A DNA stretch of 32,724 nt, taken from IMG/VR virus record IMGVR_UViG_3300011185_000002; one strand, 5' to 3'. Every line of letters starts with the position of its first letter. Within the stretch, counting starts at the first letter, position 1. Source of the DNA: a virus. The notes beneath the pieces are model-generated. The model was not told the origin of the DNA. It worked only from the letters and a program-made list of their open reading frames with translations, and ran no database searches. This document shows positions 1 to 32,724 of the stretch, piece by piece. The translations under genes and the position numbers were made by a program.

Positions 1-123
1 AAGATTAAGCCAGCCCAGGGTATGTATTTCCGCGGCGATCAATTCATGTACTGTGATCGCCATGAACTCCCGAAGCTTCGGCGGATGATTCGGTACTGGG
101 ATAGGGCAGCAACTGAACCCACT
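1..123. repeat. Terminal overlap. It is identical to 32602-32724 and marks circular closure of the contig.
   Basis: Direct comparison shows that the first 123 nt equal the last 123 nt. The repeat is codon-aligned inside one continuous ORF (terL). Confidence 0.95.
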
Positions 124-594
124 TCACAGAACCCGGACCCTGACTGGACTGTCGGGGTTCTAATGGGGCTATGCGAGCTGGGCAGACCTTACGTCCTGGA
201 TGTCGAGCGTTTCCGCGCCGGGCCGGCCGGCGTTGTACGGAAGATCCAGGCGACAGCCGCTAAAGATGGGACGGATGTAGAGATCGGGATCGAGCAAGAC
301 CCCGGTCAGGCTGGCAAATCAGAGGCCCAGTCTCTAATCTCAGCTCTTTCTGGGTACAGCTGTAAGGCGGTCCGAGCTGACAGGAAAAAGGTAATTCGGG
401 CGAAGCCATTCAGCGCTCAGGTACAGGCCGGAAACGTGACCATGGTCCGCGCTCACTGGAATACTGACTACACCCGAGAGCTGGAAGCGTTCGACGGATC
501 CGAGCGTGGCAAGGACGACCAAGTTGACGGCAGCTCAGGCGCGTTCAACATGTTGCATGAGAGAAAGAAAAAAGCCTTGATCGGCAGGGCATAG
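1..594 (+). CDS. terL: Terminase large subunit, C-terminal (nuclease) part. It continues the ORF that begins at 31837.
   Basis: The frame is open from base 1 to the stop at 592-594. Base 124 is in frame with 32724 once the overlap is collapsed. The motifs WDRAAT, IEQDPGQAGK and DDQVDGSSGAF are typical of the RNaseH-like terminase nuclease domain. The joined protein is about 452 aa. Confidence 0.9.
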   Translation, partial: KIKPAQGMYFRGDQFMYCDRHELPKLRRMIRYWDRAATEPTSQNPDPDWTVGVLMGLCELGRPYVLDVERFRAGPAGVVRKIQATAAKDGTDVEIGIEQDPGQAGKSEAQSLISALSGYSCKAVRADRKKVIRAKPFSAQVQAGNVTMVRAHWNTDYTRELEAFDGSERGKDDQVDGSSGAFNMLHERKKKALIGRA

Positions 595-662
595 TTATGT
601 AATATAACAACTATGCGGATATGATCGTTCGCATACACCACACAAACAAAGAGGTAATCATC

Positions 663-1544
663 ATGCAACAACGTAGCGCAGAATGGTTCGCAGCTCGCAG
701 AGGCCGTCTCACAGCATCAATCGTCGGGGCTCTTCTGGGACTCGCACCTTACATGACCAAAGCTGACGCAGAGCGCGCATTTATCCGCGAGCTTCTCGGG
801 GCTGAGTCTGAATTCACTGGCAACATCGCAACTGACTGGGGCGTTAAGCATGAGCCCGAGGCCGCGCTGGCGTACCAGTTCGAGACCGACAGCACAGTGG
901 TCCCGCACGGATTCTTCAAGCTGGATGACTGGGCAGGGATGAGTCCAGATGGTCTGATTGGAGACGACGGCCTAGTGGAGATCAAATGCCCGTTCGGACT
1001 CCGCAAAGATGAGAGCCCGAAGTTCAAAAGCATTTTTTCTGAGGCTCAGGCTCACTACTATGCCCAGGTTCAATTCCAGATGTATGTCAGCGGCCGCAAG
1101 TGGTGCGACTTCTACCAGTGGGCTCCAGGCGGTACCAGTCTTGAGCGCGTGAAGTATGATCCACAATGGGCTGCTGAGTACATTCCGGTACTTGCTAACA
1201 TGCAAGACAAGCTGACAGCACTTGCAATGGATAAGAAGTCCGCTAAGCCGTACCTGGATCCGCTGACCGTGACCATCGAAGACGAAGCATCCAGCTTTTT
1301 GCTCGATGAGTACGACGCGATCGTAGAAAAAGAGAAGGCCGCAAAAGAGCGCAAAGCTCAGATCCTGGCAGAACTCCGCGAGAAATCCGGTGACCGTAAT
1401 GCGGAGATTCACGGAAGAAAGCTGACAAAAGTATCCAAGGCTGGTAGCATCAGTTATTCAAAAGTCGCGAAAGACTTTGTGCCGAAGGGAACAAACCTTG
1501 AGGGGTACCGCGGCAAACCGACAGAATACTGGCAGCTCAAATAA
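663..1544 (+). CDS. YqaJ-like (lambda-Exo fold, PD-(D/E)XK) recombination exonuclease with a C-terminal Lys/Glu-rich extension
   Basis: The N-terminus MQQRSAEWFAARRGRLTASIVGALLG is the YqaJ signature. The catalytic-type motif is SPDGLIGDDGLVEIKCPF. An AAAGAGG RBS precedes the ATG at 663. The ORF-track start at 621 was judged an upstream extension. Confidence 0.85.
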   Translation: MQQRSAEWFAARRGRLTASIVGALLGLAPYMTKADAERAFIRELLGAESEFTGNIATDWGVKHEPEAALAYQFETDSTVVPHGFFKLDDWAGMSPDGLIGDDGLVEIKCPFGLRKDESPKFKSIFSEAQAHYYAQVQFQMYVSGRKWCDFYQWAPGGTSLERVKYDPQWAAEYIPVLANMQDKLTALAMDKKSAKPYLDPLTVTIEDEASSFLLDEYDAIVEKEKAAKERKAQILAELREKSGDRNAEIHGRKLTKVSKAGSISYSKVAKDFVPKGTNLEGYRGKPTEYWQLK

Positions 1545-1556
1545 AGGGGGAGTGTC

Positions 1557-2180
1557 ATGGGCGTTCGTAGCACTATCGACAGACTGAGACAGATAAGGCC
1601 AAAATCAGGCAGGGTCATCACGGAAAGTGGTGAAGTTGCGAACGCCGCTGATTTCATGCGGACTCAAAACGCAGTCAATGACCTGGTCAGAGCGGGGCTA
1701 GGTAGGGTCGCATCCAGCCACAGGAAGATAACGTTGTCTGCAGGGCAAGTGGCGTACTTCAAGCAAAGCATCCCAGCTGGAACTTCTATCCGGGGAATTT
1801 TGGGGGGCTCAAGCATCATTAATGGTGAGGTTGAGTCGCGCCTTGTTATCGGAGCTACACCGGGGGTTGTAGTGGACACACTTGATCCGATGAATGCAGA
1901 TCGCAGGACTATCAATCAACAGAACCCAGCTGAAGACGCTTTTATCCAGCAGTTAGACGGGTTTACTAGTGGGATCGAGCTCGATTTGACTGTTGGGTAC
2001 TCCGAGGGGCAGGGAGACAGAAAGCTCTCAACTACGCTAACCGGAAACGGTATCGGCGGGATCTTTGATTCCACGGTAGAGCCGTACTTCTCTTTCGAGA
2101 ACCTTGGCGACTCATCATGCGAAATTATTGTCCGATTCGTTTGGGCAGACATCTCTGAGGTACTTGATCATGTTCGATAA
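1557..2180 (+). CDS. Hypothetical protein (207 aa, beta-rich, no recognised motif)
   Basis: The ORF has an AGGGGGA RBS. Its end overlaps the portal start by 11 nt, which suggests coupled translation. I recognise no motif. Confidence 0.6.
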   Translation: MGVRSTIDRLRQIRPKSGRVITESGEVANAADFMRTQNAVNDLVRAGLGRVASSHRKITLSAGQVAYFKQSIPAGTSIRGILGGSSIINGEVESRLVIGATPGVVVDTLDPMNADRRTINQQNPAEDAFIQQLDGFTSGIELDLTVGYSEGQGDRKLSTTLTGNGIGGIFDSTVEPYFSFENLGDSSCEIIVRFVWADISEVLDHVR

Positions 2181-3582
2181 TCTATTCGGGAAGAAATCCG
2201 AGGCGCCTGCTACTAAGCGAGTGCAAAAAATGATGCGGGGCTCCAGCGCGTTAGGGCTCTCTGTTACGTCCGAGTGGAACAACTACCGGGACCGCGTTGG
2301 GCTGGAAGAGGGCTACGAAGGGAACTCATGGGTCTACGCTTGCGTTCGCAAAAAGCAGCAAGCCGCTGGATCCGTCCCGTACGTTGTTCAGAAATTTACA
2401 TCTGAAGGCTGGGAGGCTGATGAGGAGAGCACACTGCTGAAGCTGCTCCAGAATCCATGCCCTAGTATGAGCGGGAGCCAGCTTCTACAAGCAATCACTG
2501 CGCAGCTAGACATTGCCGGCGCCTTCCATGCCCGCGTTATCCGCGGTGGCCGTGGCGGCAACGTCCCGCTTGAGATCTGGCCACTGGAGATCGGCAGTGT
2601 TTCGCCACGATTCCGTGGATCTGAGTTGGTCGGCTGGAAGCATGAGCCATTCGGACTGCCTGCTCAAAACCTTGAGCTGAACGAAATTATGTGCCTGCGT
2701 CACACCCACCCTGATGGCGTATACAAGGGTATGAGCGCCGTCCGTGCTGGTGGTAAAGCTATCGACATCGATAACGACGCTTCTGACTGGCAGAAAGTTA
2801 CAATGCAGAACCGAGGCATCCCTGATGGCGTGTTCACGCTGGAGGGCGAGGTCGGGGTTGACGAATGGGAGGAGGCCCGGCGCCAAGTTCGGGATCAGTA
2901 CACCGGCTTGAGTTCAGCCCGCGAGCCCTGGGTGCTGGCTAATGCTTCATTCTCGCAGATGAGTCAAAGTATGGCGGACCTGGACTTCATGGAAGGCCGT
3001 AAAATGACCCGGTCTGAGATCTGCTCAGTGTTAGACGTCCCGGAGCCGTTGATTGGCATTTATGAGAACGCCACTCTGTCGAATATCGAGACCGCTCGAA
3101 AGATCTTTTGGCGCGATACCCTGGTCCCACTGCTGACTGATATCTCTGACCAAATGACACGATTCTTCACTGGCGGGAAAGGGGTCCGGATCCGCTTTGA
3201 CTTCACTTCAGTGTCTGCACTTCAAGATTCACTGCAGGAAAAGATGAGCGTTGCAAAAGATCTTTTCTCTCTCGGGGTCCCGCTGTCGGAGATCAATCGC
3301 CGTCTTGAGATGAACCTAGAGATTGATCAGATCCCTGGCGCTGAAGTTGGGTACACTGCTGGCGGATTGGTCCCGTCCACTGGTGGTGGTGGCGACGGCT
3401 TTGACCGCGTCATCCAACTTGCCCAGTTGGTTGCAGGTGGTGAGCTTTCCGTTGAGGCTGCTACTACTCTCGGTAAAGTGGCTATGCCGGATATGGATCC
3501 AGGCGAGCTTACTACGATCTTCGAGAGCTCGGCAGTGGAGAAGAGTTTCACGGATATCGCGAGGAAGGTGGGGTATGCCTAG
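2170..3582 (+). CDS. Portal protein (HK97-family-like)
   Basis: The product is about 470 aa and sits upstream of MuF, protease and capsid genes. The segments NSWVYACVRKKQQAAGSVPY and SEICSVLDVPEPLIG resemble conserved portal segments. The start was chosen at MFDNLFGKK, overlapping the upstream stop. Confidence 0.85.
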   Translation: MFDNLFGKKSEAPATKRVQKMMRGSSALGLSVTSEWNNYRDRVGLEEGYEGNSWVYACVRKKQQAAGSVPYVVQKFTSEGWEADEESTLLKLLQNPCPSMSGSQLLQAITAQLDIAGAFHARVIRGGRGGNVPLEIWPLEIGSVSPRFRGSELVGWKHEPFGLPAQNLELNEIMCLRHTHPDGVYKGMSAVRAGGKAIDIDNDASDWQKVTMQNRGIPDGVFTLEGEVGVDEWEEARRQVRDQYTGLSSAREPWVLANASFSQMSQSMADLDFMEGRKMTRSEICSVLDVPEPLIGIYENATLSNIETARKIFWRDTLVPLLTDISDQMTRFFTGGKGVRIRFDFTSVSALQDSLQEKMSVAKDLFSLGVPLSEINRRLEMNLEIDQIPGAEVGYTAGGLVPSTGGGGDGFDRVIQLAQLVAGGELSVEAATTLGKVAMPDMDPGELTTIFESSAVEKSFTDIARKVGYA

Positions 3583-4372
3583 GTATCTGCAAGGTAATAA
3601 GCCGCAGGAGGAGCGAGCGATCCAGAACAGAACTCAGGCGAGGGTGGCCAACGCGGCCGCTCCCGACTTTGAGGCTGAGATCATGCGAGCGTTCGAGGAG
3701 GCTGCCAGTGAGTACCGAAGGTGGGAGTCCGAGACTGTAATCGAGTCGATCCTTGAGCAGCATAACGAGACTATGTCCAACCTTGTAGAGAAGACATGGA
3801 TTCGATCCGGACGTCTCGCAGGTGAGCGCACCTTAGGTGCTGTCAATAAGCACATGGGTATGACCTGGGAGACTAAGCAGGAAGAGGGGGAGATGGGGAT
3901 CTTCATGGAGATTTTTAGGTCGTACATTATCGGCGAGGCTTTGGTTCGAGCTGTTGGACTGGGGCTGACAACGATGAAAGTAATCCGTGACGTAATATTC
4001 GGAGCCAAGCAACGCGGTGAGTCTGTCGATGGTATCGCTAAAGCTATACTTAACCAAGGTTCCATAGACTCAAAGTATCGTGCTATGATGATCGCACGTA
4101 CTGAGTCACACTCGGCATATAATACTGCCCGGCAGGCGGCAGCTGAAGCATCCCCTCTGACTCTCAGTAAAGAGTGGGTATCGTCTGACGACGGGCGTAC
4201 GCGGGACTTCGGCAATGGTAAGTTTTCGCATCGCCAGGCAGACGGCGAGATCGTCCTGCTTAACGAGAAGTTTGTTGAGACGGGTGAAGCGCTCCGCTTC
4301 CCGGGCGATCCATCAGGATCTGCAGGTAATGTAATTCATTGTCGATGTGGTACAGTCGACGTACTAGACTAA
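3575..4372 (+). CDS. Head morphogenesis protein (Mu F / SPP1 gp7-like)
   Basis: It contains ARTESHSAYNTARQ and a C-terminal NVIHCRCG motif typical of the Mu-F-like family. A GAGGAAGGTGGGG RBS precedes the ATG at 3575, which overlaps the portal stop. Confidence 0.8.
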   Translation: MPRYLQGNKPQEERAIQNRTQARVANAAAPDFEAEIMRAFEEAASEYRRWESETVIESILEQHNETMSNLVEKTWIRSGRLAGERTLGAVNKHMGMTWETKQEEGEMGIFMEIFRSYIIGEALVRAVGLGLTTMKVIRDVIFGAKQRGESVDGIAKAILNQGSIDSKYRAMMIARTESHSAYNTARQAAAEASPLTLSKEWVSSDDGRTRDFGNGKFSHRQADGEIVLLNEKFVETGEALRFPGDPSGSAGNVIHCRCGTVDVLD

Positions 4373-4386
4373 AGTGGAGTTAAGAG

Positions 4387-4989
4387 ATGACTACTATCTT
4401 TCGCGATTTTCAAATGAAAGCGCAGAGCGTCGACGAAGAGGCGCGTACCGTTGAGGGTTATGCGTCTACCTGGGACATGGACCAAGTTGACGATATTATC
4501 CATTTTGGGGCCTTCCAGAAATCAATCAATGAGCGGTTTAGTGCCGGCAAAGTAAAAGTTCTTTGGCAGCATGCGGACCCGATCGGAATTCCTCTGGAGA
4601 TGGTCGAGGACGACAAAGGTCTCTGGGTAAAGGCAAAGATCTCGAAGACCGCACTGGGTGACGAGGCTCTCCAGTTGGCGAAGGATCGCGTTGTTGATCG
4701 TTTTTCTATCGGCTTCAGCATCCCTAAAGGCAAGGCTGAGATTGACGAGAACGGTATCCGCCACATCTATGAAGCTAAGCTCATAGAGTTCTCACTGGTG
4801 ACATTCGCAGCCAACGAAGCCGCGGTTCTTACTGCTGTCAAGCGCCTGCGGCAGTCCCTGGAAGAGAAAGGCCTGGACCCTGTGACCACTGAAGTCAAAG
4901 ACCCGAAGGAGAAGGACACAGGAGAATTCGACGAGCTGAAGTCCATGCTCGAAGAGTTCAGCACTTTCGCTAAGCATCGGCTGTATTAG
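4387..4989 (+). CDS. Prohead maturation protease (HK97 / S78-like)
   Basis: EGYASTWDMDQVDDIIHFGAFQKSI, VLWQHAD and DRFSIGF match the HK97 prohead protease pattern (His and Ser). The gene lies directly upstream of the capsid gene. Confidence 0.88.
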   Translation: MTTIFRDFQMKAQSVDEEARTVEGYASTWDMDQVDDIIHFGAFQKSINERFSAGKVKVLWQHADPIGIPLEMVEDDKGLWVKAKISKTALGDEALQLAKDRVVDRFSIGFSIPKGKAEIDENGIRHIYEAKLIEFSLVTFAANEAAVLTAVKRLRQSLEEKGLDPVTTEVKDPKEKDTGEFDELKSMLEEFSTFAKHRLY

Positions 4990-5005
4990 TTTAGTGAAAT
5001 AAGTA

Positions 5006-5034
5006 TTGACAAGCGGGGTGCATTCGAAGAGAAT
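5006..5034 (+). promoter_or_regulatory. Candidate sigma70-like promoter upstream of the capsid gene (TTGACA, 17 nt, GAGAAT)
   Basis: There is a perfect -35 hexamer at 5006-5011 and a 4/6 match to the -10 hexamer at 5029-5034. It sits in a 148-bp noncoding gap. Confidence 0.35.
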
Positions 5035-5137
5035 GTACTTCGTCGGCACTCGAAAGAGCCGCCACCACACAGAAAGCCGCACAGATTGCACTTTCCGTGG
5101 CACAAATTTAAACCTAAACTCGAAAGAGGAATATGTC

Positions 5138-6337
5138 ATGGACATTAAAGACCTGAAATCACATCTCGATGCTGCGCATACCGAAGTCAAGAATCTGGTA
5201 GAGCGTCAGTCAGACGAGATCAAAACTCTTGGCCAGACTTCTGGGGCCACTGCGTCTGCTTTGAAAGAAGCCGAGAAGAACTTCGACAACGTCACTTCTG
5301 ACTTCGAAGGCCGCATGCAAGACGTTGAGAAGCGTCTACAGCGTCCTGCTGGCGGTATCGCCGAGGAAATGAAGTCTGCTGGCGAGCAGTTCATCGAATC
5401 GAACGCGTACAAGATGGCTATCGAGAAAGGCCTGAAATCTACCGACGCAGTTGAAGTTGCCCAACTTGTCCTGAAGGACATCAGCTCTGGTGCCGGATCC
5501 GCTGGCGCAGTCGCTACTTCCATGCGCCGTCCGGGTATCATCCGCGATCCGGCTGACCGTCAGGTGCACATCCGTGACCTCATGAACGTTGCTCAGACCA
5601 GCTCTGGATCAATCGAGTATTACGTGGACTACACCGGCTTTGATAACCAAGCTGGCGCTCAAACCGCTGAGCTGGCCACGAAAAACAAGTCTGACCTGGT
5701 ACTCGAAGAGAAGACCGCTGCAGTCAAGACCATCGCGCATCACGTTATTGCTTCACGTCAGGTGCTGGATGACGCTTCCATGCTGCGTAGTTACATCGAT
5801 GGGCGTCTGCGTTACGGCCTGAGCCTCGAAGAAGACAAGCAACTTCTTTACGGCGACGGGACTGGCGGAACGCTTGAAGGCATCTTCAGCACCACTGGTG
5901 TTCAGGATCAAGGCACCCGTGCAGCTACTGACGACTACGTCACCCATATCCGCAAGGCTATGACTAAGGCGCGTCTGAGCAACTACCCGGTAAACGGCAT
6001 CGTTATCAACCCGCAAGATTGGGAAACAATCGAGCTGCTGAAGAACGACGGTGGCGACTACATCTGGATTCAGTACATGGCCATGAACGGCGAGCCGCGC
6101 ATGTTCCGTGTACCTGTGATCGAGACCAACGCCGTTGATCAAGGTGACTTCGTTCTGGGCAACTGGAACATGGCAGCTACCCTGTGGGATCGTCAGCAGG
6201 CTTCTGTCCGCTTGTCAGATTCTCACGCGGATCTATTTGTCCGCAACGGCGTAGCCATCCTGGGTGAAGAGCGTGTTGCTCTGACCGTCGAGCGTCCAAG
6301 CGCGTTCGTTAAAGGTGATTTCACTGAGACCGTGTAA
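5138..6337 (+). CDS. Major capsid protein, HK97 fold, with an N-terminal delta (scaffolding) domain
   Basis: The product is 399 aa. The N-terminal roughly 100 aa are coiled-coil-like (MDIKDLKSHLDAAHTEVKNLVERQSDEIK...). The gene follows the protease and a strong terminator follows it. An AAAGAGGA RBS precedes the ATG at 5138. Confidence 0.9.
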   Translation: MDIKDLKSHLDAAHTEVKNLVERQSDEIKTLGQTSGATASALKEAEKNFDNVTSDFEGRMQDVEKRLQRPAGGIAEEMKSAGEQFIESNAYKMAIEKGLKSTDAVEVAQLVLKDISSGAGSAGAVATSMRRPGIIRDPADRQVHIRDLMNVAQTSSGSIEYYVDYTGFDNQAGAQTAELATKNKSDLVLEEKTAAVKTIAHHVIASRQVLDDASMLRSYIDGRLRYGLSLEEDKQLLYGDGTGGTLEGIFSTTGVQDQGTRAATDDYVTHIRKAMTKARLSNYPVNGIVINPQDWETIELLKNDGGDYIWIQYMAMNGEPRMFRVPVIETNAVDQGDFVLGNWNMAATLWDRQQASVRLSDSHADLFVRNGVAILGEERVALTVERPSAFVKGDFTETV

Positions 6338-6357
6338 ATCGGTAGTAGGTGAATAGA

Positions 6358-6387
6358 GAAGGGGCTCCACACGGGGCCCTTTTTTTG
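6358..6387 (+). terminator. Rho-independent terminator after the capsid gene
   Basis: The hairpin is AAGGGGCTCC-ACAC-GGGGCCCTT, a stem of about 11 bp including G-U pairs with a 4-nt loop. A run of 7 T follows. Confidence 0.85.
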
Positions 6388-6426
6388 TGTATACTGTCAG
6401 AACACTCAAGCGAATGGGGAAGTGAC

Positions 6427-6651
6427 ATGCTAAAAGCTACCAAAAACTGGGTCGGCATGGAGGGTACCGTGAAACGCGGGGAGACGCTCCAGCCAATCAC
6501 TGAGGAGCGCGGCCAGGAGTTGATCGAAAGCGGCCGTGCTGTTGAGGTTAAGGGCACTCCGAATCCAGAAGTTCAGGGCGAGACGAAAGAGCAGCCTAAA
6601 AAGCGCCGTACTCGAAAGACTAAGCCTCAGATTGAAACCAAAGAGGGCTAG
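6427..6651 (+). CDS. Small hypothetical protein with a basic C-terminal tail (74 aa)
   Basis: The ATG at 6427 follows GGGGA and lies downstream of the terminator. The C-terminus is KEQPKKRRTRKTKPQ. The ORF-track start at 6349 would include the terminator hairpin. Confidence 0.55.
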   Translation: MLKATKNWVGMEGTVKRGETLQPITEERGQELIESGRAVEVKGTPNPEVQGETKEQPKKRRTRKTKPQIETKEG

Positions 6652-6654
6652 ACC

Positions 6655-7296
6655 ATGATTCGCCGTTCAATGGAGTACGACTACCAAAAAGACCGCCCGA
6701 CGAATTGGGTCCAGGGCACTGTTACTGCTGGTCCGATCGGATCCGTTGCCAGCCTTGGAGCCTCTGAATTGGACGCGTTCCTTTCCATGGGCGGGTTTGT
6801 TGACCAGGCAGAGCAGGACATGGCTCAGTCTATTGTCGATACCGCTGTCGAAATGGTTTACAACTATACGGGCTATGAGCCCACTGATCGCTCCATCCAA
6901 GTAAAGTGGGATGTGCATCCTGAGCAGGTTCGCTACTTCGCCGGGGTGTCTCCAGTCGGAGGCGGGTCTCAGCCATGGATAAAGATCCCTCGTTACCCGG
7001 TGCAGTCAGTTGACAGCATCGACGTAGGCGAGACCACTTTGACTACTGATGACTACGAGTCTGATCTGGCGAGCAATCCTCCACGCGTTGCGCTTATCGG
7101 GCTCGGCACTGGTGAGATCGTCATGGATCTGACTGTTGGGCCAAACGGATCCCTAGATCCCAGGTTCAAGCAAGCGGTTCTCTGTGCTGCAGCGTACATG
7201 TATGAAAACCGGGGCTGCGCATTCGACTCAGTGCTGAAAAAGTCAGGCGCCATGGCGATCGCCCGGGCCCTGCGTGTTGCTGTTGGAGGTCTGTGA
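6655..7296 (+). CDS. Head-tail connector (gp6-like / DNA-packaging QLRG-type) protein
   Basis: DQAEQDMAQSIVDTAVEMVYNYTG and AAAYMYENRG resemble the gp6-like head-tail connector family. The position after the capsid gene fits. Confidence 0.7.
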   Translation: MIRRSMEYDYQKDRPTNWVQGTVTAGPIGSVASLGASELDAFLSMGGFVDQAEQDMAQSIVDTAVEMVYNYTGYEPTDRSIQVKWDVHPEQVRYFAGVSPVGGGSQPWIKIPRYPVQSVDSIDVGETTLTTDDYESDLASNPPRVALIGLGTGEIVMDLTVGPNGSLDPRFKQAVLCAAAYMYENRGCAFDSVLKKSGAMAIARALRVAVGGL

Positions 7297-7643
7297 TGGC
7301 GTGTCAAGATACGAAGCCGCGGGATCTTCGGTACGGAGTAACTTTCTATGGTAAAACTGTCGGGGCCTCAGATGGCCTCGGCGGTTTCGCTTCTGAGTAC
7401 GGGCAAGTCTGGGCTGGAAGGGCTAAAATGTCTTTCGGCGGGCTATCCGACAAAGTCACTGGCGAGTACCTGGGGATTGCTGGGGCCGCCACCATGACTG
7501 TCAGGAAAAACGCTCCAGTCTCCCAGGCTGACCGAGTCGAGGTTCAAGGGAGGCAGTATTCTGTGACTGGGTCGGACCCGATCATGCCTGGATCTAACTT
7601 CCGAAAAGTTTACTTGAGGCTCTGGGAGCACGAAGAGGTCTGA
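7296..7643 (+). CDS. Head closure / head-tail adaptor protein (SPP1 gp16-like)
   Basis: The product is about 115 aa. The pattern VWAGRAKMS...TMTVRKN...DRVEVQGRQYSVTG is typical of head-tail joining proteins. The ATG overlaps the upstream TGA (GTGATGG). Confidence 0.65.
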   Translation: MACQDTKPRDLRYGVTFYGKTVGASDGLGGFASEYGQVWAGRAKMSFGGLSDKVTGEYLGIAGAATMTVRKNAPVSQADRVEVQGRQYSVTGSDPIMPGSNFRKVYLRLWEHEEV

Positions 7644-7644
7644 C

Positions 7645-8046
7645 ATGGCTATACGGAACTTCACTCCAAACGTTACGCGCAGCATGCGAAGGCAGGCCAC
7701 TATGGCAGTGGAAGCACTTGCGCGCAGCACTGAGCGTAACGCAAAGATCTCAATTCTGAGGGGTCCTAAATCAGGTGAGCGGTACCGTGTCCCAGGTACC
7801 TCAAGGTTCTACACCGCGTCCGCTCCAGGGCAGGCGCCTGCTCCAAGAACTGGCGACTTGGCGAACAGCATCTACACTCGGGTTCCGGGCCTGTATAAAG
7901 CAGAGGTCGGCAGCGAGCTGAAATATTCTAGGATCGAGTTCGGGTACGGTAGGGCAGCGCCCCGTCCTTACCTGAGGCCGGCAAACGATAAAACTCTCAG
8001 GGAGAAGCAGCGTATTATCGCGGCCGCACTGAGAAATGTGAGGTAA
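7645..8046 (+). CDS. HK97 gp10-like tail-completion / neck protein
   Basis: APGQAPAPRTGDLANSI and IEFGYGRAAPRPYLRPA match the HK97 gp10 family pattern. Confidence 0.7.
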   Translation: MAIRNFTPNVTRSMRRQATMAVEALARSTERNAKISILRGPKSGERYRVPGTSRFYTASAPGQAPAPRTGDLANSIYTRVPGLYKAEVGSELKYSRIEFGYGRAAPRPYLRPANDKTLREKQRIIAAALRNVR

Positions 8047-8049
8047 CAC

Positions 8050-8472
8050 ATGATTGAAGTTATGAAAGACATCTACGCGAGACTGTCAGCTGACGGGGCA
8101 CTAACCTCTAAGCTCTCAACCTATAAGGCGCTTCCTGCGATCTTCATGGACTGGTCTCAGCAGGTTAACGGGCCCTACCTTGTTCTCACGTACCTGCCCA
8201 CCTCTGAGGTCTACGACACTCAGGTAACGCAGACCCTGCAGGTTGATATCTTCGAAAGGGCTGGCGACTCAATGGGTAGCTACCTTAGCTGCATCAGCAT
8301 TCGGGATGACATCGTGAGAATCCTGGATCGGCAGACATCTCTGGACGGGGTGGAGAACTTGCGCGTATACTATGAAACTGAACAGCCTGTTTCAGATGAT
8401 GACGGACGGTACCGCCGTTACATGGTAACGTTTACCATGCGCTGGAATAGAGCTGCTGACATTCAAGCTTGA
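8050..8472 (+). CDS. Tail terminator / tail-completion protein (DUF3168-like)
   Basis: The product is 140 aa. The N-terminus MIEVMKDIYARLSADGALTS is typical of the gpU/gp11-like family. The gene lies immediately upstream of the tail tube gene. Confidence 0.55.
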   Translation: MIEVMKDIYARLSADGALTSKLSTYKALPAIFMDWSQQVNGPYLVLTYLPTSEVYDTQVTQTLQVDIFERAGDSMGSYLSCISIRDDIVRILDRQTSLDGVENLRVYYETEQPVSDDDGRYRRYMVTFTMRWNRAADIQA

Positions 8473-8491
8473 ATATAGAGAGGGTAACACC

Positions 8492-9052
8492 ATGGCTAGG
8501 AATACTGGCGTAACAACCGAAACCGCTAAGCGCATGATTATGGACGCTGGGGCGATCTACATTAACTACGGCGAGGCCGACGAGGCGCTATTCGGCGCTA
8601 CCCGCGAAGGCGCTGAGTTTACGGTAGAGCAGGATATCCGTGAGATCGAAGTGGACGGCCTCCGGGGCCCCACTAAAGGCTTCCGCCGGATCATTCAGGA
8701 GCATGTTCGTCTGACTGTGAACTTGCTTGAGATGACTGCGGACAACGTTGTCACTTCAATGATCGGGTCAACAAAAACAGTTGATGGGGGTACAAGCGAG
8801 GACGTTATAACTCGCTCACTGTTGATGGGAGACATCGAGTACCTGACTAACATCGCACTGGTGGCCGACTACTCTGGATCATCGGACCCAGTGGTAATCA
8901 TCCTGAAAAATGCGCTGCAAGACGGAGGATTTAGTCTGTCGGCTACCGATCGTGAAGAGTCTACTGCAGAGCTGCAGTTCACTGCTCACATAGACCCAGC
9001 TGGCAACCTGGATGAATCTCCTTTCGAGATCCGCTTCCCTGAAGTTGTTTAA
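8492..9052 (+). CDS. Major tail (tube) protein
   Basis: The product is 186 aa. The gene lies between the tail terminator and the tail chaperones. GAIYINYGE...FGATREGAEFTVEQDIREIEVDGLRGPTKG fits the TP901-1/phi13-type tube pattern. A terminator follows. Confidence 0.7.
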   Translation: MARNTGVTTETAKRMIMDAGAIYINYGEADEALFGATREGAEFTVEQDIREIEVDGLRGPTKGFRRIIQEHVRLTVNLLEMTADNVVTSMIGSTKTVDGGTSEDVITRSLLMGDIEYLTNIALVADYSGSSDPVVIILKNALQDGGFSLSATDREESTAELQFTAHIDPAGNLDESPFEIRFPEVV

Positions 9053-9076
9053 ACTTTGGTAGTGTAATACAATAAG

Positions 9077-9109
9077 GGCTGTGTCTTAACGGGCACGGCC
9101 TTTATTTTA
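9077..9109 (+). terminator. Probable rho-independent terminator after the tail tube gene
   Basis: The hairpin is GGCTGTG-(10-nt loop)-CACGGCC, followed by TTTATTTTAT. Confidence 0.55.
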
Positions 9110-9133
9110 TCCACAAACAAATAGGTGAACGAG

Positions 9134-9478
9134 ATGGCTAACGTACAAGTGCGCAAACTCACTGTCGCAGATGCGCTAAACGTGGCAGAGATTATCGATC
9201 AGACCCTTGAAACAATGGGTACTGATGAGCTCATTAAAATGATGAGTGGGAACAGCACGAAAGAAGTTGGGGTGAAGCTGATGAAAGCTGCTCTTAAGCA
9301 GAGCCGTACCTCAGTATTGAGCTTCCTGGCTGACGTCAACAACATGAAGACTGAGGAGTTCCTTGAGCTAGACGCCGAGGCTATTCCTAAGACGATCCAG
9401 TCAATCCTTAACGACCCCAGGAACTCGGGTTTTTTCGAACAGTTGCGCGGTTTACTGCCGTCCGTGCACAGCCAGTAA
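9134..9478 (+). CDS. Tail assembly chaperone (gpG analogue)
   Basis: This is a small acidic ORF between the tube and tape-measure genes. It ends 40 nt after a slippery heptamer. An AGGTGA RBS lies before the ATG at 9134. The ORF track begins at the GTG at 9125. Confidence 0.75.
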   Translation: MANVQVRKLTVADALNVAEIIDQTLETMGTDELIKMMSGNSTKEVGVKLMKAALKQSRTSVLSFLADVNNMKTEEFLELDAEAIPKTIQSILNDPRNSGFFEQLRGLLPSVHSQ

Positions 9479-9846
9479 CAGCTAACTTCCCAAAGCAAAC
9501 GGCAGTGCAGGGGATGTGGCGCGAGATTGAATTCCTCGCGTCACGCTACTCCCAATTACCGGGTTCCCTGCTTTCTTTAGAATTCCCAGACTACAATGAC
9601 TACGCTGAGGCTGCTCTGGCGAACCAGAAGCATGAGATGTTCTCCTCTATGCGGGTCGAGCTACTGCCCTTTTGGCTCAAGAACGGCAAGACAATGGGGG
9701 TCGATTTTGATACGCTATGCGAAAAGCTGGACATACAGTGCCAGCATTTCAGCAAGCATAGTTCGTTTAGGAAGGCCAAGGCCTCGAAAGCTATAGAGCG
9801 GGCGGAAGCGATAAAGAACTCAGACTCTAAGAGGAAGGCAACATGA
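9134..9846 (+). CDS. Tail assembly chaperone frameshift fusion (gpGT analogue). Translation starts at 9134, slips -1 at about 9433, and continues to 9846.
   Basis: The downstream ORF (9505-9846 in the track) lies in the -1 frame relative to 9134-9478. That frame stays open back to the slippery site, and the ORF ends in an ATGA overlap with the tape-measure start. Confidence 0.65.
9427..9436 (+). promoter_or_regulatory. Programmed -1 ribosomal frameshift site (G_GGT_TTT overlapping T_TTT_TTC)
   Basis: The zero frame reads TCG GGT TTT TTC. The -1 frame has no stop from 9427 to 9846 (I checked it codon by codon). Confidence 0.75.
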
Positions 9847-11381
9847 ACGCTTTCGAAGTTGTAGGAACGTATTTGATCCGGGGCGTGCAGCAGGCCGTCA
9901 ACCAGATCAACGCAGTATCTCAGCAGGCGAACCAGTCATCTCAGAGTCTGGACCAGCTTGGCGGGCAGTCGGATCAGACAAGTAGTGACCTCCATAACCT
10001 GGGTGGATCCGCTGATGATGCAACTAACGCACTTAACGACGCCGGTGGCGCAGCGGGCGATGCTAGTAACGAGATAGCGGACGCCGGCGACTCATCGCGC
10101 AGGTCCGGGCGTCAGGTTCGGTCCCTCTCTGCTAGACTGGGGGACTTGGCTAATACCGCTGGAGATGCTGCTAATCGCGTATCTGGGTTCGCTGCGGCCG
10201 CGGTAGGTGCACTCTCCGGTGCTGCACTAGGGTTCGGAGCGCAGCTAGGCGAAGAGGCTAAGCTTATTGAGCGATATAGCAAGCTTCTTAACACTACTAG
10301 AGATGAATTTCAGGAGCTTGCTTTCGGGGCACGGTCAGCAGGTTTTGACATGGAGACGTTTGGTGATGCGATGACCGACCTCCAAAGAAACCTGGCAGCC
10401 GCAGAGACAATGGAAGGGGCCGGCCCTTTCCAAGATTTTTTCGATATAATTAACGGTAAAGTTGACGTTTCAATACGGCAGTTCCAGAGACTCTCAGGCC
10501 CAGAAGCGCTCCAGCTAATGGTAAACTCAATGGAGAAAGCGTCAGCGAGCCCGAGGCAGATGTCGTTTGCTTTGGATAGCGTAGGCAGCGATCTGGACCG
10601 ATTGTTACCTCTATTGCGTAGCAACGGGGCCGGCATGCAGGAGATGGCGGGACGCGCTAGGGAGCTAGGGACTATCCTTTCAGGCGAAACTGTTGAGGCC
10701 GGGCTGTCTGCGTCCACTCAGTTGAGAGAGCTTGGAGAGCAGACTGACGATATCGCTAACAAGCTAGGGGAGGGGTTCGAGCCCGTTCTTCGTGAGATGA
10801 ATAGGCTTATGGAAGACCACGTAACTCCGGCAGTCGAGTGGTTATCCGGGAAAGTTAAAGAATTGGGCGAGGCGTATTTAGAGCTCCCTGAACCTGTCCG
10901 TGACATAATTGCAGCTTTAGGCGGTTTGCTAATAGTTTTTGGCCCGGTCCTATCAATCGTTCTAAGATTCGGGCGCGTGATAATCGGACTATTCCGGCCT
11001 ATAGCGACGATTATCGGGTATATTGTCAGGTTCGGGAGGCTGCTCACTCCGGCAGGCATAATTATTACCGGTATAATCGCCATAATTGGCCTTCTCTTTG
11101 ACTGGGGCGAAGCCTGGGACTGGGTCGCAGAGAAAGCAAAAGGGGCTGCAAACTGGATTAGTGAGGCGCTCGGGCTTGGCAAGGTGTTCAATGATCAGCA
11201 GCAGGCTACTCCTGAGTTCGGTAACGCAGACGCGTCAACGGATGGGGCTGCGGCGAGATCTGGATCCACTCGCGAGGGTGGAGGTAACGTCACTCTCAAC
11301 AACCCTATATTTAACGAGGAGGGCGGTCTAAACAATCTTCTCAGGCGATACGGATCCGGGACCGCTGGAGGTACAGCATGA
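9843..11381 (+). CDS. Tail tape measure protein (short, 512 aa)
   Basis: The position after the G/GT pair fits. The sequence is Ala/Gly/Gln-rich and helical. The C-terminal third carries long hydrophobic segments (IIAALGGLLIVFGPVLSIVLRFGRVIIGLF...IITGIIAIIGLLF), as in many tape measure proteins. Confidence 0.8.
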   Translation: MNAFEVVGTYLIRGVQQAVNQINAVSQQANQSSQSLDQLGGQSDQTSSDLHNLGGSADDATNALNDAGGAAGDASNEIADAGDSSRRSGRQVRSLSARLGDLANTAGDAANRVSGFAAAAVGALSGAALGFGAQLGEEAKLIERYSKLLNTTRDEFQELAFGARSAGFDMETFGDAMTDLQRNLAAAETMEGAGPFQDFFDIINGKVDVSIRQFQRLSGPEALQLMVNSMEKASASPRQMSFALDSVGSDLDRLLPLLRSNGAGMQEMAGRARELGTILSGETVEAGLSASTQLRELGEQTDDIANKLGEGFEPVLREMNRLMEDHVTPAVEWLSGKVKELGEAYLELPEPVRDIIAALGGLLIVFGPVLSIVLRFGRVIIGLFRPIATIIGYIVRFGRLLTPAGIIITGIIAIIGLLFDWGEAWDWVAEKAKGAANWISEALGLGKVFNDQQQATPEFGNADASTDGAAARSGSTREGGGNVTLNNPIFNEEGGLNNLLRRYGSGTAGGTA

Positions 11382-13048
11382 TCGCATCAGATTTCAGCCA
11401 ATCAGTAATCGTAGGCACAACTGAGCTTTACGTAACTGGGCTTGTAGTAGACGAGAACATCGACGGAATTGTGCCCGGGTTCAGGTTTCGGGTGCATTCT
11501 GCTGTCAACCCAAATGCTGAAAACGTCCTGGCGCTATCCAAGCTGGTGCTTATTGGTCAGAACGATGCTCTTCAAAGTGTATCCTGGACGGGCTATATAG
11601 AGTCAGTCCAGGTTGTACGCACTGACGACGATGACATCTATGAGGTTGGGTGCGTAGGCGAGGCAGATCGCCTTTCTAGGATCCGCTTCACTAAGCAGTA
11701 TCCAGCATCTATGACAGCCTCTGAGATAGTCAACGCTGTCATGTCAGACTACGCCAGCGGCACCGGTATAGACACTGCTGGTGTTGAGAATAACCAGCAG
11801 AACATCGGCGGCCTGATGGTCAGGGAAGAGACTATCACAGAGGTTTTTACTAAGATCTCACGGCGCACCGGGTGGGCCTTTTCAGTTGAGTCTGGATCCC
11901 TGAAGTTCTACGATCCATTGACCAGGGCAGCCCCGTTCCAGATTGAGTCTGGAAGCAACATGCAGCGGAGCACTTTGCGGCTGGACCAATCTCTGGCCGG
12001 GGTGTATAACGTCGTTAGAGGCGAGGCGTATGAGTATCAGAACGTATCCTTCTCTAAGGGCATTAGCGGCTGCGCCCAGACAGTTTTCGGGCCTCAATAC
12101 GGGGCTGAATGGAAAGTTTCCGAGCCTCCAGTTATAAAGTCTCCGGATGAACTTGAGGGTTTTACTGGAGAAGTTAACCTTACAACTGGCGCGGTCGAGT
12201 TCGGGGATCCTCTGAGCCTGCCTGGGTCCGGGGATCCAAACGACCAGGAATTCACAGTCACCATAGCTTACCAGGTCAGGAGAAAAGTGCTGGTGGAGTA
12301 CCGTGACGATACATCTATCTCACAATACGGTGAGAGAGTGGGCACCTTCAACGCTAACAACGGCGGTGATGACATTGAGACGGTGTCAAAAAGGCTTGAG
12401 GCTGATATAAACAGAAAGTCACAACCTAAAATCTCGGGTAGCGTTCGAGTTAATCGACTCGGGATCCGTGCCGGCATGTTTGTGTCCATTACGCCATTTG
12501 GTCAGATAACCCCGCAAAGCGTAATCGTTACAAAGGTCGGGCATGTGACAGACGGCGTCGACTGCCAGGTCTCTATCAGCTTCGAATCCAGAAGCTACTT
12601 TTTTGCTGAGCCCGTTTACGAGCTTATGGAGAGGATCGAGAATCTGGAAAGGAGCGGCCTGCATGAGGACTCGATTAGCGGTAAAGTCATCCGCGAAATA
12701 GGTAACGTGAAGAATACCGGGCCTGTATCCTTCGATGTAGTGACCGTTAGCGACAATGTGATTGCAACTATCGCTTTCGTTGGTAAGTTCACCGGTGGTG
12801 GTAACGCAAACCTGACGCCGCAGGAAATCAAGTTCGCCAGGGCTAGCCTCACAGGTAGTGGTGCGTTAAACTATGACTATACCGCAATCCCAGGAGAGAG
12901 AGGCCAGTTCACTGGCGGTGGTGGTATTAACTTCAGCTATGTAGATACCCAGGGTACAGCGTTCAGGGTGACAGGCGGTGGCTCGCTCATGTACAATAGC
13001 ACTAAAGTTTCTGGTGTTCGTCTGAACCAGAATTTAATCGTAATATAA
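11378..13048 (+). CDS. Tail tip / distal-tail or baseplate protein (556 aa)
   Basis: The gene lies immediately downstream of the tape measure and is translationally coupled to it by ATGA. The C-terminus has three F/V-TGGG pseudo-repeats. The family was not recognised. Confidence 0.45.
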   Translation: MIASDFSQSVIVGTTELYVTGLVVDENIDGIVPGFRFRVHSAVNPNAENVLALSKLVLIGQNDALQSVSWTGYIESVQVVRTDDDDIYEVGCVGEADRLSRIRFTKQYPASMTASEIVNAVMSDYASGTGIDTAGVENNQQNIGGLMVREETITEVFTKISRRTGWAFSVESGSLKFYDPLTRAAPFQIESGSNMQRSTLRLDQSLAGVYNVVRGEAYEYQNVSFSKGISGCAQTVFGPQYGAEWKVSEPPVIKSPDELEGFTGEVNLTTGAVEFGDPLSLPGSGDPNDQEFTVTIAYQVRRKVLVEYRDDTSISQYGERVGTFNANNGGDDIETVSKRLEADINRKSQPKISGSVRVNRLGIRAGMFVSITPFGQITPQSVIVTKVGHVTDGVDCQVSISFESRSYFFAEPVYELMERIENLERSGLHEDSISGKVIREIGNVKNTGPVSFDVVTVSDNVIATIAFVGKFTGGGNANLTPQEIKFARASLTGSGALNYDYTAIPGERGQFTGGGGINFSYVDTQGTAFRVTGGGSLMYNSTKVSGVRLNQNLIVI

Positions 13049-13058
13049 GGTGATCACA

Positions 13059-14474
13059 ATGGCACAAGTACTTTACGACGGCTACACAGGAAATGTAACG
13101 GACAACGGTGGTAACGTCATCTCTGGCGCTACCATCGAGGTTTACAATGCTATCGATCCGGATCCGCTGGCTGGGGCTAATACCCTAGCTACGATCTACA
13201 GCGATCGTGATGGCGCTACCTCAGTCGATCAGGGTGTCAGCCCGATCATGTCTGACGCGAACGGGAAGTTCACTTTCTATTCCGATGCCGGGTACTACCA
13301 CATCGTGGTTACTAATGGTGGGGATCAGAGTGCTATCCCGGATGTGCCAGTGGGCACTGCTAAAAGCCTTGATGTTGATGAGGTAGCGGGATCAGGTGGC
13401 GGGCTCTCTGTACTAGGGTCTATTACAGGGGACGTTACGATTAGCGACACACAGATACTCGGCCCGGGATCAGTCACAAAGGAGCAAACTTTTAACGTTG
13501 CTAGTGCGATCAGAGGAGCGGCATTCTGCTTCACAAACTCTGGGCAGCATGCCTACTTATTTGACCTGAACACGACGGATGTTATCCATTATACACTGTC
13601 TACACCTTACGATATCACTACTATGACTGAAGCTAATGATACTATTAATGCTGACGCAATAACAGGCAGCACAGGGGTTACAGAGATGTACGCTGCCGAG
13701 GACGGTGCTAATATATATTTCTTGAACCCGACCACGTATAGGGCGTATCAAGTAGGGCTGTCTAGCACTAACGACCTATCTACTGCCATTTTAGTCGGGG
13801 ATACATTCGTTGTAGGTGGGGCCCCTATACATCTTTGGATTTCAAGGGACGGTAAGTATATGCACGTCCTTGATGATTTCGGGGATGTTGCAATTACGAG
13901 TCTGGGTACTCCTTTTGAAATACTAACGCAGGAGTATTCTGGTTTTTACAGTCTGTCTGGCGTGCTCGGGGCCGGCGATATTGATGGCTTAACTTCTTAC
14001 GCCTTCTCAGAGGACTACGGGATGGCAGTGGCCGCCTCATCATACAGTAGCGAGGTGGATACAGTATTAAATTTTATATCGGTACCGCTGGCAGGAGAGG
14101 GCGGGGGTGTAGCACCTACCTACATAGGTTCATTTATAATCGGCAACGACTCTGTTTTCCCTTTCGGGATGTACATAGAGGGTACGGACATATTTTTGTG
14201 CGCTAACGTAGATGACGAGGTAGCGAGGTTCTCTGCGGTTGACCAAGTAAGTCAAGTCGAGGCCACTAACTTGGGAATTATGACGTATAAGGGGGCAGAG
14301 ATCGACCTGCTCAGTGAGGGGGTGCGGTCTGTTGGTTCAGTATTCTCAGATAATTCTATTATGGTGCGTCCGAGCTTAACCCAATCTAGTCAGCAGGGTG
14401 ATATCACGCTGGTAGTTGATAATGGTGATATTATCACCAGGTATAACGGCTTTAACGTCTGGAGGAAGCCATAA
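13059..14474 (+). CDS. Putative receptor-binding / tail fibre protein (471 aa)
   Basis: The gene follows the tail tip gene. The N-terminal segment VTDNGGNVISGATIEVYNA resembles carboxypeptidase-regulatory-like domains. The C-terminal part shows recurring S/T-P-Y/F-D/E-I/L blade-like repeats and lower GC. The ATG at 13059 follows AAGGTGA. Confidence 0.5.
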   Translation: MAQVLYDGYTGNVTDNGGNVISGATIEVYNAIDPDPLAGANTLATIYSDRDGATSVDQGVSPIMSDANGKFTFYSDAGYYHIVVTNGGDQSAIPDVPVGTAKSLDVDEVAGSGGGLSVLGSITGDVTISDTQILGPGSVTKEQTFNVASAIRGAAFCFTNSGQHAYLFDLNTTDVIHYTLSTPYDITTMTEANDTINADAITGSTGVTEMYAAEDGANIYFLNPTTYRAYQVGLSSTNDLSTAILVGDTFVVGGAPIHLWISRDGKYMHVLDDFGDVAITSLGTPFEILTQEYSGFYSLSGVLGAGDIDGLTSYAFSEDYGMAVAASSYSSEVDTVLNFISVPLAGEGGGVAPTYIGSFIIGNDSVFPFGMYIEGTDIFLCANVDDEVARFSAVDQVSQVEATNLGIMTYKGAEIDLLSEGVRSVGSVFSDNSIMVRPSLTQSSQQGDITLVVDNGDIITRYNGFNVWRKP

Positions 14475-14851
14475 TGAATAACTTTGGTATCAAAGGCCGT
14501 TTCCGCTGCGTTCGCGCACTGGACGGCCATGAAAGTATTTTCGATAACAGCATCACTCAGGCTGGGCTGGAGCGGATCCTTGATCTTATGGGAGGGCTCT
14601 CCTCTACGACCTGGACAGACCTACGCCTTGTCGGATCTAGTTCCAGCATTTTTGTCCAGAAGTCAGCCAGTTTCACTCGGGCCGGTAGTACTCTGGCGTC
14701 ACAGGCTGTGTTTAGTGCTTCAGAGCTACCTTTCGCAGCTGAATCGATCGAGATGTACGCCGGTGCTACTAAGGTGGCAGAGGCGCCGGTCACTCTGATG
14801 GCAGGGCAAACTTATTACATTACCCGTGAAGACGCGGTGACAACAAATTGA
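14474..14851 (+). CDS. Hypothetical protein, probably tail-associated (125 aa)
   Basis: It is coupled by a TAATG overlap to the upstream tail gene. I recognise no motif. Confidence 0.5.
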   Translation: MNNFGIKGRFRCVRALDGHESIFDNSITQAGLERILDLMGGLSSTTWTDLRLVGSSSSIFVQKSASFTRAGSTLASQAVFSASELPFAAESIEMYAGATKVAEAPVTLMAGQTYYITREDAVTTN

Positions 14852-14861
14852 GGTGGTAGTG

Positions 14862-15140
14862 ATGGCTGAATCCTGCGGACCAAAAGTAACAATCTACGAT
14901 CCTATTGAAGGCCCAAGCCAGATAGGCCTGCCTGAGTTCGGGGACCTTGTTGACGAGTTACGTAACCCTCCCCCAGCTAATGGGAATGACCCAATCCAAA
15001 ACCCTAGCGACGAGGTTTGGGAGGAGCTTAGCCGGGAGACTAGCGAAGTGCAGGTCGGTGGTGTTACAATCGAGCGAATCGATTCAGTGCTGTTTAAGAA
15101 GCCTTCTGGATCCCGGGTAGTTTTGAAATTCAATAATTGA
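14862..15140 (+). CDS. Hypothetical acidic protein (92 aa)
   Basis: A GAGGTGG RBS precedes the ATG at 14862. The ORF track starts at the GTG at 14853. Confidence 0.5.
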   Translation: MAESCGPKVTIYDPIEGPSQIGLPEFGDLVDELRNPPPANGNDPIQNPSDEVWEELSRETSEVQVGGVTIERIDSVLFKKPSGSRVVLKFNN

Positions 15141-15148
15141 GGTGTAAG

Positions 15149-15520
15149 ATGGCTAATAACTACACGCAGTATGCGAGAAACTTTATGCTAGACCAGTTGC
15201 CGGCTACGGTATATATCAGCCTTCATTCTGCGGACCCTACAAACGTCGGGAGCAATGAGGTGGCCGGTACAACCAGGGGTGTGATCAACCTGGATCCATC
15301 TTCAAACGGTGAGAGGCTATCAGTAGAAGACTTTGTTGATATCACTGTCCCGCAAGGATCGGATGTAGCTTTTGTCGGTGTGTTTGACGCTGCTACGGCG
15401 GGTAACTTCATTGCTTACTCCGCGGTGACTGACAGCAACGATGATCCAACTACGATCGACTTCCCGCAAGAGCTGCCGTTCCGTGTGACTGACATCAGTC
15501 TCGATCTTACCAACGCATAA
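15149..15520 (+). CDS. Hypothetical protein, possibly virion-associated (123 aa)
   Basis: A GAGGTG RBS precedes the ATG at 15149. The pattern VYISLHSADPTNVGSNEVAG...RGVINL recalls a conserved small phage protein family found near tail fibre genes. That recollection is my own and has not been verified. Confidence 0.45.
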   Translation: MANNYTQYARNFMLDQLPATVYISLHSADPTNVGSNEVAGTTRGVINLDPSSNGERLSVEDFVDITVPQGSDVAFVGVFDAATAGNFIAYSAVTDSNDDPTTIDFPQELPFRVTDISLDLTNA

Positions 15521-15532
15521 GGCGGGGGAGTT

Positions 15533-15841
15533 ATGGCTGATGCAGTTGCTGTCGCGGAGCGAATCGGAAGGCTGGAAGCTCAGATGATTGACATCAAAGA
15601 TGCGACCAGAAAACAGGACGAACAGATTGGAAAGCTTGAATCAGATTTAATCGCTGGAATGCGAGCGCAAGAAAGCTTATTGCGTGAAGTGGTTCATGAG
15701 CTGAAAGAGCAGCATAACAGCTTGAAGAGCAGCTACGATCGCATGAATGCGTTCACGAAAGGCGTTCTATGGCTGGGTGGTATCGTAGCGGCCGGCATGG
15801 TGTTGCTCAGTAAATTCGATGTAAAGGGGTTTTTCTCATGA
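15533..15841 (+). CDS. Coiled-coil protein with a single C-terminal TM helix (lysis-associated; holin or antiholin candidate)
   Basis: A heptad-like N-terminal 70 aa is followed by GVLWLGGIVAAGMVLLS. An ATGA overlap joins it to the next TM protein. Confidence 0.45.
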   Translation: MADAVAVAERIGRLEAQMIDIKDATRKQDEQIGKLESDLIAGMRAQESLLREVVHELKEQHNSLKSSYDRMNAFTKGVLWLGGIVAAGMVLLSKFDVKGFFS

Positions 15842-16113
15842 GGGAATTTTTCGAAGGTTGGAGCTGGCTTGCTGTGGCAGCTATTGCAGTTGCCATGGTG
15901 TACCTGGTGGCGCCTCAGCAAGTGAGCTTGCTTGTATACACAATGGCGAAAATCAGCATCGGTGCCTTTGTAGGTCTGCTGATTGACAAGACTATTTTCA
16001 AGTACGCGAAACCGATCGACCTCACTGGGGATCCAGTTTTGTTTCGCGCAGCCTGCTATCGACGTGCTATCATCATTGCAGCGACTATCATAGGATCTGC
16101 AGTGGGGATTTAA
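15838..16113 (+). CDS. Putative holin (2-3 TM helices, 91 aa)
   Basis: The hydrophobic helices are WSWLAVAAIAVAMVYLVA, LLVYTMAKISIGAFVGLLI and AIIIAATIIGSAVGI. The gene lies directly upstream of the endolysin. Confidence 0.6.
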   Translation: MREFFEGWSWLAVAAIAVAMVYLVAPQQVSLLVYTMAKISIGAFVGLLIDKTIFKYAKPIDLTGDPVLFRAACYRRAIIIAATIIGSAVGI

Positions 16114-16115
16114 AA

Positions 16116-16724
16116 ATGATCTATCGAGTGATAGCCGCCTTTACGGCGGCTTTTCTGTTTGTGAGCGGTGCCCAGGCTAAAGACGTCCCGTCCACGGCGA
16201 AGCGGATGTACTTCCAGCAAGTTAAGGAGGTGCGCCTTCAGTTTGGGCTGTCCGGTCCAGTTGCTCTTCATGGAGCTCAGATCCATCAGGAGTCTATGTG
16301 GCGGCCGAAAGCTGAGAGCCCAGTCGGTGCCCGGGGGCTCGCCCAGTTCATGCCGGCAACGGCGGACTGGATGCCTGAAGTTGATAAACGGCTGGCTGAT
16401 GTCGATTCGCTGGATCCTCGGTGGGCATTACGAGCACAGGCGAGCTATAACAAATGGTTATACGACCGCGTTGATTCTGCCAGCGAGTGCGATCGGTGGG
16501 CTTTTGTTCTGAGCGCTTACAATGGCGGATTAGGCTGGGTATACCGTGACAAGCGGCTGGCGGATGACAATCTGCGATGGTGGGGATCCGTAAAGGAAGT
16601 CTCTGACCGTGCAGACTGGGCATTTGAAGAGAACCGGGAGTACGTGGAGAAGATCCTGTTCCGGTGGCAGCCGATGTACCTTGAGGCCGGGTTCGCCGGC
16701 CCTGAGATCTGTGAGGAGAGATAA
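16116..16724 (+). CDS. Endolysin, a lytic transglycosylase (SLT domain) with an N-terminal signal or SAR sequence
   Basis: The SLT motifs are the catalytic E-S in QESMWRP, GLAQFMP and SAYNGG. The N-terminus MIYRVIAAFTAAFLFVSGAQA looks like a cleavable signal peptide. Confidence 0.85.
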   Translation: MIYRVIAAFTAAFLFVSGAQAKDVPSTAKRMYFQQVKEVRLQFGLSGPVALHGAQIHQESMWRPKAESPVGARGLAQFMPATADWMPEVDKRLADVDSLDPRWALRAQASYNKWLYDRVDSASECDRWAFVLSAYNGGLGWVYRDKRLADDNLRWWGSVKEVSDRADWAFEENREYVEKILFRWQPMYLEAGFAGPEICEER

Positions 16725-16725
16725 G

Positions 16726-17109
16726 ATGCCTGCAATTTTACCGTTTTTAACGAAGACCAGGATGGGCGTGGCCCTAATCGTAGCTGTCGCACTGGGCTCG
16801 ATAATAATCACCCAATACCTGTCGATAAAAGGCTACGAGGATCGCCTGTCAAAGAAGACAGAAGACGCGGCAGCATGCCAGGTATCCAAAGCCGTTGCCG
16901 AGGCGGATACTGCAAAGATAGAGTCTGAGCTGGCGGGAGTCCGTGAGCAGCTGAAGACTGCCCAAGCTAAAGCCGAAGCCGCTCAGGTGAGAGCCAAGGC
17001 ATCTGCTGAGAAAGAGATCTCTAAAGCGGACCAGAGAGCTGGTGCAGAGATGGAGCGCGAAGTCACAGAAGAGGAGATGACGTCATGGTACGAATCAGTA
17101 TGGCAGTAA
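16726..17109 (+). CDS. i-spanin (Rz-like)
   Basis: An N-terminal TM helix (GVALIVAVALGSIIITQYL) is followed by an Ala/Glu/Lys-rich coiled coil. The gene follows the endolysin, and its 3' end contains the start of a lipoprotein ORF. Confidence 0.75.
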   Translation: MPAILPFLTKTRMGVALIVAVALGSIIITQYLSIKGYEDRLSKKTEDAAACQVSKAVAEADTAKIESELAGVREQLKTAQAKAEAAQVRAKASAEKEISKADQRAGAEMEREVTEEEMTSWYESVWQ

Positions 17110-17381
17110 TCGCATTTGTGGCGCTGTCCGCCTGCACTACAACTGAATACGTCCCGCAAATCCGGACCGTAGAAGTGCCTGTAGTGGAGTATCGGGCGCC
17201 TAAGGTCACAGAAGACCTGAAGCGGAAGTTTACGCCGTCAGAGGTTAAATTTAGACTCTCTGGAGACCTGATCTGCATGGACCAAGAGAACGCTGGAAAG
17301 CTCAGATCTGACCTGGAGAGAGCTGCCGGTAAACTCAAGGCCTGGAAGTCTTTCTATTTAGGTCTGGATCATGTAAAGTAG
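17085..17381 (+). CDS. o-spanin (Rz1-like outer-membrane lipoprotein), overlapping the i-spanin 3' end
   Basis: The lipobox is MVRISMAVIAFVALSAC (L-S-A-C). The start lies 25 nt before the i-spanin stop, in another frame. A GAGGAG RBS sits 8 nt upstream. Confidence 0.75.
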   Translation: MVRISMAVIAFVALSACTTTEYVPQIRTVEVPVVEYRAPKVTEDLKRKFTPSEVKFRLSGDLICMDQENAGKLRSDLERAAGKLKAWKSFYLGLDHVK

Positions 17382-17412
17382 CCAGTACCTCGTTTGTTTG
17401 TGTGGTGGTGAT

Positions 17413-17440
17413 GCCCGGGTCTTCGGATCCGGGCTTTTTT
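17413..17440 (+). terminator. Rho-independent terminator ending the late/lysis operon
   Basis: The hairpin is GCCCGGGTC-TTCG-GATCCGGGC, followed by TTTTTT. Confidence 0.85.
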
Positions 17441-17487
17441 ATACCTGACTGAAAATAATTAAATGGGCTATTAGCCCGCTCAGGTGG

Positions 17488-17797
17488 ACCTGTGCATTTG
17501 TGCATTCTGGCTGTGCACCTGCTGCACAACGTAAGCCACTGATATTAAAGGGTTTCAGAGACCTGTGCACTTTGTGCATCTGCCTGGTGTGCGTGTGCAC
17601 CTGTGCAGAGGGGTCCGACCAACTCTTTCTTTTTCTTAGTAATAGTATATGTATATATAAACACGGTAAATCGATAAAGAAATTCAATCTCGCGAGCTGC
17701 ACATCTGCTGCACAAAATGCACAGGCCTGAAAACCACTTAAAATACAAGCATTTGCGCCGTGCACCGACTGCACACCCAAAATGCACAGGTGCACAT
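17488..17797. repeat. Iteron module A: a TGTGCA/TGCACA box array in dyad arrangement around an AT-rich core (candidate origin or operator array)
   Basis: Perfect TGTGCA boxes start at 17491, 17499, 17512, 17564, 17573, 17594 and 17602. Perfect reverse-complement TGCACA boxes start at 17523, 17698, 17709, 17718, 17770, 17783 and 17791. The AT-rich core spans about 17620-17690. No credible ORF is present. Confidence 0.8.
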
Positions 17798-17833
17798 ACC
17801 TGTGAATTCCGGCTTTAATCTGTGATATTATTG

Positions 17834-17862
17834 TTGACCCACCTACCTGATAAGCTTACTAT
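17834..17862 (+). promoter_or_regulatory. Candidate sigma70 promoter for the replication operon (TTGACC, 17 nt, TACTAT)
   Basis: The hexamers lie at 17834-17839 and 17857-17862, about 45 nt upstream of the primase-helicase start and just downstream of module A. Confidence 0.5.
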
Positions 17863-17905
17863 AACAACCAGTCGCATACACAAACACGAACACAGAGGGC
17901 ACCTT

Positions 17906-20470
17906 ATGCTTTTCGAACACCACAAAGCTGACTTGAAGCGCTCCGGGCTATCCGACGAAATGATCGCCGCAATGGGGTGCGAGAGCTTCGACTCACAATC
18001 AATCCAGCGCAGGATCTCTGGCGCTTCCAATGGAGCCGCGTCTGACGGCTACTCAATCCCTTACCCTGGGTCTAACGCAGTCCGCTACCGGCTGAGCACC
18101 GGAGCCCAGTCCGGAAGTGATAAGGCTATCCGGTACCTGTCTCCGATCGCTGACGCGTGGGACGTGTACGTGCCTGCAGGGTTCGACAAACTTAGCACCG
18201 ACACACTGCTAATCACAGAAGGGGAGAAGAAAGCCGCAAAGGCTGTTCAGGAAGGTATCCCAGCTATCGCTATCCCGGGCGTGTGGATGTGGAGGGACCC
18301 GGCTATCGAGCGTGACGGGAAGATGAGCGCCGGAACCCCGATCATCCCGCGTATTGCCGAGCTTGCTAAAGGCCGCAAGGTTGTCATACTGGCGGACTCT
18401 GACGCGAAAGCAAATCAGCAGGTCAAGGCTGCTCTTACGTTGCTCGCTAAAGCGATCGCGCATCAAGTTGAGTGTGAGGCTTCCGTCTTTGCTGTCTGCC
18501 CAGCTCCGGCCGCTGACAAAGTCGGACTTGATGACTGGCTGCTCAGCGATGGTACCAGTCCAGTTCACTCCATGCTGGTAGCTGCCGAGGGTTTTGAGAA
18601 TCCTGGGTTCCGCCTGTCAATACCGTACGCCGAGAAGACTGACGGGTCCTACCTCCACTACCTGATCCCGTTCGACGTTAAGAGTAAGCCGATCCTACCT
18701 CCAGTTCTGAAGGAGTATGAGGAGGACGGGGAGACGATGTACAAGGCGACCGGCGCCCCTTACCTGTACCTGAGGCGTAATCTATTAGTGCTTAACCGCA
18801 ACTCAGACGGTGAATACCGCACTAATGACTCCGACGCGCCAGCTGAGGTCCTCTCAGAAGTGGAGGGTGTTACAGACGATCGCAGGGCCATTCTCGCACG
18901 GCTGAAGGCTACCGACCTATCAGAGAAAGAGGGCATTCTGAAATACGGTCTATCCGGGTCCCCTGCGGAGTTCAGCAAGATCTCACGCGCTCAGCGTAAC
19001 GCACGTATGTGCCCGACCGTTCGAGTGGCTGGGGAGAGGGGCTGGCTGAAAGTTGATGGGAGACTGCACTACCTGTACAGCGATTGTGCTGTAACGCCAG
19101 AAGGTGAAGCCCCTGTACTACCAAATCTAACAAACGACCGCGAGGGTGTCCGAACTGCAGGCGCATCCGGTGACTTTGATCGCTGGGCTGACATTGTTGC
19201 CCAACTCGTAGCGACTCACCCAGTCCAAGCCGCTGTAATGGGGTTCGCTGCAAGTTCTGCTGGCCTGTTCTTTGTACCTGACGCGGAGCCCGGTGTTCTG
19301 CATATCTATGGTGACAGCTCGAAGGGCAAGACCACAACGCTGCAGATCGCCGCTTCTCTAATTGGCCGGGCTACCAATCCGCGTGACCCTAGCAGCTGGA
19401 TCAAAGGCTGGCGGACCACTGACAACGGACTTGAACGTCCTTTGGCTGACACAAATCATGCTCCGCTGATGCTAGATGAGATTCACGCGGCTCCTGCGCG
19501 TACTGACTGGCAGGCAACGGCTTATATGATCGCCAACGGTCGCGGCAAAGAGCGTATGAAGCACACGACTGAGGCGCGCAAGACACCAACTTGGGAGCTC
19601 CAGCTACTCAGCTCTGGTGAAGTTTCAATGGGCGAGAAGATCCGCAAATCTGCAAAAGGTGCCGTTCCTGGTGGGCTGGCTTTTCGGGTTATTGATTTGT
19701 ATGCCGGCAATCTGGATCTTGTCGACCTCGGCATTCACGCTGACGCATGGGAAGAGGTGCTCGGGTATCCGGTTAAGTCTGACGCTGAACTGGCAGAAGC
19801 TCTGGAGACTGAGTTCTCGAACAACTACGGGCATTTCTGGCCTCAGCTTATTGGGTACCTTCGGGATTCTGGGGGGTTCAGCTACGCAGAGATCTATGAG
19901 CGCTTCCGTCGACGGGCAATCGCGTACCTGCCAGAAGACGCATCTACTATCGCTCAGCGTCGTACAAAGCATGTTGCATCTGCAATGGCCGGGCTCTACA
20001 CGATGTGCGAGCTGATCGGAATGGCACCGGACAGAGAAGACAAGGACGTTATCGACAGCGCTGAGGAATGGTGCTACAAAAACATGCTGCTCGCTGGGAT
20101 CGAAGATCTGAGCGGTACCGAAGCAGAGAGCATGATCGAGGTGATTACTGCCGAGATCCTTGCGAACGCTCAGCGCTTTTACCGTCCTGGGGTCGACACT
20201 AAAGGCGGGTCTCAGCTGGGCTGGATTGACGAAGACGGGTCTGTATTCTTGCCAGTGAAGACGGGGTGGAGCCAGCTCTGTCAGGAATGTGGGATCGATT
20301 CCGAGAGGGCCCGGGATGCACTGATGAAACAAGGCTGGAAGAAAGGCCGGTACCGGCACCCAGCTTCGGGCTCTGGATCTAACCCGACAACAACGTTGAA
20401 AGCGTTCGGTCTGATGAAATCGCTGGTTTCTAAAGACGAGAATGAGTCTGACGACTTGCAGCCCCTGTAA
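17906..20470 (+). CDS. Bifunctional primase-helicase (N-terminal Toprim domain plus DUF927/SF3-type P-loop NTPase)
   Basis: The Toprim motifs are LLITEGEKKAAKA and VVILADSDAKAN. Walker A is GDSSKGKTT and Walker B is PLMLDEIH. The segment ANGRGKERM is DUF927-like. An AGAGGG RBS precedes the ATG at 17906. Confidence 0.85.
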   Translation: MLFEHHKADLKRSGLSDEMIAAMGCESFDSQSIQRRISGASNGAASDGYSIPYPGSNAVRYRLSTGAQSGSDKAIRYLSPIADAWDVYVPAGFDKLSTDTLLITEGEKKAAKAVQEGIPAIAIPGVWMWRDPAIERDGKMSAGTPIIPRIAELAKGRKVVILADSDAKANQQVKAALTLLAKAIAHQVECEASVFAVCPAPAADKVGLDDWLLSDGTSPVHSMLVAAEGFENPGFRLSIPYAEKTDGSYLHYLIPFDVKSKPILPPVLKEYEEDGETMYKATGAPYLYLRRNLLVLNRNSDGEYRTNDSDAPAEVLSEVEGVTDDRRAILARLKATDLSEKEGILKYGLSGSPAEFSKISRAQRNARMCPTVRVAGERGWLKVDGRLHYLYSDCAVTPEGEAPVLPNLTNDREGVRTAGASGDFDRWADIVAQLVATHPVQAAVMGFAASSAGLFFVPDAEPGVLHIYGDSSKGKTTTLQIAASLIGRATNPRDPSSWIKGWRTTDNGLERPLADTNHAPLMLDEIHAAPARTDWQATAYMIANGRGKERMKHTTEARKTPTWELQLLSSGEVSMGEKIRKSAKGAVPGGLAFRVIDLYAGNLDLVDLGIHADAWEEVLGYPVKSDAELAEALETEFSNNYGHFWPQLIGYLRDSGGFSYAEIYERFRRRAIAYLPEDASTIAQRRTKHVASAMAGLYTMCELIGMAPDREDKDVIDSAEEWCYKNMLLAGIEDLSGTEAESMIEVITAEILANAQRFYRPGVDTKGGSQLGWIDEDGSVFLPVKTGWSQLCQECGIDSERARDALMKQGWKKGRYRHPASGSGSNPTTTLKAFGLMKSLVSKDENESDDLQPL

Positions 20471-20511
20471 AGGGGCGTTATACTACTGCCATACTCAATA
20501 GGAGACATACA

Positions 20512-20700
20512 ATGATTACTACATTTCAAGCAGCAGAGATCCTCGGGGTATCCGTACCTCGCATTCACAAACTACTTTCTCAGGACCGTGTGAAAGGCGC
20601 TGAAAAGATCGGCCTCCGCCGTGGCACCTGGATCATCCCTACTGATGAGGATGGCCGCCCTACTATCCTGCCTCCGGAAGAGGGGTCGCATAGAGCCTGA
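20512..20700 (+). CDS. Small helix-turn-helix DNA-binding protein (excisionase/MerR-like HTH_17 type)
   Basis: MITTFQAAEILGVSVPRIHKLLSQDRV...GTWIIP is the typical pattern. An AGGAGA RBS is present. Confidence 0.65.
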   Translation: MITTFQAAEILGVSVPRIHKLLSQDRVKGAEKIGLRRGTWIIPTDEDGRPTILPPEEGSHRA

Positions 20701-20749
20701 CTAGTTCCGCCGCAAGGACGTGGCCACCTAAACAAATAACGAGGTGCAA

Positions 20750-23050
20750 ATGTTTCTCACTAAAATCTCTGGATTCCACATCGCCCAGATCAAAGCTGCC
20801 AGCGTTATCGTCATCGATCTTGAGACGACCGGCCTAACGCCCTTTCAGCCAGAGCAGCGCATCAAGAACACTACCAAAGTTGCTGGTATGACAATCCGCC
20901 AGTATAAAGAGCTCTTCCCGAACCTGCAGATCAACACAAAGCTTCGCCCGCGGATCCTGTCAATTTCTATTAACGGATCTGTTGACGAAGTCTATGCTTG
21001 GGATCTCGATAAACTCAGCAAAGAAGACCGCTTAACTCTCTGTGACGCCTGCATCCGAGATAAGATCGTTGCTGGCCAGAACCTCGCTTTTGACTTGTCA
21101 TGGCTATCATGGATCACACCCGCTCAGCCGGCCGGCCTTCTCGATACTGTCCTGTTGGTCCGCACACACCGCCCAGGAATCGCAACTGCAGGTATGAACA
21201 TCAGAGCTCACAGGTCATCACGTCCTGAGGTCAAAGCCGCCGCTCGAAAGATGCTACGACAGAAGAAGACGGCTGCCTCGCTGGCTGGGCTGGCTGCATA
21301 CTTCGAAATTGAAGACGCTGAAGATATTGATAAGCAGTTCCAAAAGCCACAGAACTGGTGCCTGGACCCGCTCTCAAAAGGCCATTATGACTACGCCACT
21401 GGCGACGTTGAAGTGCCGGTGGAGCTGGCTCGCCGGATCCTGGGGATTGACGGATCCGCATATCAGCTTTATAAAGAAGCTATCAAGTCTCACCACTACA
21501 ACATCTCGCAACAAGCGATCCTGAGGCTTGTTAAGATGCATCGCCGGGGAATGCCGATCGACACGAAGGCAGCAAAAGAGTACCAGTGCGAACTGGCTAA
21601 TACGGTATTGGAGAGCGCTACTAAGCTGGCTGATAATACTCCAGAACTTTCGCCGTTCCGTGAATCACTGATGACAATGACTGCATCACTCACAAAAGAC
21701 CTGAAAGAGGCCCTGGCTGGGTGGGCCGGCCGGTATGGCGTTGACCTGCGTAATAAGAACGGTGACGTTGCTGCTGACAAGAAAGAGGCTTCCATTCGTG
21801 GTGCCAACTCAGTACCTGGCTGGGCTGACTGGCTGAGATTGCAGGACGCCAAAAAGCGGTACGCCATGGTCTCTGAGTACCTCGATATCCAGCGCCCGAT
21901 CGCTGATGGCTATGGGACTCTTCACAGCTTGATCGGCGTGAACTGCGCAACTATGCGGACGAGCTCACAGAAGCCGAACATGCAAAACGTCCCTAACGGG
22001 AAGATGCGCGAGCTATTCTCACCGCCCCCTGGCTACCAAATCATTGCAGCGGACTACTCTCAGATTGAGCTTCGAATTGCAGCCGGCCTGGCAAAGAGAG
22101 CCGTTGAAGAAGCTGAAGACTGCACTTCTCAGAAACTTCAACAGCGCTGGATCCGTGAAGCCGTCTCAGTAGCAAAGTCTGGGCATGTCATACCCGGTCC
22201 TGAGAAAGATCCCATGGATTACGTCGACGAAGAGGCCAGGATTGGCGCCTACCTCGATCAGTACCGGAACGGAATTACATCCGCGATCGCAGACATGAAA
22301 CGTGTAGGCATGCCATTGGTGCAAGTCTTTGAGCTGGGGCTGGATCCGCACTTGTCGACGGCGTTAGGTATCTGTATCCGGAAGGGGACTTTCATACTAC
22401 CGGAAGGCTGCATAACAATTGTTGACTTTCTGCGGACCCAGTCAAAAGAGCAAGTCGAAGAGTTAAAAAGCCGGTACGGTGCGGAGCGGAAAGCCGCTAA
22501 GGCTGTGAACTTCGGACTGCTGTATGGTATGGCAGCGTTTAAGCTCTGGCGCACTGGTGTTACTGACTACGGCCTTACTTGGAGCCTTGAGGAAGCAACA
22601 CAGGCCCGTGAGGCTTGGCTGGACCAGTACCCAGAGGTTCGGTTCTGGCAAGTCTGGACCCGCTGCACCTGCAAAGCCGGCCGATTCACGATGATGATGA
22701 AAGATGGGGCGGACCTCGTAGAGAAAGACGTTACTCTTTACGATGTAAAGACCCTCAGCGGCCGCTCTATCTATGCCGCGAGTATGAACTCGGCATTAAA
22801 CTATGGTGACCAAGGGACGGGCGCTGATGTGACACTCGAAGCCGTGACATTGTGTCCGGATGACAGTTCGAGAGGGTGGCTAGTTGATGTTGTTCACGAT
22901 GAGATTGTCGCCATTGCAAAAGATGAGTATACTACTACTTATACAGACTTAATCATTGGAGCAATGGAGCGTGCTGCGGAGAGCAGTCTCTCTCAGTACG
23001 ACATCCCAGTTGAAGTTGAGGCTGGAGCTGGGAGAATCTGGAACCACTGA
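20750..23050 (+). CDS. DNA polymerase, family A (Pol I-like), with a 3'-5' exonuclease domain
   Basis: Exo I is DLETTGL, Exo II is QNLAFDLSWL, and Exo III is YDYATGD. Pol motif A is DYSQIELR, motif B is RKAAKAVNFGLLYGM, and motif C is VVHDEIV. Confidence 0.93.
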   Translation: MFLTKISGFHIAQIKAASVIVIDLETTGLTPFQPEQRIKNTTKVAGMTIRQYKELFPNLQINTKLRPRILSISINGSVDEVYAWDLDKLSKEDRLTLCDACIRDKIVAGQNLAFDLSWLSWITPAQPAGLLDTVLLVRTHRPGIATAGMNIRAHRSSRPEVKAAARKMLRQKKTAASLAGLAAYFEIEDAEDIDKQFQKPQNWCLDPLSKGHYDYATGDVEVPVELARRILGIDGSAYQLYKEAIKSHHYNISQQAILRLVKMHRRGMPIDTKAAKEYQCELANTVLESATKLADNTPELSPFRESLMTMTASLTKDLKEALAGWAGRYGVDLRNKNGDVAADKKEASIRGANSVPGWADWLRLQDAKKRYAMVSEYLDIQRPIADGYGTLHSLIGVNCATMRTSSQKPNMQNVPNGKMRELFSPPPGYQIIAADYSQIELRIAAGLAKRAVEEAEDCTSQKLQQRWIREAVSVAKSGHVIPGPEKDPMDYVDEEARIGAYLDQYRNGITSAIADMKRVGMPLVQVFELGLDPHLSTALGICIRKGTFILPEGCITIVDFLRTQSKEQVEELKSRYGAERKAAKAVNFGLLYGMAAFKLWRTGVTDYGLTWSLEEATQAREAWLDQYPEVRFWQVWTRCTCKAGRFTMMMKDGADLVEKDVTLYDVKTLSGRSIYAASMNSALNYGDQGTGADVTLEAVTLCPDDSSRGWLVDVVHDEIVAIAKDEYTTTYTDLIIGAMERAAESSLSQYDIPVEVEAGAGRIWNH

Positions 23051-23060
23051 GGAATTAGAC

Positions 23061-23279
23061 ATGAGAAAAATAGACGACGCATTTTACAGAGCAGTGCTGG
23101 CGCTGATTATCGTGCTCTGTTTTGTTCCCTGGCAGCATTTACGCAGGGCTGCATTACGCTTGGCGATCTTTGCTGGGCTAATTTTGCTGGCATTCTATGT
23201 CGGCTATTCATCACCAAAAGTTGGAGAATTACATGACAACTCGAATCATCGCAGACAAACGATTACTCGAATTCTGTAA
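23061..23279 (+). CDS. Small membrane protein (72 aa, 2 TM helices)
   Basis: A GAGGAA RBS is present. The hydrophobic segments are AVLALIIVLCFVPW and LAIFAGLILLAFYVGY. Confidence 0.5.
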   Translation: MRKIDDAFYRAVLALIIVLCFVPWQHLRRAALRLAIFAGLILLAFYVGYSSPKVGELHDNSNHRRQTITRIL

Positions 23280-24429
23280 GACCGAGAAGCAGAGCGAAGC
23301 AGTGCAAGCTGTTATCGACACCGGTAGCATCAAAAAAGCAGCGCAGAAACTGGGGCGTTTTGACAGCTCAATCCAGCGCTCACTGAGCAGGGCACGGAAA
23401 GAGGCTGCAGCTCAGAACGTGGACCCTGCTGACGAGGCAGAAGCGCGGACCATGGAAGGCTTCACAGTCAAACGGAAATCAACGCTTTACGACCGCCGTG
23501 ACGGATCTACTATGTTGCAGTGGGTTATCGAAGAGCCAAGCAAAGTTGCCCAGGCAGAAGCGTTTGAGGAAGCAATCCGGGACTTGATCCAGGACCTGCC
23601 AAAAGCCCCAGTCACAAAGCTGAAGCGCAAGGCAAAGAAGCTGGATCCGAACTTGATGAACATCATACCTTTCGGGGATCCGCATTTTGGAATGTTGGCG
23701 TGGGATGACGAAGTTGGTGACAACTTTGACCTTAAGATCGCAGAAGACGACCACACCAACGCAGTCCGCGAGCTGATGAACCGGGCACCAAAGGCAGAGC
23801 ATTGCGTTTTGATCTCACTAGGCGACTACTTCCACTTCGACAATATGAACGGCACCACGGCCAGGTCTGGGCACGTTCTCGATGCAGATGGCCGGCTGCC
23901 TAAAGTGATCAACTCCGGGATCCGCTGCTACATCAACATGATCCGACTGGCACTTGAGACGCATAAGCATGTGACTGCGATGGTCATCCAAGGCAACCAT
24001 GACGAGGTGCTGGCGAACGCTATGCAAGTGACACTGGCATTCGTTTTCGAGAACGATCCGCGTGTTACTGTTCCAGTCAACCCGGCTCACCGGCATTACC
24101 TGGAGCACGGAAAGGTGCTTATCGGTGTGACGCACGGCCATGAGACAAAAGATCCGCAACTGCCGATCATTATGGCAACTGAACAGGGTGAAGCCTGGGG
24201 CCGCACGAAGTTCCGTTACTACTACCGCGGGCACCACCACCACGATGAGATGAAAGAATACAACGGCTGCACGGTTGAGCAGTTCCGCACGATAGCTGCC
24301 GGGGACTCGCACGCTGTTCACCATGGCTATCTGAGCCACCGAGATGTTAAACTGATCACTATGCATAGCGATTATGGCGAAGTTGGAAGGCAAGTCTGCA
24401 GCGTCGAGATGCTTCGCGATAAATATTAA
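23233..24429 (+). CDS. Calcineurin-like metallophosphoesterase (Mre11/SbcD-type motifs) with an N-terminal HTH
   Basis: The motifs are FGDPHFG, SLGDYFHFDN, IQGNHDE, THGHE and RGHHHH. The N-terminal segment KTEKQSEAVQAVIDTGSIKKAAQKLGRFDSSIQRSLSRARK looks like a sigma-70 region-4 / LuxR-type HTH. Confidence 0.75.
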   Translation: MTTRIIADKRLLEFCKTEKQSEAVQAVIDTGSIKKAAQKLGRFDSSIQRSLSRARKEAAAQNVDPADEAEARTMEGFTVKRKSTLYDRRDGSTMLQWVIEEPSKVAQAEAFEEAIRDLIQDLPKAPVTKLKRKAKKLDPNLMNIIPFGDPHFGMLAWDDEVGDNFDLKIAEDDHTNAVRELMNRAPKAEHCVLISLGDYFHFDNMNGTTARSGHVLDADGRLPKVINSGIRCYINMIRLALETHKHVTAMVIQGNHDEVLANAMQVTLAFVFENDPRVTVPVNPAHRHYLEHGKVLIGVTHGHETKDPQLPIIMATEQGEAWGRTKFRYYYRGHHHHDEMKEYNGCTVEQFRTIAAGDSHAVHHGYLSHRDVKLITMHSDYGEVGRQVCSVEMLRDKY

Positions 24430-24432
24430 CCT

Positions 24433-24453
24433 GGGGCCCTGCGGGGCCTTTTT
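24433..24453 (+). terminator. Rho-independent terminator
   Basis: The hairpin is GGCCC-TGCG-GGGCC, followed by TTTTT. Confidence 0.6.
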
Positions 24454-24469
24454 AATTGGAGACTAAGGC

Positions 24470-25747
24470 ATGGCTATTGTTGAAGGCCCTTTTCAAAACA
24501 TAACTCAAATTGCTTCTGGTGGAGCTTTTTGCGTTTCAATTAACCTATCCTCATCCAGTATTCTCTCAGACCAGAACTTTGTCAGGTTTGTAGGCGGTGA
24601 TGGATCCCAGTTCGACTATAATCTTGGATCTAGTTTCCAGTTCCTGAATAAAAGGTCGCAGGGAGCTGAGCCGGTCCCGGTGCTAGGGCTTAAATGTGCA
24701 TTTCCTTTTATCGCAAAAGAGAGGAACCTGCTGACCAACTTGTATACTGCAGGTTTTTCTGTGTTTGACGGGGCAGAGGGGTTAGTATCCGCCATCTCGT
24801 ACCAATGCTTTGACCTGAAGTTTATAGGTCGCTTCCCGACCTCAAAAAGTAAGTTTGTCTACTTAGTTGAGGGCGGCCTTGACGAAGGTATCTACGTGGG
24901 TCAAATCCAGGAAAATGGGACGATTAACGTCACCGCCTATGTGCCGTACATCGATATACAGCTGGATGAATCACTGTTCAATGCGTGGGATCAAGCGGTA
25001 GCTGCAGAAGTAGAGCTCCCAGGCAATCCGCTTGCAGTGTATTTCTCCGATCCAGGGGACCCTGAGCCGGCAATAATAAGATTCGGTTTTAGGGATTTCA
25101 TAGCTATATCTGGTACCCGTGTAGCAGTGACTCCCAGAGTGATAAAAATCAGGGAGGTTGGGCCCGGGGGGAACGATAGAGAGACCTACATAACAGTATT
25201 TGTGATGCTGGACAGCACTCTGACACCTACTACCGTAACGGTCGACCCGGACATCCCGACCCCAGATTTCCTCCCAGCCATACAACCACCTATAAGCGAT
25301 TTTGTCGGTAACATCCGGGTAGACGACGCGAGTAGCAATGATCAGCTTCTGCTGACGCCAACGCTGCAGTACATCGGCCCTAGGCCGAGAATAACAGGAC
25401 AGACCTTTACGCCTAACACAAACGCTTACCTGAGGCTGGTAAGTGAGACTGAGTCCGGATCTTTCGGCTTCATTGATGTGACCAGAAGATTTGAGTTTAT
25501 AGATTTTCAGAATAACGACGTTTACGGGGTGACGCCATTTTATGACACTCTGACAGACTCAAATCCTATCGAGACAGCAATTGACTTAGATGGCAGCGGG
25601 GTGCTGTTCTCCGCGGCCGCGATATTCGGAAGAACCGATAGAGCGACCGTGTACGCCGGCAGCTTCAATAATGGGGATAGTTTTTCTTCCAGAAGTAGCC
25701 TATCAAACAGGCGGCCGATAAATATCCACTATGGAGCTCTACTATGA
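24470..25747 (+). CDS. Large hypothetical protein (425 aa ORFan)
   Basis: A GGAGA RBS is present. The ORF is clean and overlaps the RuvC-like gene start by ATGA. I recognise no motif. The 5' third has visibly lower GC than its neighbours. Confidence 0.65.
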   Translation: MAIVEGPFQNITQIASGGAFCVSINLSSSSILSDQNFVRFVGGDGSQFDYNLGSSFQFLNKRSQGAEPVPVLGLKCAFPFIAKERNLLTNLYTAGFSVFDGAEGLVSAISYQCFDLKFIGRFPTSKSKFVYLVEGGLDEGIYVGQIQENGTINVTAYVPYIDIQLDESLFNAWDQAVAAEVELPGNPLAVYFSDPGDPEPAIIRFGFRDFIAISGTRVAVTPRVIKIREVGPGGNDRETYITVFVMLDSTLTPTTVTVDPDIPTPDFLPAIQPPISDFVGNIRVDDASSNDQLLLTPTLQYIGPRPRITGQTFTPNTNAYLRLVSETESGSFGFIDVTRRFEFIDFQNNDVYGVTPFYDTLTDSNPIETAIDLDGSGVLFSAAAIFGRTDRATVYAGSFNNGDSFSSRSSLSNRRPINIHYGALL

Positions 25748-26253
25748 AATCATTTATAGGCTGTGACCCAGGACTTAGAGGCGCAATCGCAATAGTCAAC
25801 GAGCGTGCTGAACTTATCAGCTGTTTCGACATGCCAGTCAGAGAGATCCGGGGCGTGAAGACGGCGACCGTGAAGAATGAAGTCAATCCCAGTGAGCTGG
25901 TGGCCAAGCTGGATCCAGGCCCGCTTTACGATCTTGAATATGGTATAATTGAGAGAGTCGGGACGCGCCCAAGGCAGGGAATTGCAAGCGCTTTCGGGTT
26001 CGGTGATAGCTTCGGCGCTGCCAGGTCTGTACTCGAATGTGCATGCGCTGGACGGATCGGGGAAGCGAGACCTGCAGACTGGAAGCGTGACCTGGGACTT
26101 GAAACGCTGGATAAAGACGCGTCAATCGAGAAAGCAAAGAAACTTGTATCCGGATCTGAGCAGTTCCTGACCCGGAAGAAAGATCATGACCGGGCTGAAG
26201 CGATATTGCTGGCCTGGATGGCATTGAAGAGGTGGAAAAATGGCAAACGCTAA
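25744..26253 (+). CDS. RuvC-like Holliday junction resolvase
   Basis: The N-terminus FIGCDPGLRGAIAIV carries the catalytic Asp of the RNaseH fold. The C-terminal segment DHDRAEAILLAWMAL is typical of phage RuvC-like resolvases. Confidence 0.7.
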   Translation: MKSFIGCDPGLRGAIAIVNERAELISCFDMPVREIRGVKTATVKNEVNPSELVAKLDPGPLYDLEYGIIERVGTRPRQGIASAFGFGDSFGAARSVLECACAGRIGEARPADWKRDLGLETLDKDASIEKAKKLVSGSEQFLTRKKDHDRAEAILLAWMALKRWKNGKR

Positions 26254-26812
26254 AGCTACGCAGAAGAAAAAGGCGCCTGAAACGGTGCTTAAGGGCAACC
26301 GGCCGGCAGCTGGTGGCGGGATCAAGAAAAAGCCCGGTAAAGGCCGTAATCCAGTGTCTGAGAACCTATTGATGAGTGTCATTGAGCGGATGTGCGAAGG
26401 TGAGAGCCTGCGCCAGATCTGCCAGGACCCTAAAATGCCTTCAGTAGGGACGGTACTTAACTACGCCATGCTCAGGAAAGGTGTGGGGCAGGAATGGGTT
26501 GAGCGCTTTGCTGAGGCGTACCAGATCGCTAAACAGATTCGGGCTGAGGCCTGGGCAGACGAGCTGGTCGGGATTGCAGACGGCACCGCCCCAATCAGTG
26601 AAGACGTACAACGTAACAAGCTGAGGATCGACACGCGGAAATGGCTGCTGAGCAAGCTGATGAAAGAGTACAGTGAAAAGCAAGCTCATGAAATCAGTGG
26701 TCCGGATGGTGGGCCTGTTAAGTCAGAGAGTCAGGTGATGTTATATCTGCCTGACAACAAAAGAAGCTATGAAGACGAGGGAACTGTTGACGAGCCTGGT
26801 TCAGAACAGTAA
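26240..26812 (+). CDS. Terminase small subunit-like HTH protein
   Basis: GESLRQICQDPKMPSVGTVLNY is HTH-like. RNKLRIDTRKWLLSKLM resembles a family I recall being annotated as terminase small subunit in many phages. The gene is not adjacent to terL. Confidence 0.5.
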   Translation: MANAKATQKKKAPETVLKGNRPAAGGGIKKKPGKGRNPVSENLLMSVIERMCEGESLRQICQDPKMPSVGTVLNYAMLRKGVGQEWVERFAEAYQIAKQIRAEAWADELVGIADGTAPISEDVQRNKLRIDTRKWLLSKLMKEYSEKQAHEISGPDGGPVKSESQVMLYLPDNKRSYEDEGTVDEPGSEQ

Positions 26813-26864
26813 TATAATGGTTATTACGGAAGTGATGAGCCGTGATATCAGTGAGAAACGTTTA

Positions 26865-26897
26865 GCCCGGTTGAAAAATACCGGGTATTTTTTTGCC
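26865..26897 (+). terminator. Rho-independent terminator
   Basis: The hairpin is GCCCGGT-TGAAAAAT-ACCGGGT, followed by ATTTTTTT. Confidence 0.75.
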
Positions 26898-26920
26898 CTA
26901 AGGTATTGCATAAGTATAAC
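26893..26920 (+). promoter_or_regulatory. Candidate sigma70 promoter (TTGCCC, 16 nt, TATAAC)
   Basis: The hexamers lie at 26893-26898 and 26915-26920, about 50 nt upstream of the next ORF. Confidence 0.35.
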
Positions 26921-26969
26921 AAGCCGAGTAACCTACAATTGAAGTCAACGAAAACACAAAGAGGCACTC

Positions 26970-27158
26970 ATGAAAGCAGCAGACATCCGAGTACAGAATC
27001 ACGAAGACGGTGGCGTAACAGTTAAGCACACCCCGAGCGGGATTAGCACCACGAGCAACGACAGGCAAACCCGAGAAGGTAACCTTCGGGCAGCAATGAA
27101 AGTGGTACAGACTGGGGTTAACAACTTCCAACATAAGGATCTGAACTATGTTTCGTAA
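26970..27158 (+). CDS. Small protein (62 aa) resembling the core of the class-I release factor RF-1 domain but lacking GGQ
   Basis: An AAAGAGG RBS is present. By eye, VTVKHTPSGISTTSNDRQTREGNLRAAMKVV aligns to the RF1/RF2 segment [31 protein letters not shown] through H-x-P-S/T-G-I ... D ... N ... AM-x-V. The GGQ loop is absent. Confidence 0.5.
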   Translation: MKAADIRVQNHEDGGVTVKHTPSGISTTSNDRQTREGNLRAAMKVVQTGVNNFQHKDLNYVS

Positions 27159-27390
27159 CATCATCGACTCAATCGTTTACACAGTGAAGATGGCCTGGGC
27201 TAACGCTGGCCTGGGCAACAACTTCCAAAGCGGACTGGACTGGGCTTTTCGGGAGCTGCACAACGGCGCAAGCGTACCAGATCTTGAGGCGTCAGTGCTC
27301 CACTGCAAAGGCTTCCACATGACAGAAGCCGATAAAGACTACAGCCGCGGCGTACTAGCTGCATGCGAATACTATGGAGGTGGCCTGTGA
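27148..27390 (+). CDS. Hypothetical protein (80 aa)
   Basis: The ORF overlaps its neighbours at both ends. It shares an F-x-x-G-x-x-WA-x-x-x-L-x-x-G ... LE-x-S motif with the next ORF. Confidence 0.5.
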   Translation: MFRNIIDSIVYTVKMAWANAGLGNNFQSGLDWAFRELHNGASVPDLEASVLHCKGFHMTEADKDYSRGVLAACEYYGGGL

Positions 27391-27650
27391 ACCTGAAGAT
27401 TAAAGCGGCAATCTTGAGCATCGGCGAGCTGATGCGGATCCGGATCGCGGATGCTAAGCAGGACGAGGAGTTCAAAGAGGGCATGGCCTGGGCTACTGAA
27501 CAACTTGATGATGGCTTGGACCATTACGAGCTGGAAGAATCGCTTGAGATGCAGGATCGCTATGCCAGCGAAGTGGAAGTGCCTGAGAATGTCAGAGAGT
27601 GGCTCTCAGGGGCACGGGCAGGACTACTGGAGTGGCGCTCGATAAACTGA
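27387..27650 (+). CDS. Hypothetical acidic protein (87 aa, GTG start), a probable paralogue of 27148-27390
   Basis: A GGAGGTGG RBS is followed by a GTG that overlaps the upstream TGA (GTGA). It shares the motif noted for the previous ORF. Confidence 0.45.
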   Translation: MNLKIKAAILSIGELMRIRIADAKQDEEFKEGMAWATEQLDDGLDHYELEESLEMQDRYASEVEVPENVREWLSGARAGLLEWRSIN

Positions 27651-27691
27651 GCGCTTACCTATTAAATAGATCAATACGCGAGGACTTAACG

Positions 27692-28003
27692 ATGAAACAG
27701 ATTATGATTGCAGTAGTGGCAGTGGTGATGGTGATGATCCACACCCAGGCGAACGCCCAAGGATTGAGCGGGTTGATGGCGACAGTCGAGGAGAGCATGC
27801 CGGTACTTGAACGGCTCGCTGCGGCTGATGAGGATGACCTGGCGCTTCACTGCGCGGGTAACCAGGAGTGCATCGACGGGATGCGCAACGATGTGAAGCA
27901 CCTGAATAAGGCCCTGGACATCTTGAAGAGACAGAGCGCCAGTTACCAGGCTAATAAAGCGGCATTTGATGCACAGGAAAGTTCCATAAGGGGAGGCAGG
28001 TAA
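27692..28003 (+). CDS. Small secreted / periplasmic protein (103 aa)
   Basis: A GAGGA RBS is present. The signal peptide is MKQIMIAVVAVVMVMIHTQANA-QG. The mature part is helical and contains 2 Cys. Confidence 0.6.
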   Translation: MKQIMIAVVAVVMVMIHTQANAQGLSGLMATVEESMPVLERLAAADEDDLALHCAGNQECIDGMRNDVKHLNKALDILKRQSASYQANKAAFDAQESSIRGGR

Positions 28004-28677
28004 TGAGAAAACAAGCTGGAGTCACCAAGGTTAATGACGATGAGTGGTATACACCGTATGGGACGGCTTTAAAAGTGGCGGAGTGGCTGGCATCGGCGCT
28101 TAGCCTGGATACACCGATACTATGCCCAGCGGACCTGCCTCCGGATGGATCAGAGTCCGCGATCCCAGAGGCTTTGAGGGCCGTCGGTTTTCGGCAAGTG
28201 CGGGTTACGCGGGACCTTCCCGTATCAACCCAGGAGATACAGGACTGGTTACCAGGTGAAGTTATTGTGACGAACCCACCGTTTAGTCTGCTGGTTCCTT
28301 TCAGGCGCTGGGCCCTCGCGTCAGGATCCAGGTTTTGTATACTATCAAGGCCAGGCGAAATGCGTAGCTGCTGGAACATTCCAGAACTCGGCAGCAGGTT
28401 CAAATCAACAGACGGGCGAAGCGTTGCAGCTGCGTGGGTGCAGAACATTAAGGACACCGTAGAGCCTGGCGAGGTTGCTGGCAATGTCCTTGGGGATTGC
28501 GGGGTCTGCGAGAGTAAGTCATGCCCGAAGAATTCTATGACTGAGGGCTGGCTACCAGGTAAACCAAGGCCACTGTACGGCTTCGGTACTGCAGCTAAGG
28601 GAGGCTTCGTAGGATATTATTGCAAGGTGTATCGTGTAGACGGGATAGGAAAATTTATTAGGTTTTTCAAGCCCTGA
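28003..28677 (+). CDS. Putative DNA N6-adenine methyltransferase (EcoRI-methylase-like family)
   Basis: The N-terminus has DDEWYTP. Catalytic motif IV is VIVTNPPFSLL. The layout resembles the PF13651-type phage adenine methylases as I recall them. Confidence 0.6.
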   Translation: MRKQAGVTKVNDDEWYTPYGTALKVAEWLASALSLDTPILCPADLPPDGSESAIPEALRAVGFRQVRVTRDLPVSTQEIQDWLPGEVIVTNPPFSLLVPFRRWALASGSRFCILSRPGEMRSCWNIPELGSRFKSTDGRSVAAAWVQNIKDTVEPGEVAGNVLGDCGVCESKSCPKNSMTEGWLPGKPRPLYGFGTAAKGGFVGYYCKVYRVDGIGKFIRFFKP

Positions 28678-28717
28678 GATATAGTCACACAGAAAGCATC
28701 ATAAGGGGAAACAAGTA

Positions 28718-29416
28718 ATGCGAGTACTAATTGCATTTGAATCCAGCGGCGTAGTCAGGGAGGCTTTCAGGAGGCTCGGGCATGACGCATGGAGCTGTGA
28801 TCTTCAGCAGGCCGACGATGGGAGTGAGCATCATATTCAAGGGGATGTGATGAGGATCCTTGATGCTGGATGGGACTTGATGATCGCACACCCACCGTGC
28901 ACTTACCTGACTAGCTCGGCAGCGTGGGCGTTTGGGGATGGCCCATACCATCAGAAGGTTAGACCAGAAACCTTGGTAGGTGCAGCCAGGAGAGAGGCCA
29001 GAGAAGAGGCTTTGCGTATGGTGCAGGCATTATTAGAGGCACCTATAAAGCGGATCGCTATTGAGAACCCGTCGGGGTCTATAGGTACTCGAATCCGTAA
29101 AGCAGACCAGTATATCCAGGCGTATGACTTTGGCGAGGATGCCAGTAAGAAGACAGGACTATGGCTCAAGGGCTTAGATCCGATCAAGGGGGAACACTAC
29201 GTTCAGCCACGCTGGGTATGCTGCGGCATGACTCTGCCTGATGGGGTTGGGCGGTATGGGTGCCCAAACTGCTGCGGTGATGAGACCCCTAAGCCGAGAT
29301 GGGCAAACCAAACCCAAAGCGGGCAGAGCAACCTCGGACCTGCTAAAGACCGGTGGAAGGTCAGATCTAAAACCTATCAAGGCATTGCTGATGCGATGGC
29401 TAAGCATTGGGGGTGA
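28718..29416 (+). CDS. Short cytosine-C5 methyltransferase-like protein (232 aa) with a Cys-rich C-terminal segment
   Basis: The motif I-like segment is VLIAFESSGVV, the motif IV-like segment is AHPPCTYL, the motif VI-like segment is IAIENPSG, and the motif VIII-like segment is QAYDFGEDASKKTGLW. The C-terminal segment is CCGMTLPDGVGRYGCPNCCG. No clear target-recognition domain or motifs IX/X were seen. Confidence 0.5.
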   Translation: MRVLIAFESSGVVREAFRRLGHDAWSCDLQQADDGSEHHIQGDVMRILDAGWDLMIAHPPCTYLTSSAAWAFGDGPYHQKVRPETLVGAARREAREEALRMVQALLEAPIKRIAIENPSGSIGTRIRKADQYIQAYDFGEDASKKTGLWLKGLDPIKGEHYVQPRWVCCGMTLPDGVGRYGCPNCCGDETPKPRWANQTQSGQSNLGPAKDRWKVRSKTYQGIADAMAKHWG

Positions 29417-29465
29417 CCCCGGAAAGCAAAAGAAGACCCCGGCCAGGAATGATCGAGGGCTTTTT

Positions 29466-29941
29466 TGTGCGTGTGCACTTTGTGCAGCTGCGCTGTGCAA
29501 TCGGTCGAGTTTGTGCACTTCGGATCCTTGCAAGCGCACATGTATAAATTTTGATCAATCTTATGCTAACCGTAAGTGACTGTTTTTAAAGGGTTTGTGC
29601 ACCTGTGCATTTTGGGTGTGCAGTCGGTGCACGACGCAAGTACCTGATTCTATTGAAGTTTTTCAGTTTGTGCACTTTGTGCAGCAGCTGCGCGATTTGT
29701 GCACCTGTGCAGTGGTAAGGGTTCGCCCTACTTTTTTTAATTTCTTAAGATATATATGAGTATATGAATTAAATAAGGGTCTCATGCGACGTCAAAACTT
29801 TCGTGTTATGCACATGATGCTGCACAAAGTGCACAGATCCTGAAAACCCTTTAGTATCAATAGTTTACGCCGTGCACCGACTGCACACCCAAAATGCACA
29901 GGTGCACATGCCTAGCAAAATCAATGACTTACACTGGTGCA
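29466..29941. repeat. Iteron module B, a paralogue of module A with an extra internal block that creates a perfect 38-bp inverted repeat
   Basis: Perfect TGTGCA boxes start at 29472, 29481, 29494, 29512, 29596, 29604, 29617, 29669, 29678, 29698 and 29706. Perfect TGCACA boxes start at 29809, 29821, 29830, 29882, 29895 and 29903. The AT-rich core spans about 29722-29800. The segment 29596-29633 is the exact reverse complement of 29871-29908. Confidence 0.85.
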
Positions 29942-29996
29942 CCCGTAGCACGCGAGTATGCTACTGGTGCCTTAACAAACTGTAACGTTTATCTTA

Positions 29997-30024
29997 TTGC
30001 ATTAAACTAACAAGCGCGTATAGT
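29997..30024 (+). promoter_or_regulatory. Candidate sigma70 promoter (TTGCAT, 16 nt, TATAGT) for the 30069-31784 operon
   Basis: The hexamers lie at 29997-30002 and 30019-30024, 45 nt upstream of the ATG at 30069. Confidence 0.5.
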
Positions 30025-30068
30025 GGGAACTGTAGACAGCACACAACGAGACAAACAGGAGCACTACC

Positions 30069-30464
30069 ATGGAATTTGACTTTCACACCGCGACTCTGAT
30101 CGATATCGACGTACTTGACCACACCCGCACATTCGAGGCTCACCACGATGACGGTGAGTGCGATACCACAGCTATCGTTAAGGTCACACTGCGCGATAAG
30201 ACCGGGTTCCAGCTGGAGTTTTTTTGCAGCGCTAAATCTGTGAATCACAGCGACTCGGACTGCGCGAGTGAGATCCACTACTACATCAGCCGCGAGGAGT
30301 ACCCTGACGTTCTGATCAACGGCATCCCCGAGCACAACCGCCTTGAGCTCGGCACTTGCCGCCTGTTCATTGACACGAACAACATCGGCGTCTGGCAGCA
30401 TCAAGTAAAGAACTGCCTGCTGAACCGCGATGTTGACGAGATCATTTTCTGGGACCAGGCATAA
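30069..30464 (+). CDS. Strongly acidic hypothetical protein (131 aa)
   Basis: An ACAGGAG RBS is present. By my count there are about 25 Asp/Glu against about 10 Lys/Arg. It is the first gene after the promoter. Confidence 0.6.
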   Translation: MEFDFHTATLIDIDVLDHTRTFEAHHDDGECDTTAIVKVTLRDKTGFQLEFFCSAKSVNHSDSDCASEIHYYISREEYPDVLINGIPEHNRLELGTCRLFIDTNNIGVWQHQVKNCLLNRDVDEIIFWDQA

Positions 30465-30516
30465 CAGCCCAGGCCATGGACGGCCACCACACAAACTGAA
30501 ACTATGAGGTATTACC

Positions 30517-30957
30517 ATGAACACCAATATCAACGAGCTCACCGAAAAGTTCACCCTGGATACCATCGAGATCCGCCAGCATGCCGCACGCCCTCTCCAG
30601 GATGGTATGCTGAAAACCTACGCGATCGGCGTGATGCAATTCCGCATGCTCGAAGAGCCCAGTGTCCGCCTCCGGTTCCCGGTCTACGCTGAGTCTGACC
30701 TGCACATGTACATTGCCAGCCCAGAGGATTTGCGTTATGACGTGATGCTCGCTGTCGACGTTTGTAACGACCTCTTCATGGGAGTCACTAAGAGCACGAT
30801 CAACGATCCGGAATCTGTCCGTGAATACATCGAGAGCTGCATCCGATTCGAGCAATTCTTTGAGGCTGAGCTACGCGCAGTTGAGAACCTGCCGATCGAG
30901 AATCTCTCCGGAATTGTTGTTGACCATGATCCGGGATCGGATTACTATAACAACTGA
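30517..30957 (+). CDS. Acidic hypothetical protein (146 aa)
   Basis: A TGAGGT RBS is present. By my count there are about 26 Asp/Glu against about 12 Lys/Arg. Confidence 0.6.
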   Translation: MNTNINELTEKFTLDTIEIRQHAARPLQDGMLKTYAIGVMQFRMLEEPSVRLRFPVYAESDLHMYIASPEDLRYDVMLAVDVCNDLFMGVTKSTINDPESVREYIESCIRFEQFFEAELRAVENLPIENLSGIVVDHDPGSDYYNN

Positions 30958-31010
30958 GGCATGGGGCAGACGCCCCTCCTCACTTTCAAACTGATATCGA
31001 GGATTACATC

Positions 31011-31784
31011 ATGAGCAATACTTTCACAAAACTCTATTCCGTTGACTGCAGCATGCACGTTGAAAACAAGAACGGCTTCAGCTACTTGTCCTGGCCGTTC
31101 GCCGTTGCCCAGTTGCGCTCACACGACCCGAAGGCTACCTGGCGCACTATCCGTCACGAAGGCATGCCTTACCTGAAGACTGAGTGCGGCTTCTTTGTCG
31201 AGGTCGAGGTCACTGTCGACGGTATCGCACTGAGCCAGATCCATCCTGTTCTGGATCACCGCAACAAGCCGATCGCTCAGCCTGACGCGTTCCACATCAA
31301 CACCAGCATTCAGCGCTGCATGGTCAAAGCAATGGCACTGCACGGAATTGGCCTTAGCATCTATGCCGGTGAAGACGTTCCGAACCCGGCTAACCTGGCA
31401 CCATCCAACATCAGCGAAGCCGAGGCAGCAGAGATCCGGACACTGATCGGCAAGACTGGCTCCGACGAGCGCAGTTTCCTCGCTTACGTGCAAGCCCAGT
31501 CTGTTGATCAGATCACTCTCGGGGCAATGCATAGCAAAGCGCTGACCGCTCTCAAGTCTAAGCTTAAGAAGCTGGAGGAAAAGAAAGCTCAGGAGGAGGC
31601 AGCCGCTGCCGAGAAGGCTAAGCCTAGCGAAGAGATTGATCAGGATCAGCCCGCATCCGAGCCTAATCAGCCACAGAAGGAGGATCATAGCGCTTCAGAG
31701 CCTGAGACTCATCAGCATGAGATCTCCGATCCTGAGGCAAATGGAGAGCCTGAGGCTAAACCCCGTCGCAGGCGTCGCAACTAA
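31011..31784 (+). CDS. Single-strand annealing protein (Sak / DUF1071, Rad52-like)
   Basis: NGFSYLSWPFAVAQL, INTSIQRCMVKAMALHGIGLSIYAGEDVP is the Sak-family signature. The C-terminal tail is acidic and low-complexity and ends in RRRRRN. Confidence 0.8.
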   Translation: MSNTFTKLYSVDCSMHVENKNGFSYLSWPFAVAQLRSHDPKATWRTIRHEGMPYLKTECGFFVEVEVTVDGIALSQIHPVLDHRNKPIAQPDAFHINTSIQRCMVKAMALHGIGLSIYAGEDVPNPANLAPSNISEAEAAEIRTLIGKTGSDERSFLAYVQAQSVDQITLGAMHSKALTALKSKLKKLEEKKAQEEAAAAEKAKPSEEIDQDQPASEPNQPQKEDHSASEPETHQHEISDPEANGEPEAKPRRRRRN

Positions 31785-31802
31785 TAGCCCATAGTGTTAT
31801 AT

Positions 31803-31836
31803 TAAGCCCCTCTCTTAACAGACTGGGGCTTTTCTT
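31803..31836 (+). terminator. Probable rho-independent terminator or attenuator immediately before terL
   Basis: The hairpin is AAGCCCC-(14-nt loop)-GGGGCTT, followed by TTTCTT. The T-tract abuts the terL ATG. Confidence 0.5.
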
Positions 31837-32724
31837 ATGCCGATCATCAAACCACAAAAAGGACCGCAGGAAGCTTTCATGGCCAGTCCTGCTGACATCG
31901 TAATCTATGGCGGGGCAGCCGGGGGCGGAAAGACTTTCGCGCTACTGATGGAAGCGATCCGACACATCAACAACAAGCGATTTCGTTGCGCTATCTTTCG
32001 ACGCACTCACACGCAGGTAAAACAGCCTGGCGGTCTCTGGGATGAGTCGGGTGAGCTTTATCCGAAGCTCGGGGGCGTGCCGAATAGTTCCGACCTGTTC
32101 TGGCGGTTTCCCTCTGGTATGAAAGTAACTTTCAATTACTTGCAGACGGCAACTGACATGTATCAGTACCAGGGTGCACAGATACCGCTGATTATGTTCG
32201 ACGAGGTGACGCATTTCAGTGAGACGCAATTCTTCTACATGGTCTCGCGTCTGCGATCTGCATCGGGGGTTAAGGGGTACATCCGTGCGACATGCAACCC
32301 GGATCCAGATTCCTGGGTAGCCAGGTTCATTAACTGGTGGATCGGGGAAGACGGGTACCCAGATTCCTCCCGGGCTGGAGTCATCCGATGGTTTGTTAGG
32401 CGTGGTGACGACATCGTCTGGGCTGATAGCCCAAAAGAATTAACGGATCAATTCGGGCCTAAGGCAAAGCCTAAGTCTGTGGCGTTCATCCCGGCAACCC
32501 TGGCGGACAATAAGATTCTTATGGAGAAAGACCCAGAGTACGAGTCTAACCTCGAATCCCTTCCACTGGTCGAGCGTGAGCAGCTTCTAGGTGGCAACTG
32601 GAAGATTAAGCCAGCCCAGGGTATGTATTTCCGCGGCGATCAATTCATGTACTGTGATCGCCATGAACTCCCGAAGCTTCGGCGGATGATTCGGTACTGG
32701 GATAGGGCAGCAACTGAACCCACT
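31837..32724 (+). CDS. terL: Terminase large subunit, N-terminal ATPase part. It runs off the window end and continues at base 124 (that is, into 1..594).
   Basis: There is an in-frame stop at 31816 and an ATG at 31837. The N-terminus contains PQKGPQEAFMASPADIVIYGGAAGGGKT (Walker A). Walker B is IPLIMFDEVTH, and ATCNPD is also present. No stop occurs before 32724. Confidence 0.92.
   Translation, partial: MPIIKPQKGPQEAFMASPADIVIYGGAAGGGKTFALLMEAIRHINNKRFRCAIFRRTHTQVKQPGGLWDESGELYPKLGGVPNSSDLFWRFPSGMKVTFNYLQTATDMYQYQGAQIPLIMFDEVTHFSETQFFYMVSRLRSASGVKGYIRATCNPDPDSWVARFINWWIGEDGYPDSSRAGVIRWFVRRGDDIVWADSPKELTDQFGPKAKPKSVAFIPATLADNKILMEKDPEYESNLESLPLVEREQLLGGNWKIKPAQGMYFRGDQFMYCDRHELPKLRRMIRYWDRAATEPT
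32602..32724. repeat. Terminal overlap, identical to 1-123
   Basis: Direct comparison. Confidence 0.95.

Follow-up and report, generated by a model that had tools for sequence, protein, structure and literature searches.

Over-use of GATC-core palindromes, GGATCC most of all, as a lineage-specific property of an uncultured phage genome

Short palindromes are classic restriction targets and are usually purged by phages. Why then does the phage DNA studied here carry so many copies of GATC, and of GGATCC in particular? The original prediction, made from the letters alone, put the GATC excess at about 3.5-fold, found about 39 GGATCC sites against 8-9 expected, and took this as a sign of positive selection for sites that are used. 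We find that the excess is a lineage-specific property of double-stranded DNA, in which GATC-core palindromes are over-used, GGATCC most.

The whole stretch analysed, referred to as the window, is 32,724 nt long and contains a complete uncultured phage genome, the unique circular genome being 32,601 bp. The 123-nt terminal repeat arises from assembly overlap, the genome being circular or terminally redundant, and the reading frame of the large terminase continues through the junction (Table 1). As the first 123 nt recur at the end, GATC is counted 268 times in the window and 266 times in the unique genome. This duplication is the one thing that could suggest an artefact of assembly, linkers or miscounting, and we set that explanation aside as refuted: the counts are exact, the duplication contributes just 2 GATC and 0 GGATCC, the sites are in frame within intact genes, and independent assemblies match, L209 being 99.9% and L001 97-98% identical.

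Table 1. Positions of the sites and features discussed
Feature	Position	Strand	Basis or content
Dispersed GATC (268) and GGATCC (39)	1..32724	.	Exact counts and positions
GGATCC starts	496, 1256, 2368, 3188, 3495, 5495, 6739, 7147, 10005, 11262, 11352, 11679, 11894, 12205, 12232, 12462, 13160, 14574, 15108, 15292, 16029, 16412, 16584, 17425, 20952, 21435, 21452, 22149, 22342, 23643, 23676, 23918, 24602, 25911, 27436, 28324, 28854, 29522, 32301		
GGATCC read GGA-TCC (Gly-Ser), example	496..501	+	Most enriched frame
Terminator-like hairpin GCCCGGGTC-TTCG-GATCCGGGC, then T run	17413..17434	+	Contains GGATCC 17425
CTGGATCCAG, perfect 10-bp palindrome enclosing GGATCC	25909..25918	.	Site contexts
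224-aa methyltransferase-like protein	28003..28677	+	Invariant TNPPF, N-terminal DEWYTP, four invariant cysteines
232-aa compact C5-cytosine DNA methyltransferase-like protein	28718..29416	+	HPPC and ENP motifs, Cys-rich insert
Large terminase gene	31819-32601 then 1-594		Read-through translation; terminase profile matches both ends
Terminal repeat	32602..32724	.	123 nt identical to positions 1-123 (exact overlap)

Counts of GATC and GGATCC and their codon context

Base composition predicts 126 GATC in the window (2.1-fold excess) and 125.4 in the unique genome (2.12-fold). The predicted excess is thus real and its predicted size overstated, because the three 600-nt stretches that had been tallied at 8, 9 and 9 sites (really 7, 9 and 9) are richer than average. 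For GGATCC the prediction was accurate, with exactly 39 sites against 8.7 expected (4.5-fold; 8.6 for the unique genome). The individual sites given at 496, 1256, 17425 and 29522 are correctly placed, as are the codon phases, and the one given at 3189 starts at 3188.

Synonymous codons were shuffled within genes in 1000 replicates, which keeps protein sequence and codon usage. The shuffles gave 198.5±9.9 GATC (observed z 6.8; 1.34-fold excess for the unique genome) and 14.7±3.0 GGATCC (observed z 8.2), and codon permutation nulls gave 176±11 and 10.2±2.8 respectively. The excess thus survives the exact count and codon-preserving shuffle that the original prediction proposed as checks, and it also survives a Markov background, as three-periodic models of maximal order leave both GATC (1.24/1.38/1.14) and GGATCC (1.66/1.52/1.66) in excess in every phase. 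GATC, GGATC and GGATCC rank first among 4-, 5- and 6-mers, and GGATCC, the top of 4096 hexamers, has a z of 7.8; when the highest z of any hexamer is taken from each shuffle, the 99th percentile is 5.35. The strands are alike, with 97 GGATC observed against 52 expected and 85 GATCC against 51; among longer words CTGGATC has 21 against 6.6 and GGATCCG 20 against 6.0.

Roughly half of the raw GATC excess is due to amino-acid and codon usage (Ile ATC, Asp GAT and G-ending codons). This bears on a neutral explanation, in which the sites are functionless, there is no cutter in the niche, and the words reflect either host oligonucleotide or codon-pair usage (amelioration) or the mutation and repair spectrum of the phage's own replication enzymes. 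We regard this as quite possible. Codon usage alone lifts the GATC expectation from 126 to 176-198. Observed GATC is 1.26-1.34 times the codon-aware expectation; across 135 loci this ratio varies continuously, with its 95th percentile at 1.30, and the window sits in the upper tail, so that a neutral cause is plausible for GATC. GGATCC argues against it, as the influence of sequence context on mutation seldom extends across a 6-bp palindrome and GGATCC beats the expectation from its own 4-mers 1.5-1.7 fold in every frame.

With regard to codon context, the excess is independent of reading frame and specific to those contexts that create GATC. The most enriched frame for GGATCC is GGA-TCC, with 14 sites against 1.8 expected, and Gly-Ser as GGA-TCN is the largest single contributor to the excess: GGA makes up 59% of Gly codons before TC but 16% overall (odds ratio 9.6), whereas other NNA-TC contexts have odds ratios of 1.0-2.5. 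The odds ratio for GAT-C is 1.48, other NAT-C contexts being at most 1.35, and before ATC the proportion of G-ending codons is 0.48 as against 0.355 overall. The part of the excess not due to amino-acid and codon usage is context-specific synonymous codon choice in all three frames, boosted at GGA-TCN. It was predicted that one favoured dipeptide could not account for the sites, and this is borne out by the occurrence of GGATCC in all three codon phases, seen in frame counts and Markov models alike, and by the excess over a shuffle that holds protein and codon usage constant. However relatives that have no GATC excess commonly favour GGA before TC as well (odds ratio 2-6), a point again on the side of the neutral explanation.

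The flanking bases follow a hierarchy, GGATCC > CGATCG > AGATCT, with no excess of TGATCA. Relative to the shuffle TGATCA is at 1.02, CGATCA/TGATCG at 1.04 and AGATCA/TGATCT at 0.74, and 20 of the 39 GGATCC sites are YGGATCCR.

Distribution of the sites and the phages that share the excess

GATC is present in every 1-kb bin at a density of 2-15 per kb, with a spacing coefficient of variation of 1.06, and GGATCC is present in 24 of the 40 annotated genes. There is no preferred spacing, no distance from 4 to 60 nt having a z above 2.5, and no clustering, with 130 GATC pairs within 60 nt against 113.6±11.7 expected. Noncoding DNA (2.85 kb) has no clear excess, with 13 GATC against 11 expected; the site in the terminator-like hairpin, to which the original prediction drew attention, is one of two noncoding GGATCC sites. 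Individual sites are no better kept between relatives than other words: just 1 of 9 GGATCC sites is common to the window and L003, and 1 of 7 to the window and L005, positional conservation of GATC relative to relatives is 0.31 against 0.26 for all 4-mers, and comparison with a 98%-identical strain shows 2 losses among 36 sites where 2.5 are expected.

The Poisson-like scatter, lack of spacing and lack of positional conservation indicate a density trait and not fixed elements. Sites are gained and lost continually, and it is the density that is maintained. Actual use of the sites, as originally proposed, finds no support: they are not conserved in position and not enriched in noncoding DNA, they have neither the clustering nor the helical-phase spacing of SeqA, oriC or pac sites, and no one packaging or recombination signal would explain 266 sites so dispersed. 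Positive selection may still be at work, and is indistinguishable here from a lineage-specific compositional bias. Dispersed, Poisson-like sites at unconserved positions are also what the neutral explanation leads one to expect.

A further explanation is that GGATCC, or its half-site GGATC, is a binding, nicking or priming site for a phage protein, for which many copies on both strands are advantageous; a primase-helicase, recombination protein or DNA-compaction factor would be candidates. The palindromic, strand-symmetric and frame-independent excess with its defined flanks (YGGATCCR) fits this, as does the way in which the trait tracks the phage clade, and a recombination module of the Sak/YqaJ type, adjacent to the terminase gene, is common to the enriched clade and missing in the non-enriched L007. 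We nevertheless consider it unlikely: no specific reader protein is singled out, the sites lack positional conservation, preferred spacing and noncoding enrichment, the gene for the primase-helicase has 23 GATC and 0 GGATCC, and the gene-content correlation comes from just three or four genomes.

In six genomes (the window, L001, L002, L003, L201 and L005) GGATCC ranks 1st to 5th among the 64 palindromic hexamers, and the other 63 pool at about 1.0; L003 for example has 19 GGATCC against 4.4 expected. The enriched clade spans a GC content of 0.48-0.53, and possibly 0.36-0.40. Both observations speak against a neutral cause, as the excess tracks the phage clade across this range and other palindromic hexamers do not share it. 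In contrast L007, L009 and L011, with 62-68% capsid identity, have GATC at 0.76-0.82 and 0-1 GGATCC sites. GATC observed/expected ranges from 0.02 to 3.1 in the broader family, some members of which nearly purge GATC (1 site against 42-56 expected) or GGATCC. As predicted, the excess runs against the phage norm of palindrome depletion: among 161 phage loci used for comparison, 96 lack GGATCC altogether (pooled observed/expected 0.40), which marks the word as one on which selection acts strongly in these phages. CTCGAG (0 against 7 expected), CACGTG, CATATG, TCTAGA and CGCGCG (all 0) are missing from the window, which shows that restriction avoidance operates, though not on GGATCC. In this lineage GGATCC is about 20 times as frequent as in its peers, an effect at the level of the DNA and in all frames; this points to pressure in the opposite direction, for which there is no accepted explanation.

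The closest cultured relatives are about 40% identical in capsid protein and have marine Alteromonadales as hosts. L208, an unrelated contig that is phage-like and was binned with Arsukibacterium, has 6 GGATCC against 1.7 expected, which hints at a host-linked effect and would fit the neutral explanation. If the cause were a host signature only, GGATCC could still mark hosts for assignment.

Methyltransferase-like genes and the cause of the excess

Two adjacent genes of the window encode methyltransferase-like proteins. The 224-aa protein is most likely a DNA methyltransferase of the amino (N6-adenine) type: 31 of 34 alignment members have weak, below-threshold matches to Pfam EcoRI_methylase, one of the 34 has a below-threshold match to Dam PF05869 (E 0.19), and the AF2 model (pLDDT 89.4) gives weak Foldseek matches to KsgA/Erm and M.BseCI. 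The 232-aa protein matches PHROG 757 and has no Pfam or NCBIfam match; with its AF2 model (pLDDT 89.5) Foldseek finds M.HaeIII 1dct (E 1.8e-7), M.HhaI and DNMT1. By synteny the first gene is present in L003 and absent in L005, and the C5 gene is absent from the corresponding position in both, yet L003, lacking the C5 gene, and L005, with neither gene in its sequenced part, both keep the excess of GGATCC. Of 70 loci with C5-methyltransferase homologues 52 have no GGATCC (pooled observed/expected 0.31), the closest homologues being among the loci without it, and in four phages that carry an NPPF-protein homologue GATC is at 0.31-1.14 and GGATCC at 0-2 sites. The phage-directed modification that was originally named as a possible use has the presence of the two proteins in its favour, but neither family travels with the enrichment in other phages.

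Our leading guess, to which we give a probability of a little under 0.4, is methylation-linked selection. GGATCC, a 6-bp palindrome, is the type of word that dimeric methyltransferases and restriction enzymes recognise, and the wider phage family, most members of which have none, is under intense selection on it. In this clade the sites may be methylated by the host, given that Alteromonadales, hosts of the closest cultured relatives, use Dam, or else by one of the phage's own pair of tandem orphan methyltransferases. Methylation would remove restriction as counter-selection, and mild positive selection for methylated or recognised sites would then lift their count beyond what codon-aware nulls predict. 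In favour are the excess over codon-aware nulls (z about 7-8), its frame independence, strand symmetry and flank hierarchy, the turnover of sites, clade specificity, avoidance elsewhere, the two methyltransferase-like genes and the precedent in B3 mycobacteriophages discussed below. Against it are the phages with C5 or NPPF homologues but no enrichment, the excess in L003 and L005 without the C5 gene, the lack of noncoding enrichment and the position of the GATC ratio within the upper tail; further, protection by methylation accounts for tolerance of the sites and not for their excess.

A stronger version, which we think rather improbable, is that GGATCC and more weakly GATC are a positively selected functional mark, for which density matters and position does not, and which arose independently in the B3 phages. 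For example a tandem orphan methyltransferase might mark the sites and a phage or host factor read them for self-recognition, replication or recombination, or anti-defence.

A C5-methyltransferase acting on GATC or GGATCC, with Vsr-like T:G conversion of near-cognate words, could also drive up such sites by repair of the VSP/HIP1 type. The window has a C5-methyltransferase-like gene, and in it CTAG is depleted and CCAG/CTGG enriched, the pattern thought to be left by VSP repair in enterobacteria. However the neighbours one transition away are not depleted (GATT/AATC 0.97, GGATTC/GAATCC 0.93) and GGATCT/AGATCC is enriched at 1.50, which largely refutes such a drive. Pfam and NCBIfam searches of the window's proteins found no Vsr-like protein, L003 and L005 keep the GGATCC excess without the C5 gene, and phages with C5 homologues avoid GGATCC. 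We thus hold this drive to be very improbable.

Comparison with known GATC systems

Restriction-site avoidance in phage genomes acts on short palindromes (e.g. Rusinov et al. 2018, PMC6286503). The present case is alike in that short palindromes are under selection, five being absent from the window and relatives purging GATC or GGATCC, but in the window's clade GATC and GGATCC go the opposite way.

Dam, SeqA and MutH use GATC in Gammaproteobacteria, and GATC clusters occur in oriC and the phage P1 pac site. The tetranucleotide is the same, the host group plausible and the context one of methylation; however those arrays are local clusters with defined spacing, whereas the sites in the window are evenly scattered, and in profile and Foldseek searches the window encodes no enzyme shown to be GATC-specific.

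HIP1 (GCGATCGC) is a highly iterated GATC-core palindrome of cyanobacteria, found genome-wide including coding regions. The window resembles this in having a GATC-core palindrome over-represented through the genome, coding regions included, but HIP1 is eight bases long and in far greater excess, and no octamer dominates in the window, where the best are GGATCCGC (10 against 1.5) and CGGATCCG (9 against 2.2), with GCGATCGC at 3 and GGGATCCC at 0. For HIP1 a connection with methylation of CGATCG has been considered (PMC6604393).

The nearest parallel is in subcluster B3 mycobacteriophages, in which GATC and GGATCC are over-represented genome-wide, a finding left unexplained (Siranosian et al. 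2015, F1000Research, PMC4841201). The same two palindromes are involved, the excess is genome-wide and not regional, and it is absent from sister lineages; however phage and host are unrelated to ours (B3 being actinobacterial, 67% GC). Siranosian et al. describe the B3 case as genome-wide amelioration, in line with the neutral explanation, but GGATCC usage falls below 1 in the other B subclusters though all are mycobacteriophages (PMC4841201), which counts against it. For the B3 phage Pipefish we computed GATC at 3.98-fold and GGATCC at 4.9-fold over composition, and 1.43-fold and 3.1-fold over the synonymous shuffle, with GGATCC in all three frames. In Pipefish every NGATCN class is enriched, 2.3-6.5 fold over composition, and the frame odds ratios are similar (3.5-5.1), whereas in the window the excess is on G/C flanks and GGA-TCN and TGATCA is not enriched. 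An oddity already published for some mycobacteriophages is thus repeated in an unrelated phage lineage, and this second occurrence turns a one-off curiosity into a recurring phenomenon that is open to comparative study.

Genome and word counts

The two ends of the window are identical and its large terminase gene reads through the end junction. The window thus represents a complete phage genome, assembled as a circle, with 32,601 unique bp. It has a GC content of 52.6% and about 40 genes, nearly all on the + strand, with no tRNA genes in the window. Structural and packaging genes include those for terminase, portal, a MuF-like protein, protease, HK97-type capsid and tape measure, and for replication, recombination and lysis there are an SLT lysin, primase-helicase, family A polymerase, exonucleases, a RuvC-like resolvase, an Sf6-type small terminase and a Sak annealing protein. 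Known and deposited phages gave no nucleotide matches, and among cultured phages the nearest are siphophages that infect Pseudoalteromonas, Alteromonas and Idiomarina, whose capsid identity is only about 40%. Searches with the polymerase and tail proteins found no cultured relatives near the window, genomes searched with the capsid protein had nothing close and no near prophage, and a metagenome scan for clade members yielded only short clade fragments. Two further records are of the same phage, an ENA assembly (L209, 99.9% identity) and an IMG/VR fragment (L001, 97-98% identity). One metagenome that contains it is the sample from which ENA assembly ERZ27315351 was made.

GATC occurs 268 times in the window (266 in the unique genome) where base composition predicts 126, and in frequency it ranks third among the 256 tetramers; GGATCC occurs exactly 39 times where 8.7 are expected. 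The original prediction had put GGATCC at about 39, and the positions and codon phases of the sites that it quoted were right to within one base, including the site at 17425 that lies inside a terminator-like hairpin. Its estimate of a 3.5-fold GATC excess has to come down to 2.1-fold genome-wide: of the tallies of 8, 9 and 9 in three 600-nt stretches the first is really 7, and the estimate was too high because all three stretches are above the genome average in GATC.

With regard to coding constraints, we used a synonymous shuffle that preserves every protein and the codon usage of each gene. Over 1000 replicates it gave 198.5±9.9 GATC (z 6.8) and 14.7±3.0 GGATCC (z 8.2), and in none were the observed counts reached, so that both excesses survive the codon-aware shuffle named in the original prediction as a test that could refute it. 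Permutation of whole codons gave 176±11 and 10.2±2.8 respectively. The rise of the null from 126 to about 176-198 indicates that composition, amino-acid usage and codon usage account for about half of the raw GATC excess, and about 70 GATC sites and most of the GGATCC excess lie beyond all three. The words most over-represented against the synonymous null are GATC, GGATC, GGATCC and GGATCCG among 4-, 5-, 6- and 7-mers, and with reverse complements merged each of the top four hexamers contains GGATC. The z of 7.8 for GGATCC in this comparison exceeds 5.35, the 99th percentile of the maximum hexamer z across shuffles. The observation is therefore real and statistically robust, with the fold-excess for GATC revised downwards.

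Form of the excess and other words in the window

GATC is in excess in each codon phase (82/38/129 observed, 71/13/96 expected), as is GGATCC (14/10/13 observed, 1.8/5.0/5.8 expected). The codon-context preferences are specific to GATC: GAT is preferred to GAC before C with an odds ratio of 1.48 (0.47-1.35 in analogous NAT|C contexts), codons ending in G have a share of 0.48 before ATC and 0.355 overall, and GGA makes up 59% of glycine codons before TC and 16% overall (odds ratio 9.6, p = 6e-14; other NNA|TC contexts, 1.0-2.5). This bears out the earlier claim that no single dipeptide accounts for the excess. The largest single contributor is Gly-Ser as GGA-TCN, which supplies roughly one third of the excess in GATC and one half of that in GGATCC.

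Three-periodic maximal-order Markov models, conditioned on phase-specific sub-words, leave an excess by phase of 1.24, 1.38 and 1.14 for GATC and of 1.66, 1.52 and 1.66 for GGATCC, and this uniformity favours an effect at the DNA level over one on translation. GGATC (97, 52 expected) and GATCC (85, 51 expected) are similarly enriched, and an effect on the sense strand at the mRNA level is rejected on this ground. Flanking bases matter. Against the shuffle GGATCC is enriched 2.64-fold, CGATCG 1.93-fold, AGATCT 1.55-fold and [A/C]GATCC about 1.5-fold, and there is no enrichment with a 5' T or 3' A (TGATCA 1.02, CGATCA/TGATCG 1.04, AGATCA/TGATCT 0.74). The contexts are unique coding sequence with a mere tendency to YGGATCCR (20 of the 39 sites), so a longer hidden repeat element is out. 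Every kb of the genome has GATC, the spacing is Poisson-like (coefficient of variation 1.06), no distance up to 60 nt is favoured, and no SeqA-, oriC- or pac-like clusters or spacing were found in the window. In noncoding DNA (2.85 kb) GATC occurs 13 times against 11 expected, no clear excess in a comparison of low power. Taken together, the remaining 63 palindromic hexamers are at 1.01, which excludes a general enrichment of palindromes such as quasi-palindrome correction would give.

Several palindromes are missing from the window, namely CTCGAG (7.0 expected under the shuffle; L003 and L005, two close relatives, lack it too), CACGTG, CATATG, TCTAGA and CGCGCG, and others are scarce (GCTAGC, 1 against 7.5; CTAG, 0.36 of expectation). 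This is classic restriction-avoidance behaviour, here alongside an excess of GGATCC. A second palindrome, GCCGGC, is over-represented (24 against 10.9, z about 4.3), and it is also high in L003 and L005, with 14 sites in each (2.9-fold and 5.3-fold).

Other repeated words and the gene positions are in the table. GTGCAC has 20 copies genome-wide, and the intergenic arrays of this type look like operator or iteron arrays. ACTCGAA is strand-specific, with 9 copies on the + strand and 2 on the - strand. TACTCGAA occurs 5 times, always inside genes, where about 0.1 is expected. Shine-Dalgarno-like words are rarer inside genes than in the synonymous shuffle (GGAG z -5.6, AGGA z -5.1; GGAGG 33 against 68 and AGGAGG 10 against 20 in coding regions).

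Positions of genes, repeats and words in the window
Feature	Position	Strand	Remark
Terminal stretches	1-123; 32602-32724		identical over 123 nt
Large terminase gene	31819-32601 then 1-594		reads through end junction
ACTCGAA	5048, 5118, 5701, 6610, 22834, 23239, 23265, 26031, 29087	+	all inside genes
TGTGCACCTGTGCA / GTGCAC-type repeat array, intergenic	17480-17800		5 GTGCAC
TGTGCACCTGTGCA / GTGCAC-type repeat array, intergenic	29460-29940		10 GTGCAC
115-nt inverted repeat	29572-29686 / 29818-29932		part of the GTGCAC-type arrays
112-nt stretch of the inverted repeat	29573-29683		matches L003 and L005 in inverted orientation
Primase-helicase gene	17822-20470		23 GATC; zero GGATCC, about 3 expected at genome density
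NPPF methyltransferase-like protein, 224 aa	28003-28677	+	motifs; weak family and fold matches
C5-cytosine methyltransferase-like protein, compact, 232 aa	28718-29416	+	motifs and predicted fold

Relatives and turnover of sites

Relatives were gathered by means of the capsid protein, and across this family the ratio of observed to expected GATC runs from 0.02 to 3.1. At the low end are three IMG/VR members (L018, L032 and L036) with a single GATC where 42-56 are expected, a near-total avoidance, and many others (L019 and L021 for example) have abundant GATC yet lack GGATCC and CGATCG. The family covers the full range of selection on words with a GATC core. Most members have no GGATCC. Among the comparison loci of at least 8 kb it is absent from 96 of 161, with a pooled observed/expected of 0.40, which falls to 0.20 for the 75 loci with GC like that of the window.

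The GGATCC excess is common to the window and its nearest clade: L003 (85% capsid identity) has 19 sites against 4.4 expected, L005 (80%) has 8 against 3.2, L002 has 7 against 1.3 and L201 has 4 against 0.8, and in these genomes the remaining palindromic hexamers, 63 in all, have a pooled value of about 1.0. Against the synonymous shuffle L003 has 19 where 6.4 are expected (z 5.7), with a peak at GGA-TCC (10 against 1.2). Once GGATCC sites are set aside, a GATC excess of about 1.23-fold (a derived value) is left in the window and none in L003 or L005. In a panel of 135 loci put through the same shuffle, the median observed/null for GATC is 1.01 and the 95th percentile is 1.30, with the window at 1.26 on automatic gene calls and 1.34 on curated ones, and its z for GGATCC is exceeded only by that of Mycobacterium phage Pipefish.

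Individual sites are not conserved. Among alignable GGATCC sites 1 of 9 is shared with L003 and 1 of 7 with L005, conservation of GATC is an ordinary 0.31 (all 4-mers 0.26; rank 57 of 203), and 2 of 36 GATC sites differ from the 98%-identical L001 where 2.5 are expected, so that comparison with L003, L005, L002 and L001 detects no purifying selection on single sites. The excess is thus kept as a density, by turnover of sites. What we have is a 6-bp palindrome, built on a GATC core, that is over-used in a clade-specific, frame-independent and strand-symmetric way as a density trait, and the sites may, as originally proposed, be positively selected because they are used.

Possible causes and a precedent

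The leading explanation, to which we give a probability of about 40%, is that a pressure linked to methylation and restriction drives the GGATCC excess. It is favoured because GGATCC is the type of word recognised by dimeric methyltransferases and restriction enzymes, because selection on it is extreme in the rest of the family, and because other palindromes in the window are still under restriction avoidance.

The phage has two tandem orphan methyltransferase-like genes, and neither family tracks the enrichment. In the C5-methyltransferase-like protein the motifs HPxC and ENP are conserved and a Cys-rich insert (VCCG...CPNC) is variable, and the AlphaFold model of the protein (pLDDT 89.5) has Foldseek matches to M.HaeIII, M.HhaI and DNMT1, with no match in Pfam or NCBIfam. 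This compact family has at least 8000 metagenome homologues and no Pfam model. As a cause of the excess the enzyme is out, since L003 and L005 lack the gene at the syntenic position, and GGATCC is avoided by phages that carry homologues (52 of 70 such loci have none, those with the most similar enzymes included). The gene directly upstream encodes a protein whose family has TNPPF as an invariant motif, DEWYTP as an N-terminal one, and four cysteines that are likewise invariant. The protein itself has no match in Pfam, NCBIfam, PHROG or, by sequence, the PDB, where a 425-aa protein of the window also gave no significant match. Its family and fold matches are weak, and it is probably a small amino-methyltransferase, so far undescribed, whose target-recognition part binds zinc. 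L003 has the gene as well. Four other phages that carry homologues have GATC at 0.31-1.14 and 0-2 GGATCC sites and do not support it as the cause, and the fold and family assignment is itself weak.

A neutral signature of the host or of replication is nearly as likely as methylation-linked pressure. One lead here is L208, a phage-like 8-kb contig (DAINOE010000112.1) of Arsukibacterium sp. MAG GCA_036735525.1, with 6 GGATCC against 1.7 expected, which possibly points to a host lineage or a host-linked signature. Its architecture is unlike that of the window, its GATC is at expectation, and of the named homologues of the C5-methyltransferase it carries the nearest (65%). A repair drive of the VSP or HIP1 type is rejected, as it would deplete words one transition away, and these show no such loss (GATT/AATC 0.97, GGATTC/GAATCC 0.93, GGATCT/AGATCC 1.5). 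That GGATCC is a binding or nicking site of a phage protein ranks third, and we think it rather improbable.

Surveys of phage genomes otherwise report avoidance of such sites (PMC6286503). The precedent is in the subcluster B3 mycobacteriophages, which use GATC and GGATCC at more than 4 times expectation, genome-wide and unlike other B subclusters, a finding left without explanation (Siranosian et al. 2015, PMC4841201). In the case of Pipefish, a B3 phage, we recomputed 3.98-fold for GATC and 4.9-fold for GGATCC, or 1.43-fold and 3.1-fold over the synonymous shuffle, and GGATCC is present in each of the three frames. A search for a gene common to the two phages that might account for convergence turned up just a MuF-like head protein and a single short match, and no informative gene. 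The window thus adds a second lineage, unrelated to the first, in which this pair of words is in excess, and it differs from Pipefish in its dependence on flanking bases and in the dominance of GGA-TCN.

Follow-up and report, generated by a model that had tools for sequence, protein, structure and literature searches.

The closest precedent for the locus described here is the replication origin of staphylococcal pathogenicity islands (SaPIs). This origin contains 6-12 iterons, each of 5-6 nt, which are divided equally between the two flanks of an AT-rich centre and face opposite ways, and SaPI Rep recognises them through its C-terminal winged helix; both binding and melting are ATP-independent, and the self-loading of two hexamers is considered probable (PMC9371898). 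The DUF927 helicase Cch is related to SaPIbov1 Rep, and the C-terminal domain of Cch2 binds direct repeats at its own origin (PMC7581432). A further relevant protein is P4 alpha, a single polypeptide in which a primase is followed by a helicase and, at the C-terminus, by a winged-helix domain for origin binding, the same order as in the protein discussed below (PMC2777425). In SV40 large T antigen and papillomavirus E1, which are SF3 helicases of eukaryotic viruses, the origin-binding domain is N-terminal (PMC7581432).

Here we describe two intergenic modules, A and B, in a viral DNA of 32,724 nt (IMG/VR record IMGVR_UViG_3300011185_000002), the whole of which is called the window. On comparative grounds, these modules are most likely iteron-type bidirectional origins, similar to those of SaPI Rep, for the self-loading primase-helicase that the phage itself encodes. 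The anatomy of the modules, their conservation, their co-occurrence with the helicase family, and the homology and fold of the helicase were computed here; from the homology to SaPI Rep, Cch2 and P4 alpha, it would be expected that the C-terminal domain binds the boxes, that a double hexamer assembles, and that the DNA is melted and the origin fires. The layout is already known from staphylococcal pathogenicity islands, and what is unusual here is its duplication, the two-tier arms and the fused primase.

The phage genome and the setting of the modules

The window is a circularly assembled phage-like genome of 32,601 bp, in which bases 1-123 are repeated at 32602-32724 and all genes are carried by the + strand. 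No match among deposited phages was obtained by megablast with the region as query, and protein searches against them found distant relatives only (less than 31% identity for the primase-helicase and less than 27% for PolA). The portal protein is approximately 28% identical to portals of marine gammaproteobacterial siphophages, and the phage is tailed, its hosts being probably aquatic proteobacteria. A genome scan with the 4-box pattern described below produced no convincing prophage, and Rfam, run on the whole window at the gathering threshold, gave no match.

Module A lies in a non-coding gap of 524 bp (17382-17905) that extends, as the earlier note had claimed, from the lysis terminator to the primase-helicase gene, 8.4 kb upstream of the Sf6-type small terminase gene (26240-26812). 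The promoter that the same note had placed about 40 bp downstream of the boxes is a TTGACC-N17-TACTAT element beginning 38 bp after the last of them. It is kept in two relatives (L093 and L094), and a near-identical promoter is found at 30913-30954 of the window, with no boxes nearby. The coordinates of all these features are collected in Table 1.

Table 1. Features of modules A and B and of their surroundings (window coordinates)
Feature	Coordinates	Strand	Details
Intrinsic terminator, end of the lysis/late operon, left edge of the gap	17413..17441	+	9-bp GC-rich stem (17413-17434) plus T-run
Module A, left outer cluster	17491..17528	+	boxes 17491+, 17499+, 17512+, 17523-; the last two form TGTGCA-N5-TGCACA
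Module A, left spacer element	17532..17555	-	IHF-consensus match TATCAGTGGCTTA (17532-17544, minus strand), then TTAAAGGGTTT (17545-17555)
Module A, left inner cluster	17564..17607	+	boxes 17564, 17573, 17588 (TGTGCG, one mismatch), 17594, 17602, all +
Module A, AT-rich core, presumed DNA-unwinding element	17608..17697		CT-rich tract CAACTCTTTCTTTTTCTT (17620-17637), then TATATGTATATATAAA (17646-17661)
Module A, right inner cluster	17698..17723	-	boxes 17698, 17709, 17718, all -
Module A, right outer cluster	17759..17796	-	CGTGCAC 17759, boxes 17770, 17783, 17791; mirrors the left outer cluster
Sigma-70-type promoter TTGACC-N17-TACTAT, replication operon	17834..17862	+	38 bp past the last box, no box overlap
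Primase-helicase gene (854 aa), proposed initiator and candidate box binder	17906..20470	+	ATG at 17906
HTH_17 protein gene (62 aa), rival candidate binder	20512..20700	+	inconsistently present in array-bearing relatives
Module B, extra distal left cluster	29466..29517	+	boxes 29466 (one mismatch), 29472, 29481, 29494, 29512
Module B, left arm	29596..29711	+	outer cluster 29596-29632, IHF-like site 29637-29649 (minus strand), inner cluster 29669-29711
Module B, AT-rich core	29712..29806		second-lowest-GC 60-nt window of the genome (23%, from 29728)
Module B, right arm	29809..29908	-	inner cluster 29809-29835, IHF-like site 29855-29867 (+), outer cluster 29871-29908
Promoter-like TTGCAT-N16-TATAGT before the 131-aa ORF (30069-30464)	29997..30024	+	read from the sequence; absent from the consensus-scan list

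Anatomy of module A

Within 306 bp (17491-17796), module A contains 14 perfect copies of the hexamer TGTGCA/TGCACA, while about 0.15-0.2 would be expected by chance, and two independent one-mismatch copies (TGTGCG at 17588 and CGTGCA at 17759). The earlier count of 14 plus two, with an expectation of about 0.15, agrees with our recount (0.15-0.18). In the whole window, the hexamer is observed 40 times versus 19.45 expected from shuffles, and 31 of these 40 copies are concentrated in two intergenic clusters. The other nine are the only perfect boxes outside modules A and B, and no depletion was seen there (7.6 expected under a Markov model). The true core of the box is GTGCA, inside yTGTGCA(C).

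The boxes are found on the + strand to the left of the core and on the - strand to its right. The claim that both arms point inward consequently holds in general, but there is one exception in each outer cluster, whose core-proximal box is inverted or palindromic (in module A, TGTGCA-N5-TGCACA at 17512-17528 and CGTGCAC at 17759-17765). For the closely spaced pairs, to which a periodicity of 8-10 bp had been attributed, the box starts are 8-9 bp apart, and the other neighbours are separated by 11-13 bp from start to start. Each arm has two tiers, with an outer cluster of four boxes and an inner cluster of 3-5, the spacer between both being about 35 bp long in module A, and the arms converge on the core. 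A 4-box unit (TGTGCA-N2-TGTGCA-N7-TGTGCA-N4/5-TGCAC) occurs four times as an exact pattern in the window, is absent from shuffles and is kept in relatives.

The AT-rich core, which had also been noticed previously, has a GC content of 20-22%, and the 60-nt window that starts at 17626 (22%) is the poorest in GC of the genome. The second minimum (23%) is located in the core of module B, and the third-lowest window already reaches 32%. The locus does not look like a DnaA-dependent or a lambda-type origin, as DnaA boxes are present at chance level (seven versus 6.2 expected) with none clustered in module A, and the module is intergenic instead of being inside the initiator gene. When folded as a single strand, module A forms a long hairpin (z = -5.9), which is a by-product of the dyad. 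GC skew was rejected as evidence for an origin, because all genes lie on one strand and the local maxima observed at the cores follow the composition of the boxes themselves.

Matches to the IHF consensus (WATCARNNNNTTR) are also found in excess, with six in the window versus 1.4 expected, and four of the six are inside the two modules, in mirror orientation and in or beside the spacers between outer and inner clusters. IHF-like sites are present as well in the modules of L124/L144 and L094, and were not found in those of L093, L001 and L095. Additionally, a related CATTGAT-TTAAAAG motif precedes the box clusters in two distant loci (L163 and L188). The sequence of these sites suggests that a host bending protein may help to fold the array.

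A second module

The earlier note mentioned neither the GTGCA core in yTGTGCA(C) nor the division of the arms into outer and inner clusters, and it was silent on module B, at 29466-29908. This module is 12 kb from module A and has the same design on a larger scale, with 17 perfect boxes (29472-29908), and the right arms of both modules are 81% identical over 96 nt. It is located between the small and large terminase genes, 9 kb downstream of the primase-helicase gene, and the promoter-like TTGCAT-N16-TATAGT element next to it is kept in L124/L144. Both modules have a terminator or a T-run on one side and a promoter on the other.

Conservation in close relatives

Metagenomic relatives were located via the primase-helicase. 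The earlier note had suggested looking for the same architecture upstream of other DUF927 primase-helicases, and such arrays are indeed found in L157, L093, L001, L094 and L158, whose helicases are 81%, 79%, 59%, 56% and 56% identical to that of the window, respectively. These arrays comprise 12-17 TGTGCA boxes at the same place, that is, with the lysis genes on one side and the helicase gene on the other wherever the contig has both flanks; in L157 and L158, 16-17 boxes are directly upstream of the helicase gene.

When module A, module B and the arrays of L093, L094 and L001 (helicases 56-79% identical) were aligned, 81% of the box columns were invariant versus 10% of the non-box columns (Fisher p about 3e-39), and pairwise identities ranged from 88 to 97% in the boxes and from 38 to 58% outside them. 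The CT-rich tract and the TATAT motif of the core are also kept across relatives. Modules A and B themselves are 97% identical in box columns and 47% elsewhere, a pattern that indicates old copies with selection on the boxes, not recent transposition. This bears on the possibility that the modules are copies of a small MITE-like mobile element with inverted-repeat arms, or of a selfish repeat, functionless for the phage. The presence of two intergenic copies of a 320-440-bp element with inverted arms of about 115 nt would fit such an origin; however, in addition to the pattern of identity, positions A and B are both kept in relatives with 44-81% protein identity, and no target-site duplications or transposase were seen, so that we consider this explanation extremely improbable.

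Regarding the position of the modules, module B of L124 and L144 is found between homologues of the same flanking genes. L095, whose helicase is 49% identical to that of the window, has no array upstream of the helicase gene; its array occupies the position of module B, downstream of the small terminase gene and 7.4 kb downstream of the helicase gene, where the boxes read CCGTGCAC and all 16 of the 16 GTGCAC sites of that locus fall in one gap. Conversely, module A is present in L094, with no B-type module within 18 kb, from the lysis genes to the large terminase gene. As L094 has only the A-position module and L095 only the B-position module, either copy alone probably suffices, with the reservation that these contigs are incomplete. 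Such flexibility in position is expected of a cis-acting origin.

Arrays beside distant homologues

The GTGCA core is constant among helicases that are 49-100% identical, whereas homologues at 27-35% identity are accompanied by the same kind of array built from different boxes. To retrieve helicase loci from metagenomes, a family alignment of 10 sequences was used, and a motif-agnostic scan (any 6-mer present at least 10 times within 400 bp) was applied to helicase loci of at least 3 kb (n=63) and to control viral loci (n=80). Thirteen of the 63 helicase loci were positive versus none of the 80 controls, where the maximum was eight copies. A point against the proposed origin is that, for most of the distant helicase loci (50 of 63), the DNA available contained no array of at least 10 copies.

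The box is a different one in each lineage, and the arrays adjoin the helicase gene, on either its upstream or its downstream side. For instance, L096 carries 12 copies of TGGTGACA/TGTCACCA boxes around an AT-rich stretch, and L097 has 11 copies of TGCCGACA. The boxes of other lineages are GTCACCA (L162), GGTGCTACC (L163), GGTGGAACA (L188), CCTCACC (L189), TGTTCC (L190) and GTGGGC (L195). In the distant arrays that were inspected, the boxes form opposed clusters of 2-4 with a period of about 8-10 bp, and the clusters of L162 and L163 flank clearly AT-rich cores. In the shorter, unfused homologues (L188, L189, L190 and L195), the array is immediately downstream of the gene.

The contig L096 is conjugative-plasmid-like and also encodes a type IV secretion system (T4SS), a relaxase and PolA; no window-type terminase or structural gene was detected on it. 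When 40 ORFs of the window were compared by tblastn with six array-bearing relatives, the primase-helicase was the only protein present in all six, PolA being found in three, the 62-aa HTH protein in one or two, and the small terminase in phage relatives only. These data are relevant to the idea that the modules are pac sites, in which the small terminase would bind the arms and the DNA would be cut in the core, as in SPP1 pacL/pacC/pacR. This idea may seem attractive because module B and the only module of L095 are located between the Sf6-type small terminase and large terminase genes and because, in the unrelated contig L074, a small-terminase-like gene is immediately preceded by CCTGTGCA arrays. 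However, no terminase gene is near module A, the genome has two copies whereas a pac site would be expected to be single and within or beside the small terminase gene, and the architecture is shared with a conjugative-plasmid-like contig, while the small terminase is limited to the phage relatives among the array-bearing loci. Consequently, we regard a packaging function as highly improbable.

Other scans identified arrays that were discarded. Scanning IMG/VR with TGTGCACCTGTGCA produced 91 loci, mostly attributable to chance, with arrays only in L074, L059, L035 and L053, and these were rejected as relatives because they have no detectable protein in common with the window. The viral scan with the 4-box pattern recovered true relatives (L124, L133 and L144) and, additionally, a separate family of gut phages in which tandem units of 57 bp lie next to a DnaD-like gene; these units are not homologous to the modules.

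The occurrence of GTGCAC-type box arrays in unrelated viral contigs, together with the IHF-like sites, which suggest the involvement of a host protein, might favour a host factor (of the DnaA, NtrC or nucleoid-protein type) as the binder of the boxes. A related option is that the boxes are a partition (centromere) site. Nevertheless, DnaA boxes are not enriched, no ParA or ParB appears among the Pfam and PHROG matches of the approximately 21 window proteins that were scanned, most of which belong to the replication and early regions, and the box differs between helicase lineages and is common within each one, which fits a binder encoded by the element. A host factor or a partition site is, thus, very unlikely to explain the boxes.

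The primase-helicase as candidate binder

The gene next to module A had been described as encoding Toprim and DUF927 domains, and this assignment was corroborated by Pfam. The protein has a DUF3854 (Toprim-like) N-terminus, a DUF927 helicase domain (E=8.6e-33) and a modelled C-terminal helical and winged-helix domain (residues ~610-854); DUF3854 and DUF927 were the only Pfam domains detected, with no P4-type D5_N, Primase_Cterm or DnaG-type domain. Its sole sequence relatives of solved structure are the SCCmec helicase Cch (5dgk, E=6e-10) and a SaPI protein (8tch, E=1.4e-4). In the AlphaFold model, residues 610-854 (pLDDT 84) comprise a helical bundle and, after it, the succession of strand, two helices and hairpin that is typical of winged helices. 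The best Foldseek match of this model is the C-terminal region of Cch (5dgk; probability 1.0, with a modest E=2.6e-3), and the lower matches, which are weak, are to winged-helix DNA-binding domains. According to the model, then, the C-terminal domain ends in a winged helix-like unit.

The winged-helix segment is near-constant in the relatives with TGTGCA boxes and has diverged in the lineages with other boxes, a parallel that is only qualitative, since the whole proteins diverge too. Deducing the specificity for the box from the recognition helix was attempted and abandoned: the predicted helices of L188 and L189 are near-identical and their boxes are different, so specificity is not simply readable from this helix.

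The rival of the primase-helicase as candidate binder is the 62-aa HTH_17 protein, whose gene is found after that of the helicase in the window, L093 and L095. The earlier note had proposed, as an alternative, that the array was a multi-operator switch of a phage regulator. In the form considered here, this regulator, for example the HTH_17 protein or an autoregulating helicase, would control the downstream promoters, with no role in replication. In line with this proposal, each module is between a terminator or T-run and a promoter, and the initiators of iteron plasmids often autoregulate. Several observations are, however, difficult to reconcile with it. The last box lies 38 bp before the -35 element and none overlaps the promoter, the near-identical promoter at 30913-30954 is box-free, and the helicase gene of L095 has no upstream array. 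Moreover, HTH_17 was not detected beside the helicase in L094, L096 and L097, all of them array-bearing, and a dyad of 14-19 boxes centred on the stretch of the genome richest in A and T is unlike the layout of known operators. A purely regulatory array is poorly supported by these results and appears distinctly unlikely, while the initiator may also autoregulate as a secondary role.

Comparison with known origins

All the comparative evidence obtained fits the origin that had been proposed from the inverted boxes, the meltable core and the adjacent primase-helicase. The systems to which such an origin can be compared are, however, not equally close. The SV40 and papillomavirus origins, which had been put forward as models, are functional analogues, as inverted short boxes flank a meltable region and the initiator helicase assembles as a double hexamer, but no homology to T antigen or E1 is detectable and SaPI Rep/Cch are the closest precedent.

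With SaPI Rep and SCCmec Cch/Cch2, the primase-helicase shares a homologous DUF927 helicase, and its C-terminal fold matches that of Cch. The DNA is also alike, with short repeats of 5-8 bp in two opposed sets around an AT-rich centre, beside the helicase gene. The features by which an origin of the SaPI-Rep/Cch type, with its self-loading DUF927/MCM-like initiator helicase, is recognised are mostly found here, including the excess of repeats, the opposed sets around an AT-rich core, the helicase of the Rep/Cch family and a lineage-specific repeat, for which L188 and L189 are a caveat. By contrast, the SaPI origin is immediately downstream of rep, and neither module A nor module B has that position, as they are upstream of the gene or kilobases away from it. 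Other differences are that the host of the array is a 32.6-kb tailed phage, probably of aquatic proteobacteria, and not a Gram-positive satellite, that the helicase is fused to a DUF3854 Toprim-type primase, that each module has 14-19 boxes in outer and inner tiers with IHF-like spacers instead of 6-12 iterons, and that there are two, apparently redundant, modules per genome.

Two separated cis sites, ori and crr, with the same short iteron (TGTTCACC), are also found in P4, the replication of which needs both. The P4 iteron resembles the TGTCACCA and TGTTCC(ACC) boxes of distant relatives of the window helicase, and in both systems a single polypeptide has primase, helicase and C-terminal winged helix. 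Nevertheless, the helicase here is of the DUF927/Cch type and, since either module can occur alone in relatives, the two copies seem to be redundant and not dependent on each other (with the caveat that the contigs are incomplete). Similarly, the Bacillus phage SPP1 has two distant regions, oriL and oriR, with the same initiator-binding repeats beside AT-rich DNA, as in the window. In SPP1, however, initiation depends on G38P, a separate replisome organiser by which a loader and a DnaB-type helicase are recruited, and not on a self-loading primase-helicase.

Proposed mechanism

In the mechanism proposed here, the yTGTGCA(C) boxes would be the binding sites for the C-terminal winged helix of the DUF3854-DUF927 protein. 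One helicase hexamer would assemble per arm, as suggested by the presence of 7-9 boxes in two clusters in each arm and by the fact that the arms face each other. The two hexamers would jointly melt the 90-bp core, load onto the single strands and move apart, after which the Toprim domain would prime synthesis and the family-A DNA polymerase of the phage would extend the primers. The IHF-like sites of the spacers may bend the DNA, folding the outer clusters back onto the complex.

In a more ambitious version, modules A and B would be two interchangeable full origins placed at operon boundaries, where loading of the helicase would both fire replication and insulate or time late, replication and early-recombination transcription, with host IHF folding the two-tier array around each hexamer. 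We consider this dual role rather unlikely. In its broader form, the boxes that each lineage has beside its DUF927 helicase might constitute a winged-helix/iteron code that sets the compatibility of mobile elements.

Implications

This uncultured phage lineage, which has no close deposited phage, gains a concrete candidate pair of origin and initiator. The SaPI-type design, consisting of iterons, an AT-rich core and a self-loading helicase, appears to reach tailed phages and plasmid-like elements of other bacteria and, in these phage and plasmid-like cases, the primase is fused to the helicase. The two-tier arms and the duplicated modules raise the question of why a 32-kb genome keeps two origins. 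Finally, the approximately one dozen helicase lineages, each with its own box, are a start for establishing the rules by which these winged helices read DNA, and the paired set of helicases and boxes could aid the prediction of origins in metagenomic mobile elements.

A second array and its surroundings

At 12 kb from module A, the dyad array of TGTGCA/TGCACA boxes 5′ of the primase-helicase gene, the window holds a second and larger array of the same type, module B, which is kept in two relatives (L124 and L144). Among carriers of primase-helicase homologues, and within the DNA available for them, only the position of module B is filled in L095, and only that of module A in L094. Additionally, six matches to the IHF consensus were found in the window vs 1.4 expected, and four of them lie inside the two modules, where they are placed in mirror orientation, in or beside the spacers that separate the outer from the inner box clusters. 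IHF-like sites are also present in L124/L144, L094, L163 and L188, albeit not in every relative.

Module B lies between the genes for the small and large terminase subunits. The assembly is circular, because its ends overlap by 123 nt, and, given the position of the nuclease domain, the large terminase gene therefore spans the junction; its neighbours are Sak and a YqaJ exonuclease gene (region 1-594 and about 31.8-32.7 kb). Twice in the window, 5′ of the primase-helicase gene and 5′ of the Sak single-strand-annealing gene, there is an extended promoter that reads ATTrTTGTTGACC-N17-TACTATAACAAC; no boxes surround the copy at Sak.

Positions of arrays, promoters, IHF-consensus matches and terminase-region genes
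Feature	Sequence	Position	Remarks
Module B	window	29466-29908	17 perfect boxes and an extra distal left cluster
Promoter-like element	window	29997-30024	near module B
Extended promoter, first copy	window	17827-17868	
Extended promoter, second copy	window	30913-30954	
IHF-consensus matches	window	17532-17544(-), 29637-29649(-), 29855-29867(+), 29919-29931(+)	
Large terminase nuclease domain	window	22-594	
Small terminase gene, Sf6-type	window	26240-26812	about 5 kb upstream of large terminase gene, within replication module
DNA methyltransferase gene (PHROG 757)	window	28718-29416	immediately 5′ of module B
CCTGTGCA(C) box arrays	L074	2671-3050	viral contig
	L059	100-420	viral contig
	L053	7930-8060	viral contig
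	L035	1300-1440	viral contig
TGGTGACA array	L096	8084-9226	coordinates are those of the 1.1-kb gap that contains the array; the gap adjoins the PolA gene and lies about 1.2 kb 5′ of the helicase gene
Two arrays	L188	777-1073 and 4890-5070	CGACGG, 16 copies, 1.9 kb upstream of helicase gene; GGTGGAACA, about 12 copies, directly 3′ of it

Similar boxes in unrelated contigs

GTGCAC boxes also occur within 57-bp tandem units, both in viral contigs that form a large group of their own (IMG/VR, L119-L156; sample 3300045988 contributed many of them) and in two contigs of gut-bacterial MAGs, L106 and L116 (Faecalibacterium and Ruminococcus). The gene adjoining these units reads like a DnaD-type gene, and a methyltransferase homologue is the only thing that nine contigs of the group have in common with the window. 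This group probably represents a different family of iteron origins, with the GTGCAC core common by chance. Regarding the four viral contigs with CCTGTGCA(C) boxes, no proteins common to them and the window were detectable. In L074, the boxes point away from an AT-rich core, not toward it, and the gene just 3′ of them reads like a small-terminase HTH gene.

Arrays beside primase-helicase homologues

Two further carriers of primase-helicase homologues bear on box specificity. The single helicase locus of L188 has two different arrays, and the predicted recognition helix of L189 is near-identical to that of L188, yet its boxes are GGTGAGG. Consequently, box specificity is not determined by the recognition helix alone.

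Finally, L096 is a conjugative-plasmid-like contig (T4SS, relaxase and ArdC) that encodes, in divergent transcription, a primase-helicase and a PolA (33% and 34% identical, respectively). Phage and plasmid hence have a replication module in common.

What the first reader, a model, noticed from the sequence alone, without database searches (positions are those of the whole stretch)
17553..29909. Modules A and B are paralogous, co-oriented, and bracket the replication module, suggesting a bipartite ori/crr-like system
The segments 17553-17797 (245 bp) and 29661-29909 (249 bp) align end to end in the same orientation. From left to right, the shared order is:
- TTTCAG
- GTGCACTTTGTGCA
- GTGCACCTGTGCAG
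- the AT-rich core
- GCTGCACA...TGCACAG..CCTGAAAACC
- an identical 42-bp block, CGCCGTGCACCGACTGCACACCCAAAATGCACAGGTGCACAT, at 17756-17797 and 29868-29909

The sequences just upstream are also homologous: AACGTAAGCCACTGATATTAAAGGGTTT versus AACCGTAAGTGACTGTTTTTAAAGGGTTT.

Each module follows the end of a transcription unit and precedes a sigma70-like promoter. Module A follows a strong terminator; no convincing terminator was found upstream of module B. The pair encloses exactly the replication, recombination and methyltransferase gene block, about 12.1 kb.

The closest precedent I know is satellite phage P4. Its primase-helicase alpha protein binds octamer iterons (TGTTCACC, as I recall) in two separate loci, ori and crr, several kb apart, and both are needed for replication.

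The direct 42-bp identity also gives a substrate for Sak/YqaJ-mediated deletion of the 12.1-kb block. Concerted evolution, that is ongoing gene conversion between the two copies, would explain a perfect 42-mer embedded in otherwise diverged sequence.
Basis: partly seen in the sequence, partly recalled or inferred. Interest (0 to 1): 0.9.

Follow-up and report, generated by a model that had tools for sequence, protein, structure and literature searches.

The report
Twin iteron-flanked phage replication origins
Two copies of a ~315-bp element, with rows of TGCACA boxes pointing in opposite directions around the most AT-rich DNA in the genome, are most likely replication origins read by the phage's own primase-helicase; this is a design known from staphylococcal SaPI islands, here enlarged and duplicated in an uncultivated phage.

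Summary
Each module (A 17488-17800, B 29592-29912) is an imperfect palindrome with a fixed polarity. It has four tiers of TGCAC(A) boxes, two on each side, all pointing the same way relative to a 90-nt AT-rich core. 31 of the genome's 40 TGCACA hexamers lie in the two intergenic regions.

The same architecture is conserved in relatives with 33-63% GC. Only the boxes and the (TA)n core are kept.

The adjacent primase-helicase is a DUF927 helicase. It is homologous to SCCmec Cch and SaPI Rep, and has a Cch-like C-terminal winged-helix region. SaPI origins are built the same way: short iterons in opposite orientation on either side of an AT-rich centre.

More distant homologues on plasmid-like contigs carry their own iteron clusters (GGTGACA, GCCGACA).

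My reading is that each module is a complete origin. The P4-style "ori plus crr, both required" reading is weakened for three reasons:
- Relatives carry one module at A only or at a B-like site only.
- P4 alpha is not homologous.
- A and B are both full copies.

A second genome also has both modules, and the paralogues show concerted evolution (20 versus 4 informative sites). SPP1 oriL/oriR is the best precedent for the duplication. This is a new variant of a known kind, and binding is untested.

The parts
17413..17444 (+). Intrinsic terminator ending the structural/lysis operon, just upstream of module A
   Evidence: 9-bp GC-rich stem followed by TTTTTTAT. Relatives have an equivalent hairpin plus T-run before their modules.
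17488..17800 (+). Module A: a complete origin-like unit
   Evidence: The nhmmer module profile gives 236 bits on + and 153 bits on -. It aligns end to end with module B and with 10 modules from relatives.
17491..17528 (-). A, outer-left tier: 4 boxes (TGTGCA at 17491, 17499, 17512; TGCACA at 17523)
17564..17607 (-). A, inner-left tier: 4 TGTGCA boxes at 17564, 17573, 17594 and 17602. The first box starts 42 nt after the last outer-tier box; a T-tract spacer lies between the tiers.
17608..17697 (+). A, AT-rich core: CTCTTTCTTTTTC followed by TATATGTATATATAA. Putative DNA-unwinding element.
   Evidence: 65% AT overall. Its 40-nt peak of 0.82 is the second highest in the genome. The pyrimidine tract plus (TA)n is conserved in all relatives, including the 63%-GC L030.
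17698..17723 (+). A, inner-right tier: 3 TGCACA boxes at 17698, 17709 and 17718
   Evidence: The TGCACAAARTGCACA core recurs in the window modules, L003, L004 and L006/L016.
17756..17797 (+). A, outer-right tier (GTGCAC at 17760; TGCACA at 17770, 17783, 17791). This is the 42-mer identical to 29868-29909.
   Evidence: It follows the inner tier after a 36-nt spacer, the same length in window A, window B and L003 (read from the sequences).
17834..17862 (+). Sigma70-like promoter TTGACC-N17-TACTAT for the replication operon
   Evidence: Conserved in L031 as TTGACT-N17-TACTAT. The same extended motif recurs at 30913-30954 (D4).
17906..20470 (+). Primase-helicase (DUF3854 + DUF927 + C-terminal winged-helix region): the proposed initiator that reads the boxes
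   Evidence: Pfam DUF927 at 9e-33 and DUF3854 at 6e-17. PDB 5DGK (Cch) at 6e-10 and 8TCH (pathogenicity island protein) at 1e-4. The model of the C-terminal 254 aa best matches Cch (probability 1.0, 223 columns) and ends in a beta-beta-H-H-beta-beta unit.
29426..29466 (+). Weak hairpin plus U6 after the methyltransferase gene; a possible terminator before module B
   Evidence: -15.6 kcal/mol, z = -1.2. Not picked up by the pattern scan. Orthologous B modules follow clear terminators.
29472..29517 (-). B, extra outermost left tier: 4 TGTGCA boxes at 29472, 29481, 29494 and 29512
   Evidence: An equivalent extra tier is present in the B modules of L016, L007, L012 and L010.
29592..29912 (+). Module B: a complete origin-like unit
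   Evidence: nhmmer gives 240 bits on + and 166 bits on -. An independent metagenome contig, L024, carries the same sequence.
29595..29636 (-). B, outer-left tier: the reverse complement of the 42-mer with 2 mismatches (boxes at 29596, 29604, 29617; GTGCAC at 29627)
29669..29711 (-). B, inner-left tier: 4 TGTGCA boxes at 29669, 29678, 29698 and 29706
29712..29808 (+). B, AT-rich core; putative DNA-unwinding element
   Evidence: 68% AT overall. Its 40-nt peak of 0.88 is the highest in the genome.
29809..29835 (+). B, inner-right tier: 3 TGCACA boxes at 29809, 29821 and 29830
29868..29909 (+). B, outer-right tier: the 42-mer identical to 17756-17797
29997..30024 (+). Promoter-like TTGCAT-N16-TATAGT ahead of the 30069 / 30517 / Sak / TerL operon
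   Evidence: Read from the sequence. It falls below the scan threshold. L016 has TTGCAG-N16-TATAGT at the matching place.

Best explanation
Each module is a complete origin of replication of the SaPI-Rep/Cch type.

**Proposed mechanism**
1. The phage's primase-helicase (17906-20470) recognises the TGCAC(A) boxes through its C-terminal winged-helix region.
2. The boxes form two oppositely oriented arms, each with an inner and an outer tier. Tiers are phased 42 bp apart, with an A/T-tract between them. This would let the protein assemble on both sides of the core in opposite orientations.
3. The (TA)n-rich core, the most easily melted DNA in the genome, opens.
4. The fused DUF3854 domain (presumed to be the primase) primes, and the phage PolA extends.

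**Why two copies**
- The window phage and at least one relative carry two such origins about 12 kb apart. Both sit in terminator-to-promoter gaps, and they are kept similar by gene conversion or by co-evolution with the initiator.
- The second copy is more likely a redundant or auxiliary initiator-binding origin than an obligatory partner.

**Shown versus inferred**
- Shown: the architecture, its confinement to two loci, its conservation across relatives, the homology of the helicase, and its C-terminal fold.
- Inferred: binding, melting, origin firing, and the role of the second copy.
For: 1. **Architecture and confinement.** 31 of 40 TGCACA hexamers lie in the two gaps. Orientation is strictly polar around the core. 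The two cores are the two AT-richest windows in the genome.
2. **Phylogenetic footprint.** Across nine non-redundant modules from phages of 33-52% GC, the 73 box columns have a mean major-allele frequency of 0.96 and 59 are invariant. The other 240 columns average 0.68, with 29 invariant. The 63%-GC relative L030 keeps GTGCAC boxes around an (AT)n core.
3. **Homology of the helicase.** Pfam DUF927 at 9e-33. PDB matches to SCCmec Cch (5DGK, 6e-10) and a SaPI protein (8TCH, 1e-4). The C-terminal model matches Cch with probability 1.0 and ends in a winged-helix-like unit.
4. **Known design of SaPI origins.** SaPI Reps are self-loading initiator-helicases. Their C-terminal winged helix binds penta- or hexanucleotide iterons that lie on both sides of an AT-rich centre and point in opposite directions (PMC9371898).
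5. **Iterons change with the protein.** Distant homologues have different iteron clusters around AT-rich DNA next to the gene: 11 GGTGACA in L033 (33% identity, conjugative-plasmid-like contig) and about 10 GCCGACA in L036 (27% identity). The putative recognition helix differs between these groups.
6. **Co-occurrence.** Only the helicase, a RuvC-like resolvase and the TerS-like protein are shared by all module-bearing genomes. PolA, HTH_17 and Sak are missing from L029 and L032.
7. **One module can be enough.** A profile search finds exactly one module in L029, L032 and L030, and two in the window.
Against: - No binding or replication data exist, and the host is unknown.
- SaPI origins lie immediately downstream of rep. 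Here A lies about 100 bp upstream of the gene and B about 9 kb downstream.
- The TerS-like DNA-binding protein also co-occurs with the modules, so it cannot be excluded as the binder on profile grounds alone.
- Both modules sit just upstream of promoters, which would also suit an operator role.
- Cumulative GC skew gives no clear origin signal, because all genes are on one strand.
- Only half of the L030 contig was available, so a second module there is not excluded.
- The C-terminal model is of moderate confidence (pLDDT 79, pTM 0.43, 10-sequence alignment).
Confidence: 0.66

Rival explanations
1. P4-like bipartite system. One module is the true origin and the other is a cis-required partner like crr. 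Both are needed and are bridged by the initiator, looping out the 12-kb replication block.
For: - In P4, ori (9086-9809) and crr (4291-4590) share the type-1 octamer and flank the alpha operon.
- The two-module state is conserved, at the same positions and about 12 kb apart, in a second genome of about 70% nucleotide identity (L031 + L012).
- The copies are homogenised, with 20 concerted versus 4 orthologous informative sites.
Against: - Both modules are complete, with both arms and a core. P4 crr, by contrast, is two 120-bp direct repeats unlike ori.
- L029 and L032 have only A. L030 has only a B-like module and none before its helicase gene.
- The helicase is not homologous to P4 alpha (E = 1.7; different Pfam families).
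Confidence: 0.12
2. Transcriptional control regions. The box arrays are operators or enhancers for a phage regulator that switches the two large operons on or off.
For: Each module lies between a terminator and the promoter of one of the two long co-directional operons. A small HTH_17 protein is encoded at 20512-20700.
Against: - Single-module relatives still have both operons.
- No similar HTH_17 gene was found in L029 or L032, which keep the module.
- Fourteen or more sites spread over 315 bp around the genome's most AT-rich 90 nt, 30-90 bp upstream of the -35, is not an operator layout.
- Distant helicase homologues on plasmid-like contigs have analogous iteron clusters.
Confidence: 0.1
3. 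Packaging (pac) recognition sites bound by the Sf6-type small terminase encoded at 26240-26812.
For: The TerS-like protein is one of only three non-structural proteins shared by all module-bearing genomes.
Against: - Two pac sites per genome would be unusual, and pac sites normally lie in or beside terS (general knowledge).
- TerS in L030 is only 27% identical, yet the boxes are kept.
- Plasmid-like homologues without a terminase also have iteron clusters.
Confidence: 0.04
4. A MITE-like mobile element, or simply a recombination boundary that delimits an exchangeable gene block, with no function of its own.
For: Long terminal inverted arms, an AT-rich interior and two copies per genome. The gene content beside B varies, for example whether methyltransferases are present.
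Against: - The module was not found in 185,579 species' genomes, nor in the phage or plasmid collections.
- Positions are syntenic and orientation is always the same.
- Selection acts on the boxes rather than on arm pairing, since A's left arm differs from the reverse complement of its right arm at 11 of 42 positions.
- No target-site duplication is evident.
Confidence: 0.03

Closest known systems
SaPI replication origins with Rep / PriRep initiator-helicases, and the related SCCmec Cch (PMC9371898)
   Same: - DUF927-type helicase homologous by sequence and by C-terminal fold.
- Primase fused to the helicase, as in PriRep5.
- Short 5-6-nt iterons split into two sets of opposite orientation around an AT-rich centre.
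- The proposed mechanism is the same: one hexamer loads on each side.
   Different: - Here the element is in a complete siphovirus-type phage genome (portal, capsid, tape measure, lysis genes), not a satellite island.
- 14-15 boxes in two phased tiers per arm, against 6-12 iterons in SaPIs.
- The module lies upstream of the gene (A) or 9 kb downstream (B), not immediately downstream.
- There are two copies.
- The N-terminal domain is DUF3854.
Bacillus phage SPP1 oriL / oriR (PMC6316719)
   Same: - Two origins of similar organisation (repeats plus an AT-rich unwinding element) about 13 kb apart in a siphovirus.
- Both are bound by one phage initiator.
- The phage also encodes an SSAP, a 5'-3' exonuclease and a Holliday-junction resolvase. 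In SPP1 these are proposed to restart a fork stalled at initiator-bound oriR and so switch replication to concatemers.
   Different: - SPP1 uses a separate origin-binding protein (gp38), a loader and a DnaB-type helicase.
- Its repeats are direct, and oriL lies inside gene 38.
- There is no sequence relationship to the window modules.
Satellite phage P4 ori / crr with the alpha primase-helicase (record X51522)
   Same: - A single primase-helicase with a DNA-binding C-terminus.
- A short repeated box present at two loci that flank the replication operon.
   Different: - No significant similarity between the two proteins (E = 1.7), and a different helicase family (D5_N / DUF5906 / Pox_D5).
- crr is structurally unlike ori, whereas A and B are full paralogues.
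- Relatives of the window phage manage with one module.
Origins of SV40 / polyomavirus large T antigen and papillomavirus E1 (from general knowledge, not tested here)
   Same: Pentanucleotide or short sites in inverted arrangement beside AT-rich DNA, where an initiator-helicase self-loads as two oppositely oriented hexamers.
   Different: These are eukaryotic viruses with a different origin-binding domain and far fewer sites. There is no homology evidence.

Membership tests
SaPI Rep / SCCmec Cch-type origin-initiator system | Initiator is a DUF927 (Cch/Rep-like) helicase | tested here: met
   Pfam DUF927 at 8.6e-33. phmmer against the PDB: 5DGK Cch at 6.1e-10 and 8TCH pathogenicity island protein at 1.4e-4.
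SaPI Rep / SCCmec Cch-type origin-initiator system | C-terminal domain with a winged helix that reads the iterons | tested here: inconclusive
   The AF2 model of the last 254 aa (pLDDT 79) best matches the Cch C-terminal region (probability 1.0, 223 columns). It ends in a beta-beta-H-H-beta-beta unit, and the next matches are weak wHTH domains. DNA binding itself was not tested.
SaPI Rep / SCCmec Cch-type origin-initiator system | Origin made of short penta- or hexanucleotide iterons | tested here: met
   TGCAC(A) boxes: 14 in A's gap and 17 in B's gap, against 9 in the remaining 31.4 kb.
SaPI Rep / SCCmec Cch-type origin-initiator system | AT-rich centre with iterons on both sides pointing in opposite directions | tested here: met
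   Left arm 7 TGTGCA, right arm 6 TGCACA, in both modules. The cores are the two AT-richest windows of the genome.
SaPI Rep / SCCmec Cch-type origin-initiator system | Origin lies immediately downstream of the rep gene | tested here: not met
   Module A ends 105 bp upstream of the gene start. Module B begins 9.1 kb downstream of the gene end.
SaPI Rep / SCCmec Cch-type origin-initiator system | Initiator binds its own origin specifically and melts it without ATP | not testable with these tools
   Needs EMSA, footprinting or permanganate assays.
P4 ori/crr bipartite origin | Initiator homologous to P4 alpha (Toprim + D5_N / Pox_D5 helicase) | tested here: not met
   BLASTP best E = 1.7. P4 alpha hits Zn_Ribbon_Prim, Toprim_3, D5_N, DUF5906 and Pox_D5, while the window protein hits only DUF3854 and DUF927.
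P4 ori/crr bipartite origin | Two structurally different loci sharing the iteron, both required in cis | tested here: not met
   A and B are full paralogues at 76% identity. Relatives carry a single module. The requirement itself cannot be tested here.
SPP1-type dual origins (oriL/oriR) | Two similarly organised origins (repeats plus an unwinding element) in one phage genome | tested here: met
   The SPP1 description comes from PMC6316719.
SPP1-type dual origins (oriL/oriR) | Separate origin-binding protein plus loader plus DnaB-type helicase | tested here: not met
   No DnaB-type helicase or loader was found among the proteins scanned. The only helicase found is the DUF927 fusion protein.

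The most novel reading that the evidence does not exclude
This would be a two-origin phage replicon driven by a SaPI-Rep-type self-loading primase-helicase. Gene conversion would keep the paralogous origins alike. The second, initiator-bound copy would serve as a programmed fork barrier or looping partner. That would trigger the phage's Sak / YqaJ / RuvC-like recombination machinery and switch replication from theta mode to concatemers. The outcome would be SPP1-like, reached with an unrelated initiator.
Probability: 0.2. Interest if true: 0.6.

Novelty: new variant of a known kind. Interest (0 to 1): 0.45.

Why it matters
- **It extends a known origin design.** The SaPI/SCCmec 'self-loading initiator-helicase plus iteron / AT-rich / iteron origin' design would reach beyond staphylococcal islands into a family of uncultivated tailed phages. 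Going by the distant homologues, it may also reach plasmid-like elements.
- **It gives a testable sequence code.** The boxes are TGCAC(A), set in a two-tier, helically phased layout.
- **It offers a natural comparison set.** Related genomes carry one origin at A, one at B, or both. That set can be used to ask what a second origin copy does and how paralogous origins are kept alike.
- **It has practical use.** The box pattern is a specific marker for finding these phages and their origins in metagenomes.

Tried and rejected
- **First fixed-spacing pattern**. It was too strict and missed true relatives whose inner spacing differs by 1 nt.
- **Metagenome pattern scan**. It returned 22 loci. About half (L008, L009, L011, L013, L014, L018, L020-L023, L025, L026, L028) are unrelated tandem or coding repeats and were discarded.
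- **Rfam**. No RNA family anywhere in the window.
- **Cultured phages and plasmids.** Megablast and blastn against INPHARED phages and PLSDB plasmids gave no match. tblastn of the helicase found nothing above 31% identity.
- **Bacterial and archaeal genomes**. Only an unrelated TGTGCACA array in a Cenarchaeum MAG. This argues against a host-borne or MITE-like element.
- **P4 alpha comparison**. Negative.
- **Hairpin or cruciform selection.** Rejected, because arm-to-arm complementarity is not conserved (A-left differs from the reverse complement of the 42-mer at 11 of 42 positions), while the boxes are.
- **Look-ups that gave nothing usable.**
  - P0014 has no DNA on file.
  - The portal-based look-ups L037 and L038 start at contig ends and do not reach the non-structural region.
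  - L039 adds only another copy of the L016-type B module.
- **GC skew**. Uninformative, because every gene is on one strand.
Full report
**What the window is.** The window is a complete phage genome of about 32.6 kb, assembled as a circle. Bases 1-123 repeat at 32602-32724, and the large-terminase gene runs across the junction. All genes are on the + strand. They form two long blocks:
- Block 1: ORFs 30069 and 30517, Sak, TerL, a YqaJ-like exonuclease, portal, capsid, tape measure and lysis genes. It ends at a strong terminator (17413-17444).
- Block 2: primase-helicase, a small HTH_17 protein, PolA, an exonuclease, a 425-aa unknown, a RuvC-like resolvase, an Sf6-type TerS-like protein, small ORFs and two methyltransferases. 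It ends at 29416.

The two modules fill the two gaps between these blocks. No cultured phage or plasmid resembles the genome or the modules.

**Checking the observation.** The 42-mer is exactly identical at 17756-17797 and 29868-29909. TGCACA occurs 40 times against 19.5 +/- 4.5 expected, and 31 of the 40 lie in the two gaps (26 per kb inside, 0.29 per kb outside).

Each module is about 315 bp (A 17488-17800, B 29592-29912). From left to right it contains:
- an outer-left tier of 4 boxes;
- a spacer that ends in a T-tract;
- an inner-left tier of 4 boxes;
- a ~90-nt AT-rich core (a pyrimidine tract followed by (TA)n);
- an inner-right tier of 3 boxes;
- a 36-nt spacer that begins with an A-tract;
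- an outer-right tier of 4 boxes.

Left-arm boxes read TGTGCA and right-arm boxes read TGCACA (7:0-1 versus 0:6 in both modules). Each module is therefore a large imperfect palindrome (I1-I3). The reverse complement of the 42-mer sits at 29595-29636 with two mismatches. Adjacent tiers start 42 bp apart, which is four helical turns. The two cores are the two AT-richest 40-nt windows in the whole genome (0.82 and 0.88; next best 0.75). B has a further outer tier at 29472-29517.

**Conservation in relatives.** A box-spacing pattern and protein look-ups recovered related contigs from viral and metagenome collections.
- The same module lies upstream of the primase-helicase gene in L003/L027, L019, L029, L031 and L032.
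- It lies at the B position (after the homologue of ORF 27599, before the homologues of 30069, 30517 and Sak) in L016/L006/L039, L015/L004, L007, L017, L012, L010 and L024.
- These genomes range from 33% to 63% GC, and their helicases are 49-79% identical to the window's.

In an alignment of nine non-redundant modules, the 73 box columns have a mean major-allele frequency of 0.96 (59 invariant). The other 240 columns average 0.68 (29 invariant). Even the 63%-GC L030 keeps GTGCAC boxes around an (AT)n core. A profile of the module scores about 240 bits on the + strand and about 160 on the - strand. So the modules are palindromic but polar, and in every genome they point the same way as the genes. 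This is a strong footprint of selection on the boxes and the core, not on arm pairing.

**What reads the boxes.** The adjacent gene encodes a DUF3854 + DUF927 protein.
- Its helicase part matches the solved structures of SCCmec Cch (5DGK, 6e-10) and a staphylococcal pathogenicity-island protein (8TCH, 1e-4).
- An AlphaFold model of its last 254 residues (pLDDT 79) finds Cch as its only confident structural match (probability 1.0 over 223 columns). It ends in a beta-beta-helix-helix-beta-beta unit typical of a winged helix.
- The literature on this family says that SaPI Reps are self-loading initiator-helicases. Their C-terminal winged helix recognises penta- or hexanucleotide iterons. There are 6-12 iterons, with an AT-rich region at the centre of the origin and iterons on each side pointing in opposite directions. 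One hexamer is thought to load on each side (PMC9371898).

The window modules fit that description point for point. They are simply larger and two-tiered.

**Family-level support.**
- More distant homologues sit next to their own iteron clusters around AT-rich DNA. L033 has eleven GGTGACA at 8472-8771 (33% identity; a conjugative-plasmid-like contig with a divergent PolA gene). L036 has about ten GCCGACA upstream of its gene (27% identity).
- The putative recognition helix differs between these three groups.
- Among the non-structural proteins, only the helicase, the RuvC-like resolvase and the TerS-like protein are present in every module-bearing genome. PolA, the HTH_17 protein and Sak are absent from L029 and L032.
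- TerS in L030 is only 27% identical while the boxes are kept. The plasmid-like homologues have no terminase. The helicase is therefore the best candidate binder.

**One origin or a bipartite one.** L031 and L012 overlap over 2170 bp at 99.9% identity, so they are one phage. That phage is about 70% identical to the window in nucleotides, and it also has both A and B about 12.0 kb apart. Other relatives do not have two modules. In L029 and L032 the loci run from the tail genes through the helicase to TerL, and each contains exactly one module, at A. L030 has none in the 260-bp gap before its helicase gene and exactly one downstream of its TerS-like gene. Only half of the L030 contig was available.

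Both window modules are complete units, and single modules suffice elsewhere. Each is therefore best read as an autonomous origin. Even so, three points tell against a P4-type system:
- crr is structurally unlike ori.
- P4 alpha shows no significant similarity to the window protein (E = 1.7).
- P4 alpha belongs to the D5_N / Pox_D5 helicase family.

SPP1 is the better precedent for the duplication. It has two similarly built origins about 13 kb apart, both bound by one initiator. The second is proposed to stall forks and so hand replication over to an SSAP, an exonuclease and a resolvase (PMC6316719). The window phage encodes a Sak SSAP, a YqaJ-like exonuclease and a RuvC-like resolvase. That role for the second copy is possible but untested.

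**Concerted evolution.** I compared four modules: window A and B, and A and B of the second phage.
- 20 informative sites group the paralogues within a genome.
- 4 sites group the orthologues.
- 7 sites are crosswise.

Overall identities agree. Within a genome, A-B identity is 64% and 69%. Between genomes, A-A is 59% and B-B is 65%. In the window, three of the four outer tiers are nearly identical, while A's left outer tier keeps a form closer to that of the other phage. An alternative is that the spacers co-evolve with each genome's initiator. No A/B recombinant junction was seen among the contigs recovered.

**Rivals.**
- *Operator or enhancer role.* The terminator-module-promoter layout suits it. 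Single-module relatives, loss of the HTH_17 gene and the plasmid-borne analogues do not.
- *pac site.* Unlikely, given two copies, the distance from terS, and conservation of the boxes despite TerS divergence.
- *MITE-like element.* Unlikely, because the module is absent from 185,579 species' genomes and is always syntenic and co-oriented.

**Verdict.** The 'bipartite ori/crr' part is not. The element is a new, enlarged and duplicated variant of the SaPI-Rep/Cch type of origin, in an uncultivated phage lineage. It is of moderate interest, mainly for the natural one-versus-two-origin series and for the homogenisation of the copies.

Noticed in passing
window 1-123 and 32602-32724; TerL across the junction (22-594 is its C-terminal part): The window is a circularly closed assembly with a 123-bp overlap. 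The large-terminase gene is split by the arbitrary start point.
   Followed up: partly
window 621-1544, 26240-26812, 31011-31784: Unusual gene placement. A YqaJ-like exonuclease sits between TerL and the portal gene. Sak sits directly upstream of TerL. The only TerS-like (Sf6-type) gene lies about 5 kb upstream of where TerL begins, inside the replication block.
   Followed up: partly
window 17827-17868 and 30913-30954: A shared extended promoter-like motif, ATTnTTGTTGACC-N17-TACTATAACAAC. The second copy lies inside the 3' end of ORF 30517-30957, just upstream of Sak. This suggests a phage-specific promoter class.
   Followed up: no
window 17724-17735 and 29836-29848 (CCTGAAAACC), with mirrored T-tracts at 17548-17556 and 29655-29665: Conserved A/T-tracts lie just outside each inner tier in all relatives. 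W_B also has TATCAATAGTTTA, which fits the IHF consensus WATCAANNNNTTR. These may be bend sites or sites for a second factor.
   Followed up: no
window 24470-25747: A 425-aa ORF in the replication block has no Pfam or PHROG match. It is conserved at 32-34% identity in L031 and L039.
   Followed up: no
L002 13140-13300 (IMGVR_UViG_3300042261_000601): An unrelated GC-rich phage contig has inverted arrays of TTGCACA boxes around a short G/C palindrome. They lie right next to an AAA_25 (RepA/DnaB-like) helicase gene. This looks like an analogous origin with a similar box.
   Followed up: partly
L033 8472-8771 and L036 4700-5330: Distant DUF3854-DUF927 homologues sit beside their own iteron clusters, GGTGACA x11 and GCCGACA x~10, around AT-rich DNA. 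L033 carries relaxase and T4SS genes. L033 (and the P0014 contig, by its gene table) also carries a family-A polymerase gene, placed divergently from the helicase gene.
   Followed up: partly
L035 4064-4205 (Cenarchaeum sp. MAG OZ243037.1): A dense tandem array of TTGTGCACA units is followed by a CAGTGTAC array in an archaeal chromosome. It is unrelated to the phage module but was caught by the same pattern.
   Followed up: no
L029 and L032 (helicase 757 aa): The AT-rich relatives that carry a single module lack PolA, and their helicase N-terminal region no longer scores as DUF3854. They presumably rely on a host polymerase and perhaps on another primase.
   Followed up: no

Follow-up and report, generated by a model that had tools for sequence, protein, structure and literature searches.

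The window, by which we mean the whole stretch of 32,724 nucleotides that was analysed, is a complete phage genome of about 32.6 kb from a circular assembly; its final ~123 nt repeat the first ~123 nt, within the large-terminase gene. All plausible genes in the ORF list are carried by the plus strand. The genome has only two large intergenic gaps, and each of them holds an array of short repeats, here called module A and module B. Gap A (17382-17902, 521 bp) has lysis and tail genes on its left and on its right a primase-helicase gene, which probably starts at the ATG at 17903. Gap B (29417-30068) has a DNA methyltransferase gene on its left (28718-29416, phrog_757) and on its right an ORF starting at 30069, and the operon downstream consists of small ORFs, Sak and TerL. 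The earlier note had described a noncoding gap of about 650 bp between the methyltransferase-like gene and the next operon and had estimated the share of the two modules at 3.6 percent of the genome; the ORF list and the sequence give 652 bp, and (521+652)/32.6 kb is indeed 3.6%. Rfam and tRNA scans found no Rfam family and no tRNA in gap B. Two other genes are of importance below, a TerS-like gene at 26240-26812, which is grouped with the replication genes and lies far from TerL, as it does in all phage relatives, and a gene for a small HTH_17 protein beside the helicase gene. No close cultured relative was found when the helicase was compared to cultured phages with tblastn, a blastn search with 29300-30100 against cultured phages matched only a fragment of the methyltransferase, and TerL is at most 55% identical to that of any deposited phage.

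The features of gap B are as follows.

29417..30068, no strand: intergenic gap with module B (ORF list and sequence)
29466..29518, plus: far-left, third-tier box block, a copy of the inner-left block (repeat family D1); module A has no counterpart
29571..29595, plus: spacer-like element CGTAAGTGACTGTTTTTAAAGGGTT, like the left spacer of module A, with an inverted match to the right spacer (pair I2)
29596..29633, plus: outer-left block, left arm of the 38-nt inverted repeat, with three forward boxes and one GTGCAC
29634..29668, minus: left spacer, with the IHF-like site AATCAGGTACTTG at 29637-29649 on the minus strand
29669..29711, plus: inner-left block, boxes at 29669, 29678, 29698 and 29706
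29712..29808, no strand: AT-rich core, a putative DNA-unwinding element (from the duplex-stability profile)
29809..29835, minus: inner-right block, reverse boxes at 29809, 29821 and 29830
29836..29870, plus: right spacer, with the IHF-like site TATCAATAGTTTA at 29855-29867
29871..29908, minus: outer-right block, right arm of the inverted repeat, identical to module A 17759-17796
29909..29943, plus: right flank, with the IHF-like site AATCAATGACTTA at 29919-29931 and a GTGCAC box at 29937-29943
29997..30024, plus: sigma-70-like promoter candidate for the operon on the right, TTGCAT-16 nt-TATAGT, a pattern match only, ~90 bp past the array

The 17 exact TGTGCA/TGCACA boxes that had been counted earlier in module B were all recovered between 29472 and 29908, 11 in forward orientation (29472-29711) followed by 6 in reverse (29809-29908). 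The window as a whole has 40 such boxes where 19.5 +/- 4.3 are expected, and they are divided into 14 in module A, 17 in module B and 9 in the other ~31.9 kb. If only the GTGCA core is considered, module B has 30 matches on both strands, the palindromic GTGCAC being counted twice. The blocks follow each other in the order outer 38-nt block, spacer of ~35 bp, inner block, AT-rich core of ~95 bp, inner block, spacer of ~35 bp and outer block, and an outer block is made up of three boxes and one inverted or palindromic GTGCAC box. The inverted symmetry extends over 115 nt at 76% identity (pair I1, 29572-29686 and 29818-29932). In the far-left block the boxes are TGTGCG at 29466 and TGTGCA at 29472, 29481, 29494 and 29512, and within this block 29472-29497 shares 81% identity with 29669-29694.

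Matches to the IHF consensus used in the scan, WATCARNNNNTTR, are also more frequent than expected, 6 in the window as compared to 1.39, and four of them are within the modules. The module sites are on the minus strand on the left side and on the plus strand on the right, and the relatives described below have four more IHF-like sites, beside their outer-left blocks. The promoter scan gave nothing convincing inside the array, and the terminator scan found no terminator for module B on the plus strand. A motif like the promoter candidate at 29997-30024 is also present upstream of genes in one of the relatives, L010. Module A has a clear terminator upstream, at 17413-17434, and a promoter-like site downstream, at 17834-17862. 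Its features, and the gene next to it, are listed here.

17491..17796, no strand: module A, the same element and the syntenic ancestral copy (from the alignment; this position is also occupied in relatives)
17491-17528: outer-left block
17532-17544, minus: IHF-like site
17564-17607: inner-left block
17608-17697: core
17698-17723: inner-right block
17759-17796: outer-right block
17903..20470, plus: primase-helicase gene, DUF3854 + DUF927 (Pfam), the proposed origin-binding initiator

The 14 boxes of module A are 7 forward and 7 reverse. Its outer-right block is a third perfect copy of the 38-mer, and the outer-left block is a diverged copy with 9 mismatches. The outer-right blocks of the two modules are identical over ~40 nt, and the modules are 12.1 kb apart. 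It had been suggested that 29595-29660 is an extra block that module A lacks, but this is a mis-alignment: since 17491-17796 of module A is collinear with 29596-29908 of module B, this segment is the outer-left block and the left spacer, module A's own outer-left block aligns there, and it is present in all relatives. The true surplus of module B over module A is instead the far-left part, 29466-29595, which consists of the inner-left copy and the spacer-like element. When the two modules were compared position by position, leaving out the identical outer-right block, 57 of 58 box-core positions were identical as compared to 136 of 226 non-box positions (60%; Fisher p=3e-10). The box cores have thus been kept while the rest diverged, which implies that there has been selection on both copies.

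The AT-rich string quoted earlier as the core of module B lies at 29732-29776. No 60-nt window elsewhere in the genome is as AT-rich as the cores of modules B and A, which also hold the genome's two least stable 50-bp duplex windows, at -50.2 kcal/mol in B (29728-29778, the least stable of all) and -53.3 kcal/mol in A. The genome mean is -71.9 with a standard deviation of 4.1 kcal/mol, so that both cores are more than 4.5 standard deviations from the mean. A pyrimidine run is followed by a TA-alternating tract in the core, and the motif TCTTT..TCTT..ATATATAT is kept in the relatives.

These relatives, L003/L007, L004, L005, L009 and L010, are from metagenomes and have primase-helicases that are 55-81% identical to that of the window. 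Each of them has one module with the same layout, located just upstream of the helicase gene. An alignment of six modules from five genomes, with helicases of 55-80% identity, has 67 invariant columns out of 80 in the box cores (84%) and 36 out of 236 outside them (15%). That the boxes are kept, among relatives as well as between A and B, while the spacers diverge shows that the array is functional and not a product of chance, in agreement with what the earlier note had argued. A TGTGCA module is also kept by those relatives within the phage clade whose N-terminal primase domain is a replacement, with 15-26% identity in that part. The one relative that covers the junction between the methyltransferase and TerL, L009, has no second module there. 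Module B is thus a lineage-specific duplication, which the clade does not need and which may be accessory. The pattern scan of viral contigs returned two further sequences. A TGTGCAA array in L002 lies beside an unrelated AAA_25 helicase, in a sequence that has no protein in common with the window. L001 was discarded, as it holds a chance triple box and no array.

The protein that is encoded next to module A is, by its profile and structure matches, a self-loading helicase of the Cch/SaPI-Rep type. A profile of 24 homologues matched SCCmec Cch (5dgk) with E=7e-31 over profile positions 443-834, the C-terminal region included, and a staphylococcal pathogenicity-island protein (8tch) with E=3e-23; a literature search on the PDB entry 8TCH gave nothing relevant. 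The AlphaFold (AF2) model of the helicase has a pLDDT of 84, and its top Foldseek match is again 5dgk (E=4e-21, TMt 0.70). In the model, residues ~740-835 at the C-terminus have a winged-helix-like topology, and in the profile search the C-terminal region aligned with that of Cch. When the model of this domain was searched alone, the matches were mostly winged-helix proteins, all of them non-significant. The residues of the putative recognition helix are ..SERARDA.. for the TGTGCA clade, DRARAA for L008, ARVKAA for L013 and ARLIQA for L011, and as these homologues have other boxes it seems to change along with the box, which is suggestive only.

More distant homologues show how the array varies. 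In L008, with a helicase of 49% identity, the box is CCGTGCACCCC and an AT-rich core is framed by a 38-nt inverted repeat whose arms are 97% alike and separated by 264 nt; this module is 7 kb from the helicase gene and not upstream of the replication operon. In L013 (38% identity) the box is GTGGGCCAG, and a 48-nt inverted repeat with 243 nt between its arms is located directly 3' of the helicase stop codon. The box is TGCCGACA in L011 (27% identity), a non-phage element, and a 30% relative, L012, has no array within 6 kb. The sequence of the box thus shifts with helicase divergence while the mirrored layout persists. The position of the array varies within the helicase family, as it is displaced in L008, L011 and L014 too. 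For the contigs of bacterial genomes, a single helicase sequence as query found nothing, and a profile scan returned 80 loci; it puts the number of genomic relatives at ~570. In 28 of the 80 loci a single 7-mer occurs seven or more times within 450 bp, as compared to 1 of 80 block-shuffled controls. For 20 of the 28 the array begins between -150 and +400 bp relative to the stop codon of the helicase gene, and a mirrored arrangement is seen in 19; three loci (L054, L074 and L031) have a 3+1+2 / 2+1+3 pattern, like the outer and inner blocks of the window. The helicase is the only protein of the window that tblastn detected in 83 distant loci.

Taken as it stands in the sequence, module B is likely to be a second, slightly expanded copy of the replication origin of the phage, an iteron origin of the type known from SaPIs and PICIs. 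SaPI Reps are self-loading initiator-helicases with a C-terminal winged-helix domain that reads iterons of 5-6 nt, and their origins have 6-12 iterons and an AT-rich centre, with at least two iterons per side in opposite directions, where two hexamers are thought to load (PMC9371898). Cch, with its DUF927 domain, is related to the SaPIbov1 Rep helicase (PMC7581432). In Gram-negative PICIs the origin consists of two iteron sets that flank an AT-rich region, and pri-rep-ori has been put to functional tests (PMC6092414). The locus has the iteron copies, the AT-rich centre, the opposed sets and the Rep/Cch-type helicase of this class; the position immediately downstream of the helicase gene is what differs. 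The TGTGCA hexamers, with GTGCA as core, would be iterons read by the phage's own primase-helicase, probably through its C-terminal winged-helix-like domain. On each side the mirrored tiers would be the outer block, the spacer with its IHF-like bend site and the inner block, and the spacers, possibly bent by IHF, would bring outer and inner tiers together. The mirrored layout is compatible with symmetric protein binding around the AT-rich centre. The initiator assemblies on the two sides, in opposite orientation, would then melt the (TA)n-rich core, two helicase assemblies would load, poised to unwind outward, and the fused primase would prime. We infer that module B would fire itself, rather than act as an accessory site in cis.

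Several observations do not fit easily with an origin at module B. It is 9 kb from the helicase gene, and L009 manages without a second module, so B may be accessory. Both modules head the genome's two operons, which is also compatible with a regulatory role, and within the phage clade the divergence of the TerS-like protein tracks the change of the box too. The isolated C-terminal domain model had non-significant matches only, and L012 is without an array within 6 kb. The GC skew has no polarity switch of the kind expected at an origin; it is positive nearly throughout, with a dip after both modules, but it is uninformative here because the genes are all on one strand.

The inverted repeat of module B could be thought to be the signal itself. 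Its arms, 29596-29633 and 29871-29908, are exact reverse complements with 237 nt between them, as first reported, and the perfect match ends sharply, with zero further bases either way. A single strand of the region has a folding energy of -98.7 kcal/mol (z = -15), a strong fold that the repeat trivially explains. A cruciform, which had been proposed in the earlier note, would however need a short centre between the arms in order to extrude, and with a loop of 237 nt it is implausible for duplex DNA on kinetic grounds. Nor is the repeat's perfection conserved. In every genome the two outer blocks form an inverted pair, with an identity of 76% in module A, 79% in L003, 87% in L005 and L009, 97% in L010 and L008 and 100% only in B. 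Only 9 substitutions in 6.7 kb separate the window from a near-identical strain, ERZ27315351 k141_194780. Three of the nine fall within 24 nt in the outer-left block of module B (29602, 29603 and 29625), all at non-box positions, so that the arms in that strain match at 35 of 38. It is therefore the boxes that are selected and not the perfection of the repeat, and with arms that are 76-97% alike in module A and the relatives, the chance that a perfect repeat extrudes as a cruciform and is itself the functional signal is close to negligible. The three clustered substitutions point to a gene-conversion patch, and the perfect 38-nt repeat is explained as a by-product of gene conversion that homogenises the mirrored outer blocks of the two modules. 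The same process could be taken to mean that module B was recently duplicated from module A and has no function, being kept only by chance or by conversion; the absence of a second module in L009 would agree with this, as would the 40-bp block that the two modules share exactly and the cluster of three polymorphic positions, which show ongoing conversion. Outside the converted block, however, the identity of 57 of 58 box-core positions against 60% for the rest is what long-term purifying selection on both copies leaves behind, and B has gained extra boxes, which makes such a duplicate very unlikely.

The origin reading has also to be weighed against roles in transcription and in packaging. The boxes might be operators or enhancers for a phage regulator or for an autoregulating helicase, a role that would not exclude an origin: with genes on one strand only, each of the only two large gaps heads an operon, promoter-like sites lie downstream of both arrays (17834-17862 and 29997-30024) and an HTH_17 protein is encoded beside the helicase. 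The distance from array to promoter is ~38 bp in A and ~90 bp in B, though, and by eye roughly 20 to 165 bp in the relatives; the module of L008 is not upstream of the replication operon, and in the bacterial relatives the arrays come after the helicase stop codon. The distant loci with arrays show no other protein of the window. As main candidate for binding the boxes the HTH_17 protein was rejected, since neither it nor PolA was detected in L009/L006 while L009 retains its module, an argument that is weak to the extent that HTH_17 is a short protein. Control of transcription as the explanation of the arrays is accordingly rather unlikely. A pac site, with the boxes as recognition repeats for an Sf6-like small terminase that flank a cleavage region, is more doubtful still. 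The pac site of phage P1 has arrays of hexamers on either side of the cut site, plus an IHF site, the TerS-like gene is remote from TerL and grouped with the replication genes in all phage relatives, and TerS divergence parallels the change of the box within the phage clade, with 63% identity in L009 and 27% in L008. Against a site of the P1 type, two copies per genome would be odd, and the same architecture is found by homologous helicases in non-phage loci where tblastn of the ±3-kb flanks gave no TerS homologue. Further, the central (TA)n tract with its extreme stability minimum is typical of an unwinding element. This makes a pac site very unlikely. An origin of the iteron-plasmid type (Rep_3, pi or RepA) does not fit either. 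Such origins combine DnaA boxes and a WH1-WH2 Rep initiator with direct repeats of ~17-22 bp that all point the same way, whereas the boxes here are 6-7 nt and mirrored, and there was no Rep_3-type match among the 20 window proteins scanned.

If module B is a second origin, as we think likely, the two copies could form a coupled system in which the initiator occupies both modules, at the heads of the only two operons, and links replication to transcription, or uses them as pairing sites. By analogy this may be an operon-level regulator or insulator, or pairing as between ori and crr of P4 or by plasmid handcuffing, but such coupling would be a rather long shot. It could also be that the identical 40-bp direct repeats 12.1 kb apart, together with the phage's own recombinases of the Sak/RecE type, let the genome resolve into two circles with one origin each.

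A comparison to known systems places the element closest to the origins of SaPIbov1, SaPI1 and SaPI5. They share short iterons in two opposed sets around an AT-rich centre, the helicase of the window is homologous to the DUF927 branch (Cch/SaPIbov1 Rep), and the fusion to a primase is as in PriRep5. The host element here is a complete phage of ~32.6 kb, however, and not a satellite. A SaPI origin follows its gene directly, while in the phage module A precedes the helicase gene and B is 9 kb downstream of it. The exact TGTGCA boxes number 14-17, more with GTGCA variants, as compared to 6-12 iterons. They come in tiers of outer and inner blocks, accompanied by conserved spacers and by IHF-like sites, and the genome has two copies of the element. 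In Gram-negative PICIs, such as EcCICFT073, the putative melting site is AT-rich and lies between two iteron sets as well. They probably share a proteobacterial host range with the phage, but they have a single origin beside rep. Among solved structures, Cch of SCCmec (5DGK) is the closest to the helicase of the window. The C-terminal domain of Cch2 binds short iterons downstream of its own gene, and no origin had been identified in SCC elements before the putative Cch2 origin (PMC7581432), which differs from the array described here by having three direct AAGTG iterons only.

The satellite phage P4 and the small DNA tumour viruses offer more remote parallels. In the P4 alpha protein a primase is fused to a helicase, and the domain that binds the origin is C-terminal; the helicase is of the SF3/D5 type and is not known to belong to DUF927. 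P4 ori and crr have octamer iterons, TGTTCACC, in two clusters several kb apart that both act in cis, and this iteron is one mismatch from TGTGCACC found here. The second site of the window is, unlike crr, a full origin copy with its own AT-rich core, and the fact that L009 has one cluster only argues against an obligate P4-type pair in the clade. In SV40 and the papillomaviruses inverted sites for an initiator-helicase also flank an easily melted region, where a double hexamer assembles; their DNA-binding domains are unrelated, with the origin-binding domain at the N-terminus, and the origin DNA has no homology to that of the window.

The kind of element is thus a known one, the iteron origin of a self-loading Rep helicase. 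What is new is its occurrence in an uncultured phage, the upstream or remote position, the tiers with IHF-like spacers and the duplication. It gives a testable assignment of origin and initiator for an uncultured phage lineage that has no cultured relative. The sequences by themselves also show that mirrored iteron origins with lineage-specific boxes accompany DUF927 helicases across phages and many bacterial mobile elements, and the mirrored layout could be used for automatic annotation of origins. Finally, the duplicated origin and the polymorphism in its repeat amount to a small natural experiment, in which the boxes, the spacing and the AT-rich core are selected, and the perfect symmetry is a by-product.

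The IHF consensus is WATCARNNNNTTR, and the window holds six matches to it as compared to 1.39 expected. The matches cluster in the spacers adjoining the outer box blocks of modules A and B, the two mirrored TGTGCA/TGCACA arrays proposed as replication origins, and their orientation is mirrored too:

IHF-like sites, consensus matches
17532-17544, minus strand, module A
29637-29649, minus strand, module B
29855-29867, plus strand, module B
29919-29931, plus strand, module B

Matches were also seen in the metagenome relatives L005 (120/185), L003 (2382) and L009 (5306). The concentration in the spacers and the mirrored orientation suggest that the origin may be bent by a proteobacterial host factor.

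The helicase and the TGTGCA origin are retained in the relatives L005, L006 and L009, whose proteins P0005-P0009 are about 757 aa long, carry PF06048 (DUF927) only and are without the DUF3854 primase domain, with 15–26% identity over that region. They differ from the window helicase by an N-terminal domain swap. Two promoter-like sites in the window have TTGACC-17 nt-TACTATAAC in common:

17834-17865, promoter-like site
30920-30951, promoter-like site a short way upstream of Sak, within the 146-aa ORF

A tRNA scan of the window found none; in L010, a 79% relative, a tRNA-like intergenic stretch (13463-13729) contains ..GGTTCGATTCC.. twice.

The two ends of the window, 1-123 and 32602-32724, code for an identical 41-aa stretch of the large terminase (KIKPAQGMYF...AATEPT). 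The window is therefore a complete, circularly assembled genome, about 32.6 kb in size, whose ends carry an assembly overlap. An Sf6-type small-terminase-like gene (26240-26812) is located within the replication/recombination module, and some 5 kb separate it from the gene for the large terminase (31834 to 594); the two are equally set apart in L009, and the small-terminase-like gene is likewise within the replication module in L008, a more distant phage relative, and L010. Furthermore, 17758-17797 and 29870-29909 are identical direct repeats of about 40 bp, 12.1 kb apart, via which deletion or resolution into two circles could occur, and Sak and RecE/YqaJ-type recombination proteins are also encoded. 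In the near-identical strain ERZ27315351, 75 nt are inserted into the Sak gene (31011-31784; insertion at about 31620). They fall in the part that encodes the acidic, low-complexity tail at the C-terminus of the Sak-like annealing protein, which is 282 aa long in that strain as compared to 257 aa in the window.

It was also possible to observe a compact mirrored TGTGCAA array (13140-13301) in L002, a GC-rich viral contig unrelated to the window, where it comes immediately after the 3' end of a helicase gene of the AAA_25 (RepA/DnaB-like) type. The hexamer is identical but the initiator family different, and the shared hexamer is probably a convergence. Behind many bacterial DUF927 helicase genes (L014-L093), about 100 bp or less past the stop codon, come mirrored arrays in which a lineage-specific 7-mer is repeated in the layout 3+1+2 | 2+1+3, for instance:

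L054, 4209-4417, mirrored 7-mers
L074, 4366-4606, mirrored 7-mers
L031, 4531-4816, mirrored 7-mers

These arrays are probably origins, so far unannotated, that belong to integrated elements.
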